Shown here: positions 1-64,000 of the stretch, piece after piece
How positions within the stretch are numbered: the stretch's first letter is position 1
How the letters are laid out: every line of letters starts with the position of its first letter
Origin: Mytilus trossulus
Taxonomy: Eukaryota
NCBI RefSeq assembly: GCF_036588685.1
Contig: NC_086378.1
Location: forward strand, 66,278,001 to 66,342,000
Direction: 5' to 3'
Length of the DNA: 64,000 nt
The notes under the pieces: generated by a model
Told to the model about the DNA's origin: nothing
What the model saw: the letters and a program-made list of their open reading frames with translations, nothing else
The model's database searches: none
Position numbers and translations under genes: made by a program

Positions 1-3000
1 TCTTGTCAGTGACCTACCCGAGCAGTACTGATATCGGTTGTGTACGGCTTACTTCTCTTGACAGTGACTTACCCGATCAGTACTGATGTCGGTTGTGTAC
101 GGCTTACTTCTCTTGTCAGTGACCTACCCGATCAGTACTGATGTGGGTTGTGTACGGCTTACTTCTCTTGTCAGTGACCTACCCGAGCAGTACTGATGTC
201 GGTTGTGTACCGTTACTTCTCTTGTCAGTGACCTACCCGAGCAGTACTGTTGTCGGTTGTGTACGGCTTACTTCTCTTGTCAGTGACTTACCCGATCAGT
301 ACTGATGTCGGTTGTGTATCCTTACTTCTCTTGCCAGTGACCTACTCGAGCAGTACTGATGTCGGTTGTGTACGGCTTACTTCTCTTGTCAGTGACCTAC
401 CCGATCAGTACTGATGTGGGTTGTGTACGGCTTACTTTTCTTGCCAGTGACCTACCAGAGCAGTACTGATGTCGGTTGTGTACGGCTTACTTCTCTTGTC
501 AGTGACTTACCCGATCAGTACTGATGTCGGTTGTGTACCCTTACTTCTCTTGTCAGTGACCTACCCGAGCAGTACTGATGTCGGTTGTGTACGGCTTACT
601 TCTCTTGTCAGTGACTTACCCGATCAGTACTGATGTCGGTTGTGTATCCTTACTTCTCTTGTCAGTGACCTACCCGATCAGTACTGATGTCGGTTGTGAA
701 CGGCTTACTTCTCTTGTCAGTGACTTACCCGATCAGTACTGATGTCGGTTGTGTACCCTTACTTCTCTTGTCAGTAACCTACCCGAGCAGTACTGATGTC
801 GGTTGTGTACGGCTTACTTCTCTTGTCAGTGACTTACCCGATCAGTACTGGTGTCGGTTGTGTACCCTTACTTCTCTTGTCAGTAACCTACCCGAGCAGA
901 ACTGATGTCGGTTGTGTACGGCTTACCTTTCTTGTAAGTGACCTACCCGATCAGTACTGATGTCGGTTTCGTACCCTTACTTCTCTTGTCAGTGACCTAC
1001 TCCAGCGGTACTGATGTTGGTTGTGTGCCCTTACTTCTCTTGTCAGTGACCTACCCGATCAGTACTGATGTCGGTTGTGTACGGTTTACTTCTCTTGTTA
1101 GTAACCTACCCGATTTTTACTGATGTCGGTTGTGTACGGCTTACTTTTCCAGTCAGTGACCTACCCGAGCAGTACTGATGTCGGTTGTGTACCCTTACGT
1201 TTCTTGTCAGTGACTTACCCGAGCAGTACTGATGTCAGTTGTGTACGGCTTACTTTTCTTGTCAGTGACCTACCCGAGCAGTACTGATGTCGGTTGTGTA
1301 CGGCTTACTTTTCTTGTCAGTGACCTACTCCAGCAGTACTGATGTTGGTTGTGTGCCCTTACTTCTCTTGTCAGTGACCTACCCGATCAGTACTGATGTC
1401 GGTTGTGTACGGCTTACCTTTCTTGTAAGTGACCTACCCGATCAGTACTGATGTCGGTTGTGTACCCTTACTTCTCTTGTCAGTGACCTACCCGATCAGT
1501 ACTGATGTCGGTTTTGTACGGCTTACCTTTCTTGTAAGTGACCTACCCGATCAGTACTGATGTCGGTTGTGTACGGCTTACTTTTCTTGTCAGTGACCTA
1601 CCCGAGCAGTACTGATGTCGGTTGTGTACCCTTACTTCTCTTGTCAGTAACCTACCCGAGCAGTACTGATGTCGGTTGTGTACGGCTTACTTTTCTTGTC
1701 AGTGACTTACCCGAGCAGTACTGATGTCGGTTGTGTACGGCTTACTTTTCTTGTCAGTGACTTACCCGAGCAGTATTGATGTCGGTTGTGTACCCTTACT
1801 TTTCTTGTCAGTGACCTACCCGAGCAGTACTGATGTCGGTTGTGTACCCTTACTTCTCTTGTCAGTGACCTACTCGAGCAGTACTGATGTCGGTTGTGTA
1901 CGGCTTATCTTTCTTGTAAGTGATCTACTCGAGCAGTACTGATGTCGGTTGTGTACCCTTACTTCTCTTGTTAATGACCTACCCGATCAGTACTGATGTC
2001 GGTTGTGTACGGCTTACTTCTCTTGTCAGTGACTTACCCGATCAGTACTGATGTCGGTTGTGTACGGCTTACTTCTCTTGTCAGTGACTTACCCGATCAG
2101 TACTGATGTCGGTTGTGTACGGCTTACTTCTCTTGTCAGTGACTCACCCGATCAGTACTGATGTCGGTTGTGTACGGCTTACCTTTCTTGTCAGTGACTT
2201 ACCCGCGCAGTACTGATGTCGGTTGTGTACCCTTACTTTTCTTGTCCGTGACCTACCCGAGTAGTACTGATGTCGGTTGTGTACGGCTTACCTTTCTTGT
2301 CAGTGACCTACCCGAGCAGTACTGATGTCGGTTGTGTACGGCTTACCTTTCTTGTCAGTGACCTACCCGAGCAGTACTGATGTCGGTTGTGTACGGCTTA
2401 ATTTTCTTGTCAGTGACCTACCCGAGCAGTACTGATGTCGGTTGTGTACGGCTTACTTTTCTTGTCAATGACCTACCCGAGCAGTACTGATGTCGGTTGT
2501 GTACCCTTACTTCTCTTGTCAGTGACCTACCCGATCAGTACTGATGTCGGTTGTGTACAGCTTACTTCTCTTGTCAGTGACTTACCCGATCAGTACTGAT
2601 GTCGGTTGTGTACCCTTACTTCTCTTGTCAGTGACCTACCCGAGCAGTACTGATGTCGGTTGTGTACGGCTTACTTCTCTTGTCAGTGACTTACCCGATC
2701 AGTACTGGTGTCGGTTGTGTACCCTTACTTCTCTTGTCAGTAACCTACCCGAGCAGAACTGAAGTCGGTTGTGTACGGCTTACCATTCTTGAAAGTGACC
2801 TACCCGATCAGTACTGATGTCGGTTGTGTACCCTTACTTCACTTGTCAGTGACCTACTCCAGCAGTACTGATGTTGGTTTTTGGCCCTTACTTCTCTTGT
2901 CAGTGACCTTCCCGAGCATTACTGATGTCGGTTGTGTACGGTTTACTTCTCTTGTCAGTGACCTACCCGATCAGTACTGATGTCGGTTGTGTACGGCTTA

Positions 3001-5186
3001 CCTTTCTTGTAAGTGACCTACCCGATCAGTACTGATGTCGGTTGTGTACCCTTACTTCTCTTGTCAGTGACCTACCCGATCAGTACTGATGTCGGGTTTG
3101 TACGGCTTACCTTTCTTGTAAGTGACCTACCCGATCAGTACTGATGTCGGTTGTGTACGGCTTACTTTTCTTGTCAGTGACCTACCCGAGCAGTACTGAT
3201 GTCGGTTGTGTACCCTTACTTCTCTTGTCAGTAACCTACCCGAGCAGTACTGATGTCGGTTGTGTACGGCTTACTTTTCTTGTCAGTGACTTACCCGATC
3301 AGTACTGATGTCGGTTGTGTACCCTTACTTCTCTTGTTAGTGACCTGCCCGAGCAGTACTGATGTCGGTTGTGTACCCTTACTTCTCTTGTCAGTGACCT
3401 ACTCGAGCAGTACTGATGTCGGTTGTGTACGGCTTACCTTTCTTGTAAGTGATCTACCCGATCAGTACTGATGTCGGTTGTGTACCCTTACTTCTCTTGT
3501 TAGTGACCTACCCGAGCAGTACTGATGTCGGTTGTGTACGGCTTACTTCTCTTGTCAGTGACTTACCCGATCAGTACTGATGTCGGTTGTGTACGGCTTA
3601 CTTCTCTTGTCAGTGACTTACCCGATCAGTACTGATGTCGGTTGTGTACGGCTTACCTTTCTTGTAAGTGACCTACCCGATCAGTACTGATGTCGGTTGT
3701 GTATCCTTACTTCTCTTGTCAGTGACCTACCCGCGCAGTACTGATGTCGGTTGTGTACCCTTACTTTTCTTGTCCGTGACCTACCCGAGTAGTACTGATG
3801 TCGGTTGTGTACGGCTTACTTCTCTTGCCAGTGACCTACCCGAGCAGTACTGATGTCGGTTGTGTACGGCTTAATTTTCTTGTCAGTGACCTACCCGAGC
3901 AGTACTGATGTCGGTTGTGTACCCTTACGTTTCTTGTCAGTGACCTACCCGAGCAGTACTGATGTCGGTTGTGTACGGCTTACTTTTCTTGTCAATGACC
4001 TACCCGAGCAGTACTGATGTCGGTTGTGTACCCTTACTTTTCTTGTCAGTGACCTATGCGATCAGTTCTGATGTCGGTTGTGTACCCTTACTTCTCTTGT
4101 CAGTGACTTACCCGAGCAGAACTGATGTCGGTTGTGTACCCTTACTTTTCTTGTCAGTGACCTACGCGATCAGTACTGATGTCGGTTGTGTACCCTTATT
4201 TCTCTTGTCAGTCACTTACCCGAGCAGTACTGATGTCGATTGTGTACCCTTACTTTTCTTGTCAGTGACCTACGCGAGCAGTACTGATGTCGGTTGTGTA
4301 TCCTTACTTCTCTTGTCAGTGACTTACCCGAGCAGTACTGATGTCGGTTGTGTACCCTTACTTTTCTTGTCAGTGACCTATGCGATCAGTACTGATGTCG
4401 GTTGTGTACCCTTACTTCTCTTGTCCGTGACTTACCCGAGCAGTACTGATGTCGGTTGTGTACCCTTACTTTTCTTGTCAGTGACCTACGCGATCAGTAC
4501 TGATGTCAGTTGTGTACCCTTACTTCTCTTGTCAGTGACTTACCCGAGCAGTACTGATGTCGGTTGTGTACCCTTACTTTTCTTGTCAGTGACTTACCCG
4601 AGCAGCACTGATGTCGGTTGTGTACGGCTTACATTTCTTGTCAGTGACTTACCCGAGCAGTACTGATGTCGGTTGTGTACCCTTTCTTCTCTTGTCAGTG
4701 ACTTACCCGAGCAGTACTGATGTCGGTTGTGTACCCTTACTTTTCTTGTCAGTGACCTACGCGATCAGCACTGATGTCGGTTGTGTACCCTTACTTCTCT
4801 TGTCAGTGACTTACCCGAGCAGTACTGATGTCGGTTGTGTACCCTTACTTTTCTTGTCAGTGACCTACCCGAGCAGTACTGATGTCGGTTGTGTACCCTT
4901 ACTTCTCTTGTCAGTGACTTACCCGAGCAGTCCTGATGTCGGTTGTGTACCCTTACTTGTCTTGTCAGTGACCTACGCGATCAGCACTGATGTCGGTTGT
5001 GTACGGCTTACTTCTCTTGTCAGTGACCTACCCGAGCAGTACTGATGTCGGTTGTGTACCCTTACTTTTCTTGTCAGTGACCTACCCGAGCAGTACTGAT
5101 GTCGGTTGTGTACCCTTACTTCTCCTGTCAGTGACCTACCCGAGCAGTACTGATGTCGGTTGTGTACCCTTACTCCTCTTGTCAGT
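1..5186 (+). repeat. 54/55-bp tandem satellite array (~95 monomers; runs off the window start)
   Basis: Monomer TCTTGTCAGTGACCTACCCGAGCAGTACTGATGTCGGTTGTGTAC(CC|GGC)TTACTTC repeated head-to-tail. The CC variant is 54 bp and the GGC variant is 55 bp. Confidence 0.98.
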
Positions 5187-5825
5187 TAAGACTAGTGCCT
5201 GAGCTGGGTCAGTGTATAAAGAAGTATCTTAGTTTTAAACAATTGGTGATGTGCTGACTTGATTCCAAAAACTAGCAGGTACACTTAAACGCTCCTACAG
5301 CTTTGAATGTGATGTACAAGTGCACAATATGATGCCCCGCGGATATCTAGAAAAAGGAATTTAAAATCCCTGGGAATTGAAATAGTTGTCAACCAAGAGG
5401 GAGATTCTATGTTGTTACGTAAAACAGTGTTTGATTAACCAACTTATTGTGATAGTGTCAATACCTAATTTTAAAGGAGCAGTTTTCACAAAAATCGACA
5501 ATGACTTTAGAAGTACATGCTGATATTTAGAAAACTCGATAGTGACAAGATTTATTTATCACACAGTGACGTCTAATCTAAATTTGCAATTGGGAGATGA
5601 CTTTCAACAAGTTTAATATCTGATGTGGTTTAAAGTGTTCATGTCAGGCGTTTCTAACGCTTCCGAGGCACATAGTTTACACTGAAGTGGGGCTTTTGTT
5701 CCAACCTACAGTTTTCTATGTAACGTGTAGTAGCGATATAAGTGTTTTGTGCTGATGTTGCGTTTCGTGCCAGTTGACCTACTTTTTGTAGATTTAAAAC
5801 CTTTGAATCATGATTTTTTAGTTTT

Positions 5826-6640
5826 TGCAGAAAGCTCGAGATGGGATAGGGATCCTGCGGCGGCGTTAGCTAGCTTCCTAAAAGCTTTATATTTTAGAAG
5901 GTGGAAGACCTGGATGCTTCATACTTTGTATATAAATGCCTATATGTAACGAAGTTTCCGTCAGTCACATGCCCAATGTTCTTGACCTCATTTTCATGGT
6001 TCAGTGACTTCTTGAAAAAAAGTTAAGATTTTTTGTAATGTTAAATTCTCTCTTATTATATTTAATGGGGTACTTATATTTGGTATGTATGTGCGTACCT
6101 TGCAAGGTCCTCATGCCCGTCAGATAGTTTTCACTTGACCTTTACCTCATTTCATGGATAAATGAACAAGGTTAAGTTTTGGTTGTCAAGTCCATATCTA
6201 ATATACTAAAACTATAAGCAACAGGTCTAGTATATTCAGTGTATGGAAGGACTGTAAGGTGTACATGTTCAACTGACAGGTGTTATATGACCTTGATCTC
6301 ATTTTCATGGCTCAGTGGTCAAAGATAAGTTTTTAAGTTTTTGTCTTTTTTTAATACCATATGCAATAGGGCAACTATATTTGGTATATGGAAATATTTT
6401 GTGATCTATATGTCAGTCGCGCAGGTTTTATTTGATCTTGACCTCATGTTCACGGTTCATTGCTCAGTGTTATTTTTTTGTGTTTTGGGCTGTTTTTCTT
6501 AAACAATAGGTCAACTATATTTGTTGTATGGAAGAATTGTTAGCTGTAAATGTCTGTCTGGCATGGTTTATCTTACCTTGACCTCACTTTCATGGTTCAC
6601 TTGTCATGTTTAGTTTTCGTGGTTAATGTTAAGTTTATAT
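5826..6640 (-). mobile_element. Non-autonomous Helentron/HINE-like element with internal TGACCTCATTTTCATGG subrepeats (partial)
   Basis: Repeated TTGACCTCATTTTCATGG motifs. The fuller mirror copy at 35035-36225 ends in a short hairpin plus A-run. Class assignment is from recall of molluscan elements. Confidence 0.45.
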
Positions 6641-7369
6641 CGAGATTTAAAATTTATTATACAAATATATATTAAAGTGATAGACGAGAAGAAATTATCG
6701 AGATAAAGTACACCATGCATAAGTGTTTCTCTTGATAAACACAAGTGTATTATGCATAATTAACACGTTTTAACAACTGTTTCTGCTTATTTATGCACTA
6801 CGAGGGATTGTTTATAGAAAAATACAGCAGATGATCACATTGAAATATTTAATGCATTTTATATTGATAACAGGTTGTTTCAACTGAAATTTAAACATCC
6901 CAGTTATTAGACATACAATGTATACTATATTACTTTATTCCAATACTTTTTCCTTTAAAATTTATTTGTTCTTTCTAGATAAAATTACACCCACAGGTCG
7001 AGAGAGGAATGGGTATTGGTGGCATTTATTTGGTCCTGTTTATGCAATCGTATACGGGTTACCTTTATAGTTCCTTACGTAAGAAATGGCAAATTCTGCC
7101 CTATTCCTGCGTTTATTTTTAGCACTGGTAAGTGTTGTAAAAGATTACCAATGCATGGCATTAACACGTCCTATAAAAAGAGCAGACAGCACGATATCAC
7201 TGTACTCTAGAGAAATTTGATGGATTGAGGAACACAAATTTCAAATATCGTGAAATTTCCAAATTTTAAACGACTGAGTTTTGTACTAAAAGGTATTACA
7301 TTTTACCACGATTTTTAATTTGGCCAAGATTCAGAATAATTTTATCATATGATTTAAACAAAGAATAAA

Positions 7370-8006
7370 TGACCAATGTTTGCAAGTTCAAAATGCAAAT
7401 ATACTTCAATCAATAAAGTTAGACTTTTTTCAAGTGTCTACATAGTGGGCCGAAGACCACCCTATGTTGATATCTTAAAAAAAAACCCCAGAAGTGACAG
7501 AGCGGCAATATGTAAGATCCGTATAAGCTGTGCTCATATACTGATGATTGAAAGAGGAGACATTTAAATATTGCCAGAAATGAGAGGTACTGCTCTGTAT
7601 GTAATTCTGGTCAAATTGAAAATGAAAAACATTTTCTTTTACATTGTGAAAAAACTCAACTCATAGGGCCATATTTTACCAAAAAGTTTCAAATATAATG
7701 ATGATCCTACAAAATTTGATAAAAATGAAAATAATATAAACATATTATTAAAAAATAATTCATACACAATCCTAAAATTGACTTCCTTTTTCATTTCAGA
7801 CAGTATGAACCTGCGTAAAGCTGAACAAACTCTATAGAATTGTCAATATGTCTTTAATTCATAGTCATTGTTTATAATATTGCATAATATAGTCATTATT
7901 TACAATACTTATTATGTATGATCAATTATGTAAATATTATACCATGAGCCCTAACCATTTATTGTTGATGAGTGTGTGCTAATAAATATTTGTATTTGTA
8001 CTTGTA
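7370..8006 (+). mobile_element. 5'-truncated, decayed non-LTR retrotransposon 3' end (RTE-X/CR1-like ORF2 C-terminus)
   Basis: Frameshifted translation RAAICKIRIS..HILMIERG...RNERYCSVCNSGQIENEKHFLLHC (CCHC-type knuckle). Ends in AATAAA followed by a (TTGTA) tail at 7981-8006. Confidence 0.7.
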
Positions 8007-8377
8007 TTATGTTATGATTTTGGGGCTTCAGTGGTATAACCGAATAGGTACAAACACAGTCGCCACACGTGACGGTGCTGTCTGATATAGACAACATTGA
8101 TCTTTGCACATATCGTCAATATATTTACATCAAAATAGTTTCTAGTTAAGGGATTACTTTCGTGGGCTATACCCCCAGAACATGTACAGATTTTTAATGT
8201 ATATAATACCATGCTTTCCCGAAATCTTAAGTTTTGTCTTCGACTTTACGTCTTCTGAAGTGCTAGTTTTTTTAGACCAGTTTTCTCTTGACAAAGTTCC
8301 ATTTACTACAGAATAAACTCTTCGTTTTGTAAAAGATGACCACATTCATAACATTTATCAGATCAATTGTGTAAGTA

Positions 8378-8644
8378 AGGAGCCTGTAAATTCAGTGGTT
8401 GTTCTTTGTTTATGTGTTACATGTTTGTTTTTCATTCATTTTTTTGTACATAAATAAGGCCATTAGTTTTCTCGTTTGAATTGTTTTACATTGTCTTATC
8501 GGGGCCTTTTATAGCTGACTATGCGGTATGGACTTTGCTCATTGTTGAAGGCCGTACGATGACCTGTAGTTGTTAATGTCTATGTCATTTTGGTCTTTTA
8601 TGGATAGTTGTCTCATTGGCAATCATACCACATCTTCTTTTTTA
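8378..8644 (-). mobile_element. Interspersed repeat insertion with 6-bp TSD (left arm only)
   Basis: Flanked by TAAGTA at 8372-8377 and 8645-8650, with an empty site in the right arm (~32598-32605). Same family as 19985-20395 and 26980-27160. Confidence 0.85.
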
Positions 8645-8896
8645 TAAGTATGATAATGATGATTTTATTGACTCGTTGCTTTATTTTTGTCTCTATATTT
8701 TTTTTGTGTGTTAAAGTTCTATTTCCTTCTTTCTATGTTTTCTTGGCAACATGTGCATAAAAGACAATCTTTTACACAACCACAAAAATATCCGAGAAAG
8801 GCCCCTACACCGTTATTTCAAGAAGTCCGAAAATTTGAACGGATGATGAAATATACTAAAAGGACACTCTTGATAACTCATTAATCACGGTTTTAA

Positions 8897-9106
8897 GCGT
8901 CATTGGTTTACGTCAATTAAAAAAATAAAATCAAACTGTCACACATTTTGTATGAATAATTTTATCGTTTGTATACATCTTGTCTTTTCAATGTCAGTTG
9001 CATATACGTGGTGATTATTAATTTCATTTGCATATTTCTGATGGAGATGTCAATCATGTAGGTCTTCGACAAGTTTCTGAGAATTGACAGGAACAAAGTC
9101 ACGTGA
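8897..9106 (+). promoter_or_regulatory. Putative proximal promoter of gene A1: CRE/ATF-like CGTCA and TTACGTCA, octamer ATTTGCAT, E-box TCACGTGA
   Basis: Motifs at 8898-8902, 8908-8915, 9026-9033 and 9099-9106. All are retained upstream of A2 (~32130-32340) and A3 (~53276-53501). Confidence 0.35.
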
Positions 9107-9171
9107 TTTATGTACAACTTTAGAGTAACGAGTAGGTTTGGAGTAAATACATATTCTAGATACGATCAGAG

Positions 9172-11255
9172 ATGATCATGTTGTTTCACACAATTGTCGT
9201 AAGTTAGATCAATATTTATAACAATACAAAAATTGTATACAGTGTTTGCAATTTGTAGATGCTATCAAAAATGTTCATATTTTCAAAATAATTTAATATA
9301 TATATGCGTGTTTTTAATTCTTTTGCCTTGAGCGTCCCTTTTCTTTAGGTGGTGTTTACTTGTCCTCTAAATACTAACTCATCATATACAAAATGTACTT
9401 AGTTATTCTAACACATCTGTTGACTCTTGCATTTCCAATTTTACTCAATTGTTGGGTCTCTGCCTTCTCTTAAAAACAAAATTTGTCAATATGCCAATCT
9501 TGTGTATTAAGTTGGAACCATGCAATATAACTACAAAGCATAAATTGAAAGTTTTACTTATGTAATGTTAGTTTTGATCATAGATTTTTTACGTAGGTTG
9601 TATTAGTTGTCCTGTATAAATCTGTTGATGCTGAGGTTGCCAATTCTACAAGAATATGTATACCACCAGCACCTGAAGATGACGATTATTTTAAGGACTT
9701 AGAACAGGGAGATGCAGATATAAGGTAAATGTCTTCGTAGTAAAGTCTAGTGGAAGTTGGCTGTTGTTGGTGTAGACACTTTCAAATGAAAATGATGGAC
9801 TGTACAAGATTTTAAAGTGTCCAAAAGCCTCATGTTTTTTTTTATTAATTATATGAATCTATGACAAACCAGATTGATGTGAAAACTTGTTTATGTTACT
9901 TTGTAATATGATAATCGCAATATTTGTAATCATCTTTATCATTATCCTTATAATTATTGTTGAAATTTTTACTTTTATTGTTGAAATTTTATCTTTTATT
10001 GTTGAAATTTTAACTTTCATTATCATCATTAGTGCTAAATTTTTATTATAAAAAACGTGAACTTTGTCTGTAGTGTTTGTGTTCAATTTTTTTTTCCATT
10101 TGTAGAGCTGCAATAAATAGAAGTTTAGATAGGGACACAGCACTTAAGGTCGAAACAGATAGAGCTGTCAATGAGTTAATGTTCGAAGCTAATCCAGTGT
10201 AAGTTTTGATACTCTTATATTGCAGTTAAGTTACTAAGTAAAGAAAAGTTTTAAAAAAGGAACAAATGTAATAAAATTATCCGTTTCAATATACAAAACA
10301 ATACATCTAACGGTTACTGTCAAAGTACCAGTTTGCTAAATTATTTTACAGGATAAAAAAAACCCCATGCAAATTGATGAATAAAATAATTTTTAATGTT
10401 CATGGTACATAGATATTTTTAATCAGGATTCTATTTTTATTTAATTATAACACATTGAAGGAAGGAATATCAATTGTTGATTTTTTTTCAGGTTTGTATC
10501 GACGGTTAGAATGTGTAAATATAAATACCGATCTTATGCCCCTTCCAAAAAAATCTGGTACCAAGGGAAAATGTGTTATGTCTTGCATTACTTCTGGTAT
10601 CAAATCTGGAGACACGTATATTGTCCGTAAGTACATGTATAACTGTTAATGTTGTTAGAACCAAAGATACCCAGTCTCTATCATTACATAACAGGGAGAT
10701 AACTCTGTCAGAATCAGCTTAACGTATTAATCACGTTCTATCCTTAAGGAAATGTTAAAAACTTTTCAATGATTAAAACTAGTGCTTGTCCGAACTTCTC
10801 TATGACATTTTTTTCCAATAAAGTGTGTTGATCAAATTTTTTGAACATTGTATGTTGTTGTAAAAGGGTCAAAGTAAACATTTTGTCAAAATTGATGAAA
10901 TTTAAACGAGCCGAATTAATTTTAGTCTAGGTGTATGGTATCACCTTCATTCTTTCAATAGAGTCCCATAAGGTCTCCAGCTATCTGTTTTCCCGATTTA
11001 TTCGAATTCATTTTAACATGATACTGAGCAATTTTTATGATTACCTTTTTGTTTCATTTCAGAAAGCAACTTTGCAGTAACGTTCCGTGTAATGAATGGT
11101 GGACCCCATACGTGTACCGATGTGTTCCATCTTGTAAGCGTTCCTTTTATATGTGGATAGCTTGTCCAACTGGTCACCATAGTTTCCCGTATAAGTACAT
11201 CAGAATAGAGAAAAGGTTACCACAATGTTGTGAATGTAAAAGATACAAGTGCTGA
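9172..11255 (+). CDS. Secreted Spaetzle-like cystine-knot protein, type A, copy 1 (191 aa; 189 aa from the second ATG at 9178)
   Basis: Exons 9172-9198, 9597-9724, 10106-10198, 10492-10626, 11063-11255; all GT-AG, phases 0,2,2,2. Protein MIMLFHTIVVVLVVLYKSVDA-EVANSTRICIPPAPEDDDYFKDLEQGDADIRAAINRSLDRDTALKVETDRAVNELMFEANPVFVSTVRMCKYKYRSYAPSKKIWYQGKMCYVLHYFWYQIWRHVYCPKQLCSNVPCNEWWTPYVYRCVPSCKRSFYMWIACPTGHHSFPYKYIRIEKRLPQCCECKRYKC*. AATAAA at 11295. Frame is conserved in all three copies. Confidence 0.9.
9955..10020 (+). repeat. 21-bp minisatellite in A1 intron 2
   Basis: TATTGTTGAAATTTTWNCTTT x3. The mirror in A2 (~31200-31285) has about four units. Confidence 0.75.
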
Positions 11256-12924
11256 AGATGTGAGAGCCAAAACCAGTTTTCATGTAAATTAATGAATAAA
11301 TAATTTAAACATGTTAAAATCGTCTTTTAATTTTTGAATACCTTAACAAAAGAAGAAATGCATTGTATCTTAGTCTATTAGTACGAAGAAGAACGTATTA
11401 CTTCCACTGAAACATTATCACAAGTCACTGTATGCATTTTAACAATGCAGCGCAAAAAACCTCACAAAGTATAAAAGGCATACAAATATATACAGAGATG
11501 ATATGGTGGGCCTGTTTCGTTATCTGCTATGATAACAGATAAGTTTAATTCTAGGAGCCACAGTTTTGTCCTCTGTCGCTCAATTGTGACATTAATGAAT
11601 TTGACCTTTGAAGATCAATATTTCGGGTGCCATATGTGGAGAATAATTTTCGAACTCTTCCAGAGCACCAATTGAGATTACCAAAGTTTTTAATGGGGTT
11701 CGTCTTGCTAAGTATTCAGTTTTTTTATGTTGTAATTATATTCTTGCCATGGCTTGGTCATTCTGTTTTCAACTTATGAGTTTAAATGTTCCTTTTTTAT
11801 TTTTTTCTGCTCCTTTTTAAATGTTGCAAACTCTTAATCCATACTCGAACTACCAAAATCAGCAAGCAAAATAAAGATAGTCATACCAATCGTCCCACAC
11901 ATGTGTTACATATTTGCTAATGGGCGTTAATCAACCTAGCATTCCAAGATATGCCAAATTTATCCAAACATTAAACATTTCACTTGTGAAGACTAACAGC
12001 ATTATTAATAACAAAATGATTTACAAAAAACAACTATGGCTGATATGAAATAACGGCAACCATTGACCAACAGGCTCCCTACTTGTACCTGGCACATAAA
12101 AGAATGAATCAGGGTTGGACAGGTTTGTGATCGATTCACCATCCTCTAACCTGGGGCAGTGGTGTTACATCAAAACATAATAAAGAACAAACTATTTAAC
12201 TTAATCTAAGAGGGCTTAAGGTATATTAACGTACGTCCAGTGGCAAATATGTTCAATACACCATTTTTTACATTTGAAAATCACTGTACCAAGTCAGGAA
12301 TAAGACAGTTGTTGTCCATTCGTTTGATGTGTTTTATCGTTTGATTTTGTCATTTGCATTGATTAGGGACTTTCCGTTTTGAATTTTCCTCGGAGTTCAA
12401 TACTTTTGTTATTAGATCGATACAAAGCAGAAAAAACATCACAATAACCAAACCGGACGTGGCATGATATTTATACATACCCAACACAGGCACTTGTCTC
12501 AGAATTTTTTTCCTATATACCTTATTAAATGTGTTATAATAAGGTATATAGGAATTTTTTTTCTGAGACAAGTGCCTGTGATACCCAACAACAAACAAAA
12601 CACAAAGTACAGATCTAAGAGTATATACAGTTACTGACAGCTAGTTCAAAGCCTATAACGACTTATAAAAAAATCTTATAAAAGTATCAATCAGCAAAGT
12701 CCAAACAACCGATAAATTTAGAATAAAGACGTCATTAACATTCAGAGCAAAACACGACCTTATGCAATACCAAATTAAATGGTATCAACAGATTGTAGTA
12801 CCGTTGAGAATACTTTGTATTTGGATTTTTTTATATGTATATTGTAAACGATGAGAAGTTGTTATAAAACTTCCGGCAATTGTGTTGTTCAGAAGCATAT
12901 ATATTCTAAGTACAAGTGCGTTAA

Positions 12925-13531
12925 GGGCATAAGAAACAGTTACAGGGGATATAATGACGTTGCTACCGTAAAATGTTATTTTCGCGACGTCTGGAAAAAG
13001 ATGCATTTTTCGACTGATTTTTATCATTCTAACTGATTTAAATTGGAAACGAGTGCATGGACCCCTATTTTTTAAACGCTAAATTTTGTTTCATTATGCA
13101 AGGAGATTATGTGGACCAAATTTTATAAGACTGTAAATAGTGCAATTTTTAAAATTTTGATGAATCTACAGCAAAAAATTACGTTTTTTTTCTCAATTCA
13201 TGACCATTTGATAAATATGATATTTCTGAACAAAAAATGAATAAATTTTTAGGATACGTCAGATAAAATACAGAAATTACAAATTATTTTACAAAACACA
13301 ATTTGTGTTTATCTTTTAAAACAAAAAAAAGGTTATGTCTTTCTTTCGAAAGGGAAAAAAGATAACAAATCCGAATTGTGAGCAAATATACAAAATTTCG
13401 ACCTCATTTAACTAAAAAAGAAGCACATGAAGGTATATTTTTTATTACATAATTAATTTAATCGAGCAAAAAATAGCTATATTGAAATTGTCATAAAACT
13501 TTAAATACGGGATCAAAACTATAGTATGCCC
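12925..13531. mobile_element. Non-autonomous DNA transposon with TTAA target duplication (Kolobok-like MITE)
   Basis: TTAA|GGGCATA...TATGCCC|TTAA (TSDs 12921-12924 and 13532-13535); no ORF. Confidence 0.65.
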
Positions 13532-13769
13532 TTAATTGATTCCTTCACCAAATTTTTGGGCCGGAAATATATAGGTTGTTGGTGTAAAAAAGTGCAAATA
13601 TTATATAAACAATCTATATATTGAGTTGATTTTCATCCTCAATTTACAGAACTGGTCCAATCCAATAAGTTATGATAATGCTATAAGATATAACTTAATA
13701 ATGTGGAGAACATTCCAGGGACCGAATTTTCGGCGCTCCCTAAACACCATGTGCGAGTGTGGTCTTGAG

Positions 13770-13980
13770 AAACGATGATAGTCCTTCGGAAGGAGACAAT
13801 AAATGGCTTACCCGTGTTGAGAGAGAGCCATATCTCTTTCATGTAATAAAAGACACCCTTGTAAATTTCGAAATAGAGAATACTAATTCCGCTTCAAGGC
13901 AGAACTAGCACCCACAAAGTGGAAAGGGATTGATTAAGTTGCAATAACTTGTTTCATAATCCACTATAAATAAATGTTTT
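13770..13980 (+). mobile_element. SINE fragment resembling the Deu/Nin central domain
   Basis: CCTTCGGAAGGAGACAATAAA..CCCGTGT..TAAAAGACACCC..TTCGAAATAGAG resembles the Deu/Nin-SINE core as I recall it. AT-rich 3' end. Confidence 0.45.
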
Positions 13981-16004
13981 TAAAATAAACTGATAGACTT
14001 CAACTTTATGATGGACATATGAAACACTATATCTCTTCCCTGACTTTGTTTGACATGAGATATAAAAATCTTAAAGTAAACAAATATCAAATTATTCCTA
14101 TCAGTAAAGGTTGAGGAATCATAGACATAATGTTTTCATGTCTATTCGGTTTTGGTGAAATTTAAAAAGTATCAACAAACAGTCATAAAAATACGAATAT
14201 ATGTAGCTGTGTATGATATTCAAACATGAATTCTTATTACAAAATAGGAAATTAAGCATGTCTGTTAAACATTTGAAGACATTAACCTTAACTTTACCAT
14301 GGAGAACAAATAGTGAACTAAATGTTAACAATAGACCTTAACAAAGAAATTCTATTATAAAACACTATCATTCGAATAGTTAAGCAACTAGGGGGTGCCC
14401 CATTTGGAGGTGCAGATGGAGTGTTCCTACATAAATATGGAAAGCTTACAATTGGAAATTTGAAATCATTTTGTTTATGGCATATTATTTTAATTGAATG
14501 GAACAAGAAGTATGACAAGAAAAGAAATAAAATATCAGATTCCTCTTTAATAACAATATTTGAATATAGTTCATGCAAAAGGCGATTTTCTAATATTTGG
14601 AAAAGTTGAATAATTTATCTGAAAATTTAATTGTGTATCATGTAAAAAGTCATCTTGTTTTTCCCCGTATTAAATTTTTATTATCTGCCAAATTAAAAGT
14701 TCTATCTTTTTTGTTTATTATTCTTGCTGATTTGTTTTTCGTCACTGTACTAATATACTTTAAACGACATCTTCCTTTTATGTAACTTGATGTCCACTTT
14801 GAAAAGTACAGATTGTTTCTATTGACCAACAAATGGATTTTTATGATTTCTAAACGCTTGCATGCGTTTTTTTTGGTTTTTTTTTCCCGTATTTCTGTTA
14901 TTTGTACAATATATATATTTTTTTTAAATGTCAAGTGTCATTGACCGCTAAACTTTTTAAAATCAAGGAGACAGACGATTTTCGTTATTTCGCTATACGT
15001 TTTCTTCGAAACTAGTTAAAAAATTAAAGATGAAAACACCCCCGGACCGTCAATTCGTTAAAGAGAATCATGGAGTTATAATGGCCTTATTTCATGTTTA
15101 TTATTTCCACTTTCGATGTAATTTGCCTCAAAACCAAATCTCTGTATCTAAAATTAATACATTAATTTATCAGTGTGAATTTAAGGCTCGATTATTTGAT
15201 TTCCTGTAGGGGCGGGGATGCCAGATCTGGTCTGATAAGAGCTGAGGGTGAGTGACCTTTGCGTAAGACAGGATGAAAATGAACTTATTATCCATATAGA
15301 ATCAAAATTATTAATTGATGACTAGCTCCAAATTACAGAAAATACTAAGGCTTACATATATGCTCGTTTGACAAGAATATAAATAGAGAGAGAGGTTCAA
15401 GGGATGACTCCTAAGTAAGGGAAGCAAGTTAAAAATCGCAAACAGTCTTTTAATTTACGTTGTAAGCAAGTAAAATATAAAAGTATCTTAAAGAAGTTAT
15501 CCGTTGAATCAGCAATCCCTCCCCCTTTTTAAACAGGTAAAATATAGCAAAAAAAAAATATCTTGAGGATGGTAAAAATATATTATCTTATAAACTATTT
15601 CTAAATGTACTAGCTGACATTAACAGAAAAATTCAAAAAAACTTCATGATTGTAAGAAATTAACAATCTGCGACATCACAATATGTTCCCTTATACAAAT
15701 TAAGATATTAATCGACACATCTTTCCTAGCTTCGCATATATGAAATATGTAAAAAGAAAAGTACACCAAGTAGGTTTGGTTTTAAAGAGGCGTGTCTAAA
15801 CGTGTCGAATTCGTCTGTGACGTTTTGCTCTAATGAGATTGTAAAGCCACGTACATGACGTAAAAACACGAGTATATCCGAAGATAAGAGGAGTGAATAT
15901 CAAATAAGACTTATTTCAAAGTATACGCCTCCTCCGCACGTGGTGGAGTTTTCTAACAACATAACTAGAAGTTGCTAGATTCTGATGACTTAAAGTTAAC
16001 AACT

Positions 16005-18799
16005 ATGCATTATATTCTGGTAAGCAATATTTTTCAAGTTACATATGATTTCTATGTTTGTATTCCAAAACAAATAAAGAAACATCGCAAAGATACTGTT
16101 TTTGGCTTTTGAAAATTAAGAAATAATGTGCTTTGTTATTTATTGCGTTCTTTATATAGCTAGATAACTTTGACAACTTGCAGGTTTTTTGTTTCGATTT
16201 TAAGAGTCTTGTGCAATGAAAAAGGGTAACAGGAATTACGGAACCCCAATATACTAATGGACAATACAACATACCACCCTACTTCCCCGACAAAAAAAAA
16301 ACAACCCCCCCTCCCAAAACAACAACAACACGTGGCATTTCAGTTAACACTTCAAGATTAAACAAGAACATTTTTTACAATAAAAAGCATTTTAAGGATC
16401 ACTTTAAAATCGTACAACAAGCAACGCATATTTTAGCGTCTTTTAAAGTGAATATTTGTTTTTGTGTTTTATTAATGTTGACTGCTTTGTTTTAGATTTT
16501 TGTTTGTTTTGCTGAACCTTTTATTTAAGCTGTTGTTAGACAATTTTTAATGAATACTCTTTATTTTTTTTTCAAATTTTTTTTTTACAAAATGTGAAAA
16601 TCTTTTATTTTCTTTACTAGCTTTTAGTGTTGGCGGCTTCATCTTGCTATGCACAAGATGACCAGTGTGACCCAAATGATGGAGATTGTTTTAGAGAGCC
16701 GTTTGCTGGTGTCATGACTGGCGAGGATGACCATTGTCCGTAAGTATTTCACATCAGTTCATATTTTGAAGGGAGAAGGAGGATTTTCAAATTAAATTAT
16801 CTGAATTGCAAATGACAAATAAAAGCAGCTGGATAATAAATACAGAAAACAACTATCGAAAATAGTTGGGCATAAAAGATGAAAAGACAAATTCGTTGTA
16901 GTAATTTGGCTCGTTTGATTGGTGTGGTTTTATGATATTCAGTATACAATATTTACAGAATGCATTTTTTCACTAAACAACAATACGCATGTGATGTATA
17001 AATAACACTTTACTTCGTTAATTATTCCAGGGTTGAAAAAATGCAAGCAACAATAGACAAAGACCCAGAGATAAAGGCTGAAGTCGAGGCTGCGAAACTA
17101 GCGATTGCTCACCTGACAAAACCTCCTGTTTCTCCGTAAGTGAATTTGAAAACTAAATTATATCCAAGTACTGCATGTACATGGCAAAAATCGGCAGGAG
17201 GCGAAGCTCGAGAAGCTGAATATATATTAAATGTTGTAAACAAATACAAATAATGGCTTGGTAGAGAGAATTTAATTCAAGTTCGTATATAAGCTTATCA
17301 ACGTTTGTATTTTTCAATTTCAATTCAATTCAATTTAAAACTTATAATAAATAAAATCAAATACATCGGAAATTTGTAAATCAGTAATATGGTGCCCTTG
17401 ATAGTATGTTTTAAAATATTCCATATATAATAATTTGTATAACGTTGTTTTCTTGTGTATGTTTTGATTTCATATCATCTGTTTAGATGTCGTCTCATTG
17501 GCGTGCACATCACGTCTTCTGGTGCTCATATTATTAAGATATGTTTAGAAATACATTATGAGAGTTCTAAGGAAACAATTCAACACTACTTAAAGTACGT
17601 ATAATGTCTACATCATACATACATGGATTGATAGTTACTTATGTATGTATTTATCGGTGATTTAGTGGGAAAAGGTGAACAACAAACTTAACGGGTGAAA
17701 ATAACCCAGAAATTTTATTTAGTTTTGTGTGCAAATTTCACCAAAATCACAAGTAAAGTATTCACGAAAATGTATAGATTGTTTCGTCCGATTTGTAATT
17801 AAAGTGACTGTCTAAGTTGAACGATGTACAGATAAATAATTACTTCCACTAGTGTCTGTGTATCAGCAGGTAAAAATTACACTAAAATACTTATTTCTTT
17901 TTTAATATAGAGTTGAACTAGGAAGTCCATTGTGTTACAAGAACTATTCAATATTGAAAGTGCCTCCAAAAATATGGATAAAGAAGGGGTATTGTTATTT
18001 CCATTGGTATTATGTGAAAAGCCAAATAACATATGTGAACTGTGGACAGTAAGTTATTTATTTTGTTAATGTTATTCTAATTTTGCTGTTCGTAATTTTA
18101 TTGACATGACACGCACTTCCGTTTTATAGTGTGTTGTTTCCATGCGAATTTATTACAATTTACTGATGCGATAGGAATGATATTGTTATATTTCAAGATC
18201 GGCTGCCAAACACGTGCACAATGAAAATCTGTCAAAAATAATAAAGAAGCATTCGATCCTTATACAAAATTGCAGTTTTGTACTACAAAAATAAAATTAC
18301 GAGTTCAATCTGACTTTTTCCATGCATTAATGTGACGTTGTCTTTGCAAGCATGTGATGCCATGTATGTTGATATTTGTATGTACATGTATAATTTAGTA
18401 ACGTTTCTCAATTCTTAATACGGACTCTTATGAAACATACCATACAGATAATTTTTTAATTGTCGTTTTCAAACAACATAGTCTTTATGCTAGTAAAAAG
18501 AGAAAAAGAAGGGACAGGCATATCAGTTTCCCGGTATATCTCCAAATTAACCATATTATGTTCATCTTTTTTTCAGCAAACAACGCTGCAGCAATTTGCC
18601 ATGTTCTATGCTGTGGTCCCCATCTTTCTGTTATCCTGCCAACTTCTTGTCACTGAAACTATACATGTTTTGTCCACATCTTAAACCGAAATACTGGTAT
18701 CCTTACTACGTCCGCCTTCCTCAGTGTTGTGAATGTAGGAGAACCTATTGTTGGTGGCTGCAAGCGTCACAGAGTCCCAAAGGACCATTTATTCCTTAA
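16005..18799 (+). CDS. Secreted Spaetzle-like cystine-knot protein, type B, copy 1 (199 aa)
   Basis: Exons 16005-16019, 16621-16739, 17031-17135, 17911-18048, 18577-18799; GT-AG, phases 0,2,2,2 as in type A. Protein MHYILLLVLAASSCYA-QDDQCDPNDGDCFREPFAGVMTGEDDHCPVEKMQATIDKDPEIKAEVEAAKLAIAHLTKPPVSPVELGSPLCYKNYSILKVPPKIWIKKGYCYFHWYYVKSQITYVNCGHKQRCSNLPCSMLWSPSFCYPANFLSLKLYMFCPHLKPKYWYPYYVRLPQCCECRRTYCWWLQASQSPKGPFIP*. AATAAA at 18810. Confidence 0.9.
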
Positions 18800-19318
18800 G
18801 AATAGTTGTAATAAAAATGATCGTTTCCTGTAAACGTATTTGTTTATTCTATTAGTCAACTCTTAAGTTATGTGTTGTCTGCAATCATTGGTTTATTCTC
18901 AGTTTTGTTGTTAAGCAACAAAATATTTCATACAGAATTAAAGAAAAGTAAGCGTGGAATCGAGTATCATTTTGCATTGATGCAAATAAAACTACCAATC
19001 AAGGATGTCATCAAAGACAAGAATATGTTTAAAACATTTTTTTTTATATCTTTGTTATTAAATAAGATAGTTAATGCATGAACAGTGGTGACAAATACAC
19101 GTATCCTTCGTAGAATGTATATATTGCACTGGAAATATAAAAATTTACTCGGGTAAATTTTCACCAATATTCCTGCAATATTAACCCCTTTATAATCATA
19201 TACAATAAAAAAGGATCGAAAGTTCGTAATTGCATGTGATCGCTCAAAAAGCCATTATCAATAATATAGTATGTTAGTGCTTATATAATATTTTGGAACA
19301 AAACTATTCTTCACCGAT

Positions 19319-19556
19319 AAATTTCCTGTTTACAAAACTTTGAATTTTTAAAAACTAAGGATTTTCTTATCCCAGGCATAGATTTCCTTAGCCATCTTTG
19401 GCACAACTTTTGATGTTTTGGATCCTCAATGCTCTTCAACTTTGTACTTGTTTGGCTTTATAAATATTTAGATTTGAGCGTCACTTATGAGTCTTATGTA
19501 GACGAAACGCGCGTCTGGCGTACTAAATTATAATCCTGGTACTTTTGATAACTATT
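19319..19556 (+). mobile_element. Penelope-like-element-derived repeat at the left-arm/spacer junction
   Basis: Starts where arm homology stops, contains a minimal hammerhead motif, and ends TAATCCTGGTACTTTTGATAACTATT. Confidence 0.6.
19479..19520 (+). ncRNA. Minimal type-I hammerhead ribozyme motif (core mutated to CUUAUGA)
   Basis: CGTCA-CTTATGA-GTCT tatgt AGAC-GAAA-CGCGCG-TC-TGGCG: stems I and II pair, stem III is palindromic, GUC cleavage triplet. Confidence 0.65.
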
Positions 19557-19984
19557 GAATGCCGTACATTGACCTATAATGGTTTACTTTTTTAAATTGT
19601 TATTTGGATGGAGAGTTGTTTCTATGGCACTCACTCTACATCTTCATATATCTAGATGGCCCGAGAACACAGTTACTAGTATTTCGTAATACATTTCTTT
19701 TAGACAATAAATTCAAATAAATTTAAAGTCGCACCTGCTCTATTTAAAAATGATTTTAACAATGTGGTGTACTATCACTGGGACAAACAATATCAAAATT
19801 ATAGAAACTTCTACCAGCTTTAACCCAAAGTATTGACAATTCTGTGTTTAGGGGGTTTAAATTCAGTTTTACAGCTTCAGACGTAATAAAATTTGACCTT
19901 TTTGAACTGGACAATATCACTACTTAACATGAAGATTCAGCAAACAAATCATGAAAGTAAAGAAGATTACAAGATGCTATAATA

Positions 19985-20395
19985 TAAAAAAGAAGATGTG
20001 GTATGATTGCCAATGAGACAACTATCCACAAAAGACCAAAATGACACAAACATTAACAATTATAGGTCAGCGTACGGCCTTCAACAATGAGCAAAGCCCA
20101 TACCGCATATAGTCAGCTATTAAAAGGCCCCGATAAGACGATGTAAAACAATTCAAACGAGAAAACTAACGGCCTTATTTATGTAAAAAAAATAACGAAA
20201 AACAAATATGTAACACATAAACAAACGCCAACCACTGAATTACGGGCTCCTGACTTGGGACAGGCCTATACATAAATAATGTGGCGGGGTTAAACATGTT
20301 AACGGGATCCCAACCCTCCCCTAACCTGGGACAGTGGTATCACAGTACAACATAAGAACGAACTATAAAAATCAGTTGAAAAAGGCTTAACTCAT
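19985..20395 (+). mobile_element. Interspersed repeat (AAGAAGATGTGGTATGATTGCCAATGAGACAAC family), long copy in spacer
   Basis: Reverse-complement homology to 8378-8644 and 26980-27160, and to variant copies at 19555-19655 and 24500-24790. Confidence 0.75.
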
Positions 20396-22709
20396 AGACC
20401 ATTTGTTGAATCATAAAGACAAAATGCATATATATGAAAGAAATAACAAAACAAAGCAATACTTCAAACACTAAAGATTGAGTAACACGATACCTAACAG
20501 AAACTTGTATTGCTCAAGGTTAAAAAAAGTCTGTTAGAGGTACACTTCTGTCGTCCACAGGTACAAATAAAACAATTTAAATGCAAAAAGAAAAGAAAAC
20601 AGACACTCTTTATAAATAGAGTCATAGGCTTGATATTATTTGTTCATTGATTATTGAGTATTTGGTCCAAAATTTTAAACAGTCAACTCACAAACCAGAA
20701 ACACAATGACAACGACATGACAAAAAAAAGGCCGATGCTAACGAAAAAGGACGAAAAGAACAATAGTTCACACACAGACAAAACATGCAAACTAAACAAT
20801 TAGATACAAGAACTCCTACAAAATCCAGGAGTTGTATAAAGTGCTCGTTTTCAGATCAAGAATGTTTATAACCTTTAAGATGATTTGATAAAAGCAGTTA
20901 GTTGTCATAACGTCTAAGAACCATTGGACTCAAATATTACCTTTTTACAGAAGACTTCTGAAGGAAAAAAACTGCGATGTAAATATTATTGATAAATATT
21001 TAACAAGAGCTTATGCGGCTATGATCTTTAAGGTAGCGAAGCAGCATCGAATGATAGTAAATAGTTGGTGTGTCTCATACCTGGCATCATTTATTTATAC
21101 CAAACGAAAGATGTCTATAGTATCATCTATTTATTGATATAATGTACAAACCAAACCCTTTCATTGTTTATTATGATCTCACGGTTCAACCTCTGTATTC
21201 CTAGTATATAACACCATCCTTATATGTACAATTTCTATCACTCGCAATAGTCAGCGTTTGAACAAAGTTTCATAAGTCTATCTACTACTCAACGCAATCT
21301 ATGATTTTTTATTGACCCTTAAATGACGAAACGGTAAAAATGATAATGTTCTAAATGTGCGTTTGCCCTGTCAGATATTTGATACATTTTTTTATATATA
21401 TTACAAACATGCAAAAATGGATAAATCCTTAGATATTTTATAGCATGAGAGGTATATGATCTTGGTTGATTTGTATTAGAAATACATTTTTGTACGTAGC
21501 TTATTCTGTTCGCAATGAACTACTGTTGTAGCCATGACATTTGACCTATGATAAATTAATCTCGTTTTCACCACAAGATCCAGAACCTACCAGAGAAAGG
21601 GTTTAAAACTGAATATAGCTGAAATACTTGATCAAAAGTTTTCGTATATTTTAAGGTCCTGTTACTTTGACCTTTAATATATTGATCTTTTCAAGAGCAT
21701 CCTTCAGCTAGGTTTGATGAAGTTTGGACATACATGTATTCTCCAAATGATATCACTGGGGAAGCAAATTTTTACATCTTGAAATTACAAAAATTGCTAA
21801 ACATTTAAGTCTTCCAATAGCTGCTGTGACCTTGACCTTATTGACATTAAAAACCCAAAGTTTATCAAGCTATATAAAAGAAATAGGTCAAAAGGATGTA
21901 ATTATTAAGAAAAGCTTAGGGTCAAAATCATTTATAATTCAATTTAACGGCACAAATACCCAAATAAAAAACGATTTAGAGAAACCAATGACGAACCGGG
22001 ATCACAGAGTGAACGATAAGCCGTCCGAATCTAGTTTTTTTTTTAAATCTTTTTTATCTGATGTAATCTTCCTGTAACTAGCAAATTTTATATTTGCCTG
22101 TCAAACGTTTCATTCCTAAATTATTCCGGATAATTGTTATTACAGAAACAATTGTATAACCCAATGAAATCGGTGAAAAATGCTTGTGTTCCAATATATA
22201 AACACTAATATAATGTATTATTAATGTTGACTTTTTGAGAGATTCCATGCAATTACAAACTTTCCTCCTTTTGTATTGTATATGATCACAAAAGGGTTAA
22301 CATTGCATGAATTGCTGAGTATTGGCCCGAGTATTGTTTTATATTTCCAGAGCTGTATATCATGTATTATACGAACTTCAAGGATACATGTATTTGTCAT
22401 CACTATTCATGCAATAACCAATGTATTTATTAATAGCAGAGTTATAAAAAAAGTTTATTAATATTTGATGACATCCTTGATTTGAAACTATATTTGCATC
22501 GCTGCAAAATGATTCGCTATTCCACGCTTAATTATCTTTAATTCTGTATGAAATATGTTGTTGCTATACCATTAAACTAAGAATAAACCGATGATTGTAG
22601 ACAACAAATAACTTACGAGTTGGCTAATCAAACAAACAAACAAATTTTAAGAGACGATCACTTTTATTAGAACTATTCTTTCTTACGGAATAAATGGTCC
22701 TCTGGGACT

Positions 22710-25690
22710 CTACGGTGCTTGCAGCCACCAACAATAGGTTCTCCTACATTCACAACACTGCGGAAGGCGGACGTAGTATGGATACCAGTATTTCGGTTTA
22801 AGATGTGGACAAAACATGTATAGTTTCAGTGACAAGAAGTTGGCAGGATAACAGATAGATGGGGACCACAGCATAGAACATGGCAAATTGCTGCAGCGTT
22901 GTTTGCTAAAAAATAGAATCATGGTAAATTTGTTGATATACCGGGAAACTGATATGTCTGCCCTTTTTTCTCTTTTTACTAGCATAAAGACTATGATGTT
23001 TAAAAATGACAATTAAAAATTATCTGTATCATATGTTTCATATAAGAATCCGTATTAAGAATTGCGAAACGTTACTAAATGATATATGTACATACAAATT
23101 TCAACATACATAGCATCACGTGCTTCCAAAGACAACGTCACAACAATGCATAGAAAAAGTCAGATTTTACTCGTAATTTTATTTTTGTAGTATAAAATTG
23201 CAATTTATATAAGGATCGAATGCTTTTTTTTAATATTTGACAGGATTTCATCATGCACGTGCATGGCAGCCGATCTTGAAATATACCACTACAATTCCTA
23301 TCGCATCAGTAAATTGTAATAAATTCGCATAATACACCACACTATAAAATGAAAGTGCGTGTCATGTCAATAAAATTACGAACAGCAAAATTAGAATAAC
23401 ATTAACAAAATAAATAACTTACTGTCCACAGTTTACATATGGTATTTGGCTTTTCACATAATACCAATGGAAATAACAATACCCCTTCTTTATCCATATT
23501 TTCTGTGGCACTTTCAGTATTGAATATTTCTTGTAACACAATGGAATTCCAAGTTCAACTCTATATTAAAAAAGAAATAAGTATTTAAGTTGATTGTTAA
23601 CCAGCTGATACATAAACACTAGTTGACGTATTTATTTTTTCTGTACATAGCCACTATAATTACAAATCGGACGGAACAATCTATACGTTTTCGTGAATAC
23701 TTTATTAGAATTCTCATAATATCTTTCGAAAAATATAATAATATGAGCATCAGAAGACGTGATGTACACGCCAATGAGAAGACATCAAAACAGATGATTT
23801 GAAATCGAGAACGTTCACAAGAAAACAACGTGATACAAATTATTATATATATATATGGAATATTTCAAAACACACTAAGGACGCCATACTACTGATCTAA
23901 AAATTTCCCATGTATTCGCTTTAATTTTTAATAAATTTTTTAATTGAATTGAATTAAATTTACAAAATACAAACATTGGTGAGCTTATTTACGAACTTGA
24001 ATTTAATTCTCTCTTCCAAGCCATTATTTGTATTTGTTCACAACATTTAATATACATTCAGCTTCTCGAGCCTCGCCTTCTGCCAAATTTTGCCATGTGC
24101 ATGCAGTACTTGGATATAATTTAGTTTTCAAATTTACTTACGGAGAAACAGGAGGTTTTGTCAAATGAGAAATCGCTAATTTCGCAGCCTCGACTTCAGC
24201 CTTTATCTCTGGGTCCTTGTCTAATGTTGCTTGCATTTTTTCAACCCTGCAACAATAATTAACCTATTAAAATGTAATTTAAACATCACATGCGTATTGT
24301 TGTTTAGTGAAAAAAATGCATTCTGTAAATATTGCATACACATTTATTCGTTCATTGTGTAATCATACGTTTTTTGATTGAGTTCAGTCTGCCAATTGAT
24401 ATTTTATCGTGTGTTTTTCTATGTTGTGATGTTATGCTATTGTTTCAGAAAAAGGAAGAAGTTTTGGATCCATTAAAACGTTTAATCCCGTTGCAAATGT
24501 TTGCACCTGTCCTAAGTCAGGAATCTGATGTACAGTAGTTGTCGTTTGTTTATGTAATATATACGTGTTTCTCGTTTCTCGTTTTGTTTATATAGATTAG
24601 ACCGTTGGTTTTCCCGTTTGAATGGTTTTACACTTGTAATTTTGGGACCCTTTATAGCTTGTTGTTCGGTGTGAGCCAAGGTTCCGTGTTGAAGGCCGTA
24701 CTGTAACCTATAATGGTTTACTTTTTAAATTGTTTTATTTGAATGGAGAGTTGTCTCATTGGCACTCACACCACATTTTCCTATATCTATTAATATATTA
24801 AAACCACACCAATCAAACGAACCAAATTACTAAAACGAATTTTTATTTTAATCTTTTATGCCCAACTATTTCCGATAGTTGTTTTCTGTATTTATGATCC
24901 AGCTCATCTGCTTTTATTTGTCAGTTGCAATTGAGATAATTTTATTTCAAAATTCTCTTCCCCCTTTAAATATGAATAGGTTTTCACTAATGTGGAATAC
25001 TTACGGACAATGGTCATCCTCGGCGGTCATGACACCAGCAAACGGCTCTCTAAAACAGTCTCCATCATTTGGATCACACTGATCCTCTTGTGCAAAGCAA
25101 GACGATGCCACCAACACTAAAAGCTAGTAAAGTAAAGAAGATAAAAGATTTTCACATTTTGTAAAAAACAAAAACTTAGAAATAATGTGTATTTATTTAA
25201 AAAATCACTACACACGATAACACATATTTTCAAACAACAGCTTAAATAAAAGATTTTAGCAAAACAACCAAAACAGTCAAACCAAGTAGTTAACATAAAT
25301 AATATATCAAAATAGTTTTATAAAAAGAAAACATTTACTTTCAAAGACGCTTTGTTTGTTGTACGATTTTAAAATTACTTAAACCGCTACGTGTTGAAGT
25401 GTTGTTAGTCTTTGCTCGGATTTTTTTTTCGGAGAAGTAGGGTGTATTATTAGACTATGATATTTTGTACTGTAAAGTAGTCTTTTGAGGTTCCGTTTTT
25501 CTTTTTACCTCATTTTTTTCTATTACACAAGACTCTTAAAATCGAAACGAAAACGTGAAAGTTGTCAAAGTTATCTAGCTTCATAAAGATTGAAAAGCAG
25601 ATTCTTTGCGATGATTCTTTATTTGTTTTGGAAAACACACAAAGAAATCATATTAACTTGAAAAATATTGCTTACCAGAATATAATGCAT
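22710..25690 (-). CDS. Secreted Spaetzle-like cystine-knot protein, type B, copy 2 (190 aa)
   Basis: Exons (transcription order) 25690-25676, 25123-25005, 24246-24142, 23560-23423, 22905-22710. Intact splice sites and all Cys; ends WWLQAP* (CAG>TAG). Confidence 0.88.
24340..24790 (-). mobile_element. Repeat insertion in B2 intron 2
   Basis: Absent at the homologous site in B1 (~16940) and B3 (~45800). Its 3' part is related to the 19985-20395 family. Confidence 0.7.
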
Positions 25691-28600
25691 AGTTGTTAAC
25701 TTGAAGTCATCAGAATCTAGCAACTTCTAGTTATGTTGTTAGAAAGCTCCACCGCGTATGGAGGAGGCGTATTCTTTGTTAAAAAAGTATTTTTGATATT
25801 CACTCAATCTAATTGAAATCGTAATCAGAGATCAATATTTTAATTAGATTGGATATTCACTCCCCTTACGTCGGAAACACTCGTGCTTTTATCTGGCTTT
25901 ACAATATAATTGGAGGAAATGTTTACAGCCGAATTTCGATACGTTTAGACACGCCTCTTTAAAACCAATCTTATACTTGGTGTACTTTTCTTTTTACATA
26001 TTTCATACATGCGAAGCTGTGAAAAATGTGACGCTTGTGTCTATAAATATCTTAATTTTAATAAGGAAACAGATTGTGATGTCGCAGATTGTTAGTTTTG
26101 TGCAATCATCAATTTCTTTTTAATAATTTTTCTGTTTTCGTTAATGTCAGCTAGTACATGTAGAAATAATTTATAAAATAATATTTATTTACCATCCTCA
26201 ATATATTTTTGTTATATTTTACCTGTTTAAAATGGAGGAGGGATTGCAGATATAACGGATAACTTCTTTAAGATACTTTTCTATTTTGCTTAATTTCAAC
26301 GTAAACTAAAAGCCTGTTGCTGATTTACAACTTGCTTCCATTACTTGGGAGTCATCTCTAGAATCTCTCAATCTATATATATATTCTTGTTAAACGAGCA
26401 TATCTGTAAACCTTGGTGTTTTGTTTAATTTTGATCCAGTCATCTATTAATATTTTGGTTTCTATCTGGACCAAAAGTTTCATCTGTTGTTATGCGTGCA
26501 TATTCATTTTCATCCTGTCTTACGCAAAGGAATTTCATACTCAGCTCTTAACAGACCACTCACAGATATTCCATCCCCCCTAGGAAATCAAATAATCGAT
26601 TTTTAATACACTGATAAATTAATGTATCAATTTTAAATACAGTGATTTGGTTGGGAGACAAATAACATCGAAAGTGGAAATAATAAAATATAAATCCATG
26701 ATTCTCTTGAACAAAGGGATTTTAATCTTTAATTTTGTAACCAGTTTCGATGAAAATTTATACCGAAAGAAAAAAAAATAGTCTGTCTCTCTGATTTTTA
26801 AAAGCATAGTCGCCCATGACACCGATACATTAAATAGATATATAATTTTGTGAATTGGAAATATCAAAATATATCTATAACTCTTATGTTGTATATATAT
26901 TTGAAAATTTCGAATGTAAAAAAATGAAAATATAACCGAAGAAATCATATTAACTTAATAAAAACATATGAGCATAAAAAAGGCCGTAAGTTTTCTCGTT
27001 TGAATTGTTTTACATTGTCATTTCGGGGCCTTTCATAGCTGACTATGCGGTATACTCATTGTTGAAGGCCGTATGGTGACATACAGTTGTTTATTTCTGT
27101 GTCATTTTGACCAATTGTGGAAAGTTATCTCATTGACAATCATACCACATCTTCTTTTGTTATATAAGAAATGGCATCGGATATTATCCATTCGAACAAA
27201 ACCGTTCTCTGTTCTATTATAGTTCAAACACAACTTGTTAATGTCAGTGTACTTGTTATGAACATCACCGTGCGTAGTGGCCATACGTTCACTCCACATT
27301 GTGTTTGGTTAATACCTCTCAGTCTGTAAAAGAGGGGCGAAATATTCCAGAGGGACAGTCATACTCATAGATTGAAATAAACTGACAACGTCATGGCTAA
27401 AAATAAAAAGACAAACAGACAAATAATAGTACAGAAGACACAACAGAGAAAAATAAAGAATAAGCAACACGAAACCCACAAAAACTAGGGGTGATCTCAG
27501 GTTACCTGTGCAAAGTTTTGTGCAGATTTAGTTTGTTTTTTTGTTTATTAAATACTGGTCATTTTTTTGGTTCTCTTCGGTTAATGCTATTGTGACAGGC
27601 CTTTAGTATCTTCCTACTTTTTAGAATATTTCTAGAACGCATTATTAAAAGCAAAACGTTTACAAACATATTCTGAACCCCAATTGGTATATAGCAACAA
27701 AAAGAAGAAACTTAGGAAATCGGGATTATAGAAGGGACAGCAATTTCTGCATCACTGATACCCGTTATTTTCTGTTCAAAACACCAAAAATCCCGAACAA
27801 AACGAGATGAGACTTGTCACATTAAACATTTTTTAAATGGATCTTGTTATCTATATATCAAAACATAGTTTTTGTTAGACATACTTGTCTTTCCGCATGG
27901 CAACACTGTCTATATTGTGTTCGTAGGACTCAAAACGTGAAAGGCAAAAAGTAACAATATACCATTGTTAATCGTAAAGAGTTGTGTATTGACGCCTAAA
28001 CATAGTGACAAAGAAGTCTTCGCCAATTGACAAAGTTCAGCTCTAAATCGCTCGGAGTCTAGAAAAGCTTCTGAATGAATCTAGCTTAACAAGTGTTATT
28101 CATCATCAAAACATCAAAATATATGTTAGAGTTCGTGGTGTTTAATGATAAAAAATTAATATGTATACATGATCTCACTTTGTAAAAACTTAATCGATTG
28201 TCTTTAGTTTAACAGAGACCTATACATGCTGTAACATTTCTTTTGTTTCAACTTATGATTCGGTTTGTGTTTTTCCGTATGTAAGATTCCTCACGATAAA
28301 GATTTTTCTATAAGTTGTTATTGCCTTTGAACTAGCTGCCAGTAACTGTGAGTACTCTTAGATCTGTACCTAGTGTTTTATTTCTTGTTGGGTATGTATA
28401 AATATCCTGCCATGTCTGGTTTGGTTATTGTGATGTTTTCTGCTTTGTATCGATTTAATAACAAAAGTATTGAACTCCGAGGAAAACAACAAAACGGAAA
28501 GTTCCTAATCAAATGGCAAAATCAAATGATAAAACACATCAAACAAATGGACAACAACTGTCATATTCCTGACTCGGTACACATGGTACAGTGATTTTAA

Positions 28601-28821
28601 AATGTAGAAAATGGTGTATTGAACATATTTTCAACTAGACGTACGTTAATCAATCTCAAGCCCTCTTAGATTTAGTTTAATAGTTTGTTCTTTATTATGT
28701 TTTGATGCAACACCACTGCCCCAGTTTAGAGGAGGGTGAGGCGATCAAAAACCTGTCCAACCTTGATTCATTCTGGTATGTGCCAGGTACAAGTAGGGAG
28801 CCTGCTTTTCAAGGGTTGTCG

Positions 28822-29165
28822 ACAGGGTCCCCCATGGGTCAATTTTTTTTCGCCACCTCTTTCGCCAAAACAATGTATTTTTCGCCACTTTATTATTTTT
28901 TTCGCCAATTAACATAAATATGATTTTCGTTTAAAATTTTCCTTTTTTTTACACTCCCTAAATAAGATGAGTTTGTCCCCATTGTTGTCGATGATTATTC
29001 CCTCAAACCTATCTTAGAGTCTACATTGTTATGAACAAACATACTTTTAAAGAGAAGAACTTTATTTGTAAATGAAAAAGTTGAGAAGTAAAACTATGCT
29101 TGAAACACGTGTGTCACTTAAACGACTTTAAAGTACACACTCAAATCTGTTATCTATATAAAACG
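28822..29165. mobile_element. Right-arm-specific insertion downstream of A2, possible DNA-transposon fragment
   Basis: Flanked by TGTCG (28817-28821 and 29166-29170). Absent in the left arm (~12050-12065). Begins ACAGGGTCCCCC. Confidence 0.55.
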
Positions 29166-30010
29166 TGTCGTTATTTCATATCAGCCATAGTTGTTTTTCG
29201 TAAATAATTTTGTTATAAATAACGCTGTTAGTCTTCACAAGTGAAATGTTTAATGTTTGGATAAATTTGGCATATCTTGGAATGCTAGGTTGATTAACGC
29301 CCAGTAGCAAATATGTAATGCATGTGTGGGACGGTTGGTATGACCGTCTTTATTTTGCTTGCTGATTTTGGTAGTTCGAGTATGGATAAAGAGTATGCAA
29401 CATTTTAAAAAGGAGCAGACAGAAATAAAAAAGGAACATTTAAACTCATAAGTTGAAATCAAAATGACCAAGCCATGGCAAGAATATAATCACAACATAA
29501 AACAACTGAAGACTTAGCTAGACGAATCCCATCAAAAACTTTGATAATCTCAATTGATGCACCGCGGAAGAGTTAGAAAATTATGCTCCACATTTGGCTC
29601 ACAAAATATTGTTCTTCAAAAGTCAAATTCGTTGATGTCACAATTGAGCGAAAGTGGACTGTGGCTTCGAGAATTAAAATTTATCAGTTATCATAGCAGA
29701 TGAAAGAACAAGCTCGCTATATAATCTCTGTTGTAACTGTTTTTTTTGCCTTTTATACTTTACTATGTGGTTTTTGCTCTGCATTGTTAAAAGGCATACA
29801 CTGATATGTTATTGTTCAGATCATTTTCCTTAGGTCTTAATACGGATAGTTGTTTCAGTGGAAGTCATACAACTTCTTCATATCAATATATTAAGATACA
29901 GTGATACATGTTCTTTTTTTTAAGGTATTCAAAAATTATAAGACGATTTTAAAATTTTAAAATTTTATTTTCATTAATTTACATGAAAACTGGTTTTGGC
30001 TCTCACATCT

Positions 30011-32064
30011 TCAGCACTTGTATCTCTTACATTCACAACATTGTGGTAACCTTTTCTCTATTCTGATGTACTTATACGGGAAACTATGGTGACCAGTTGG
30101 ACAAGCTATCCACATATAAAAGGAACGCTTACAAGACGGAACACATCTGTACACGTATGGGTTCCACCATTCATTACACGGAACGTGACTGCAAAGTTGC
30201 TTACTGAAATGAAACAAAAAAGTAATCTTAAAAATTGTAATAAGTATCAAACTAAAATAAATTCGACAAAATGGGGAAACAGATAGCTGGAGACCTTATG
30301 GTACATTATTGAAAGAATGAAGGTGGTACCATACACCTTGACGAAATTTAATTTGGCTCTTTTTCTTTAAATTTTGACAAAATATTTACTTTGACCTTCT
30401 GACAACAACATACAATATTCAAAAAACGTGAACAACACACTGTCACAGAGACGTTTGGACAAGCACTAGTTTTGTTTATTGAAAAGAATTTAATAGAACG
30501 TTATTAATACATTCAGTTGATTTTGAAAGAGTTATCTCTCTGTTATGTAATGATCGTGACTAGGTAACTTTGGTTCTAAAACATTAAAAGTTATACATGT
30601 ACTTACGGACAATCCAAGTATTTCCAGATTTGATACCAGAAGTAATGCAAGACATAACACATTTTCCCTTGGTACCAGACTTGTTTGGAAGGGACGTAAG
30701 ACCGGTATTTATATTTACACATTCCAACCGTCCATACAAACCTGAAAACAAATCAACAATTGATATCCTTCCTTCAATATGTAAATTAAAAAAATAGAAT
30801 CCTGATTAAAAATTACTGTAAAGCAATGAATATTTCTTCAACAATTTGCATGTTTTTTTTTATACTGTAAAATAATTTAGCAAACTGTTACGTTGACAGT
30901 AACCGTTAGATGTATTGTTTTATATATTGAAACAGATAATTTCATTACATTTATTCATTTTTGTATACTTTTCTTTACTTAGTAACTTAACTGCAATACA
31001 AGAGTATGAAAACTTACAATGGATTAGCTTCGAACATTAACTCATTGACAGCTCTATCTGTTTCAACCTTAAGCGTTGTCTCCCTATCTAAACTTCTATT
31101 TATTGAAGCTCTACAAATACAAAATATTTTTGAACACAAACACTACAGACAAAGTTCACGTTTTTTTATAATAAAAATATAGCACTCATGATGATAATGA
31201 AAGTTAAAATTTCAACAATAAAAGATAAAATTTCAACAATAAAGTTAGAATTTAAACAATAAAAGTTAAAATTTCAACAATAATTATAAGGATAATAATA
31301 AAGCTGATTACAACTATTACGATAATTATATAACAAAGTAACATAAACAAGTTTTCACATCAATCGGGTTTTTCATAGATTTATATAGTTAATCAGAAAG
31401 CATGAGGCTTTGTGGCTGCTTTGAAATCTTGTACAGTCTATCATTTTGATTTAAAAGTGTCTACACCAAAAACAGCCAACTTCCACTAGACTTTACTACG
31501 AAGACATGTACCTTATATCTGCATCTCCCTGTTCTAAGTCCTTAAAATAATCATCATCTTCAGGTGCTGGTGGTATACATATTCTTGTAGGATCGGCAAC
31601 CTCAGCATCAACAGATTTATACAGGACAACTAATACAACCTACGTAAAAAATCTATGGTCACAACTAACATTCCATAAGTAAAACTGTTATACTTGATAG
31701 TTATATTGCATGGTTCCAACTTATACACAAAATTGGCATATTGACAAATTTTGTTTGTTAGAGATGACAGAGACCCAACAATTGAGTAAAATTGGAAATG
31801 CAAGAGTCAACAGATTTGTTAGAATAACTAAGTTTATACATTTTGTATATGATGAGTTAGTATTTAGAGGACAAGCAAACACCACCTCAAGAAAAGGGAA
31901 GCGCAAGGCAAACAAATTAAAAACACGCATATATATATTAAATTATTTTGAAAATATGAACTTGTTTGATAGCATCTACAAATTGCAAACACTGTATATA
32001 CAATTTTTGTATTGTTATAAATATTGATCTAACTTACGACAATTGTGTGAAACAACATGATCAT
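30011..32064 (-). CDS. Secreted Spaetzle-like cystine-knot protein, type A, copy 2 (191 aa)
   Basis: Exons 32064-32038, 31639-31512, 31110-31018, 30741-30607, 30203-30011; same lengths as A1, intact GT-AG. Exon 4 reads FVWTVGMCKYKYRSYVPSKQVWYQGKMCYVLHYFWYQIWKYLDCP. Confidence 0.9.
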
Positions 32065-32959
32065 CTCTGATCGTATCTAGAATATGTATTTACTCCAGAC
32101 CTACTCTTTCCTCTAAAGTTGTACATAAACCACGTGACTTTGTTTCTGTCAATTTTCAGAAACTTGTCGAAGACCTAAATGATTGACATCTTCATCAGAA
32201 ATATGCAAATGAGATTAATAATCACTACTTATATGCAACTGACATTGAAAAGACAAGATATATACAAACGATGAAATTATTCATACAAAATATGTGACAG
32301 TTTGTTTTTATTTTTTTAATTGACGTAAATCAATGACGCTTAAAACCGTGATTTATGAAATACCATGAGTGTTCTTTTGGTATATTTTGCCTATTTTCAT
32401 CATCCATTAAAATTTTCGGACTTCTAGAAATTACGGTATAGGGGGCCTTTCTCGGATATTTTTTTGTGGCTGTGTAAAAGATAGTCTTTTATGCACATGT
32501 TGCCAGGAAAACATTGATAGAAGGAAAAAGAACTTTAACACAATTTTTTTTTATAAAAACCAAAAAAAAGCAACAAGTCAATAAAATCATCATTATCATA
32601 CTTACACAATTAATCTGATAAATGTCATGAATGTGGTCATCTTTTACAAAACGAAGTGTTTATTCTATAGTAAATGGAACTTTGTTTAGAGAAAACTGGT
32701 CTGAAAAAAATAGCACTTCAGATGACGTAAAATCGATGACAAAACTTAAGATTTCGGGAAAGCATGGTATTATATACATTAAAAATCTGTACATGTTCTA
32801 GGGGTATAGCCCACCCAAAGTAATCCCTTAACCTGAAACTATTTTGATGTTAATATATTGACGATACTGTGCAAAGATCAATGTTGTCTATTTCAGACAG
32901 CACGCGACTGTTTTTGTACCTATTCGGTTATATCACCGAAGACCCAAAATCATATCATA

Positions 32960-33590
32960 ATACAAGTACAAATACAAATATTTATTAGCACAAACTCATC
33001 AACAATAAATGGTTAAGGCTCATGGTATAATAATTACATAATTGATCATACATAATAAGTATTGTAAATAATGACTATATTATGCAATATTATAAACAAT
33101 GACAATGAATTAAAGACATATTGACAATTCTATAGAGTTTGTTCAGCTTTACGCAGGTTCATACTGTCTGAAATGAAAAAGGAAGTCAATTTTAGGATTG
33201 TGTATGAATTATTTTTTAATAAGATGATTATATTATTTTCAATGGTATCAAGTTTTGTAGGATCATCGATTATATTTGAAACTTTTTGGTAAAATATGGC
33301 CCTTTTAGTTGTGTTTTTTACAATGTAAAAGAAAATGTTTTTCATTTTCAATATGACCAGAATTACAAACAGAGCAGTATCTCTCATTTCTGGGAATATT
33401 TAGATGTCAGCCTCTTTCAATCATCAGTATTCGAACATTTATACGGATCTTACATATTGCAGCTCTGTTACTTCTGGTTTTTTTTTAAATCTCAACATAG
33501 GGTGGTCTTCGGCCCATTATTTAGACACTCTTGAAAAAGTCTAATTTATTGATTCAAGTATATTTGCATTTTGAACTTGCACAAATTGGT
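32960..33590 (-). mobile_element. Mirror copy of decayed non-LTR retrotransposon 3' end
   Basis: Reverse complement of 7370-8006. Confidence 0.7.
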
Positions 33591-33647
33591 CATTAATTCT
33601 TTGTTTAAATCATATGATAAAATTATTCATCTCAAAAAAGACAAATT

Positions 33648-33928
33648 TATGGTGGCCGGATGCGGCCATTTCGCCTTTTCGAGTTTTTGCGTTTTCTCCT
33701 TTCACTTTCACGCGAAATCGCGAAATCGAGAAATCGCGAAATCGCGATATCGAGAAAGCGAAATCGCGAAATCGAGAAATTGAGAAAGCGAAAACGCGAA
33801 ATCGAGAAAGCGAAAACGCAAAAGCGCGAAATCAAGAAAGCAAAAACGCGAAAACGCGTCAGCGAAAACGCCAAAACGCGAAAATGCGAAAAGTCGAAAA
33901 GGCGAAATGGCCGCATCCGGCCACCATA
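33648..33928. mobile_element. 281-bp MITE with long TIRs and internal CGCGAAAT/CGAGAAAG microrepeats (IS3EU-like termini)
   Basis: TIR TATGGTGGCCGGATGCGGCCATTTCGCCTTTTCGA and its reverse complement at the right end. 6-bp TSD CAAATT (33642-33647, 33929-33934). Absent from the left arm. Confidence 0.85.
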
Positions 33929-35034
33929 CAAATTTGAGTCTGGCCAAATTAAAAAATGAAAAATCATGGTAAAATTCAATACCTTTTAGAACAAAACTCA
34001 GTCGTTTAAAATTTGGAAATTTTACGATATTTGGAATTTGTGTTCCTCAATCCATTAAATTTCTCTAGAGTACAGTGATATCGTGATGTCTGCTCTTTTT
34101 ATAGGAAGGGTTAATGCCATGCATTGTAATCTTGAACAACACTTACTAGTGCTAAAAATAAACGCAGGAATAGGGCAGAATTTGGCATTTCTTACGTGAA
34201 GGAACTATAAAGGTAACCCGTATATGATTGCATAAACAGAACCAAATAAATGCCACCAATATCCATTCCTCCCTCGACCTGTGGGTGTAATTTTATCTAG
34301 AAAGTACAAATACATTTTAAAGGAAAAAGAACGTATTTGAATAAAGTAATATAGTATATGTCTAATAAGAGGGATGTTTATAGATCAGTTGAAACAACCT
34401 GTTATCAACAGAAAATTCATGAAATATTTCAATGTAATCATCTGCTGTCTTTTGCTATAAACAATCTCTCATATGTGCATAAATAAGCAGAAACAGTTGT
34501 TAAAACGTGTTAATTATGCATAATACACTTGTGTTTATCAAGAGAAACACTTATGCATGGTATACTTTATCTCGATAATTTCTTCTCATTATCACTTTAA
34601 TATATATTTGTATAATAAAAAAAATAATTGCCTCCTGCCTTTTCGACATAAACAACATGAGAGCCATCCTATGATTTTAACCAACACTTTTGGTCCATGA
34701 ATATTTTTTTTCAAATCTCGCGTATAAGATCATCATTACACATTGTTCTACGTTTTGACTTGGACCATTATTGACAGATATAACTACAAGGTGTACCATT
34801 TTTATCAAAGCTATAGATATAATTAGCATGCTTCAAATACATTGCTTTAGAAATAGGAATAAACTATTGAAATCAAATATGGCGATACGATATATATAAT
34901 TGTCCCAGCCTTCAGTCCTAATTTGAAAAGTCAACAATAGTTCTGCCAAGAGTCGCCACTCGAAACGAAATAAACTGTGAGTGCTCATTATGCATGAAGT
35001 ACAAAATATAATTTCTATTTTTGCAGGAATTAGT

Positions 35035-36225
35035 AAAACAGGAGTGCACACCCTGGAATGTCTCGCCTTCTTTTCTTTTCCTTGGTATTATGTTGATAGT
35101 CCTAAATATAAAGCTTTATTACAACTGTCACATAAACTTAACATTAACCATGAAAACTAAACATTGACCAGTGAACCATGAAAATGAGGTCAGGGTAAGA
35201 TAAACCATGCCAGACAGACATTCTACCATACAACAAATACAGTTGACCTATAGTTTAAGAATAACAGCTCAAAACACAAAAAAAGAACACTGAGCAATGA
35301 ACCGTGAAAACGAGGTCAAGGCCAAATAAAACCAGCGCGACTGATATATAGATCACAAAATATTTCCATACACCAAATATAGTTGCCCTATTGCATACAG
35401 TATTAAAAAAAGACAAAAACTTAAAAACTCATCTTTTACCACTGAGCCATGAAAATGAGGTCAAGGTCATATGACACCTGTCAGTTGGAAATGTAACCTT
35501 ACAGTCCTTCCATACACTGAATATACTAGACCTGTTGCTTATAGTTTTAGTATATGAGATATGGACTTGACCACCAAAACTTAACCTTGTTCATTTATCC
35601 ATGAAATGAGTTCGAGGTCAAGTGAAAACTATACTTAGAAATTGTGGAAACATGTGCCGCCTTTGTCAACATACATAATCATTATTTAATAAAATATCAA
35701 CTTAAATAAAACATGCTTTTTTTTTTTTTATATATTTTCCAAATTTCATCAGGACAGCTAGAAGCTAAACGTCTAAATACATGAAATGTGACTTAGAGTC
35801 CATCCTTTTCATTATAATAAATTAAAAAAATCAATGTCATTTGGACTTTCATGTAGGAAAGTTGTATCATTGTCAATGAAAGCAATAATTGATTTTTGAG
35901 TCGACCCTGCATATTTTACATGTCGTAGTCGTTCTCAACTGTAGGTGCCGACAGTTGTTGAAAAGGTCTTATAAGAGAGAATTTAACCTTACAAAAAATC
36001 TGAACCTTTCTTTTCAAGTAGTCACTGAACCATGAAAATGAGATCAAGGACATTGGGTATTTGACTAACGGAAAGTTCGTTACATGAGGCATCTATATAC
36101 AAAGTATGTAGCATCCAGGTCTTCCACCTTCTAAAATATAAAGCTTTGAAGAAGCTAGCTAACGCCGCCGCTGGATCCCTATCCCTAGCTCGAGCTTTGC
36201 GACAAAAGTCACAGACTAGACAAAA
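35035..36225 (+). mobile_element. Non-autonomous Helentron/HINE-like element with CCATGAAAATGAGGTCAAG subrepeats, interrupted at ~35630-35970
   Basis: Internal subrepeats and a terminal imperfect hairpin TGCGAC-AAAA-GTCACA before an A-run. Mirror of 5826-6640. Confidence 0.5.
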
Positions 36226-36654
36226 AAATCATGATTCAAATGTTTTAATTCTGCAAAAAGTGGGTCATCTGGCACAAACGCAACCTCAGCAAAAAACAGC
36301 TATATCGCTACCACAATTATAGTTCGCTAGAAAACTGTTTGGAACAAAATCCCCACTTCAGTGTGAACTAGGGTGCCTCCTTTTAACCACCTCATTGATT
36401 AAACTTGTTGAACATCATCTCTTAAATTTAGATTAGACTTTATGTGATAAATAAATCTTGTCACTATCGATTTTTCTAAATATCAGCATGAACTTTTGAC
36501 GTCATTGTCGATTTTTGTGAAAACTGCTCCTTTAAAATTAGGTATTGACACTATCACAATAAGGTGGTTAATCAAACCATGTTTTATATATGTTTTGGAT
36601 TATAGCTCTTCATCTTTTATATAAGTTTTGGATTTCAAATATTTTGGCAACGAG

Positions 36655-36696
36655 CATCACTGAAGAGACATGTATTGTCTAAATGCGCATCTGGTG
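36655..36696 (+). ncRNA. Minimal type-I hammerhead ribozyme motif (GAAA>TAAA) within a ~135-bp right-arm insertion (~36588-36723)
   Basis: CATCA-CTGAAGA-GACA tgtat TGTC-TAAA-TGCGCA-TC-TGGTG. Confidence 0.6.
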
Positions 36697-36946
36697 AAAG
36701 AAAATTGGTACCGTTAATTTTATTACAACATCGAATCTCTTGGTTGACAACTATTTCAATTCCAATTGATTTTGAAGTCGTTTTCCTAGATAACCGGGCG
36801 TCATATCGTGGACTTGCACATCACATTCGAAGCTGTAGGAGCGTTTTATTGTACCTGCCAGTTTTTGGAATCAAGTCAGCACATCACCAATTGTTTAAAA
36901 CTAAGGTACTTCTTTAACCACTGACTTAGCTCAAGCACTAGTCTTA

Positions 36947-39900
36947 ACTGACAAGAGAAGTAAGGCACACAACTTCATGAACCGACATCAGTTCTGCTCA
37001 GGTAGGTCATTGACAAGAGAAATAAGGGTACACAACCGACATCAGTAGTGCTCGGGTAGGTCACTGACAAGAGAAGTAAGGGTACACAACCGACATCAGT
37101 ACTGCTCAGGTAGGTCACTGACAAGAGAAGTAAGCCGTACACAACCGACATCAGTACTGCTCGGGTAGGTCACTGACAAGAGAAGTAAGCCGTACACAAC
37201 CGACATCAGTACTGCTCGGGTAGGTCACTGACAAGGAAAGTAAGGGTACACAACCGACATCAGTACTGCTCGGGTAGGTCACTGACAAGAGAAGTAATGG
37301 TACATAACCGACATAAGTAATGCTTGGGTAGGTCACTGACAAGAGATGTAAGGGTACGCAACCGACATCAGTACTACTCGAGCAGGTCACGGACAAGAGA
37401 AGTAAGGGTACACAACCGACATCAGTACTGCTCAGGTAGGTCACTGACAAGAGAAGTAAGGGTACACAACCGACATCAGTACTGCTCGGGTAGGTCACTG
37501 ACAAGGTAAATAAGGGTACATAACCGACATCAGTAATGCTCGGGTAGGTCACTGACAAGAGAAGTAAGGGAACACAACCGACATCAGTACTGCTCATGTA
37601 GGTCACTGACAAGAGAAGTAAGGGTACACAACCGACATTAGTACTGCTCAGGTAGGTCACTGACAAGAGAAGTAAGGGTACACAACCGACATCAGTACTA
37701 CTTATGTAGGTCACTGACAAGAGAAGTAAGGGTACATAACTGACATCAGTACTGCTCAGGTAGGTCACTGACAAGAGAAGTAAGGGTACACAACCGACAT
37801 TAGTACTGCTCAGGTAGGTCACTGACAAGAGAAGTAAGGGTACACAACCGACATCAGTACTACTTGAGTAGGTCACTGACAAGAGAAGTAAGGGTACATA
37901 ACCGACATAAGTAATGCTCCGGTAGGTCACTGACAAGAGAAGTAAGGGTACACAACCGACATCAGTATTACTCGAGTAGGTCACTGACAAGAGAAGTAAG
38001 GGTACACAACCGACATCAGTACTGCTCAGGTAGGTCACTGACAAGAGAAGTAAGGGTACACAACCGACATCAGTACTGCTCGGGTATGTCACTGACAAGA
38101 GAAGTAAGGGTACACAACCGATATCAGTACTGCTCGGGTAGGTCACTGACAAGAGAAGTAAGGGTACATAACCGACATCAGTAATGCTCGGGTAGGTCAC
38201 TGACAAGAGAAGTAAGGGACCACAACCGACATCAGTACTGCTCAGAAAGGTCTCTGACAGGAGAAGTAAGGGTACACAACCGACATCAGTAATGCTCGGG
38301 TAGGTCACTGACAAGAGAAGTAAGGGACCACAACCGACATCAGTACTGCTCAGATAGGTCTCTGACAAGAGAAGTAAGGGTACACAACCGACATTAGTAC
38401 TGCTCAGGTAGGTCACTAACAAGAGAAGTAAGGGTACACAACCGACATCAGTAATATTAATGCTCGGGTAGGTCACTGACAAGAGAAGTAAGGGTACACA
38501 ATCGACATCAGTACTACTCAAGTAGGTCACTGACAAGAGAAGTAAGGGTACACTACCGACATCAGTAATGCTCGAGTAGGTCACTGACAAGAGAAGTAAG
38601 GGTACACTACCGACATCAGTACTGCTCGAGTAGGTCACTGACAAGAGAAGTAAGGGTACACAACCGACATCAGTACTACTCGGGTAGGTCACTGACAAGA
38701 AAAGTAAGGGTACACAACCGACATCAGTACTGCCCGGTTAGGTCACTGACAAGAGAAGTAAGGGTACACTACCGACATCAGTACTGCCCGGGTAGGTCAC
38801 TGACAAGAGAAGTAAGGGTACACAACCGACATCAGTACTGCTCAGGTAGGTCACTGACAAGAGAAGTAAGCCGTACACAACCGACATCAGTACTGCTCGG
38901 GTAGGTCACTGACAAGAGAAGTAAGCCGTACACAACCGACATCAGTACTGCTCGGGTAGGTCACTGACAAGGAAAGTAAGGGTACACAACCGACATCAGT
39001 ACTGCTCGGGTAGGTCACTGACAAGAGAAGTAATGGTACATAACCGACATAAGTAATGCTTGGGTAGGTCACTGACAAGAGAAGTAAGGGTACGCAACCG
39101 ACATCAGTACTACTCGAGCAGGTCACGGACAAGAGAAGTAAGGGTACACAACCGACATCAGTACTGCTCAGGTAGGTCACTGACAAGAGAAGTAAGGGTA
39201 CACAACCGACATCAGTACTGCTCGGGTAGGTCACTGACAAGGTAAATAAGGGTACATAACCGACATCAGTAATGCTCGGGTAGGTCACTGACAAGAGAAG
39301 TAAGGGAACACAACCGACATCAGTACTGCTCATGTAGGTCACTGACAAGAGAAGTAAGGGTACACAACCGACATTAGTACTGCTCAGGTAGGTCACTGAC
39401 AAGAGAAGTAAGGGTACACAACCGACATCAGTACTACTTGAGTAGGTCACTGACAAGAGAAGTAAGGGTACATAACTGACATCAGTACTGCTCAGGTAGG
39501 TCACTGACAAGAGAAGTAAGGGTACACAACCGACATTAGTACTGCTCAGGTAGGTCACTGACAAGAGAAGTAAGGGTACACAACCGACATCAGTACTACT
39601 TGAGTAGGTCACTGACAAGAGAAGTAAGGGTACACAACCGACATCAGTATTACTCGAGTAGGTCACTGACAAGAGAAGTAAGGGTACACAACCGACATCA
39701 GTACTGCTCAGGTAGGTCACTGACAAGAGAAGTAAGGGTACACAACCGACATCAGTACTGCTCGGGTAGGTCACTGACAAGAGAAGTAAGGGTACACAAC
39801 CGATATCAGTACTGCTCGGGTAGGTCACTGACAAGAGAAGTAAGGGTACATAACCGACATCAGTAATGCTCGGGTAGGTCACTGACAAGAGAAGTAAGGG

Positions 39901-41328
39901 ACCACAACCGACATCAGTACTGCTCAGATAGGTCTCTGACAAGAGAAGTAAGGGTACACAACCGACATCAGTAATGCTCGGGTAGGTCACTGACAAGAGA
40001 AGTAAGGGACCACAACCGACATCAGTACTGCTCAGATAGGTCTCTGACAAGAGAAGTAAGGGTACACAACCGACATTAGTACTGCTCAGGTAGGTCACTA
40101 ACAAGAGAAGTAAGGGTACACAACCGACATCAGTAATATTAATGCTCGGGTAGGTCACTGACAAGAGAAGTAAGGGTACACAATCGACATCAGTACTACT
40201 CAAGTAGGTCACTGACAAGAGAAGTAAGGGTACACTACCGACATCAGTAATGCTCGAGTAGGTCACTGACAAGAGAAGTAAGGGTACACTACCGACATCA
40301 GTACTGCTCGAGTAGGTCACTGACAAGAGAAGTAAGGGTACACAACCGACATCAGTACTACTCAGGTAGGTCACTGACAAGAAAAGTAAGGGTACACAAC
40401 CGACATCAGTACTGCCCGGTTAGGTCACTGACAAGAGAAGTAAGGGTACACTACCGACATCAGTACTGCCCGGGTAGGTCACTGACAAGAAAAGTAAGCC
40501 GTACACAACCGACATCAGTACTGCTCGGGTAGGTCACTGACAAGAGAAGTAAGGGTACACAACCGACATCAGTACTGCCCGGTTAGGTCACTGACAAGAG
40601 AAGTAAGGGTACACTACCGACATCAGTACTGCCCGGGTAGGTCACTGACAAGAAAAGTAAGCCGTACACAACCGACATCAGTACTGCTCAAGTAGGTCAC
40701 TGACAAGAGAAGTAAGGGTACACTACCGACATCAGTACTGCCCGGGTAGGTCACTGACAAGAGAAGTAAGGGTACACTACCGACATCAGTACTGCTCGAG
40801 TAGGTCACTGACAAGAGAAGTAAGGGTACACAAACGACATCAGTACTACTCGGGTAGGTCACTGACAAGAAAAGTAAGGGTACACAACCGACATCAGTAC
40901 TGCCCGGTTAGGTCACTGACAAGAGAAGTAAGGGTACACTACCGACATCAGTACTGCCCGGGTAGGTCACTGACAAGAAAAGTAAGCCGTACACAACCGA
41001 CATCAGTACTGCTCGGGTAGGTCACTGACAAGAGAAGTAAGGGTACACAACCGACATCAGTACTGCCCGGTTAGGTCACTGACAAGAGAAGTAAGGGTAC
41101 ACTACCGACATCAGTACTGCCCGGGTAGGTCACTGACAAGAAAAGTAAGCCGTACACAACCGACATCAGTACTGATCGGGTAGGTCACTGACAAGAGAAG
41201 TAAGGGTACACAACCGACATCAGTACTGATCGGGTAGGTAACTGACAAGAAAAGTAAGCCGTACACAACCGACATCAGTACTGCTCAGGTAGGTCACTGA
41301 CAAGAGAAGTAAGGGTACACAACCGACA
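36947..41328 (-). repeat. 54/55-bp tandem satellite array (~81 monomers), inverted relative to 1-5186
   Basis: Reverse complement of the same monomer, with an internal 1736-bp higher-order duplication. Confidence 0.98.
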
Positions 41329-44124
41329 ATCATAGACCAGAGGTCAACAAGTTAAAAAGAACTATGTGGGAAAGAAACGAACACCGTAGAAGATGAAATT
41401 TTGATTATTTCTTTTTATATTTTTAAAAGGTCATTCAAAGGGAATTAATTGTTTTTCTTAACAAGCAGGATTACGAATAACCGAAGTGCTTGTAAGCAAG
41501 TTACAATAACAAAAATACTGAACTCCGAGGAAAATTCTAAAAAACTAAAATCAGAATGAATTCAGCGAGATGTTACAACAGTTTAAACTTGGCAACGGAT
41601 ACATCGTCCCTATATGACGTGGCTGCGTACTTGTTCATTCCGCATAAAACCACCGTCTCACTTTGGTAAGGGTTTTATTGCCGGTCAGAAGAAAACATGC
41701 AGTGACCATTTTTCTATTTCTTAGTCACTCTTTGGCTTTAAATGAACGACTAATCATAAAAAGTATAAAAAGAAGATTAAAAGAGGCTCTATATAAGACC
41801 ATTTGTTGAATTAAGACAAACAATATCATTGGAACAAAATGAAACAAATAACAAAACAAAGCAAAACTCCAAATACTCAAGATTGAGTAACACGATACCT
41901 AACAGAAACTTGGGGTAAAACATGTTATTGCATAAGATTAAAATAGTCTGTTAGAGGTACACTTCTGTCGTCCACAGGTACAAATAAAACAACTTAAATG
42001 AAAAAAAACCCAGACACTCTTTATAAAAAGGGTTATAAGCTTGATATTATTTGTTCATTGATTATTGAATATTTTGTTCCAATATCTTAAATAGTCAACT
42101 CACAAACCGGAAACAAACTGACAACGACATGACAAAAAAAACTGCAAACGAAAAAGGACGATAAAACAAACAATAGTTCACACACAGACGAAACATGGAC
42201 ACTAAACAATTAGATACAAGAACTTCTCCAAAACCCAGGAGTTGTAAAATGCGCTCGTTGGCAGATCCAGAATTTTTATAACCTTTACGAAGATTTGATA
42301 AAAGCAGTTAGTTGTCATATCGTGTAAGAACCATTGGACTCAAAAAATACCTTTTTACAGAAGACCTCTTAAGAAAAAAAATCCTGTTTTCTACGATGTA
42401 AATATTATTGACAAATATTAAACACAAGCTTATGCGGCTATAACCTTGAAGGTAGCGAAGCAGCATAGTTTACATCGAATGATAGTAAGTAGTTGGTGTG
42501 TCTTATACCTGGCATCGTTTATTTATATCAAACGAAAGATGTCTAAAGTATCATCTATTTATTGATATAATGTACAAACCCTTTCATGCGTTATTATGAT
42601 CTCACAGTTCAACCTGTGTATTCCTAGTATATAACACCCTCCTTATATGTAAAAGTTCTATCACTTGCAATAGTCAGCGTTTGAAGAAAGATTCATAAGT
42701 CTGTCTACTATTCAATGCAATCTATGATATTTTATTGACCCTAAAACCACGAAACGGTAAAAATGTTAATGTTCTACATGTGCGTTTGCCCTGTCAGAAA
42801 TATTTGATACACTTTTCTATACATATTACAAACATGCAAAAATGGATAAATCCATAGATATTTTATAGCATGAAAGGTATATAATCTTGGTGGTTTTGTA
42901 TTAGAAATACATTTTTGTACGGAGCTTATTCTGTTCGCAATGAACTACTGTAGCCCTGACATTTGACCTATGACCAAGTGGTCTCGTTTTCACCACAAGA
43001 AGAAGAACTTACAAGAGATAGGTTTAAAACTGAATATAACTGAAAGACTTGTCCCAAAGTTTTGTTATATTTAAAGGTTCTGTTACTTTGACCTTTAATA
43101 TACTGATCTTTTCAAGAGCATCCTTCAGATAGGTTTGATGAAGTTTTGACATATTCTCCAAATAATGTCACTCGAGAAGCAAATTTTAACATCTTGAAAT
43201 TAAAAAATTGCCAAACATTTAAGTCTTCCAATAGCTGCTGTGACCTTGACCTTATTGACATTAAAATCCAAAGTTTTTCAAGCTATATAAAAGTATCAGG
43301 ACAAAGGGATATAATGATTAAGAATAGCTTAGGATCAAAATCATTTATATAACAATTTAACGGCACAAATAACCAAATAAATAAATGATTTGAATTCAAT
43401 GACGAACCAGGATCAAAGAGTGAACGATAAGCAGTCAGAACCTAGTATTTTTAAAATCTTTTTTATCTGATGTGATCTTCCTGTACATTGTTGTAACTAC
43501 CAAATTTTATATTTGACTTTTCAAACATTTCATTCCTAGCTCCGGATAATTGTAATTACAGAAACATGTGTATAGCCCAATGAAATCGTTGAAAAATACT
43601 TGTGTTCCAATATATAAACACTAACATAATGTATTATTGATAATGGCTTTTTGAGAGATTCCATGCAATTACAAATCCCCCCCTTCATTATTGTATCACA
43701 AAAGGGTTAATATTGCATGAATACTTAATTGGTGAATATTGACCCGAGTATATTTTTATATTTCCAGTGCTATATATCATGTATCCTAGGAACTTCAAGG
43801 ATAGATGTATTTGTCATCACTATTCATGCAATAACCAATGTATTTATTAATAGCTGAGTTATAAAAAAAAGTTTAATAATATTTGTGTCGTTGATCACAT
43901 CCTTAATTTGAAGCTTTATTTGTATCGGTGCAAAATGATTCGCTATTCCACGCTTAATTATCTTTCATTCTGTATAACATATGTTGTTGCTATACCATAA
44001 AACTAAGAATGAACCGATGATTGTAAACAACACATAACTTACAAGTTGGCTAACAGAATAAACAAATACGTTGACAGGAAACGATCATTTTTATTAGAAC
44101 TATTCTTTCTTAAGGTATAAATGG

Positions 44125-46774
44125 TCATTTGGGACTCTGGGTCGCTTGCAGCCACCAACAATAGGTTCTCCTACATTCACAACACTGAGGAAGGCGGACG
44201 TAGTATGGATACCAGTATTTCGGTTTTAGATGTGGACAAAACATGTATAGTTTCAGTGACAAGAAGTTGGCAGGATAACAGAAAGATGGGGACCACAGCA
44301 TAGAACATGGCAAATTGCTGCAGCGTTGTTTGCTGAAAAATAGATGAACATAATATGGTTAATTTGGAGATATACCGGGAAACTGATATGCCTGTCCCTT
44401 CTTTTTCTCTTTTTACTAGCATAAAGGCTATGTTGTTTGAAAACGACAATTAAAAATTATCTGTATGATATGTTTCATAAAGTCCGTAATAAGAATTGAG
44501 AAACGTTACTAAATTATACATGTACATACAAATATCAACATACATGACATCACGTGCTTCCAAGACAACGTCACAACAATGCATAGAAAAAAATCAGATT
44601 TAACTCGTAATTTTATTTTTGTAGTATAAAATTGCAAATATAAGGATCGAATGCTTCTTTTTAATATTTGACAGGATTTAATCATGCACGTGCATGGCAG
44701 CCGATCTTGAAATATACCACTACAATTCCTATCGCATCAGTAAATTGTAATAAATTCTCATACTATAAAATTGAAGTGCGTGTCATTGAGATTTGGATCC
44801 TACTTTTATAGTGATTCTTCAATAAAATTACGAACAGCAAAATAAGAATATTATAACATTAACAAAATAAATAACTTACTGTCCACAGTTTACATAGGTT
44901 ATTTGGCTTTTCACATAATACCAATGGAAATAACAACCACCGTTCTTTATCCATATTTTTGGAGGCACTTTCAATATTGAATATGTCTTGTAACACAATG
45001 GAATTCCAAGATCAACTCTATATTAAAAACGAAATAAGTATTTTAGTGAAGTTTTAACCAGCTGATACATAGACACTAGTTGAAGTATTTATTTAACTGT
45101 ACATAGTTCAACTTAGACAGTCACTATAATTACCAAACGGACGGAACAATCTATACATTTTCGTGAATGCTTTATTAGAAATCTCATAATATATTTCGAA
45201 AAATATAATAATATGAGCATCAGAAGACGCGATGTACACGCCAATGAGAACAGATGATTTGAAATCGAAAACGTTCACAAGAAAACAACGTGATACAAAT
45301 TATTATACATGTTATATATAGAATATTTCAAAACACATTAAGGACGTCATATTACTGATCTAAAAATTTCCCATGTATTCGTTTTAATTTTTTATAAATT
45401 TAAATTGAATTGAATTAAATTTACAAAATACAAACGTTGGTGAGCTTATTTACGAACTTGAATTTAATTCTCTCTTCCAAGCCATTATTTGTATTTGTTC
45501 ACAACATTCAATATATATTCAGCTTTTCGAGCCTCGCCTTCTGTCGAATTTTGCCATGTACATACAGTACTAGGATTTGATTTAGTTTTCAAATTTACTT
45601 ACGGAGAAACAGGAGGTTTTGTCAAGTGAGCAATTGCTAATTTCGCAGCCTCGACTTCAGCTTTTATCTCTGGATCTTTGTCTAATGTTGCTTGCATTTT
45701 TTCAACCCTGGAACAATAATTAATCAATTAAAGTGTAATTTATACATCACATGCGAATTGTTGTTAGTGAAAACAATGCATTCTCCAAATACTGCATACT
45801 TAATATATTAAAACCACACCAATCAAACGAGCCATATTACCAAAACGAATCTTTGTTTTTATCTTTTATGCCCAACTATTTTCGATAGTTGTTTTCTGTA
45901 TTTTATTGTATCCAGCTGCTTTTATTTGTCATTTCCAATTTCAGATAACTTAATTTGAAAATCATCCTTCCCCCTTCAAAATATGAATCGACTTTCATTG
46001 ATGTGAAATACTTACGGACAATGGTCATCCTCGCCAGTCATGACACCAGCAAACGGCTCTCTAAAACAGTCTCCATCATTTGGATCACACTGATCCTCTT
46101 GTGCATAGCAAGATAAAGCCGCCAACACTAAAAGCTAGTAAAGAAAATAAAAGATTTTCACATTTTGTAAAAAAGAAAAAACAGGTTAAAAACAATGTGT
46201 ATTCCTTGAAAAATTTCTAACAACAGATTAAATAAAAGATTAAGCAAAAAAAACAAAAAAAATAAAACCATGCAGTCAACATTAATAAAACACCTAAACA
46301 AATATTTACTTTAAAAGACGCTAAAATATGCCTTGCTTGTTGTACGATTTTAAAGCGATCCCTTAAAACGCTATTTATTTTTAGTTCTTGTTTAATTTTG
46401 AAGTGTTCACTGAAATGCTACGTGTTGTTGTTGGTTTTTTTTTGTCTTTGCTTTCATTTTTTTTGCGGGGAAGTAGGGTGGTATGTTGTACTGTCCATTG
46501 GCTATTGAGGTTCCGTAGTTTCTGTTACCCCTTTTTATTACACAATAGTTATCAAAGGTACCAGGATTACAAGACTCTTAAAAATCGGAACAAAAGCGTA
46601 AGGGTTTTGAAAGTAATCTAGCTTTATAAAGATTGAAATAAGTCACAAGACACATTAACTTAATTTTCAAAAGCCAAAAACAGTATCTTTGCGAAATTTC
46701 TTTATTTGTTTTGGAATACAAACATAGAATTCCTATGTAACTTGAAAAATATTGCTTACCAGAATATAATGCAT
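44125..46774 (-). CDS. Secreted Spaetzle-like cystine-knot protein, type B, copy 3 (194 aa)
   Basis: Exons 46774-46760, 46134-46016, 45707-45603, 45017-44880, 44332-44125. Intact; ends WWLQATQSPK* (GGA>TGA). Confidence 0.88.
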
Positions 46775-49700
46775 AGTTGTTAACTTGAATACATCAAAAT
46801 CCAACAACTTCTAGTTATGTTGTTAGAAAACTCAACCACGTATTGAGTAGGCGTATACCGTTTGAATAAGTATTCTTGATACTCACTCCCCTTGTGTTGG
46901 AAACAGTCGTGATTTCACGTGGCTTTACAAGATCATCAGAAGAAATTTTCACAGACCAATTTCGCTACGTTTAGACACGCCTCTTTAAAATCAATCCTAT
47001 ACTTGGTGTACTTTTCCTTTTACATATTTAATATATGCGAAGCTGTGAACGATGTGACGCTTGTCTCTATTAATATCTTAATTTTTAATAAGTAAACAGA
47101 TTGTGATGTCGCAGATTGTTAATTTTCTGCAATCATCAAGTTTTCTGTTTTCGTTAATGTCAGCTAGTACATGTAGAAATAATTTATAGCATAATATTTA
47201 TCTACCATCCTCCAGACCTTTTGTTATATTTTGCTTGTTTAGAAAGGGGGATATTGCAAATTTAAGGGATAACTTCTTTAACTTTTAAAAGTTACTTTCA
47301 TAGTTTCCTTGCTTTCATTGAAAACTAAAAGCCGAACTGACTGGTGATGATTAATAACTTGCTCCCTTTACTTAGGAGTCATCCCTTGAAACTATATATA
47401 TTCAAACAGAACACTTTTCTTTCAAACATGCTTGTTAAACAAGCATTTCTGAAAGAAAAGTGTTTTGTTTGAATTGAATTTAGTTATCAATTAACATTTT
47501 GGCTTTTATGCTCATTATCAATTATATTCATCTGTTGCTACGCGTGCTTATTATTTCCGCGGCATCGCCTCGCGAAAATTTATTTCCGCTTTAGTACATA
47601 TTTTTTGTTGCAGACTATTCATTTTTATCCTGTCTTATGCAAGGTAATTCGTTAGAAGCTCTTATCAGACCAGGTCATTTACTCCCCCCTCTTATTTATT
47701 ACTATAACATTGTACAACAAAAGACATACTTTGAAGGTCGACATCTACATGAAAGGAATATGACTTTTAAATTGTAATTATAGTTCAGTGATGAAAAAAC
47801 ACAATAATAATAATAATAATAATAAAAAAATATATATAAAACTTGTTGAATTTGCAGGTAATGAAAGATTAATACGAAAAAAAACCAAGTTGACATTTGA
47901 CCTTTAACTATATTGGAATTCTGTTATTAAAGAGGAATCAGATACAGAAAAAAGAAGGATCTGTTCTTGTCATACTTTGTCAAAATAATATGCACACTTT
48001 AAAAAAAAATGATTTCAATTTACCAATTGTGAGCTTTACATACTTATGAAGAAATATTCCACCTGCACCTCAAAATGGGGTAGACACCTTAACATACAGA
48101 TTCTGTGTGTAATGGTCGCTTAATTTAACCATTTATTCCAGTTGATACCTCCTATTTCCTCAGATCTCCGAATGTGTTTCATATTAGAATTTTATTGTTA
48201 AGGTCTAAGGTAATTTACTAAATTGTTTCTATAACGAAGTTAAAATCATGTTTTCAAAGATTTAACAGACATGCTAGATATCCTTTTCTGTAATTTGGAA
48301 GTATCATTATATATTTATAACTCTGATGCTATAGATATAATTAAAATTTTCGAATGTAGAAAGAATAGGAAATATAACAAACGCAATCATAACTTAATAA
48401 AAACATATGGACAAGACATGGCAATAGATATTTTCCGTTCGAACAAAACCGTCCTCTGTTCTTCTATTAGAGTTATCGGCAGACACAACTTGTTAATGGC
48501 AGTGTACTTGCTATAAGCATCACCATGCATGGGGCCCATACGTTCCGAATTGAGTTTGGTTAATACCTCTCAGTCTGTAAAAGAGGGGCGAAATATACAA
48601 GAGGGACAGTCAAACTCATAGATTGAAAATATACAATGACATGGCAAAAACAAACAAAAAAACCAAACAGACAAATAATACTACAGAAAACACAACAATC
48701 ATATAAAACTAAAGACTAAGCAACACGAACCCCATCAAAAACTAGGGGTGATCTCCGGTTTCATGTGGCAAGTTTTGTGCAGTTTTTGTTTGTCTTTTTG
48801 TTTATCTTTTGTTTATTAAATACTGGTCATTTTTTGTTCCTCTTCGGTTTATGAGTGCTAATGTGACATACCTATTGTATCTTCCAACGTTTTAAAATAT
48901 TTCTAGAACGAATTGTTAATTAAAAATATCTTATCATTCCATTTTAAGGTAAAATATCAAAAACATTTAGTTGTTGGTGAATTTAAAAAATCCAACCTTC
49001 TGCACTTGTATGCTTACAACTGAGTATATCTTCGTAACTTCTAAGCTTACTATTTAAAAAGAGCAAACGTTAAAAGAAACAACGTTTACAAACATATTCT
49101 GAATTACAAAATCCGCCGGGGGGGGGGGGGGGTAGGTGGTTTGGGGGGTAGGTGGTTTTTAGGTTGTTTTTTTTCGATATAACTGAAACTACTATAACAC
49201 AAAAGTCTCAGAATATACATATAAAAAAAACCTCCAATACAACTGTTTTCAACGGTACTATACAATATGTCGATACATTTGTACCATTTAGTTTGGTATT
49301 TCACAAGGTCGTGTTTTGCCCTGAATGTTTATGACGTGTTTATTATAAATTCATCAGTAGTTGAACTTTGTTGATTGATACTTGTACAAGTTTTTTTTAA
49401 AGTTGTTATTGGCTTTGAACTAGGTGTAAGTAATAGTGAATACTTTTAGATCTGTACTTTGTGTTTTGTTTGTTGTTGGGTATGTATAAATATCGTCTAC
49501 GTCCGATTTGTTTTTTGTGATGTTTTTCTTCTTTGTATTGATCTGATGAGTTAAGCCCTTTTAGATTAAGTTTGAAAGTTTGTTCTTTATTATGTTGTGA
49601 TGTAACCCCACTGTTTAAAATACTATATTGAATATCCCAGTGCATCAAAAATGAAAGGACTACTATCATTGGTTAATATAAATGTACTTAAAAATGTTCC

Positions 49701-50821
49701 TTTATTCGTTTCAAAGTTAACGAAAATATCATATAGTAAAGTAATTAATAATATAGTTCATTTCTAAGTTGTTTTATTACTTATTTCACTATGATTGTAT
49801 GTGATTGTATTTTGTATGTATTTACCTCTTGTTTCAAATGTCAATGTGACGAAGTGTTGATATTGTTTTGTCTCAGGTTAAAGGAGGGTGAAGCGATCAC
49901 AAAACCTGTTCAACACCAACTCATTCGTTTATATGCCAAATACAAGTATGGAGCCTTTAGTTCACTGGTTGTCGTGGCTTTATATCAGCCATAGTTGATT
50001 TTCGTAACCATTTTGTTGTAAATTATGCTGTTAGTCTTCACAATGCAATTGTTTTCAAAATATTTGGATAACTTTGGCACATCTTGTAATGCTAGGTTAA
50101 TTGTTGGTTGATTGAATATGTCGTCATGTGTAGTACATGTACGATCGGCATGACCATCTTTATTTTGCTTGCTGATTTTAGTAGTTCGATTATGGATTAA
50201 GAGTATGCAACATTGAAAAAAAGAGCAGAAAAAAAAATAAAAAAATAAAAACTTATAAATTGAAAACACACGGACCAAGCCATTGCCAAAAAATAGTCAC
50301 AACCTAAAACAACTGAAGGCGTAGCAAGCCGAACTCCATCAATAATTTTAGTTATCTCAATTGGTGCTCCCGAAGAGTTAGAAGATTATGCTCCACATAT
50401 AGCACCCGAAATATTGTACTTCAAAAGCCAAATTCATGATGTCACAATTGAGTGAAAGAGGATTGTGGCTTCGATAATTAAAACTTATCTGTTATCATAA
50501 CAGATGACAAAACAGGCGCGCTATATAATCTCTATTGTAACTGTATATATTTTTATGCTGACTTTGTTACTTTACTATTTGATTTTTGCTAGATGCACTG
50601 TTGAAAGGCATACAGTGACCTGTTTTTGTTAAGATTCTTTTCCTTCGGTCTTTAAACGGATAGTTGTTTCAGTGGGAGTCATACAACAATTCCGAATCAA
50701 TATATTAAGATAGTGGAATATATCCTTTTTTAAGGTATTAAGAAATAATAAGACGATTTTAAAATGTTTAAATTTTATTTTCATTAATTTTTCATGAAAA
50801 CTGGTTTTCGCTCTCACATCT

Positions 50822-53201
50822 TCAGCACTTGTATCTCTTACATTCACAACATTGTGGTAACCTTTTCTCTATTCTGATGTACTTATACGGGAAACTATGG
50901 TGACCAGTGGGACAAGCTATCCACATATAGAAGGAACGCTTACAAGACGGAACACATCTGTACACGTATGGGGTCCATTGATTACACGGAACGTGACTGC
51001 AAAGTTGCTTACTGAAATGAAACAAAAAAGTAATCATAAAAATTGTAATAAGTATCAAACTAAAATAAATTCGACAAAATTGGGGAAACAGATAGCTGGA
51101 GACCTTATGGTACATTATTGAAAGAATGAAGGTGGTACCATACACCTTGACGAAATTTAATCTGGCTCTTTTTCTTTAAATTTTGACAAAATATTTACTT
51201 TGACCTTCTGACAACAACATATAATATTCAAAAAACGTGAACAACACACTGTCACAGAGACGTTTGGACAAGCACTAGTTTTGTTTATTGAAAAGAATTT
51301 AATAGAACGTTATTAGTACATTCAGTTGATTTTGAAAGAGTTATCTCCCTGTTATGTAATGATCGTGACTAGGTAACTTTGGTTCTAAAAACATTAAAAG
51401 TTAAACATGTACTTACGGACAATCCAAGTATTTCCAGATTTGATACCAGAAGTAATGCAAGACATAACACATTTTCCCTTGGTACCAGACTTGTTTGGAA
51501 GGGACGTAAGACAGGTATTTATATTTACACATTCCAACCGTCCATACAAACCTGAAAACAAATCAACAATTGATATCCTTCCTTCAATATGTAAATTAAA
51601 AAGAATTGAATCCTGATTAAAATATCTATGTAGCAATGCATATTTATTCATCAATTTGCATGTTGTTTTTTTTATCCTGTAAAATAATTTAGCAAACTGG
51701 TACTTTGACAGTAACCGTTAGATGTATTGTTTTATATATTGAAACGGATAATTTTATTACATTTATTTAATAGCCAACTTCCACTAGCCTATCTTACAAA
51801 GACATTTACCTTATTTCTTTATCTCCCTGTTCTAAGTCCTTAAAATAATCGTTGTCTTCGGGTATACATATTCTTGTAGGATCGGCAACTTCAGCATCAA
51901 CAATATGACAGTTCTTGTCTATTCGTTTTTGATGCGTTTTGTTATTTGATTTTGCCATGTGATTATCGATTTTCCTCTGAGTTCAGTATTTTTGTGATTT
52001 TACTTTTTATTCACTTTTTTTAAATCTTTTCTTTGCTTGGTAACTTAACTGCAATACAACAGTATCAAAACTTACACTGGATTAGCTTCAAACATTAACT
52101 CATTGACAGCTCTATCTGTTTCTACCTTAAGCGTTGTTTCCCTATCTAAACTTCTATTTATTTCAGCTCTACAAATACAAAATAAAAATTTAAACGCAAA
52201 CACTACAGACAAAAATCACGTTTTTGATAATAAAAATGTAGCACTAATGATGACAATGAAAGTTAAAATATAAACATTAAAAGATAAAATTTCAGCAGTA
52301 AGTATAAGGTTAACGATAAAGATATTCTTCAACCTTTATGATAATTATATATCAAAGTAACATAAATTCGTTTTCACATCAATCTGGTTTGTCATAGATT
52401 CATATAGTTAATCCGAAAAAAATATGAGGCTTTTTGGTTGCATTAAAATCTTGTGCAGTCCATTATATTCATTTGAAAGTGTCTCCACCAAATTTAATAG
52501 CCAACTTCCACTAGCCTATCTTACAAAGACATTTACCTTATTTCTTTATCTCCCTGTTCTAAGTCCTTAAAATAATCGTCGTCTTCGGGTATTGGTGGTG
52601 TACATATTCTTGTAGGATCGGCAACCTCAGCATCAACAAATTTATACAGCAAAACTAACACAACCTTCGTATACGTAAACGTTTTATGGTAAAAATAAAA
52701 AAACACAACTAAAACAAACTTCGAACTGTAACAACTTATTAGGTCAAAAACTAACACAACATCAGTAAAACATTTTGATAAAAAACTAACACAACTTGAA
52801 CTACGTACCACTTCTAGTCGAAAAGCAACACACACTTCGTAAGACGTCTTTGAAAAAATATATATACTTGTATATATACATTTTATATTTTAGTTATATT
52901 GCATGGTTCCATCTTATTACACAAGATTGTCATTTTGACAACAAATTTTGCTTTTAAAAGATCGAGTAAAATTGAAAACAAAAAAAAGTTAAAAGATGTG
53001 CTAGAATAACTCAGTTTATACACTTTGTATATAAAGTAAAGTGAAGCGTAAGGCAAAAGAATTTAGAAAAACGAATATTGTTTGAAAACATGAATATTTT
53101 TGATAGTATCATTTATAAAGTGCAAACACTGAATACAGATTTTTTTCGTATTGTTTTACATAAATATTGCTGAAACTTACGAGAATTGTGTGAAACAACA
53201 T
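50822..53201 (-). CDS. Secreted Spaetzle-like cystine-knot protein, type A, copy 3 (188 aa)
   Basis: Exons 53201-53181, 52664-52537, 52168-52076, 51551-51417, 51011-50822. The first ATG is lost (starts MLFHTIL), and exon 5 has an in-frame 3-nt deletion (CNQWTP). Confidence 0.87.
51765..51903 (-). other. Duplicated partial exon 2 (with donor site) inside A3 intron 3
   Basis: Near-copy of ~52492-52639 with an in-frame 9-nt deletion. It abuts a repeat fragment at ~51904-52008. Confidence 0.85.
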
Positions 53202-56200
53202 GATCAGATCTGATCGTATTTAGCATATGTATTTACTCCGAAAGATTTAATCTATACTCTAACGTTGTTCATACACCACGTGAGTTTGTTTCTGTCAATC
53301 TTCATAAACTTAACGAACACGTACATGATTGATATCTCCTTCAGAAATATGCAATGAGATAAATTATGCAAATGAGATTTATAATCACCACGTATATGCA
53401 ACTGACATTAAAAAGACAAGATGTACAGAATCGATGATATTATTCATACAAAATATGTCACAGTGTTGTTTTATTTTTTTAATTGACGTAAATCAATGAC
53501 GATCAAAACCTTGATTTATGAGTTAAAGTGTCCTTTTGGTATATTTAACCTCTTTTCATTATCAATTAATAATGTGTGGCCTTTAGAACCTAGGGTGTCG
53601 AAGGCCTTTCTCGGATATTGTTTGTGGTTGGTTATAGTCATCTTGATAAATGGAAGCAAAAAGATCGTTTAGTAAATTGAGCTAGAAAAAAAACTTGTAC
53701 ATTTTCTAAACGCGACATAGTTTTTATGTTATATTAAAGATGTGCGTACTAACTCATTACCGCTGAAAATGTTAAAAAATATTTCAAAAACTAACTCTTT
53801 CTATATCGGTGGTAGCTAACTATTGTGTGTCAGTACATATACATTATGTAATATATATTGTGTGTATCTCTAACAAATGAAATTTAATTTGTTGACAATG
53901 TGTGAATACATTCCTAACATACCTTTATGTCATAAACTTATCAGTTTGTAAGGTTTCATTCCCAAGTTTTTGTGTAATGTGTTTCCAAAATTAGGAATAC
54001 CCTGTTCTGAGAGATCCTCCAATGTTTGGTGATTTCGCGCATGCCTTCCAAAAATTGCTTATTTTGAGTAGAGGAAAGATTTGCTGCTACGAAAGGTAGC
54101 TAAATTCAAACCAAGCACACTGCCAATGATGCAGAGCAAAAATGATTTCAATCTGATAAAAAATTGACTTAAGTATAACGAATTTTATCTGATGCTGTAT
54201 TTTTTTAATGGACATTGGCAGGATATTGTAAATCACGGGATTGCAGTTATTTTTTCAATCTAGAACTTGCCAATTTTAGTCTTTTTTATGCCATCGGAAT
54301 GATTAAACAATAACATAAACAATTTTATTTGCGGTACGGTGTTGATATAACGAAATCAGCAATGCGCGGTATCATCGGCTGCGCGGACACCGGGAACTCC
54401 ACTGTACATGGTATACATATGTAACACCATTTATTTTAAACATTTGTTTGTTTATTTTTCTCAGTATTTTACATTAAAAAAAATAATATCTTTTCATTTT
54501 GTCTACATACTTTTTAGTCTTGAGCCAGACACAAAACAGGATAGAAACAGTTAAATATGACTTTTATTGATAAAAGAGGTCGGGATATACTAAGGCGTAA
54601 TCCAGAACGTACAATACAAAGCAATATTAGTTGTTATGAAATAACAAGAATGTGTGTGCCTGTCGTATTCCAGTGATGTATTAGAAGTTCTCTTTTTATT
54701 AAATATTTTCAGAATCTAACGGAAAATGTGTGATCTTATTGTTCGTACACAATAGGGAACGAACGATAAGTCATTGGTTGATTTTTAATTGTTTTTTTTT
54801 GGTGTACGCTTTTGAAAATATTACACAAAATGCTTTAGATTCTAAACGGCGAATTGAGTGTTGATGGCAGATATTTGTTAGTCTCTGATGTTGTTCACAA
54901 CTTTTCTAGAATCATAGCAATGGCATTTGGAAGCCTCAATGTCATCCATAAACAAAACGTAAGATATCAGAATTGACACTGACATATTCTCTAAATTTAA
55001 TTCCGGTATACTTTCAGATAGACCGAAATTTCTATAAACAAAAATTAGCAATACTAAAAAAAATTACAAATATAAAAAAACATATGAATGCTAACAAAGT
55101 ATGTTCAGGTTTTTTTTTATTTCCTTTTCGTTAATGTTTGACACTTGCAATTTATAATTGTAGTCTGTGATTTGTTTCGCAAAGCATTGGTGAAAATAGT
55201 CTGATATATTTTTTTCTGTTCCGAAAACGCAATATTGAAAAACATTTTTATGCATAAACTTTTGCACATCATTGAAGACCCATTGTATAGAAAAATCTTT
55301 ATTTTTTACCTCAGGGGAACTGGAATCTTGTTTCTTCTTCTTAACTTTTATTGTTCTGTCCATTTCTACATCAGTAAGTTGTCAACTCCATTGGTTATTG
55401 TTAATATAAGTCTTTATTCTTTCCAGTTCTTTATTAAAAACAGTCTTTGTAAAAAAACATTAAATTGTCAATTGGAAAATCTGAACTGCAGTTCCATAAT
55501 ATTTCCCTAAAATTAAATGAGAACTCCAAACTATTATGTTTTTGACTTGTAGACTTTGTCCAAATATCAACACAATTTTATTAATATCATTTAATAACTA
55601 TGTTCCATCATTTCAGAATTACATTTTCAATCTGTATAATTGTATTTTGTGTAGGTTTCCTCGCGTAAACACAATCCATTCTTCACAATCTACCAAAATA
55701 TTTAATATACATTGAGTGCGGGTTAAATACTTTTTATAATGATGACTAATTTTAACACACCTATGCACATCAGTTGTAGAAGGCTTACATAGAACACAAT
55801 GCTCCTTCAAAAGTGACTTTGAAACAGCAATGTTTAGATATGATCACTATAACCATGTTCATCTTTACAGTTCCCCTGAGGTAAACAAAAAGTATATTTT
55901 TCTATACAAAGGGTCTTCAATGAAATGCAAAAGTTTATGCATCAAAAAATTTCTAAAAGAGGACCAACATATCGTCAACCATCTAAAATAATTTGTAAGG
56001 ATTGACATCAGTTCATTGGCGTTGCTCTTTCATGCTATTGTAAGGGATAGTTATCTGACAAAAACATCAATTGATTCCTATTTGAATAAAGATCTACACA
56101 TTGTGGATATTAACAACGTGGTTCATCTCCAGTGAGTCTTATTTTCGGCCTTTATTTGATAAGTTTGTATATCTTAAATTCATATTGAATGTTTTCCGGA

Positions 56201-56667
56201 TGGGAAAAACCTAATTGACAGTTAGCTCTAGTCTGCAACACTAAACATTTGAGTTTGAACTCTCCTCTTGGCTCCATAGGACTTCGATCATAAGATTGCA
56301 TGTTTTTTCTGACGAATGTCATTGGTTTTCTGTTGATTATTCGGGTTCTTCTGAGCAGGCAAATCGCAATCGTTGAATAGCCTTGATAATACAATCAATC
56401 AATGGACATGCACGCAATTCTTGTACATCTCCTGACGTGTATTAATATACATATGTCAGTGTTAATTCCATGTTATTGTTTCCATAGGAAAAAAAATTAC
56501 AGACATACACATGCATATCGTCAAAATTCAAAGAAGTGAGGGGAGTTTTACTTGGTTCTTTCTCTGACATAACTAAAGTATCTGATGAAAAGTATAATAA
56601 AATTGATGCAGAAATTTCAAAGTTGAAGGTATAAAAAATTGAAAACAACACGTTTCATAAGTACAAT

Positions 56668-56709
56668 GCTTCCGAAGCGCTTTTCTGGATTTACCTTCAT
56701 CAGGAACGC
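56668..56709 (-). ncRNA. Minimal type-I hammerhead ribozyme motif with intact catalytic core (Penelope-type)
   Basis: Minus strand GCGTTC-CTGATGA-AGG taaat CCA-GAAA-AGCGCT-TC-GGAAGC. The upstream sequence resembles that of the two other hammerhead-bearing repeats. Confidence 0.65.
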
Positions 56710-57299
56710 TCAAAGCCAAACATTTGAAATCCTAGGATGTATCAGTACCGAAACCGTTGGAGAGCTATATGTAAAGATATTATTGTAATACTCATTCGGT
56801 ATGTGGATGTTAAAAGTAAGAAACTACAATGTGTCACTGGTCTACTTTTATGATAATGTTCTTTTTTATAGCACATGCAGCATTTAATATTCTAATCGTT
56901 ATCTTCCCGTCAAAGAATTTGGTTAAAAGCAAGATTCCAACCATGTCATACATGTTGTAGAGGTGTCATACTTAAGTTATGGGGAAACATTACATAGTTG
57001 GCTTCCTTAATAAATGCCTTCAGGTTATTGCATATTTAAAAAACAAAATCTTTATTCAACAGAATCAAATACTGTTTTTGTGATTAGTACAGCAGAAAAT
57101 TAATGAAATACATAATTGTTTTTATAGTTAGCAATTTCAAACTCAATATTTCAAAAAAAATTGACAGAAAAAGAGTTTAAAGGAAGCAATTCGCCGACAT
57201 ATTTCCGTATATGCATGTGACCTTACCGTGACTCTTTCTCGTAACAAATGGTGATCACAATACGCGTGGTTTTTTTATTAAGATACATTATCATCTGAT

Positions 57300-57925
57300 T
57301 GTATATGTTATACACATGCTCAATATTCATGCATTTTTGTTGATTGTTTACTTTAAGGTGACTATCGGTAAACTTCGGCTTCAAAACACGGCATTTAATG
57401 AGATGACATATTTGTTAAGTCATAACAGACAGAGAGAAAAAAATTTAAATGATGTTTTCTTAAAAAATGATAAAATCGTTCACAGTAGACTAAGTTAATG
57501 ATATATACATGATTTGTTTCAAGAATTGGATAAACATTATTTTTAACCAGTCACTCGTTTCATATGACTTTAACTTTATTGTCACGACAACAGTCATTGA
57601 CTATTCTACAATACAGATCACATCTACAGAATTTATGCTTGATTGACATCGTAATGTTGCAAGATCCTTCTTTCAAACAAGGATAAAGTAAAATCAAGTC
57701 TGAAGTCGGTCCACGTACTTCAGTCAATACGATATCATTGATACATGTACCAGGTTGGTATGATAAACTGACTGGATGAGTCCTTGATGTGACAGCTCTA
57801 AAATATGACTGTATAAATACTTCATGTTTTGAAGTATTAGACATTTTCAAAACCTTCTTTTCAAATGCATGTGAAACATTATTCAACAAAATAGCCATAA
57901 AAGTGAGTTATCTATATTGACATCC
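57300..57925 (-). pseudogene. Decayed somatomedin-B-domain protein fragment, copy 1
   Basis: ORF 57560-57898 ends GSCNITMSIKHKFCRCDLYCRIVNDCCRD (SMB CxCDxxC-x5-CCxD). The downstream sequence has stops and frameshifts. Confidence 0.6.
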
Positions 57926-60639
57926 ATTTGTTTAAATTGTCTTCAAATTATGTTTTTATTGCCAATATTTTGATTTCAGAAGACATTTAAAAATAGATTC
58001 ATGTGTATTTAGTTTAATATAATTCTCTTACTCGAACATGTTTTTGTATAGAATATTAGAAACACAATGCAAAAAGTAAGAATTGTGCGGAAAAGAATGT
58101 ATTGATTGAACATTGTATATTTTCATTTTTTTCGAGGATACTTTTGCATGTTTGCTAGGATCAGAACGTTAAAAAAGGTAATTATAGAAAAGAGTCAGTA
58201 AGTATAAAGAAGATGAATATTTGTTTTACTAAAACTAAAAAGCTTCTTAATTATCAATTTTATCCTTTTAGATTAGTTACCATTTTCCAAAACTGTCGGT
58301 ACCAAAAACTTAATACTTATATTCAGTGATATAGCATGACATTATTAAAAGTTAACCTGATTTTTTGTTACAATTTCTATGGTTGTGAAAATATTTTTCT
58401 GCTAGAAATTCGAGAAGATGGTATCAATCAAAACGTGTTTTAAAAGGTATTTAATGCAATGTTTTACCAATTTTCTTTGATCTATTTTTTTTTACCTGTT
58501 TCCTACTAAACAGATGAGATTTTCACTTTCTTATTGCAAAACACAAATGGACCATACTTAGATTGATTGTTGATAAAATACAAGTATATATTAACTGATT
58601 GAGAAAAGGTGCCGTGAAACATTTGACACACTGCATAAATAAAATAATTTGAAGAGAGATATATTTACTATGAAGCGTGAAAGAAGATCAAGTTTTACAT
58701 ATTTTGTTAAAATTCTCAAGGTATATAGAACCGAAAGATATTTGTACAGGGTTTGCAAGGTACATATGAATGCCTACTCGTATCAAATATTTTTAGAAAA
58801 ATCGAACTGTTAATGAAAAGTGTCCACCATGCACTTACATTGTACTATTATTAGAATTATAGTAGACTAGAATGATATTCAAATTGATGGAAAACATATA
58901 TACATGTAACTGTTATTTTAATATAATATATAATAACAAATCAGTGTATACTTATATACTTCAATATAATAGTTATTACGGTGAAGTTGAATTTCCTGAC
59001 ATTTATTCATCATCCCCGCACAAACTTGTCTCAGAAAAAATATATCTCTATACATTAACCTCAGTTTCACTTAAAGAGATATGTGATTTTTTTTTTAGAC
59101 AAGTGCTCTTGACCATCCAGTAGAATTTGTGGTCATCCGATTTAAAGCACGTCAGATCTTTGATTAATAACTCGTTATTACTATTTACATTCCAGTGCAC
59201 GTTTTTTCGTATTCTTTTGACACAGCGTTTCCACTCGGACTTGCGGTTTGCGTTGATCGAATTTCTAACGAGTAACTAATGATAGTATCGGCGAATGACG
59301 AAAGATTTGGACAGTGTAAACTCTGTTTTCTACAAACAAATTTGCGTACATATGATTCATAGTAAAACGCCACCACTCAAGTTAATAAAACATATTCACC
59401 TTTCTCCTTGATGTTTTAAATAATTTAGATTCCAGTTAATAATGGATTATTGAAGGATCAATATAATCACGTCAGAGAATTTGGTTAAGGCGTTATTAAT
59501 TAATCAACAACGCTTTTTCATATTGTTATAAAATCTAGAAAAAGAACACCATTATATGTCATATCGATTTTATAGCCATGCTATAATTGTATTTTCTATT
59601 AAAAATGTAGGTAGCAATTACACTAGGAGTGTAATTAATATGCTGTACTCTTTATCTATAATTATTATATTCTTGATTGAGTCGCCAGAAGTAGACTCCG
59701 TAATCAAATGACCAAGACAATGAATAGTTGTCTTCAGTTTATTTACTGTGCTTTTTGTAATCAACCTAACACAGAACAAAAATAACATAAAAGGAAGAAA
59801 GATACAACCCAGGAAATAAAGAAAAATAAATGAAATTGTGGTAAGATTTTGAAAGCTTTATACTTTTACTACTTATAATTTTTTTCTTTCTATAGTTCAG
59901 TACCTAACGGTAAAAAAGAATTAACACTTATGACAAAAGGAATCGTTCTCTATTGTGAATTTTACTACATTTAGACTGGTGTGTTTCTTTGGTCCCTTCT
60001 CATAGAGTGTATATATTTAGTAATCATAAATAACTTTCCTATATTTGCTCAAAGATACAAAGATTTGCTGTGGAATTCTTATAAAAATATCCTAATTTGA
60101 TGGTAATTGTGTTTATTAAGCATGGCGCATGGTATGATAATTGAACTACCATCTATGTAAACAGTATTGATAATTTGACTAAGCTTATTTCTTCAAGGAT
60201 AACCAGTTTTATTTGCTAATTGAAAATTAAGCGGAATAAAATAATTTAAGACTGCAGAGAAGATAATTCTGTTTAATTGGTTATTACTAACCGACTTAAA
60301 TAAAAGAGTGAGCTATTATTACTGTAAATGTATAATGTCTCTAGTCTGGTCAAAGAGTCAGAGTGTCCTACTTAATTAAACGATAAATTGTTGAAATTAG
60401 ATAACTTGTTTTCACGTGCAGAGAAATTTCTTTTATGTCCAATGCATGACCGGATATCATCTTTCTTATTGGTCAATGGCATTGCGGGTCAGCACGAGTT
60501 CACGTGTAAGTGCATTGTGGTCACTTCCTTTTATCATCAGTATTTGATGTGTTAACTTGTGATTCTTATCAAACAATTTGTTCAAAATTCACACCCACAT
60601 ACCGCCCTTTATTTTATCTTTTGATTTTATCTATCTGAT

Positions 60640-61265
60640 TGTATATGTTATACACATGCTCAATATTCATGCATTTTTGTTGATTGTTTACTTTAAGGTG
60701 ACTATCGGTAAACTTCGGCTTCAAAACACGGCATTTAATGAGATGACATATTTGTTAAGTCATAACAGACAGAGAGAAAAAAATTTAAATGATGTTTTCT
60801 TAAAAAATGATAAAATCGTTCACAGTAGACTAAGTTAATGATATATACATGATTTGTTTCAAGAATTGGATAAACATTATTTTTAACCAGTCACTCGTTT
60901 CATATGACTTTAACTTTATTGTCACGACAACAGTCATTGACTATTCTACAATACAGATCACATCTACAGAATTTATGCTTGATTGACATCGTAATGTTGC
61001 AAGATCCTTCTTTCAAACAAGGATAAAGTAAAATCAAGTCTGAAGTCGGTCCACGTACTTCAGTCAATACGATATCATTGATACATGTACCAGGTTGGTA
61101 TGATAAACTGACTGGATGAGTCCTTGATGTGACAGCTCTAAAATATGACTGTATAAATACTTCATGTTTTGAAGTATTAGACATTTTCAAAACCTTCTTT
61201 TCAAATGCATGTGAAACATTATTCAACAAAATAGCCATAAAAGTGAGTTATCTATATTGACATCC
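60640..61265 (-). pseudogene. Decayed somatomedin-B-domain protein fragment, copy 2
   Basis: Identical ORF at 60900-61238 in the duplicated unit. Confidence 0.6.
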
Positions 61266-64000
61266 ATTTGTTTAAATTGTCTTCAAATTATGTTTTTATG
61301 GCCAATATTTTGATTTCAGAAGACATTTAAAAATAGATTCATGTGCATTTAGTTTAATATAATTCTCTTACTCGAACATGTTTTTGTATAGAATATTAGA
61401 AACACAATGCAAAAAGTAAGAATTGTGCGGAAAAGAATGTATTGATTGAACATTGTATATTTTCATTTTTTTCGAGGATACTTTTGCATGTTTGCTAGGA
61501 TCAGAACGTTAAAAAAGGTAATTATAGAAAAGAGTCAGTAAGTATAAAGAAGATGAATATTTGTTTTACTAAAACTAAAAAGCTTCTTAATTATCAATTT
61601 TATCCTTTTAGATTAGTTACCATTTTCCAAAACTGTCGGTACCAAAAACTTAATACTTATATTCAGTGATATAGCATGACATTATTAAAAGTTAACCTGA
61701 TTTTTTGTTACAATTTCTATGGTTGTGAAAATATTTTTCTGCTAGAAATTCGAGAAGATGGTATCAATCAAAACGTGTTTTAAAAGGTATTTAATGCAAT
61801 GTTTTACCAATTTTCTTTGATCTATTTTTTTTTTACCTGTTTCCTACTAAACAGATGAGATTTTCACTTTCTTATTGCAAAACACAAATGGACCATACTT
61901 AGATTGATTGTTGATAAAATACAAGTATATATTAACTGATTGAGAAAAGGTGCCGTGAAACATTTGACACACTGCATAAATAAAATAATTTGAAGAGAGA
62001 TATATTTACTATGAAGCGTGAAAGAAGATCAAGTTTTACATATTTTGTTAAAATTCTCAAGGTATATAGAACCGAAAGATATTTGTACAGGGTTTGCAAG
62101 GTACATATGAATGCCTACTCGTATCAAATATTTTTAGAAAAATCGAACTGTTAATGAAAAGTGTCCACCATGCACTTACATTGTACTATTATTAGAATTA
62201 TAGTAGACTAGAATGATATTCAAATTGATGGAAAACATATATACATGTAACTGTTATTTTAATATAATATATAATAACAAATCAGTGTATACTTATATAC
62301 TTCAATATAATAGTTATTACGGTGAAGTTGAATTTCCTGACATTTATTCATCATCCCCGCACAAACTTGTCTCAGAAAAAATATATCTCTATACATTAAC
62401 CTCAGTTTCACTTAAAGAGATATGTGATTTTTTTTTTAGACAAGTGCTCTTGACCATCCAGTAGAATTTGTGGTCATCCGATTTAAAGCACGTCAGATCT
62501 TTGATTAATAACTCGTTATTACTATTTACATTCCAGTGCACGTTTTTTCGTATTCTTTTGACACAGCGTTTCCACTCGGACTTGCGGTTTGCGTTGATCG
62601 AATTTCTAACGAGTAACTAATGATAGTATCGGCGAATGACGAAAGATTTGGACAGTGTAAACTCTGTTTTCTACAAACAAATTTGCGTACATATGATTCA
62701 TAGTAAAACGCCACCACTCAAGTTAATAAAACATATTCACCTTTCTCCTTGATGTTTTAAATAATTTAGATTCCAGTTAATAATGGATTATTGAAGGATC
62801 AATATAATCACGTCAGAGAATTTGGTTAAGGCGTTATTAATTAATCAACAACGCTTTTTCATATTGTTATAAAATCTAGAAAAAGAACACCATTATATGT
62901 CATATCGATTTTATAGCCATGCTATAATTGTATTTTCTATTAAAAATGTAGGTAGCAATTACACTAGGAGTGTAATTAATATGCTGTACTCTTTATCTAT
63001 AATTATTATATTCTTGATTGAGTCGCCAGAAGTAGACTCCGTAATCAAATGACCAAGACAATGAATAGTTGTCTTCAGTTTATTTACTGTGCTTTTTGTA
63101 ATCAACCTAACACAGAACAAAAATAACATAAAAGGAAGAAAGATACAACCCAGGAAATAAAGAAAAATAAATGAAATTGTGGTAAGATTTTGAAAGCTTT
63201 ATACTTTTACTACTTATAATTTTTTTCTTTCTATAGTTCAGTACCTAACGGTAAAAAAGAATTAACACTTATGACAAAAGGAATCGTTCTCTATTGTGAA
63301 TTTTACTACATTTAGACTGGTGTGTTTCTTTGGTCCCTTCTCATAGAGTGTATATATTTAGTAATCATAAATAACTTTCCTATATTTGCTCAAAGATACA
63401 AAGATTTGCTGTGGAATTCTTATAAAAATATCCTAATTTGACGGTAATTGTGTTTATTAAGCATGGCGCATGGTATGATAATTGAACTACCATCTATGTA
63501 AACAGTATTGATAATTTGACTAAGCTTATTTCTTCAAGGATAACCAGTTTTATTTGCTAATTGAAAATTAAGCGGAATAAAATAATTTAAGACTGCAGAG
63601 AAGATAATTCTGTTTAATTGGTTATTACTAACCGACTTAAATAAAAGAGTGAGCTATTATTACTGTAAATGTATAATGTCTCTAGTCTGGTCAAAGAGTC
63701 AGAGTGTCCTACTTAATTAAACGATAAATTGTTGAAATTAGATAACTTGTTTTCACGTGCAGAGAAATTTCTTTTATGTCCAATGCATGACCGGATATCA
63801 TCTTTCTTATTGGTCAATGGCATTGCGGGTCAGCACGAGTTCACGTGTAAGTGCATTGTGGTCACTTCCTTTTATCATCAGTATTTGATGTGTTAACTTG
63901 TGATTCTTATCAAACAATTTGTTCAAAATTCACACCCACATACCGCCCTTTATTTTATCTTTTGAAGTAGATATGTATATATGTTTATTTATGGGGCAGG

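What the first reader, a model, noticed from the sequence alone, without database searches (positions are those of the whole stretch)
1..41328. >=41-kb gene-bearing palindrome capped by oppositely oriented satellite arrays
Seen: satellite(+) - flank - A1 - B1 - 2.85-kb spacer - B2 - A2 - flank - satellite(-), so the pairs are convergent. The third A+B copy begins within ~470 bp of the far end of the second satellite. Inference: the satellite was part of the duplicated unit and may act as a recombination platform for copy-number change of the module. Inverted arms favour conversion over deletion, as known for amplicon palindromes.
Basis: partly seen in the sequence, partly recalled or inferred. 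Interest (0 to 1): 0.7.

Follow-up and report, generated by a model that had tools for sequence, protein, structure and literature searches.

The report
Old triplicated mussel cystine-knot gene pair
This is an old, imperfect mirror-image duplication in a blue mussel of a pair of unstudied genes for secreted, growth-factor-like proteins; the copies occasionally swap sequence, the layout is ordinary, and the gene pair is the part worth following.

Summary
The layout is real. A 54/55-bp satellite, a flank and genes A and B are mirrored across 19319-22168, and a third, direct A+B copy lies at 41761-53630.

It is not an amplicon-type palindrome. Only 76-80% of the arms align, at 85% identity, and the longest exact match is 118 bp. 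Each module has its own closest relative in other Mytilus species, so the copies are old paralogs, not mis-joined haplotypes.

Exchange is episodic. A roughly 4-kb arm-to-arm tract made A1 a chimera, but the youngest tract (2% divergence) joins the two direct copies.

The satellite junction was duplicated with the arm. However, the arrays now carry private variants and different higher-order repeats, copy 3 has no upstream satellite, and no visible breakpoint lies in an array. The recombination-platform idea is unsupported, and genome-wide dispersal could not be tested.

A and B are intact five-exon paralogs under purifying selection. They encode secreted proteins with an NGF/Spätzle-type cystine knot and have no Pfam hit. 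They travel as a pair, so they may form a heterodimer (weak structural support).

The parts
1..5186 (+). Left satellite array, 95 monomers (49 of 54 bp, 46 of 55 bp), truncated by the window edge; lowest monomer distances at lags 2, 34, 28
5187..8776 (+). Left flank, shared only with the right arm; holds dispersed repeats (e.g. 8373-8646 insertion absent from the right arm)
6124..10200 (+). Inferred arm-to-arm exchange tract (non-coding L-R divergence 5.8% over 6124-9800 against 9-12% elsewhere); covers A1 exons 1-3; ends approximate
9172..11255 (+). Gene A1, 5 exons (9172-9198, 9597-9724, 10106-10198, 10492-10626, 11063-11255), 191 aa; same as M. trossulus LOC134723671 (P0019); chimeric: 5' like A2, exon 4 like P0015/P0016
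16005..18799 (+). Gene B1, 5 exons (16005-16019, 16621-16739, 17031-17135, 17911-18048, 18577-18799), 199 aa; 187/189 identical to edulis/galloprovincialis P0004
19319..20395 (.). Nest of dispersed repeats at the inversion centre (left-arm homology ends at 19318)
   Evidence: many contigs pile up on these bins
20396..22168 (-).
22710..25690 (-). Gene B2, 5 exons, 190 aa (earlier stop than B1); RefSeq model P0013 covers exons 1-4 only
30011..32064 (-). Gene A2, 5 exons, 191 aa; 191/191 to M. trossulus LOC134723672 (P0008)
29966..30815 (-). Youngest exchange tract, module 2 versus module 3 (51625-50776): 16 differences in 816 columns (2.0%); covers A exons 4-5
32473..36946 (-). Right flank, mirror of 5187-8776, with its own insertions
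36947..41328 (-). Right satellite array, 79 monomers (68 of 54 bp, 9 of 55 bp, 2 of 60 bp), higher-order repeat of 31-32 monomers; partial monomer 36947-36979
41329..41760 (.). 432-bp segment between the array and module 3; no counterpart beside module 1 or 2 except a short dispersed repeat
44125..46774 (-). Gene B3, 5 exons, 194 aa; 194/194 to M. trossulus LOC134723674 (P0010)
50822..53201 (-). Gene A3, 5 exons, 188 aa from the second Met; 188/188 to M. trossulus LOC134723675 (P0009); intron 3 holds a partial copy of exon 2 (51772-51902)
41761..53630 (-). Module 3: direct repeat of 20361-32472, with no flank or satellite upstream

Best explanation
A small tandem-and-inverted gene cluster in a Mytilus mussel, older than the split of the blue-mussel species. 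The repeated unit is a head-to-tail pair of paralogous genes, A and B. Each encodes a secreted protein: signal peptide, acidic helical pro-region, then a Tyr/Trp/Lys/Cys-rich cystine knot of the NGF/Spätzle/coagulogen type. The pair was copied once in direct orientation (modules 2 and 3) and once inverted (modules 1 and 2). The inverted copy carried along neighbouring DNA that happened to include a satellite array. The copies then diverged about 10-15% in non-coding DNA and gathered separate transposon insertions. They have exchanged sub-kilobase to 4-kb tracts now and then, between inverted and direct copies alike, so A1 and A2 are mosaics. The satellite is a passenger that evolves by slippage and unequal exchange within each array. 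Shown: layout, divergence, mosaic pattern, open reading frames, splice joints, fold class. Inferred: order of events, direction of exchange, passenger role of the satellite, and that the genes stay paired because A and B act together, most likely as a disulfide-linked dimeric extracellular ligand released from a pro-form (about 0.45 for the heterodimer step alone).
For: Arms 76-80% alignable, 85% identical. All 6 of 6 genes have open frames and GT-AG introns; pN/pS is 0.41-0.43 for the 3 A pairs and 0.15-0.22 for the 3 B pairs. 8 of 8 predicted A2/B2 introns appear as CT..AC joints in three probable RNA runs (6, 7 and 7 of 8) and 0 of 8 in the fourth run (4 of 23 listed runs laid, likeness 90, so the transcripts may be paralogues or from another species). 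Separate relatives per module: A3 groups with edulis and galloprovincialis copies at 100/99; M. edulis CAG2188621 matches A2 (2 differences in 74) and B2 (1 in 73); its neighbour CAG2188622 matches B1 (2 in 73). Mosaicism: 296 runs among 543 thinned informative sites against 359.9 +/- 11.0 expected; 5 of 9 scanned segments reach permutation p<0.01. A1 sides with A2 at 13 of 16 informative residues in 1-83 but at 2 of 11 in 84-143 against P0015 (Fisher p=0.002; p=0.029 against P0016). Arrays: 17 of 30 common variants are private to one array; distinct higher-order repeats. Fold: top VIA rows are NGF (Z 6.2, rmsd 3.9, 91 aligned), Spätzle (6.0, 7.0, 82) and coagulogen (5.2, 4.5, 137); Atlas first hits are Spaetzle clusters at 0.93 and 0.90. 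A-B complex: weak support, 0.60 against best control 0.01, runs agree in at least 93% of contacts, partner pLDDT at least 81.
Against: The order of events is not resolved: three copies without outgroup DNA give a reticulate pattern, and the L=R segments could partly reflect genealogy rather than conversion. The tract bounds 6124-9800 were chosen after seeing the data; the unbiased scan gave 5373-10666 (0 of 5000 block permutations). A1 and A2 still differ at 6 of 83 residues in the 'converted' part, more than A3 differs from its edulis orthologue (1), so the donor may have been another A2-like copy or the event is old. The B tree has no starred branch. No fold match is strong alone: Foldseek best E 0.005, no Z of 8 or more, model pLDDT 68.8. 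The complex score lies in the range reached by only 5 of 78 solved complexes and by all 4 mismatches that passed (of 180). Solved cystine-knot dimers exist, so the pass may be from likeness, and homodimers were not tested. Nothing beyond position 1 is visible.
Confidence: 0.75

Rival explanations
1. One reading: the satellite is a locus-specific recombination platform that drives copy-number change of the A+B module, and the inverted arms are maintained by conversion as in amplicon palindromes.
For: Identical satellite-flank junction in both arms. The right array lies between the two direct modules, 433 bp from the end of copy 3's homology. One arm-to-arm tract is likely. Other Mytilus records hold a more distant A/B type (P0017, P0002) with no M. 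trossulus match among the proteins returned, so the set of modules may vary. 13 of 30 common satellite variants are shared.
Against: Arms only 85% alike. The arrays differ (Fst-like 0.136, 0 of 200 permutations, though monomers are not independent; different higher-order repeats). No monomer near copy 3's upstream end or elsewhere outside the arrays. The visible homology ends lie outside the arrays, and the 41761 end is bounded on module 2's side by a transposon nest, so it need not be a breakpoint. The youngest tract is between direct copies.
Confidence: 0.12
2. Assembly artefact: the arms are two divergent haplotypes of one locus joined back to back.
For: Mussel assemblies can merge haplotypes in gene clusters (PMC10138031, passages). 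No contig laid spans the centre. The centre is made of repeats.
Against: Modules 1 and 2 each have their own match in M. edulis, as consecutive accessions on contigs of the same 196,454-bp length (CAG2188621 and CAG2188622). Paralogue differences (B1-B2: 11 of 190 aa) exceed cross-species orthologue differences (B1-P0004: 2 of 189). A third copy is also present.
Confidence: 0.05
3. Same genomic history, but A and B are not signalling ligands. They are structural or matrix proteins (coagulogen-like gelling, or byssus/periostracum-type) that use the cystine knot as a scaffold for an aromatic, basic surface, and they are amplified for dosage.
For: The last 110 residues hold 12-13% Tyr, 5.5-6.4% Trp, 9-10% Lys and at most 1 Asp. 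Coagulogen is the third VIA row and the only one of the top three whose alignment extends into the pro-region (model 31-189). No dibasic or R-x-x-R site in residues 21-95 of P0019, P0008, P0009 or P0010. Two-gene dosage amplification suits bulk products (inference).
Against: The features search places both proteins with Spaetzle/NGF/IL-17 clusters. The family is small (8 representatives at E<=0.001 among 1.84 billion). No tissue information came with the runs. A byssus literature search returned 2 papers, neither on mussel proteins of this kind.
Confidence: 0.3
4. The satellite array is the core of a Helentron/HINE-type mobile element, as described for oyster satellites, and its place here is an insertion unrelated to the genes.
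For: Oyster satellite-like arrays are carried by HINE elements, and related elements are reported for M. galloprovincialis (PMC7492417, passages).
Against: No excess of 11-14-bp direct or inverted matches between the right array's two flanks, and no unusual hairpin at three junctions (z 0.83, -0.1, -1.31). An old, decayed element is not excluded.
Confidence: 0.15

Closest known systems
Mammalian sex-chromosome amplicon palindromes (human X and Y)
   Same: Long inverted arms bearing genes, a short centre, signs of arm-to-arm exchange; arm length (about 19 kb) falls within the 8-140 kb range given in PMC8327919 (passages).
   Different: Arm identity is 85% with 20-24% unalignable, against up to 99.99% and over 99.9% for Y palindromes (PMC3723533, abstract start in the search listing). 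Exchange also involves a direct third copy. Nothing suggests a non-recombining chromosome.
Ordinary segmental/tandem gene clusters with ectopic gene conversion, e.g. Mytilus CRP-I clusters
   Same: Local paralogue clusters of secreted Cys-rich proteins with tandem copies and turnover (PMC10138031, passages).
   Different: Here the unit is a two-gene module, all 6 of 6 copies are intact and under purifying selection, and the fold is a growth-factor cystine knot rather than a knottin.
Spätzle / NGF / coagulogen cystine-knot proteins (PF16077, PF00243)
   Same: Hydrophobic N-terminus, pro-region, C-terminal two-finger cystine knot ending CC-x-C; top structural rows; Atlas neighbours.
   Different: No Pfam hit for A or B; only 6 of 34 family members touch PF16077, best E 0.14. 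Extra cysteines (12 in the A knot region, 11 in B), including a likely finger-tip pair as in the DAN/sclerostin group (pairing inferred; weak sclerostin profile hits E 0.04-0.17). Unusually aromatic and basic.
Heterodimeric cystine-knot hormones encoded by two paralogous subunit genes (bursicon alpha/beta, GPA2/GPB5; recalled, not from a call)
   Same: Two paralogous subunit genes; here they are kept together through three duplications, and a second Mytilus locus seems to pair two further paralogues by accession order.
   Different: Structural match to GPA2/GPB5 is low (8enb Z 3.1, rmsd 3.2, 78 aligned); A and B have long pro-regions; heterodimer formation has only weak computational support.

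Membership tests
Amplicon palindrome | Two long inverted arms around a short centre | tested here: met
   5187-19318 versus 36946-22169, plus the satellite arrays
Amplicon palindrome | Arm-to-arm identity of about 99% or more | tested here: not met
   85% over 76-80% of the arms; longest exact match 118 bp
Amplicon palindrome | Ongoing conversion that keeps arms closer to each other than to orthologues in other species | tested here: not met
   B1 differs from P0004 at 2 of 189 and from B2 at 11 of 190; only A1 exons 1-3 are closer to the other arm
Amplicon palindrome | Unique spacer | tested here: not met
   1.8 kb is shared with module 3, and the rest holds dispersed repeats
Satellite-mediated NAHR platform | Duplication breakpoints inside the arrays | tested here: inconclusive
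   no visible breakpoint is in an array, but the left array runs off the window
Satellite-mediated NAHR platform | Arrays homogenised with each other | tested here: not met
   17 of 30 common variants private; different higher-order repeats; 3 shared haplotypes among 74 and 38
Satellite-mediated NAHR platform | Satellite confined to this locus | not testable with these tools
   no genome held; metagenome scans found nothing and are uninformative
Spätzle family (PF16077) | C-terminal growth-factor cystine-knot fold | tested here: met
   knot region pLDDT about 76-85; the top three VIA rows are NGF, Spätzle and coagulogen; Z about 6 is middling
Spätzle family (PF16077) | Pfam gathering score | tested here: not met
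   no hit for A or B; best E 0.14 in distant relatives
Spätzle family (PF16077) | Signal peptide and pro-domain | tested here: inconclusive
   hydrophobic N-terminal helix and acidic helical region seen; no signal-peptide predictor was run; no dibasic or furin-type site
Spätzle family (PF16077) | Disulfide-linked dimer | tested here: inconclusive
   CC-x-C motif present; A-B complex weak, 0.60 against 0.01; homodimer not tested
Spätzle family (PF16077) | Proteolytic activation and Toll-receptor binding | not testable with these tools
   needs experiment
HINE/Helentron-borne satellite | Sub-terminal inverted repeats and 3' hairpin flanking the array | tested here: inconclusive
   no excess over shuffles; decay with age is possible

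The most novel reading that the evidence does not exclude
A and B are the two subunits of an undescribed heterodimeric Spätzle/neurotrophin-like ligand of mussels, with a second such pair on another chromosome. The module is duplicated only as a pair to keep the ratio of subunits. Exon-scale exchange between inverted and direct copies shuffles the first finger of the knot (exon 4) while the C-terminal core stays fixed, giving up to nine A-B combinations per haplotype. This would be a candidate endogenous ligand system for molluscan Toll-like receptors.
Probability: 0.15. Interest if true: 0.68.

Novelty: new member of a known kind. Interest (0 to 1): 0.33.

Why it matters
As chromosome structure it is a clear but ordinary case of a decayed inverted duplication with occasional exchange. 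It is a useful counter-example to reading every gene-bearing inverted repeat as an amplicon palindrome.

The cargo matters more. It is a small family found so far only in Mytilus, one scallop and three unnamed sequence sources among the representatives. It has an NGF/Spätzle-like fold and no Pfam assignment. A 2020 mussel paper states that Spätzle homologues had not been described outside arthropods except in one clam (PMC7773633, passages).

If the A/B pair is a heterodimeric ligand, it gives a concrete, testable candidate for mollusc Toll or neurotrophin-type signalling. If it is structural, it is a new use of the fold.

Tried and rejected
No whole genome was held, so satellite dispersal and units beyond position 1 stay open. 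Two metagenome scans with satellite patterns found 0 matches; this is uninformative for a mussel satellite. The run search listed no RNA holder on record, which is no evidence on expression. No contig spans the centre, which is no evidence against the join.

Long open frames in the satellite were rejected as coding: 46 of 95 and 11 of 79 monomers are not 54 bp, and the GAE_BBS1 match to one such frame had 0 passing stretches. Rfam gave 0 matches in the window. The single-sequence PDB search gave 0 matches. The first fold job, on a 10-sequence alignment, was too poor to use (pLDDT 45.7). HINE hallmarks were not above chance. tblastn with 7 family proteins found no fourth A or B gene in the window. 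Three look-ups of earlier scan notes returned nothing.

Literature searches that did not show this family or locus: Mytilus+spaetzle (4 papers), Mytilus+cystine knot (20 of 23 listed), spatzle/mollusc/bivalve/neurotrophin (15 of 35 listed), the motif LPQCCEC (0 papers), byssus terms (2 papers), Mytilus satellitome (7 papers). Subscription papers and supplements were not seen, and byssus or shell proteomes in them could list these proteins.
Full report
Observation. A self-comparison with the satellites masked shows a chain of inverted matches from 5187/36946 to 19318/22169 and a chain of direct matches from 20361/41761 to 32472/53630. Tandem Repeats Finder places one 54/55-bp satellite at 1-5186 and its reverse complement at 36980-41328. 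The arms, however, are old. 11,255 of 14,132 left-arm bases and 11,215 of 14,778 right-arm bases align, at 85% identity with gaps, and the longest exact match is 118 bp. Primate X palindromes reach 99.99% (PMC8327919, passages).

The centre. Of the 2,850-bp interval, about 1.8 kb (20396-22168) is the 3' tail of module 2 and is 86% identical to the tail of module 3. The remaining 1.08 kb holds repeats that recur at several places in the window and on which many contigs pile up. There is no unique spacer. Module 3 is a direct copy of module 2 that ends about 430 bp upstream of A3; no flank and no satellite monomer occur beyond it.

The genes. Each module holds two five-exon genes with the same intron phases. 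All 6 of 6 have open frames and GT-AG introns, and pN/pS is 0.15-0.43 in the 6 within-family pairs. A2, A3 and B3 are identical to named M. trossulus proteins, and B2 matches one over exons 1-4; P0019 from the same species is A1. Laying 4 of 23 listed runs on 19300-36900 gave joints at 8 of 8 predicted introns of A2 and B2: 6, 7 and 7 of 8 in three probable RNA runs and none in the fourth. At likeness 90 these may come from paralogues or a sister species, so they support the gene structure, not expression of one copy.

Age. Each module has its own closest relative elsewhere. A3 groups with M. edulis and M. galloprovincialis copies at 100/99. B1 differs from P0004 at 2 of 189 residues but from B2 at 11 of 190. 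Two fused gene models with consecutive accessions in M. edulis match modules 2 and 1: CAG2188621 differs from A2 at 2 of 74 and from B2 at 1 of 73, and CAG2188622 differs from B1 at 2 of 73. The duplications therefore predate the species split, and mis-joined haplotypes are unlikely. Orientation in the other species is unknown, and the B tree has no well-supported branch.

Exchange. In a three-way alignment filtered to 6,033 well-aligned columns of 13,208, 543 thinned informative sites fall in 296 runs against 359.9 +/- 11.0 expected. 5 of 9 scanned segments reach permutation p<0.01. The youngest is between the direct copies: 16 differences in 816 columns across A exons 4-5, against 9-10% to module 1. 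A shorter module 1 / module 3 tract covers B exon 5 (10 of 364).

Between the arms, non-coding divergence is 5.8% (172 of 2,961) over 6124-9800, against 9.1%, 10.1% and 12.2% in three other segments. These bounds were chosen by eye; an unbiased scan gave 5373-10666, with 0 of 5,000 block permutations reaching it. A1 agrees with A2 at 13 of 16 informative residues in its first 83 but at only 2 of 11 in the next 60 when set against P0015 (p=0.002; weaker against P0016, p=0.029). It does not hold as a maintenance process or as a preference for inverted copies. The order and direction of events cannot be fixed from three copies alone.

Satellite. Both arrays meet the flank at the same base and share a consensus, so the array edge was copied with the arm. 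Since then they have gone separate ways. 46 of 95 left monomers but 9 of 79 right monomers are 55 bp. 7 and 10 of 30 common variants are private, and 13 are shared. The right array has a 31-32-monomer higher-order repeat, while the left has its lowest distances at lags 2, 34 and 28.

No visible homology end lies in an array. The end at 41761 is matched on module 2's side by a transposon nest, so it need not be a breakpoint. The simpler reading (inference) is that satellite and flank were neighbouring DNA caught between modules 3 and 2 and then mirrored. Whether the left array holds a breakpoint, and whether the satellite is dispersed, could not be tested. HINE hallmarks, as described for oyster arrays (PMC7492417, passages), were not above chance.

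What the proteins are. Pfam has no hit for A or B. A profile search of 1.84 billion representatives found 8 proteins at E<=0.001: Mytilus paralogues, one scallop protein and three from unnamed sources. A model on a 34-sequence alignment (mean pLDDT 68.8, about 76-85 in the C-terminal half) shows an N-terminal helix, two acidic helices and a two-finger beta domain. Foldseek gave no match at E<=0.001, but its leading rows are sclerostin and neurotrophins. VIA-align ranks NGF (Z 6.2, rmsd 3.9, 91 aligned), Spätzle (6.0, 7.0, 82) and coagulogen (5.2, 4.5, 137) first. These Z values are middling, but 23 of the first 23 rows are cystine-knot proteins by their titles and my knowledge of those families. 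The Atlas features search agrees (0.93 and 0.90). So A and B look like Spätzle/NGF-type cystine knots in structure but fail the Pfam membership test.

How they may work. A and B stay together in all three modules here and in fused gene models from two other species. Accession order suggests a second Mytilus locus with two further paralogues side by side. This points to subunits of one dimer (inference). The complex prediction gave weak support: 0.60 against a best control of 0.01, at least 93% agreement of contacts, partner pLDDT at least 81. Only 5 of 78 solved complexes and all 4 passing mismatches (of 180) scored that low, solved cystine-knot dimers may explain the pass, and homodimers were not tested. 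The strongly aromatic, basic knot region and the lack of a furin-type site keep a structural role open.

Literature seen. Passages of PMC7773633, PMC7492417, PMC8327919, PMC10138031 and PMC11304980; the abstract start of PMC3723533 in a listing. No supplements were read. The searches showed no description of this family or locus in their listings. The comparison with bursicon and GPA2/GPB5 gene pairs is recalled.

Verdict. The feature is real but ordinary as chromosome structure: a decayed inverted plus direct triplication with occasional exchange and a passenger satellite. The uncharacterised paired cystine-knot genes give it modest interest (0.33).

Noticed in passing
window 57288-63965: Tandem duplication of 3,339 bp at 99.85% identity (3 mismatches, 2 gap openings). 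Each unit holds a minus-strand frame with a sub-threshold Somatomedin B match (E 0.0017). It is either a very recent exon duplication in a neighbouring gene or an assembly artefact.
   Followed up: partly
window 57563-57907 (-) and P0007: The first 22 residues of the M. galloprovincialis fused model P0007 match this frame (7 differences in 22), suggesting the same neighbour lies upstream of A3 in that species.
   Followed up: partly
P0022/P0024 clusters (other Mytilus chromosomes): Two further paralogue types occur in several copies with near-consecutive accessions in three Mytilus records, suggesting a second duplicated two-gene module.
   Followed up: no
window 22710-22905: The RefSeq model of B2 (P0013) stops after exon 4, yet exon 5 is open and a joint at 22905-23423 is seen in two runs, so the model may be truncated.
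   Followed up: partly
window B1/B2/B3 exon 5: The three B copies end at different in-frame stops (199, 190 and 194 aa) after the last cysteine; the stop variants are shared with relatives in other species.
   Followed up: no
window 23552-24174 (runs X5, X7): Two runs carry a spliced variant whose inserted letters fit the divergent B type P0002, which has no copy in the window (compared by eye).
   Followed up: no
window 33642-33936, 55245-55947, 12485-12580, 47400-47474: Small elements with terminal inverted repeats or hairpin shape (MITE-like), each in one copy only; the first encloses an 8-bp microsatellite.
   Followed up: no
window 51772-51902: Partial copy of A exon 2 inside intron 3 of A3, next to a dispersed repeat.
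   Followed up: no
satellite monomer: The 54-bp unit has a faint internal 27-28-bp period, suggesting origin from a dimer.
   Followed up: no

What the first reader, a model, noticed from the sequence alone, without database searches (positions are those of the whole stretch)
9172..53201. Hidden six-gene cluster of two Spaetzle-like cystine-knot secreted proteins (3 x A+B pair)
Seen: six spliced genes, each fully open across five exons with identical intron phases (0,2,2,2), a signal peptide, a pro-region and a shared Cys frame C-x19-C-x15-C-x4/5-C-x4-C-x10/8-C-x13-C-x20/17-CC-x-C-x4-C (type A has one more Cys in the x13 gap). Known: the Drosophila Spaetzle C-106 domain, recalled as LCRSIRKLVYPKK...YKQAIQIEEC...FKIPSCCKC, aligns with MCKYKYRSYAPSKK...WYQIWRHVYC...KRLPQCCEC. 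Spaetzle is the protease-activated Toll ligand of arthropods, and endogenous Toll ligands in molluscs are poorly characterised. Inference: this is an amplified two-gene Spaetzle-fold system with extra disulfides, acting as a cytokine/TLR ligand or as a co-opted secreted effector. The six-frame track shows only fragments of it, and exon 4 of type A appears there in the wrong frame.
Basis: partly seen in the sequence, partly recalled or inferred. Interest (0 to 1): 0.92.

Follow-up and report, generated by a model that had tools for sequence, protein, structure and literature searches.

The report
Paired Spätzle-like growth-factor genes in mussel
A mussel chromosome carries three copies of a two-gene pair whose spliced RNAs encode proteins predicted to be secreted and to fold like the insect immune signal Spätzle; the two partners likely act together as a signalling dimer, which would supply candidates for natural ligands of mollusc Toll-like receptors.

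Summary
In detail: six open five-exon genes (phases 0,2,2,2, all GT-AG) in three A-then-B units, with the stated cysteine frame. RNA-type contigs join all four introns of both types, and copies are under purifying selection. They are not hidden: 4 of 6 equal public Mytilus 'uncharacterized' proteins. An AlphaFold model (pLDDT 75) matches only cystine-knot growth factors, and a family profile aligns over the whole knot with mosquito Spätzle-1C (E 0.013). They miss Pfam's Spätzle cut-off, and 5 of 6 lack an Arg site before the knot, so they are Spätzle-like, not shown to be Spätzle. New here: the fetched stretches of this genome hold 37 family last exons, 28 of them in 14 two-type pairs (A/B, C/D, E/F); type E lacks both knot cysteines III and VI; one RNA contig splices A into B. 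Best reading: co-expressed, likely disulfide-linked A/B dimers acting as paracrine ligands. Heterodimer, receptor and tissue are untested; a cationic secreted effector is a serious rival.

The parts
9172..11255 (+). Gene A1, 191 aa; coding exons 9172-9198, 9597-9724, 10106-10198, 10492-10626, 11063-11255
   Evidence: identical to P0048; joints; template-switch adaptor before 9122 marks a 5' end
11284..11289 (+). GT donor 28 nt after the A1 stop (also in A2, not in A3), the likely start of the A-to-B read-through intron
   Evidence: contig joining the equivalent place to B exon 2 in run X2
16005..18799 (+). Gene B1, 199 aa; coding exons 16005-16019, 16621-16739, 17031-17135, 17911-18048, 18577-18799
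   Evidence: four joints and a 5' adaptor before 15967
22710..25690 (-). Gene B2, 190 aa; coding exons 25690-25676, 25123-25005, 24246-24142, 23560-23423, 22905-22710
30011..32064 (-). Gene A2, 191 aa; coding exons 32064-32038, 31639-31512, 31110-31018, 30741-30607, 30203-30011
   Evidence: identical to P0037
44125..46774 (-). Gene B3, 194 aa; coding exons 46774-46760, 46134-46016, 45707-45603, 45017-44880, 44332-44125
   Evidence: identical to P0039; joints, 5' adaptor at 46812 and poly(A) at 44074
50822..53201 (-). Gene A3, 188 aa; coding exons 53201-53181, 52664-52537, 52168-52076, 51551-51417, 51011-50822; starts at the second Met because the first ATG of A1/A2 is CTG here
   Evidence: identical to P0038; joints
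51780..51902 (-). Partial extra copy of A exon 2 inside A3 intron 3, without the 5' part and acceptor
5420..36586 (.). Large inverted duplication holding unit 1 (A1,B1) and unit 2 (A2,B2); unit 3 (about 41761-53630) is a direct repeat of unit 2
   Evidence: self-BLAST

Best explanation
These six spliced mussel genes encode two types of predicted secreted pre-pro-proteins with a predicted Spätzle/neurotrophin-type cystine knot, and types A and B likely assemble into a disulfide-linked A/B dimer that would act as a short-range ligand on a cell-surface receptor, most likely of the leucine-rich-repeat (Toll-like) kind. Shown: gene structure, splicing of both types, presence of both in the same RNA-type runs, purifying selection, cysteine register. 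Predicted: signal peptide, knot fold. Inferred: the first Cys of the CC-x-C end makes the inter-chain bond as Cys-94 does in mosquito Spz1C; an extra bond ties the two finger tips (A Cys111-Cys162); the acidic, partly helical pro-region (pI 4.1-4.3) stays on the basic knot (pI 9.3-9.4) and masks it, possibly tethered by its own conserved Cys, since a standard cleavage site is missing; the pairs are kept together because the products are partners.
For: Fold: model pLDDT 74.6, two long beta-hairpins; all 45 listed Foldseek rows are cystine-knot growth-factor entries by title (one identified from recall), top probability 0.99-1.00. Spätzle branch: profile A6 aligns positions 87-183 to Aedes Spz1C (7b1c_D, E 0.013) with Cys I, II, IV and CC-x-C in register (identity of AAEL013433 from PMC9427763); with profile A7 Spz1C is the top hit (E 0.042); Atlas top clusters for B are 88-91% PF16077, score 0.93, 200 shared features; relative P0043 hits PF16077 positions 3-95/96 at E 3.7e-5. 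Knot bond III-VI: type E lacks both Cys together. Function under constraint: pN/pS 0.39-0.41 (A), 0.16-0.22 (B). Pairing: 28 of 37 family last exons in the fetched stretches lie in 14 two-type pairs: A/B x3 tandem, C/D x3 and E/F x8 head-to-head; A and B records have consecutive accessions on one M. galloprovincialis contig and M. edulis has 3 A and 3 B records on one chromosome. A and B joints occur together in X1, X4, X5, X2, X14 (5 of 7 runs laid), and one X2 contig splices A into B. Precedent for linked genes of cystine-knot heterodimers: GPHalpha2/GPHbeta5 locus (PMC4079206, passages).
Against: No Foldseek match reaches E 0.001; best target TM 0.58 (llama NGF), Drosophila Spätzle only rank 36. 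None of the 4 full-length window proteins scanned hits any Pfam family, and only 3 of 30 aligned rows hit PF16077, all below the cut-off. Sclerostin scores slightly better than Spz1C (E 0.005), though over 40 positions only. Only A1 has an Arg within 12 residues before Cys I, none has RxxR, and the pro-region is predicted helical, whereas Spz1 pro-domains are unstructured and cleaved (PMC9427763). Adjacent genes are copied together by any segmental duplication, so repeats of a pair are not independent; the tree does not resolve whether the three pair types share one origin; 9 of 37 members are unpaired; limpet bursicon subunit genes are not linked, so linkage and heterodimers need not go together. 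Runs X12 and X9 showed A without B. Mollusc TLRs are reported to bind microbial patterns directly (PMC7773633, PMC6043800). No call bears on a receptor.
Confidence: 0.4

Rival explanations
1. Co-opted secreted effector or structural protein (antimicrobial, clotting or mucus/byssus/shell-coat component) built on the Spätzle fold, stored as an acid-masked precursor and acting by mass, not through a receptor.
For: Knot region is very basic and aromatic (A1: 19 K+R against 3 D+E, 14 Tyr, 6 Trp in 109 aa) beside an acidic pro-region, a layout typical of pro-antimicrobial and adhesive proteins (own knowledge); extra cysteines allow cross-linking; lineage-specific expansion to at least 37 last exons; horseshoe-crab coagulogen is a recalled precedent for such co-option.
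Against: Copies are conserved, not hypervariable (pN/pS below 0.45 over whole proteins); no hit to a named mussel foot or antimicrobial protein among database names; paper searches found no such description, but the main foot-gland transcriptome paper was not held.
Confidence: 0.28
2. A and B are independent homodimeric Spätzle-like ligands; they are neighbours only because an old tandem duplicate was later copied as one block.
For: Spätzle and neurotrophins are normally homodimers (PMC9427763); both types keep the inter-chain Cys position; self-BLAST shows whole-block duplications of 10-14 kb; 9 of 37 members have no partner.
Against: Three different pair types recur on three chromosomes, two with head-to-head layout; type E has lost a knot bond yet sits beside type F in 8 of its 10 copies, which fits dependence on a partner.
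Confidence: 0.2
3. Sclerostin/DAN-like ligand traps or co-receptor blockers (BMP or Wnt antagonists) that bind heparan sulfate through the basic surface.
For: Sclerostin is the best sequence hit and ranks 2, 3, 8; the Cys in finger 2 is shared; one M. edulis record is auto-named SOST.
Against: The match covers only the last 40 profile positions; the C-x-G-x-C ring motif of that family (recalled) is absent; 1 of 30 rows hits PF05463, at E 0.017; a pro-region and CC-x-C end are Spätzle-type.
Confidence: 0.1

Closest known systems
Arthropod Spätzle (PF16077), e.g. Aedes Spz1C (PDB 7B1B/7B1C) and Drosophila Spz (3E07)
   Same: Signal peptide, pro-region, C-terminal knot of about 100 aa, CC-x-C end, Cys I, II, IV, V, VI in register; Spz1C also has a second inter-chain Cys.
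   Different: Four to five extra cysteines in the knot region; short (about 65 aa) acidic pro-region predicted helical; no conserved Arg or furin site; below Pfam cut-off; genes in two-type pairs; no receptor data.
Neurotrophins (NGF, NT-3, NT-4; PF00243)
   Same: Best fold matches (ranks 1, 4, 5, 6).
   Different: 12-15% identity, no Pfam NGF hit, no dibasic processing site, odd cysteines that neurotrophins lack.
Sclerostin / DAN family
   Same: Finger-2 sequence likeness, Cys for a finger-tip bond, basic surface.
   Different: Likeness limited to the last 40 positions; ring motif C-x-G-x-C absent; pro-region present.
Heterodimeric cystine-knot hormones (GPHalpha2/GPHbeta5 thyrostimulin, bursicon)
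   Same: Two related subunit genes, linked in the case of thyrostimulin (PMC4079206).
   Different: Other branch of the superfamily; heterodimer and LGR-type receptor not shown here.
Paphia undulata spätzle homologue
   Same: A bivalve Spätzle-like gene, induced by bacteria, link to TLR signalling not shown (as cited in PMC7773633).
   Different: Sequence not seen here; relation to A/B untested.

Membership tests
Cystine-knot growth-factor superfamily | Two-finger beta-hairpin fold | tested here: met
   Model pLDDT 74.6; 45 of 45 listed Foldseek rows belong to the superfamily, best E 8.3e-3, none at E <= 0.001
Cystine-knot growth-factor superfamily | Six knot cysteines in register, ending C-x-C | tested here: met
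   whether Cys132 or Cys137 of A is knot Cys III is open
Cystine-knot growth-factor superfamily | I-IV, II-V, III-VI disulfide connectivity | not testable with these tools
   No model coordinates returned; indirect support from joint loss of III and VI in type E
Spätzle (PF16077) | Score above the Pfam gathering cut-off (27 bits) | tested here: not met
   0 hits for P0048, P0037, P0038, P0039 and for 8 exon pieces of A1/B1; best relative P0043 24.7 bits; 3 of 30 rows hit at all
Spätzle (PF16077) | Signal peptide + pro-domain + C-terminal knot | tested here: met
   Hydrophobic N-terminus in 6 of 6, N-terminal helix in the model; no dedicated signal-peptide predictor was available
Spätzle (PF16077) | Cys for the central inter-chain bond (first Cys of CC-x-C) | tested here: met
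   Present in 6 of 6 and aligned to Spz1C; the bond itself is untested
Spätzle (PF16077) | Trypsin-like or furin cleavage site at the pro/knot junction | tested here: not met
   Arg within 12 residues before Cys I in 1 of 6, RxxR in 0 of 6; definition from PMC9427763
Spätzle (PF16077) | Natively unstructured pro-domain (Spz1) | tested here: inconclusive
   Residues 20-43 low confidence, 51-80 confident helices; prediction only
Spätzle (PF16077) | Binds and activates a Toll receptor | not testable with these tools
   No data
Neurotrophins (PF00243) | Pfam NGF match and furin-processed pro-domain | tested here: not met
   0 of 30 rows; no RxxR
Sclerostin/DAN | C-x-G-x-C ring motif (recalled) and domain-wide match | tested here: not met
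   Motif absent; match limited to profile 143-182
Heterodimeric cystine-knot hormones (mode of action) | Two subunits bind each other | not tested

The most novel reading that the evidence does not exclude
Mussels run a whole code of paired Spätzle-like heterodimers (A/B, C/D, E/F, with E a broken-knot subunit that needs F), released without the insect-type protease cut, and these are endogenous ligands for part of the expanded bivalve Toll-like receptor set: a cytokine-Toll axis outside arthropods built on heterodimers.
Probability: 0.13. Interest if true: 0.88.

Novelty: new variant of a known kind. Interest (0 to 1): 0.57.

Why it matters
Whether mollusc Toll-like receptors have endogenous protein ligands is open: a 2020 paper notes one mollusc spätzle homologue with no shown link to TLR signalling (PMC7773633). 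This locus opens a family of at least 37 candidate genes in one mussel genome, all unnamed in the records seen, with defined pairs that can be co-expressed and tested. A knot subunit lacking its III-VI bond and a pro-region without a cleavage site would also be unusual for the superfamily. If the proteins are effectors instead, they would be another co-option of the Spätzle fold.

Full report
Observation. The window is 34% G+C animal DNA. I rebuilt one A and one B gene from the sequence and mapped their exons onto the other copies. A copies are 87-94% identical as proteins, B copies 93-95%, A against B 27-31%. The last-exon cysteine pattern is found 6 times in the window and never in 100 shuffles. 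Each unit reads A then B on one strand; units 1 and 2 form an inverted duplication and unit 3 is a direct repeat of unit 2.

Real genes. Public contigs from runs guessed to be RNA (7 of 21 listed were laid) join A introns 3-4 and B introns 1-4 on the first unit and all eight introns on the third unit. Template-switch adaptors mark 5' ends about 50 nt (A1) and 38 nt (B1, B3) before the start codons, and a poly(A) end lies at 44074. The copies are too alike to assign contigs to one copy. pN/pS is 0.39-0.41 among A and 0.16-0.22 among B copies. Four of the six models equal public Mytilus trossulus records named 'uncharacterized protein', and close relatives are on record for M. edulis, M. galloprovincialis, M. 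californianus and M. coruscus. So the genes are annotated but unnamed, not hidden.

Fold. Pfam names nothing for the window proteins. The language-model atlas places A and B among Spätzle, NGF, Noggin and IL-17 clusters; for B the two best clusters are 91% and 88% PF16077 (one source of evidence). A profile search of 1.84 billion representatives gave only 9 hits, bivalve where named, one from scallop, and a further search added three Mytilus relatives. With a 30-row alignment AlphaFold gave pLDDT 74.6, with long hairpins at 94-126 and 144-190 and helices at 49-76. All 45 listed Foldseek rows are cystine-knot growth factors: NT-3 (E 8.3e-3, probability 0.99), sclerostin, NGF (target TM 0.58), PDGF/VEGF, IL-17, noggin, and Drosophila Spätzle at rank 36; none reaches E 0.001. 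By sequence profile, the only solved structure matched across the whole knot is Aedes Spz1C (E 0.013; top hit with a second profile; identity from PMC9427763); sclerostin scores a little better but over 40 positions. The superfamily is therefore well supported, the Spätzle branch is favoured, and family membership is not met.

Cysteines (A numbering; pairings inferred). I = 91, II = 127, IV = 148, V = 184, VI = 186; III is 132 or 137. Cys183 aligns with the Spätzle inter-chain Cys. Cys111 and Cys162 are kept in all 17 rows that cover the first and in all 19 rows for the second and sit mid-finger, so they likely tie the finger tips. A pro-region Cys is kept in at least 90% of rows; in the scallop protein it and the C-terminal Cys are the only ones left over, which suggests a pro-to-tail tether, though types without the tail Cys exist. 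Type E lacks both a Cys between II and IV and Cys VI, which supports the III-VI bond and marks E as a broken knot. The pro-regions have pI 4.1-4.3 and the knots 9.3-9.4; an Arg precedes Cys I only in A1, and no RxxR is present, unlike the cleaved Spätzles described in PMC9427763. The unpaired C9 type does carry RxxR.

Genome context. Searches of the own genome and a profile run over the fetched stretches found 37 last exons: C6 6, C11 6, C14 1, C9 5, C10 15 + 4. This is a lower bound and counts exons, not validated genes; upstream exons of C, D, E, F and G show the same phase-2 layout where examined. By position and strand, 28 of the 37 form 14 two-type pairs: A/B tandem x3, C/D head-to-head x3, E/F head-to-head x8; 9 are unpaired. 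Block duplication explains the repeats of each pair but not why three clusters each start from two unlike paralogues; the tree cannot tell whether they share one ancestral pair. One contig in run X2 carries A exons 3-5, the stop and 28 nt, spliced to B exons 2-5; A1 and A2 have a GT donor there. It is out of frame and lacks the B start, so it shows read-through in cells transcribing A, not a fusion protein; its level is unknown.

Mechanism. I favour a secreted, disulfide-linked A/B dimer held with its acidic pro-regions and acting as a local ligand, most likely on an LRR-type receptor (0.40). Rivals: cationic effector or structural protein (0.28), independent homodimeric ligands (0.20), BMP/Wnt antagonist (0.10). 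Dimer partner, receptor, tissue and processing were not tested; the complex predictor was not available.

Literature. Passages only were read of PMC7773633, PMC11087794, PMC12817120, PMC9427763, PMC5484132, PMC6043800 and PMC4079206; other papers were seen as search listings. The Paphia spätzle paper is known only through its citation; DeMartini et al. 2017 was not held and is a recalled lead. No supplements were seen. Nine searches listed no description of this family. The atlas shows a mainly molluscan cluster of 123 proteins with 25% PF16077, so Spätzle-like molluscan proteins as such are already in databases.

Verdict. A real, conserved, expressed cluster; a new variant of the Spätzle-like cystine-knot kind, notable for its paired genes, extra bonds and missing cleavage site. 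Interest 0.57.

Noticed in passing
window 1-5186 and 36947-41328: Arrays of an about 54-bp satellite, 48% G+C, in opposite orientation, flanking the inverted duplication; its long ORFs are repeat translations.
   Followed up: partly
window 57288-63965: 3339-bp tandem duplication at 99.85% identity, each copy with a minus-strand exon of somatomedin-B type (57563-57907, 60903-61247; Pfam E 0.0017, below cut-off); very recent or an assembly artefact. The same exon is fused to an A-B model in M. galloprovincialis P0036, so the neighbour is conserved.
   Followed up: partly
G000:C10:56352461-56446872 and 74532925-74548508 (L048-L059, L087-L092): E/F cluster: 19 last exons; all 10 E-type copies lack the last knot Cys; F hits PF16077 at E 0.016.
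   Followed up: partly
G000:C11:24980348-25042214 (L014-L023): Three head-to-head C/D pairs of the same family and exon layout.
   Followed up: partly
G000:C9:33252297 and 37945192-37988264 (L060-L071, L080-L086): Five unpaired family members; their database relatives have a basic pro-region with an RxxR site and are the closest to Pfam Spaetzle (P0043, 24.7 bits): the best candidates for conventional cleaved ligands.
   Followed up: partly
window 9100-9105 and 15937-15942: CACGTG E-box about 70 nt before the start codon in A1, A2, A3 and B1; altered at that place in B2 and B3.
   Followed up: no
L028:8917-9366; L029:3861-5369 and 6585-6935: Neighbours outside the window: likely ribosomal protein L13 upstream (an M. 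edulis model P0009 fuses RP-L13e to A and B exons) and a likely receptor guanylate cyclase downstream (motif recalled, not tested).
   Followed up: no
P0001, P0005, P0036, P0009, P0042: Database gene models that fuse A to B, skip A exon 4, or name an A-type protein SOST; likely annotation errors.
   Followed up: partly
window 33575-34046: Short degenerate tandem repeat giving overlapping low-complexity ORFs on both strands.
   Followed up: no

What the first reader, a model, noticed from the sequence alone, without database searches (positions are those of the whole stretch)
9597..11255. Acidic pro-region and highly cationic Tyr/Trp-rich knot: effector or adhesive rather than classic cytokine?
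Seen (hand counts): the A1 knot (101 aa) has 14 Tyr, 6 Trp, 18 K/R and 3 acidic residues. The B1 knot (97 aa) has 14 Tyr, 14 K/R and 1 acidic residue. Pro-regions are net about -7 (A) and -10 (B) and share a helix-like motif (LDRDTALKVE / IDKDPEIKAE). Known: anionic propieces mask cationic antimicrobial peptides; Tyr(DOPA)/Lys richness typifies mussel byssal proteins; horseshoe-crab coagulogen is a Spaetzle-fold structural protein. Inference: the pro-region shields a sticky domain that may be antimicrobial, gel-forming or adhesive.
Basis: partly seen in the sequence, partly recalled or inferred. Interest (0 to 1): 0.7.

Follow-up and report, generated by a model that had tools for sequence, protein, structure and literature searches.

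The report
Mussel cystine-knot genes resembling byssus protein
A mussel gene cluster makes two small secreted proteins with a growth-factor-like knot fold whose closest described relative appears to be a protein of the mussel's anchoring threads, so they are more likely building material than signalling molecules, though where they are made is still unknown.

Summary
The counts are exact. The stretch is exons 2-5 of a five-exon Mytilus gene (A1, identical to M. trossulus XP_063443298.1), in a cluster of three A-then-B cassettes. All eight A1 and B1 introns appear as joints in RNA-like contigs. Both proteins have a signal peptide, an acidic pro-region (-7 to -10) and a basic Tyr/Trp-rich cystine knot (+12 to +15). 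There is no Pfam hit. Predicted folds match Spaetzle, coagulogen and noggin equally and modestly (Z 5.5-6.0). The main new result: the published cysteine positions and composition of mussel foot protein 17, a putative byssal-cuticle protein whose Perna homologue is foot-specific, fit this family's framework. A and B thus look like deep paralogues of mfp-17. Best reading (0.55): secreted matrix proteins whose pro-region balances a sticky knot until pH or proteolysis changes, possibly as A-B dimers (weak model support). Signalling ligand 0.2, antimicrobial 0.12. Against a removable propiece: no furin site, and the pro-region is predicted folded in B. Not shown: tissue, DOPA, cleavage, activity; mfp-17 could not be aligned directly.

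The parts
9172..9198 (+). A1 coding exon 1 (ATG, start of signal peptide); cDNA 5' end near 9122
   Evidence: GT donor; joint 9198-9597 and an adaptor-like loose end at 9122 in run X5
9597..9724 (+). A1 exon 2: rest of signal peptide, acidic start of pro-region with Cys30
10106..10198 (+). A1 exon 3: helical part of pro-region with the LDRDT motif
10492..10626 (+). A1 exon 4: first part of the cystine knot (Cys91, 111, 127)
11063..11255 (+). A1 exon 5: rest of the knot, ending PQCCEC...C and stop. Whole A1 = 191 aa, identical to P0007 (XP_063443298.1, M. trossulus LOC134723671)
16005..18799 (+). B1 gene, 5 coding exons (16005-16019, 16621-16739, 17031-17135, 17911-18048, 18577-18799), 199 aa, same intron phases as A (0,2,2,2); cDNA 5' end near 15967
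22710..25690 (-). B2 gene, 190 aa, shorter C-terminal tail
30011..32064 (-). A2 gene, 191 aa, identical to P0016 (XP_063443299.1)
44125..46774 (-). B3 gene, 194 aa, identical to P0018 (XP_063443300.1)
50822..53207 (-). A3 gene; first ATG is CTG, the second in-frame ATG gives P0017 (XP_063443301.1, 188 aa)

Best explanation
A and B are secreted, mussel-specific cystine-knot proteins of the Spaetzle/NGF/coagulogen/noggin fold group and deep paralogues of mussel foot protein 17. They most likely work as bulk components of a secreted, hardening matrix (byssal cuticle or another mussel secretion), not as trace cytokines. Shown: gene structure, splicing, signal peptide, charge split, fold class. Inferred mechanism: in an acidic secretory vesicle the whole protein is strongly positive (about +25 to +29 at pH 3) and stays dispersed. 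At seawater pH the pro-region turns negative (-8 to -11) against a +12 to +14 knot, net charge falls to +2 to +7, and the protein self-associates through charge pairing and its Tyr/Trp faces. The folded pro-helices probably cover that face, as peptide C does in coagulogen (recalled), and are probably held by a disulfide to the terminal Cys, so exposure would need a pH change or an internal cut rather than simple release. A and B may act as a dimer. Spare thiols and Tyr (possibly DOPA) would supply cross-links or redox buffering. That the matrix is the adult byssus cuticle specifically: about 0.3 of the 0.55.
For: mfp-17 link: all 15 Cys positions of Mcfp17 (AST36136.1) are listed in the supplement of PMC7018726. 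Its last 11 have gaps 17,11,5,5,14,14,18,1,2,7; the family has 20-25,16-19,5-6,5,7-11,14,15-21,1,2,4-5. The core pattern was met by 3 of 2,000,000 random placements and 32 of 500,000 shuffles of its own gaps, and not by Mcfp14, 15 or 16. By hand, listed non-Cys residues also fall in register with A1 (Ser six after the first knot Cys, Asn and Pro after the third core Cys, Pro two before CC, Lys-Lys/Arg-Tyr after the last knot Cys). Composition: Mcfp17 C 7.4, Y 8.4, W 3.9, K 8.4%; A1 C 6.8, Y 8.4, W 3.1, K 7.3%. mfp-16 to -19 are described as putative Cys-rich cuticle-gland proteins (PMC7018715 passages). The Perna viridis mfp-17 homologue has foot TPM 1725 against at most 2.5 in six other tissues (supplement of PMC7971044). 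Fold: B model pLDDT 73, pTM 0.64, pro helices 46-55 and 57-73 at pLDDT about 78-89; coagulogen Z 5.7 (132 aligned, rmsd 4.7), Spaetzle 5.5 (85, 6.2), noggin 5.5 (118, 4.6). Charges by pH. Three cassettes and purifying selection on knots (pN 0.012-0.040, pS 0.04-0.17). Of 12 B, C, D, E and 7 A proteins, 15 of 19 have a terminal Cys together with a pro-region Cys, and P0014 lacks both Cys44 and the terminal Cys. A-B knot complex 0.59 against best control 0.01, runs agreeing in at least 97% of contacts, partner pLDDT at least 82; the tool rates this weak (at 0.60 or under: 5 of 78 solved complexes, all 4 passing mismatches of 180), and solved knot dimers may be recalled by the model.
Against: No tissue, proteomic or DOPA data for A or B. 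The mfp-17 sequence was never aligned: homology rests on published residue numbers, my pattern ranges were widened after seeing them, and one Mcfp17 gap sits at the edge of the range. No record named mfp-17 came back from the profile searches, so it is distant or hidden. The M. californianus A and D orthologues (188 and 180 aa) match none of the listed lengths of Mcfp7-18, so they were not among the foot-gland proteins in that table. Tyr richness is not family-wide: 5-6 Tyr in the D and E knots. Tyr next to Lys/Arg is 6-7 of 14 in A and 2-3 of 13-14 in B, about chance by my arithmetic. All Z scores are under 8 and tied with signalling proteins. P0010 keeps Cys44 without the terminal Cys, and C-type lacks the terminal Cys, so the tether is not universal. 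In the A model the pro-region is low confidence.
Confidence: 0.55

Rival explanations
1. A signalling ligand or antagonist: a divergent Spaetzle/neurotrophin-like cytokine for one of the mussel Toll-like receptors, or a noggin/sclerostin-like BMP or Wnt antagonist whose basic surface binds heparan sulfate.
For: ESM Atlas: the B knot is nearest to Spaetzle-domain clusters (0.92, 202 shared features, PF16077 in 99% of members); whole A nearest to clusters with 22-25% Spaetzle and one with 53% Noggin (0.92-0.93). Spaetzle Z 6.0 (66 aligned, rmsd 2.5) and noggin 5.5. Sclerostin is the only recurring PDB sequence match (E 0.18-0.7), and one M. edulis record is auto-named SOST. Purifying selection fits a receptor ligand too.
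Against: No Pfam family at cut-off; Spaetzle reaches only E 0.27 in 2 of 19 members. The Spz1 pro-domain is described as natively unstructured and cut at the pro/knot junction (PMC9427763 passages); here the B pro-region is predicted helical and only 2 of 19 proteins have Arg within 2 residues of the first knot Cys. All named relatives are Mytilus. The closest described relative is a foot-specific, highly expressed protein.
Confidence: 0.2
2. A cationic antimicrobial or agglutinating effector kept latent by an anionic propiece, in haemocytes, mucus or the byssus surface.
For: Knot +12 to +15 and 22% aromatic, pro-region -7 to -10; the charge split is kept in subfamilies C and D; tandem amplification. 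Defence genes occur among Perna foot-specific genes (PMC7971044 passages).
Against: No dibasic site in the six window proteins. Knots are as conserved as or more conserved than pro-regions, with pN well below pS, the reverse of the conserved-pro, hypervariable-mature pattern given for mussel CRP-I peptides (PMC4558851, start of abstract only). A 100-residue disulfide-locked beta fold is unlike small amphipathic peptides (recalled). A loose NF-kB pattern found no site within 400 bp upstream of A1 or B1 (weak test).
Confidence: 0.12
3. A true coagulogen analogue: a haemolymph or mucus gelling protein that polymerises head to tail after a protease removes the pro-helices at a wound.
For: Coagulogen 1aoc aligns over model residues 22-182, including the pro-helices (Z 5.7; 5.5). 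A lone Lys/Arg lies 13-15 residues before the first knot Cys in 11 of 12 B, C, D and E proteins.
Against: 8-9% identity, Z tied with Spaetzle and noggin. In B that Lys is followed by Pro; A lacks it. No expression evidence for haemocytes.
Confidence: 0.08

Closest known systems
Mussel foot protein 17 (M. californianus mfp-17, AST36136.1; Perna viridis pvir_s00049g9)
   Same: About 200 aa, secreted, 11-Cys C-terminal framework with C-x4-C-x4-C, C-x13-C and P-x-CC-x-C-K-K/R-Y; near-identical Cys, Tyr, Trp, Lys content; a pro-region Cys plus a terminal Cys.
   Different: First two knot gaps shorter (17 and 11 against 20 and 16); fewer Glu (1.5% against 4.7%); not the orthologue of A or B; known foot expression, whereas the tissue of A and B is unknown.
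Spaetzle (PF16077) / neurotrophin cystine knots
   Same: Signal peptide, pro-region, C-terminal cystine knot ending CCxC; best or tied structural match (Z 5.1-6.0); nearest Atlas clusters.
   Different: Below Pfam cut-off; short (about 70 aa) pro-region predicted helical in B; 4-6 extra Cys; no conserved junction Arg or furin site; 14% Tyr; found only in Mytilus among named records.
Horseshoe-crab coagulogen (PDB 1aoc)
   Same: Similar size; helical N-terminal part packed with a cystine knot, 131-132 residues aligned at rmsd 4.3-4.7; a structural use of the fold.
   Different: 8-9% identity; cleavage sites and polymerisation not shown here; different phylum, probably separate recruitment.
Noggin and sclerostin/DAN antagonists
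   Same: Noggin: helical segment before a knot, Z 5.5 over 115-118 residues. Sclerostin: weak sequence likeness in the second finger (E 0.18-0.7).
   Different: No Noggin or DAN Pfam hit; C-x4-C instead of the CxGxC ring motif (motif recalled); CCxC ending.

Membership tests
Cystine-knot growth-factor fold | Two beta-hairpin fingers with knot cysteines in order | tested here: met
   AF2 models of A and B types; the top 18 of 50 and top 27 of 35 VIA rows are cystine-knot proteins; Z under 8; 10 invariant Cys in 19 of 19. Disulfide pairing itself not read from coordinates.
Spaetzle (PF16077) | Profile score above the Pfam cut-off (27 bits) | tested here: not met
   0 of 6 A-type records; 2 of 19 members at best E 0.27, 12.3 bits
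Spaetzle (PF16077) | Unstructured pro-domain cut by a trypsin-like or furin-like protease at the pro/knot junction | tested here: inconclusive
   Feature from PMC9427763 passages. B pro-region predicted helical, A low confidence; no dibasic site; junction Arg in 2 of 19; real processing not testable
Spaetzle (PF16077) | Covalent dimer through the first Cys of CCxC | tested here: inconclusive
   CC is invariant, but an extra invariant Cys could pair with it within the chain; A-B model weak, no contacts given
Spaetzle (PF16077) | Activates a Toll receptor | not testable with these tools
   needs a reporter assay
mfp-17 family of byssal proteins | Cysteine framework and composition | tested here: met
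   from published residue numbers only, pattern widened after the fact
mfp-17 family of byssal proteins | Significant full-sequence similarity to mfp-17 | not testable with these tools
   sequence not obtained; no record of that name
mfp-17 family of byssal proteins | High foot-gland expression and presence in byssus | not testable with these tools
   runs carry no tissue label and contig depth cannot rank genes
DOPA adhesive mussel foot proteins (mfp-1, -3, -5) | Tyr converted to DOPA; disordered Gly/Lys/Tyr-rich chain with no or few Cys | tested here: inconclusive
   DOPA not testable. Architecture differs: Mcfp3 variants 0 Cys and 19-21% Gly against 13 Cys and 1.6% Gly in A1
Cationic antimicrobial peptides with anionic propiece | Acidic pro-region balancing a cationic domain | tested here: met
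Cationic antimicrobial peptides with anionic propiece | Conserved processing site and rapidly varying mature region | tested here: not met
   no dibasic site; knot pN 0.012-0.040 below pS in 6 of 6 pairs
Coagulogen | Helical peptide covering the knot, excised to allow polymerisation | tested here: inconclusive
   architecture similar; excision and polymerisation not testable; mechanism recalled

The most novel reading that the evidence does not exclude
Mussels have turned a Spaetzle-type cytokine fold into a family of structural building blocks (A, B, C, D, mfp-17) with a tethered acidic pro-domain that acts as a pH- or protease-operated latch. Co-inherited A-B pairs assemble as knot heterodimers into the cysteine-rich matrix of the byssal cuticle or a related secretion: a second, independent case of the coagulogen trick, used for wet material fabrication instead of clotting.
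Probability: 0.2. Interest if true: 0.8.

Novelty: new variant of a known kind. Interest (0 to 1): 0.52.

Why it matters
The Cys-rich proteins of the byssal cuticle matrix (mfp-16 to -19) are described as putative and poorly characterised in the passages read. If mfp-17 and these paralogues are cystine knots with a charged pro-domain, that matrix has a folded, latch-bearing building block rather than only disordered DOPA chains, and its liquid-to-solid change becomes testable with small recombinant proteins. It would also be an example of a cytokine fold recruited as material. If they are ligands instead, they are candidates for mussel Toll-like receptors, for which PMC7773633 (passages) reports only one molluscan Spaetzle homologue and no shown role.

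Tried and rejected
First splice model was off by one base and gave a wrong frame for exon 4; corrected and confirmed. No whole genome is held. Pfam on 8 single exons: only a chance SipA row. My first guess that this is mfp-15 was dropped: Mcfp15 is 249 aa with 2 Trp and does not fit the Cys pattern (13 of its 14 Cys are listed). The Mcfp14 control was entered with 11 of its 12 Cys. P0004 was mis-parsed because of an extra Cys; its row is counted in the 19 but is unreliable. P0022 (6679 aa) matched only the acidic N-terminus and was left out. P0001, P0005 and P0015 are A-B fusions that look like gene-model errors (they break at PQCCE; RNA contigs run through the A1 stop) and were not treated as real. 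Metagenome scan: 60 pattern hits, none confirmed. No RNA holder on record among 21 runs from 10 studies; depth not used. Foldseek: no match at E<=0.001 for either model. Tree of 21 proteins separates A, B, C and D/E but deep joins are weak. Ten paper searches found no description of these genes and none calling mfp-17 a cystine knot; DeMartini et al. 2017, the defining paper, is not held and may say more, as may its supplement. Passages of PMC12817120, 10.1101/2024.07.05.602216, PMC6193008, PMC10225672, PMC6109138 and PMC6680511 added nothing. Three look-ups of earlier scan findings returned nothing.

Full report
What is there. The window is AT-rich animal DNA. The finding covers exons 2-5 of a five-exon gene, A1; the ATG exon lies at 9172-9198. 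The spliced product is 191 aa and identical to Mytilus trossulus XP_063443298.1, annotated as uncharacterised. A second gene, B1 (16005-18799, 199 aa), follows on the same strand. The A-then-B cassette occurs three times: once on +, twice on -. A and B are 32% identical over 168 columns and share intron phases 0,2,2,2. All eight A1 and B1 introns appear as GT..AG joints in contigs of 3 of 4 runs laid, and one small run shows adaptor-like loose ends at 9122 and 15967, so both gene types are spliced in the same library. The runs are only guessed to be RNA, carry no tissue label, and many contigs carry letters of paralogues or other alleles.

The observation. Every count is exact: A1 knot 101 aa with 14 Tyr, 6 Trp, 18 K/R, 3 D/E; B1 knot 97 aa with 14 Tyr, 14 K/R, 1 D/E; pro-regions -7 and -10. 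Tyr, Trp and the lack of acid are beyond ordinary backgrounds; K/R alone is not (backgrounds recalled). The shared pro motif is weak between A and B alone (no BLASTP alignment) but holds across the family: its Leu is invariant in 19 of 19, and subfamily D repeats LDRDT.

Relatives. Three word searches and one full profile search returned only Mytilus records and a few unnamed ones. They add subfamilies C and D (on other, differently sized contigs than A and B) and an unnamed E. Ten cysteines and PQCCEC are invariant. The acidic-pro, basic-knot split is kept in C and D and is weak in E; Tyr falls to 9-10 in C and 5-6 in D and E. So charge asymmetry is the family trait and extreme Tyr richness is a trait of A and B. 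Among the window paralogues the knots show pN 0.012-0.040 against pS 0.04-0.17 in 6 of 6 pairs.

Fold. No Pfam family reaches cut-off; Spaetzle appears at E 0.27 in 2 of 19. The Atlas places the B knot nearest to Spaetzle-domain clusters (0.92). AF2 gives a cystine-knot-type fold for both types. The A model (pLDDT 59, knot about 70) matches Spaetzle Z 5.1, NGF 4.8 and IL-17 4.3. The B model (pLDDT 73, pTM 0.64) has two confident pro-region helices and matches coagulogen over nearly its whole length (Z 5.7, 132 aligned, rmsd 4.7), tied with Spaetzle (5.5-6.0) and noggin (5.5). These Z values are modest and show fold class, not function.

The link to the byssus. The supplement of PMC7018726 lists residue numbers for M. 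californianus foot proteins (parts 7 and 11 read). Mcfp17 is 203 aa with 15 Cys, 17 Tyr and 8 Trp. Its last 11 cysteines follow the family's order and nearly its spacing, including C-x4-C-x4-C, C-x13-C and P-x-CC-x-C followed by Lys-Lys-Tyr. The core pattern arose in 3 of 2,000,000 random placements and 32 of 500,000 gap shuffles, and Mcfp14, 15 and 16 failed it. I set the ranges after seeing the numbers, so these rates are generous. Composition is nearly the same as A1. mfp-16 to -19 are described as putative Cys-rich cuticle-gland proteins thought to form the cuticle matrix and buffer DOPA oxidation (PMC7018715 and PMC9999432, passages). The Perna homologue is foot-specific at 1725 TPM (PMC7971044, supplement row). 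Against reading too much into this: mfp-17 is not the orthologue of A or B, no record of that name came back from my searches, and the M. californianus A orthologue (188 aa) matches no listed length of Mcfp7-18. A and B may therefore serve another secretion or life stage.

How it most likely works. Shown: secreted architecture, charge split, fold class, paired genes, splicing. Inferred: with disulfides closed, the mature proteins carry +24 to +29 at pH 3 and +2 to +7 at pH 8.1, as the pro-region goes from about +7 to -8 to -11. That suits storage in acidic vesicles and association on release into seawater (acidic storage of foot proteins: PMC9999432 passage). The pro-region does not look like a simple disposable propiece: no dibasic site in the six window proteins, junction Arg in 2 of 19, and a pro-region Cys together with a terminal Cys in 15 of 19, both lost in P0014, which suggests a disulfide tether. 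Exceptions are P0010 and the C type. A lone basic residue 13-15 before the knot in 11 of 12 B, C, D and E proteins leaves an internal cut possible. A has 13 mature Cys, so one thiol is free for a partner or for redox. The A-B knot pair scored 0.59 against 0.01 for the best control, which the tool rates weak: at 0.60 or under, 5 of 78 solved complexes and all 4 passing mismatches of 180; solved knot dimers may be recalled.

Rivals. A Toll ligand or a noggin/sclerostin-like antagonist (0.2) fits the fold and the purifying selection, but not the junction features described for Spaetzle (PMC9427763 passages) or the nearest described relative. An antimicrobial with an anionic propiece (0.12) fits the charges but not the conservation pattern or the missing site. 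A clotting protein like coagulogen (0.08) fits the architecture with no tissue evidence.

Verdict. The genes are already annotated, without function. I found no text that links them to mfp-17 or calls mfp-17 a cystine knot in ten searches, but the paper that defined mfp-17 could not be read and may cover part of this. New variant of a known kind; interest 0.52.

Noticed in passing
window 1-5186 and 36980-41328: Two arrays of a 54-55 bp minisatellite (about 95 and 80 copies) in opposite orientation, at the outer ends of the inverted A1-B1 / B2-A2 duplication; the long ORFs at 37151-40419 are by-products with no Pfam hit.
   Followed up: partly
window 57288-60624 and 60627-63965: A 3.3-kb tandem duplication at 99.85% identity, each copy with a somatomedin-B-like exon on the - strand (57560-57907, 60900-61247; PF01033 E 0.0017, below cut-off). 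Very recent duplication or an assembly artefact.
   Followed up: partly
window 9100-9105, 32131-32136, 53277-53282, 15937-15942: A CACGTG E-box 20-30 bases upstream of the cDNA 5' end in all three A copies and in B1, but not at that place in B2 or B3.
   Followed up: partly
window 51809-51901 (-): A partial extra copy of A exon 2 inside an A3 intron; A3 also has CTG in place of the first ATG and a weak AAG acceptor at exon 2.
   Followed up: no
window 10494-10637: Exon 4 of all three A genes has a second open frame with three Cys; the RNA joints support the Tyr-rich frame.
   Followed up: yes
Mcfp15 (AST36134.1), supplement of PMC7018726: Its listed cysteines end in a C-x3-C-x-C arrangement and it has 24 Tyr; it may be a second, different cystine knot in the byssus. 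I recall a Spaetzle-like remark about it but could not check that.
   Followed up: no
proteins P0001, P0005, P0015: Public M. edulis and M. galloprovincialis models fuse A to B at PQCCE; probably errors, but they show the same A-then-B order in other Mytilus species.
   Followed up: partly
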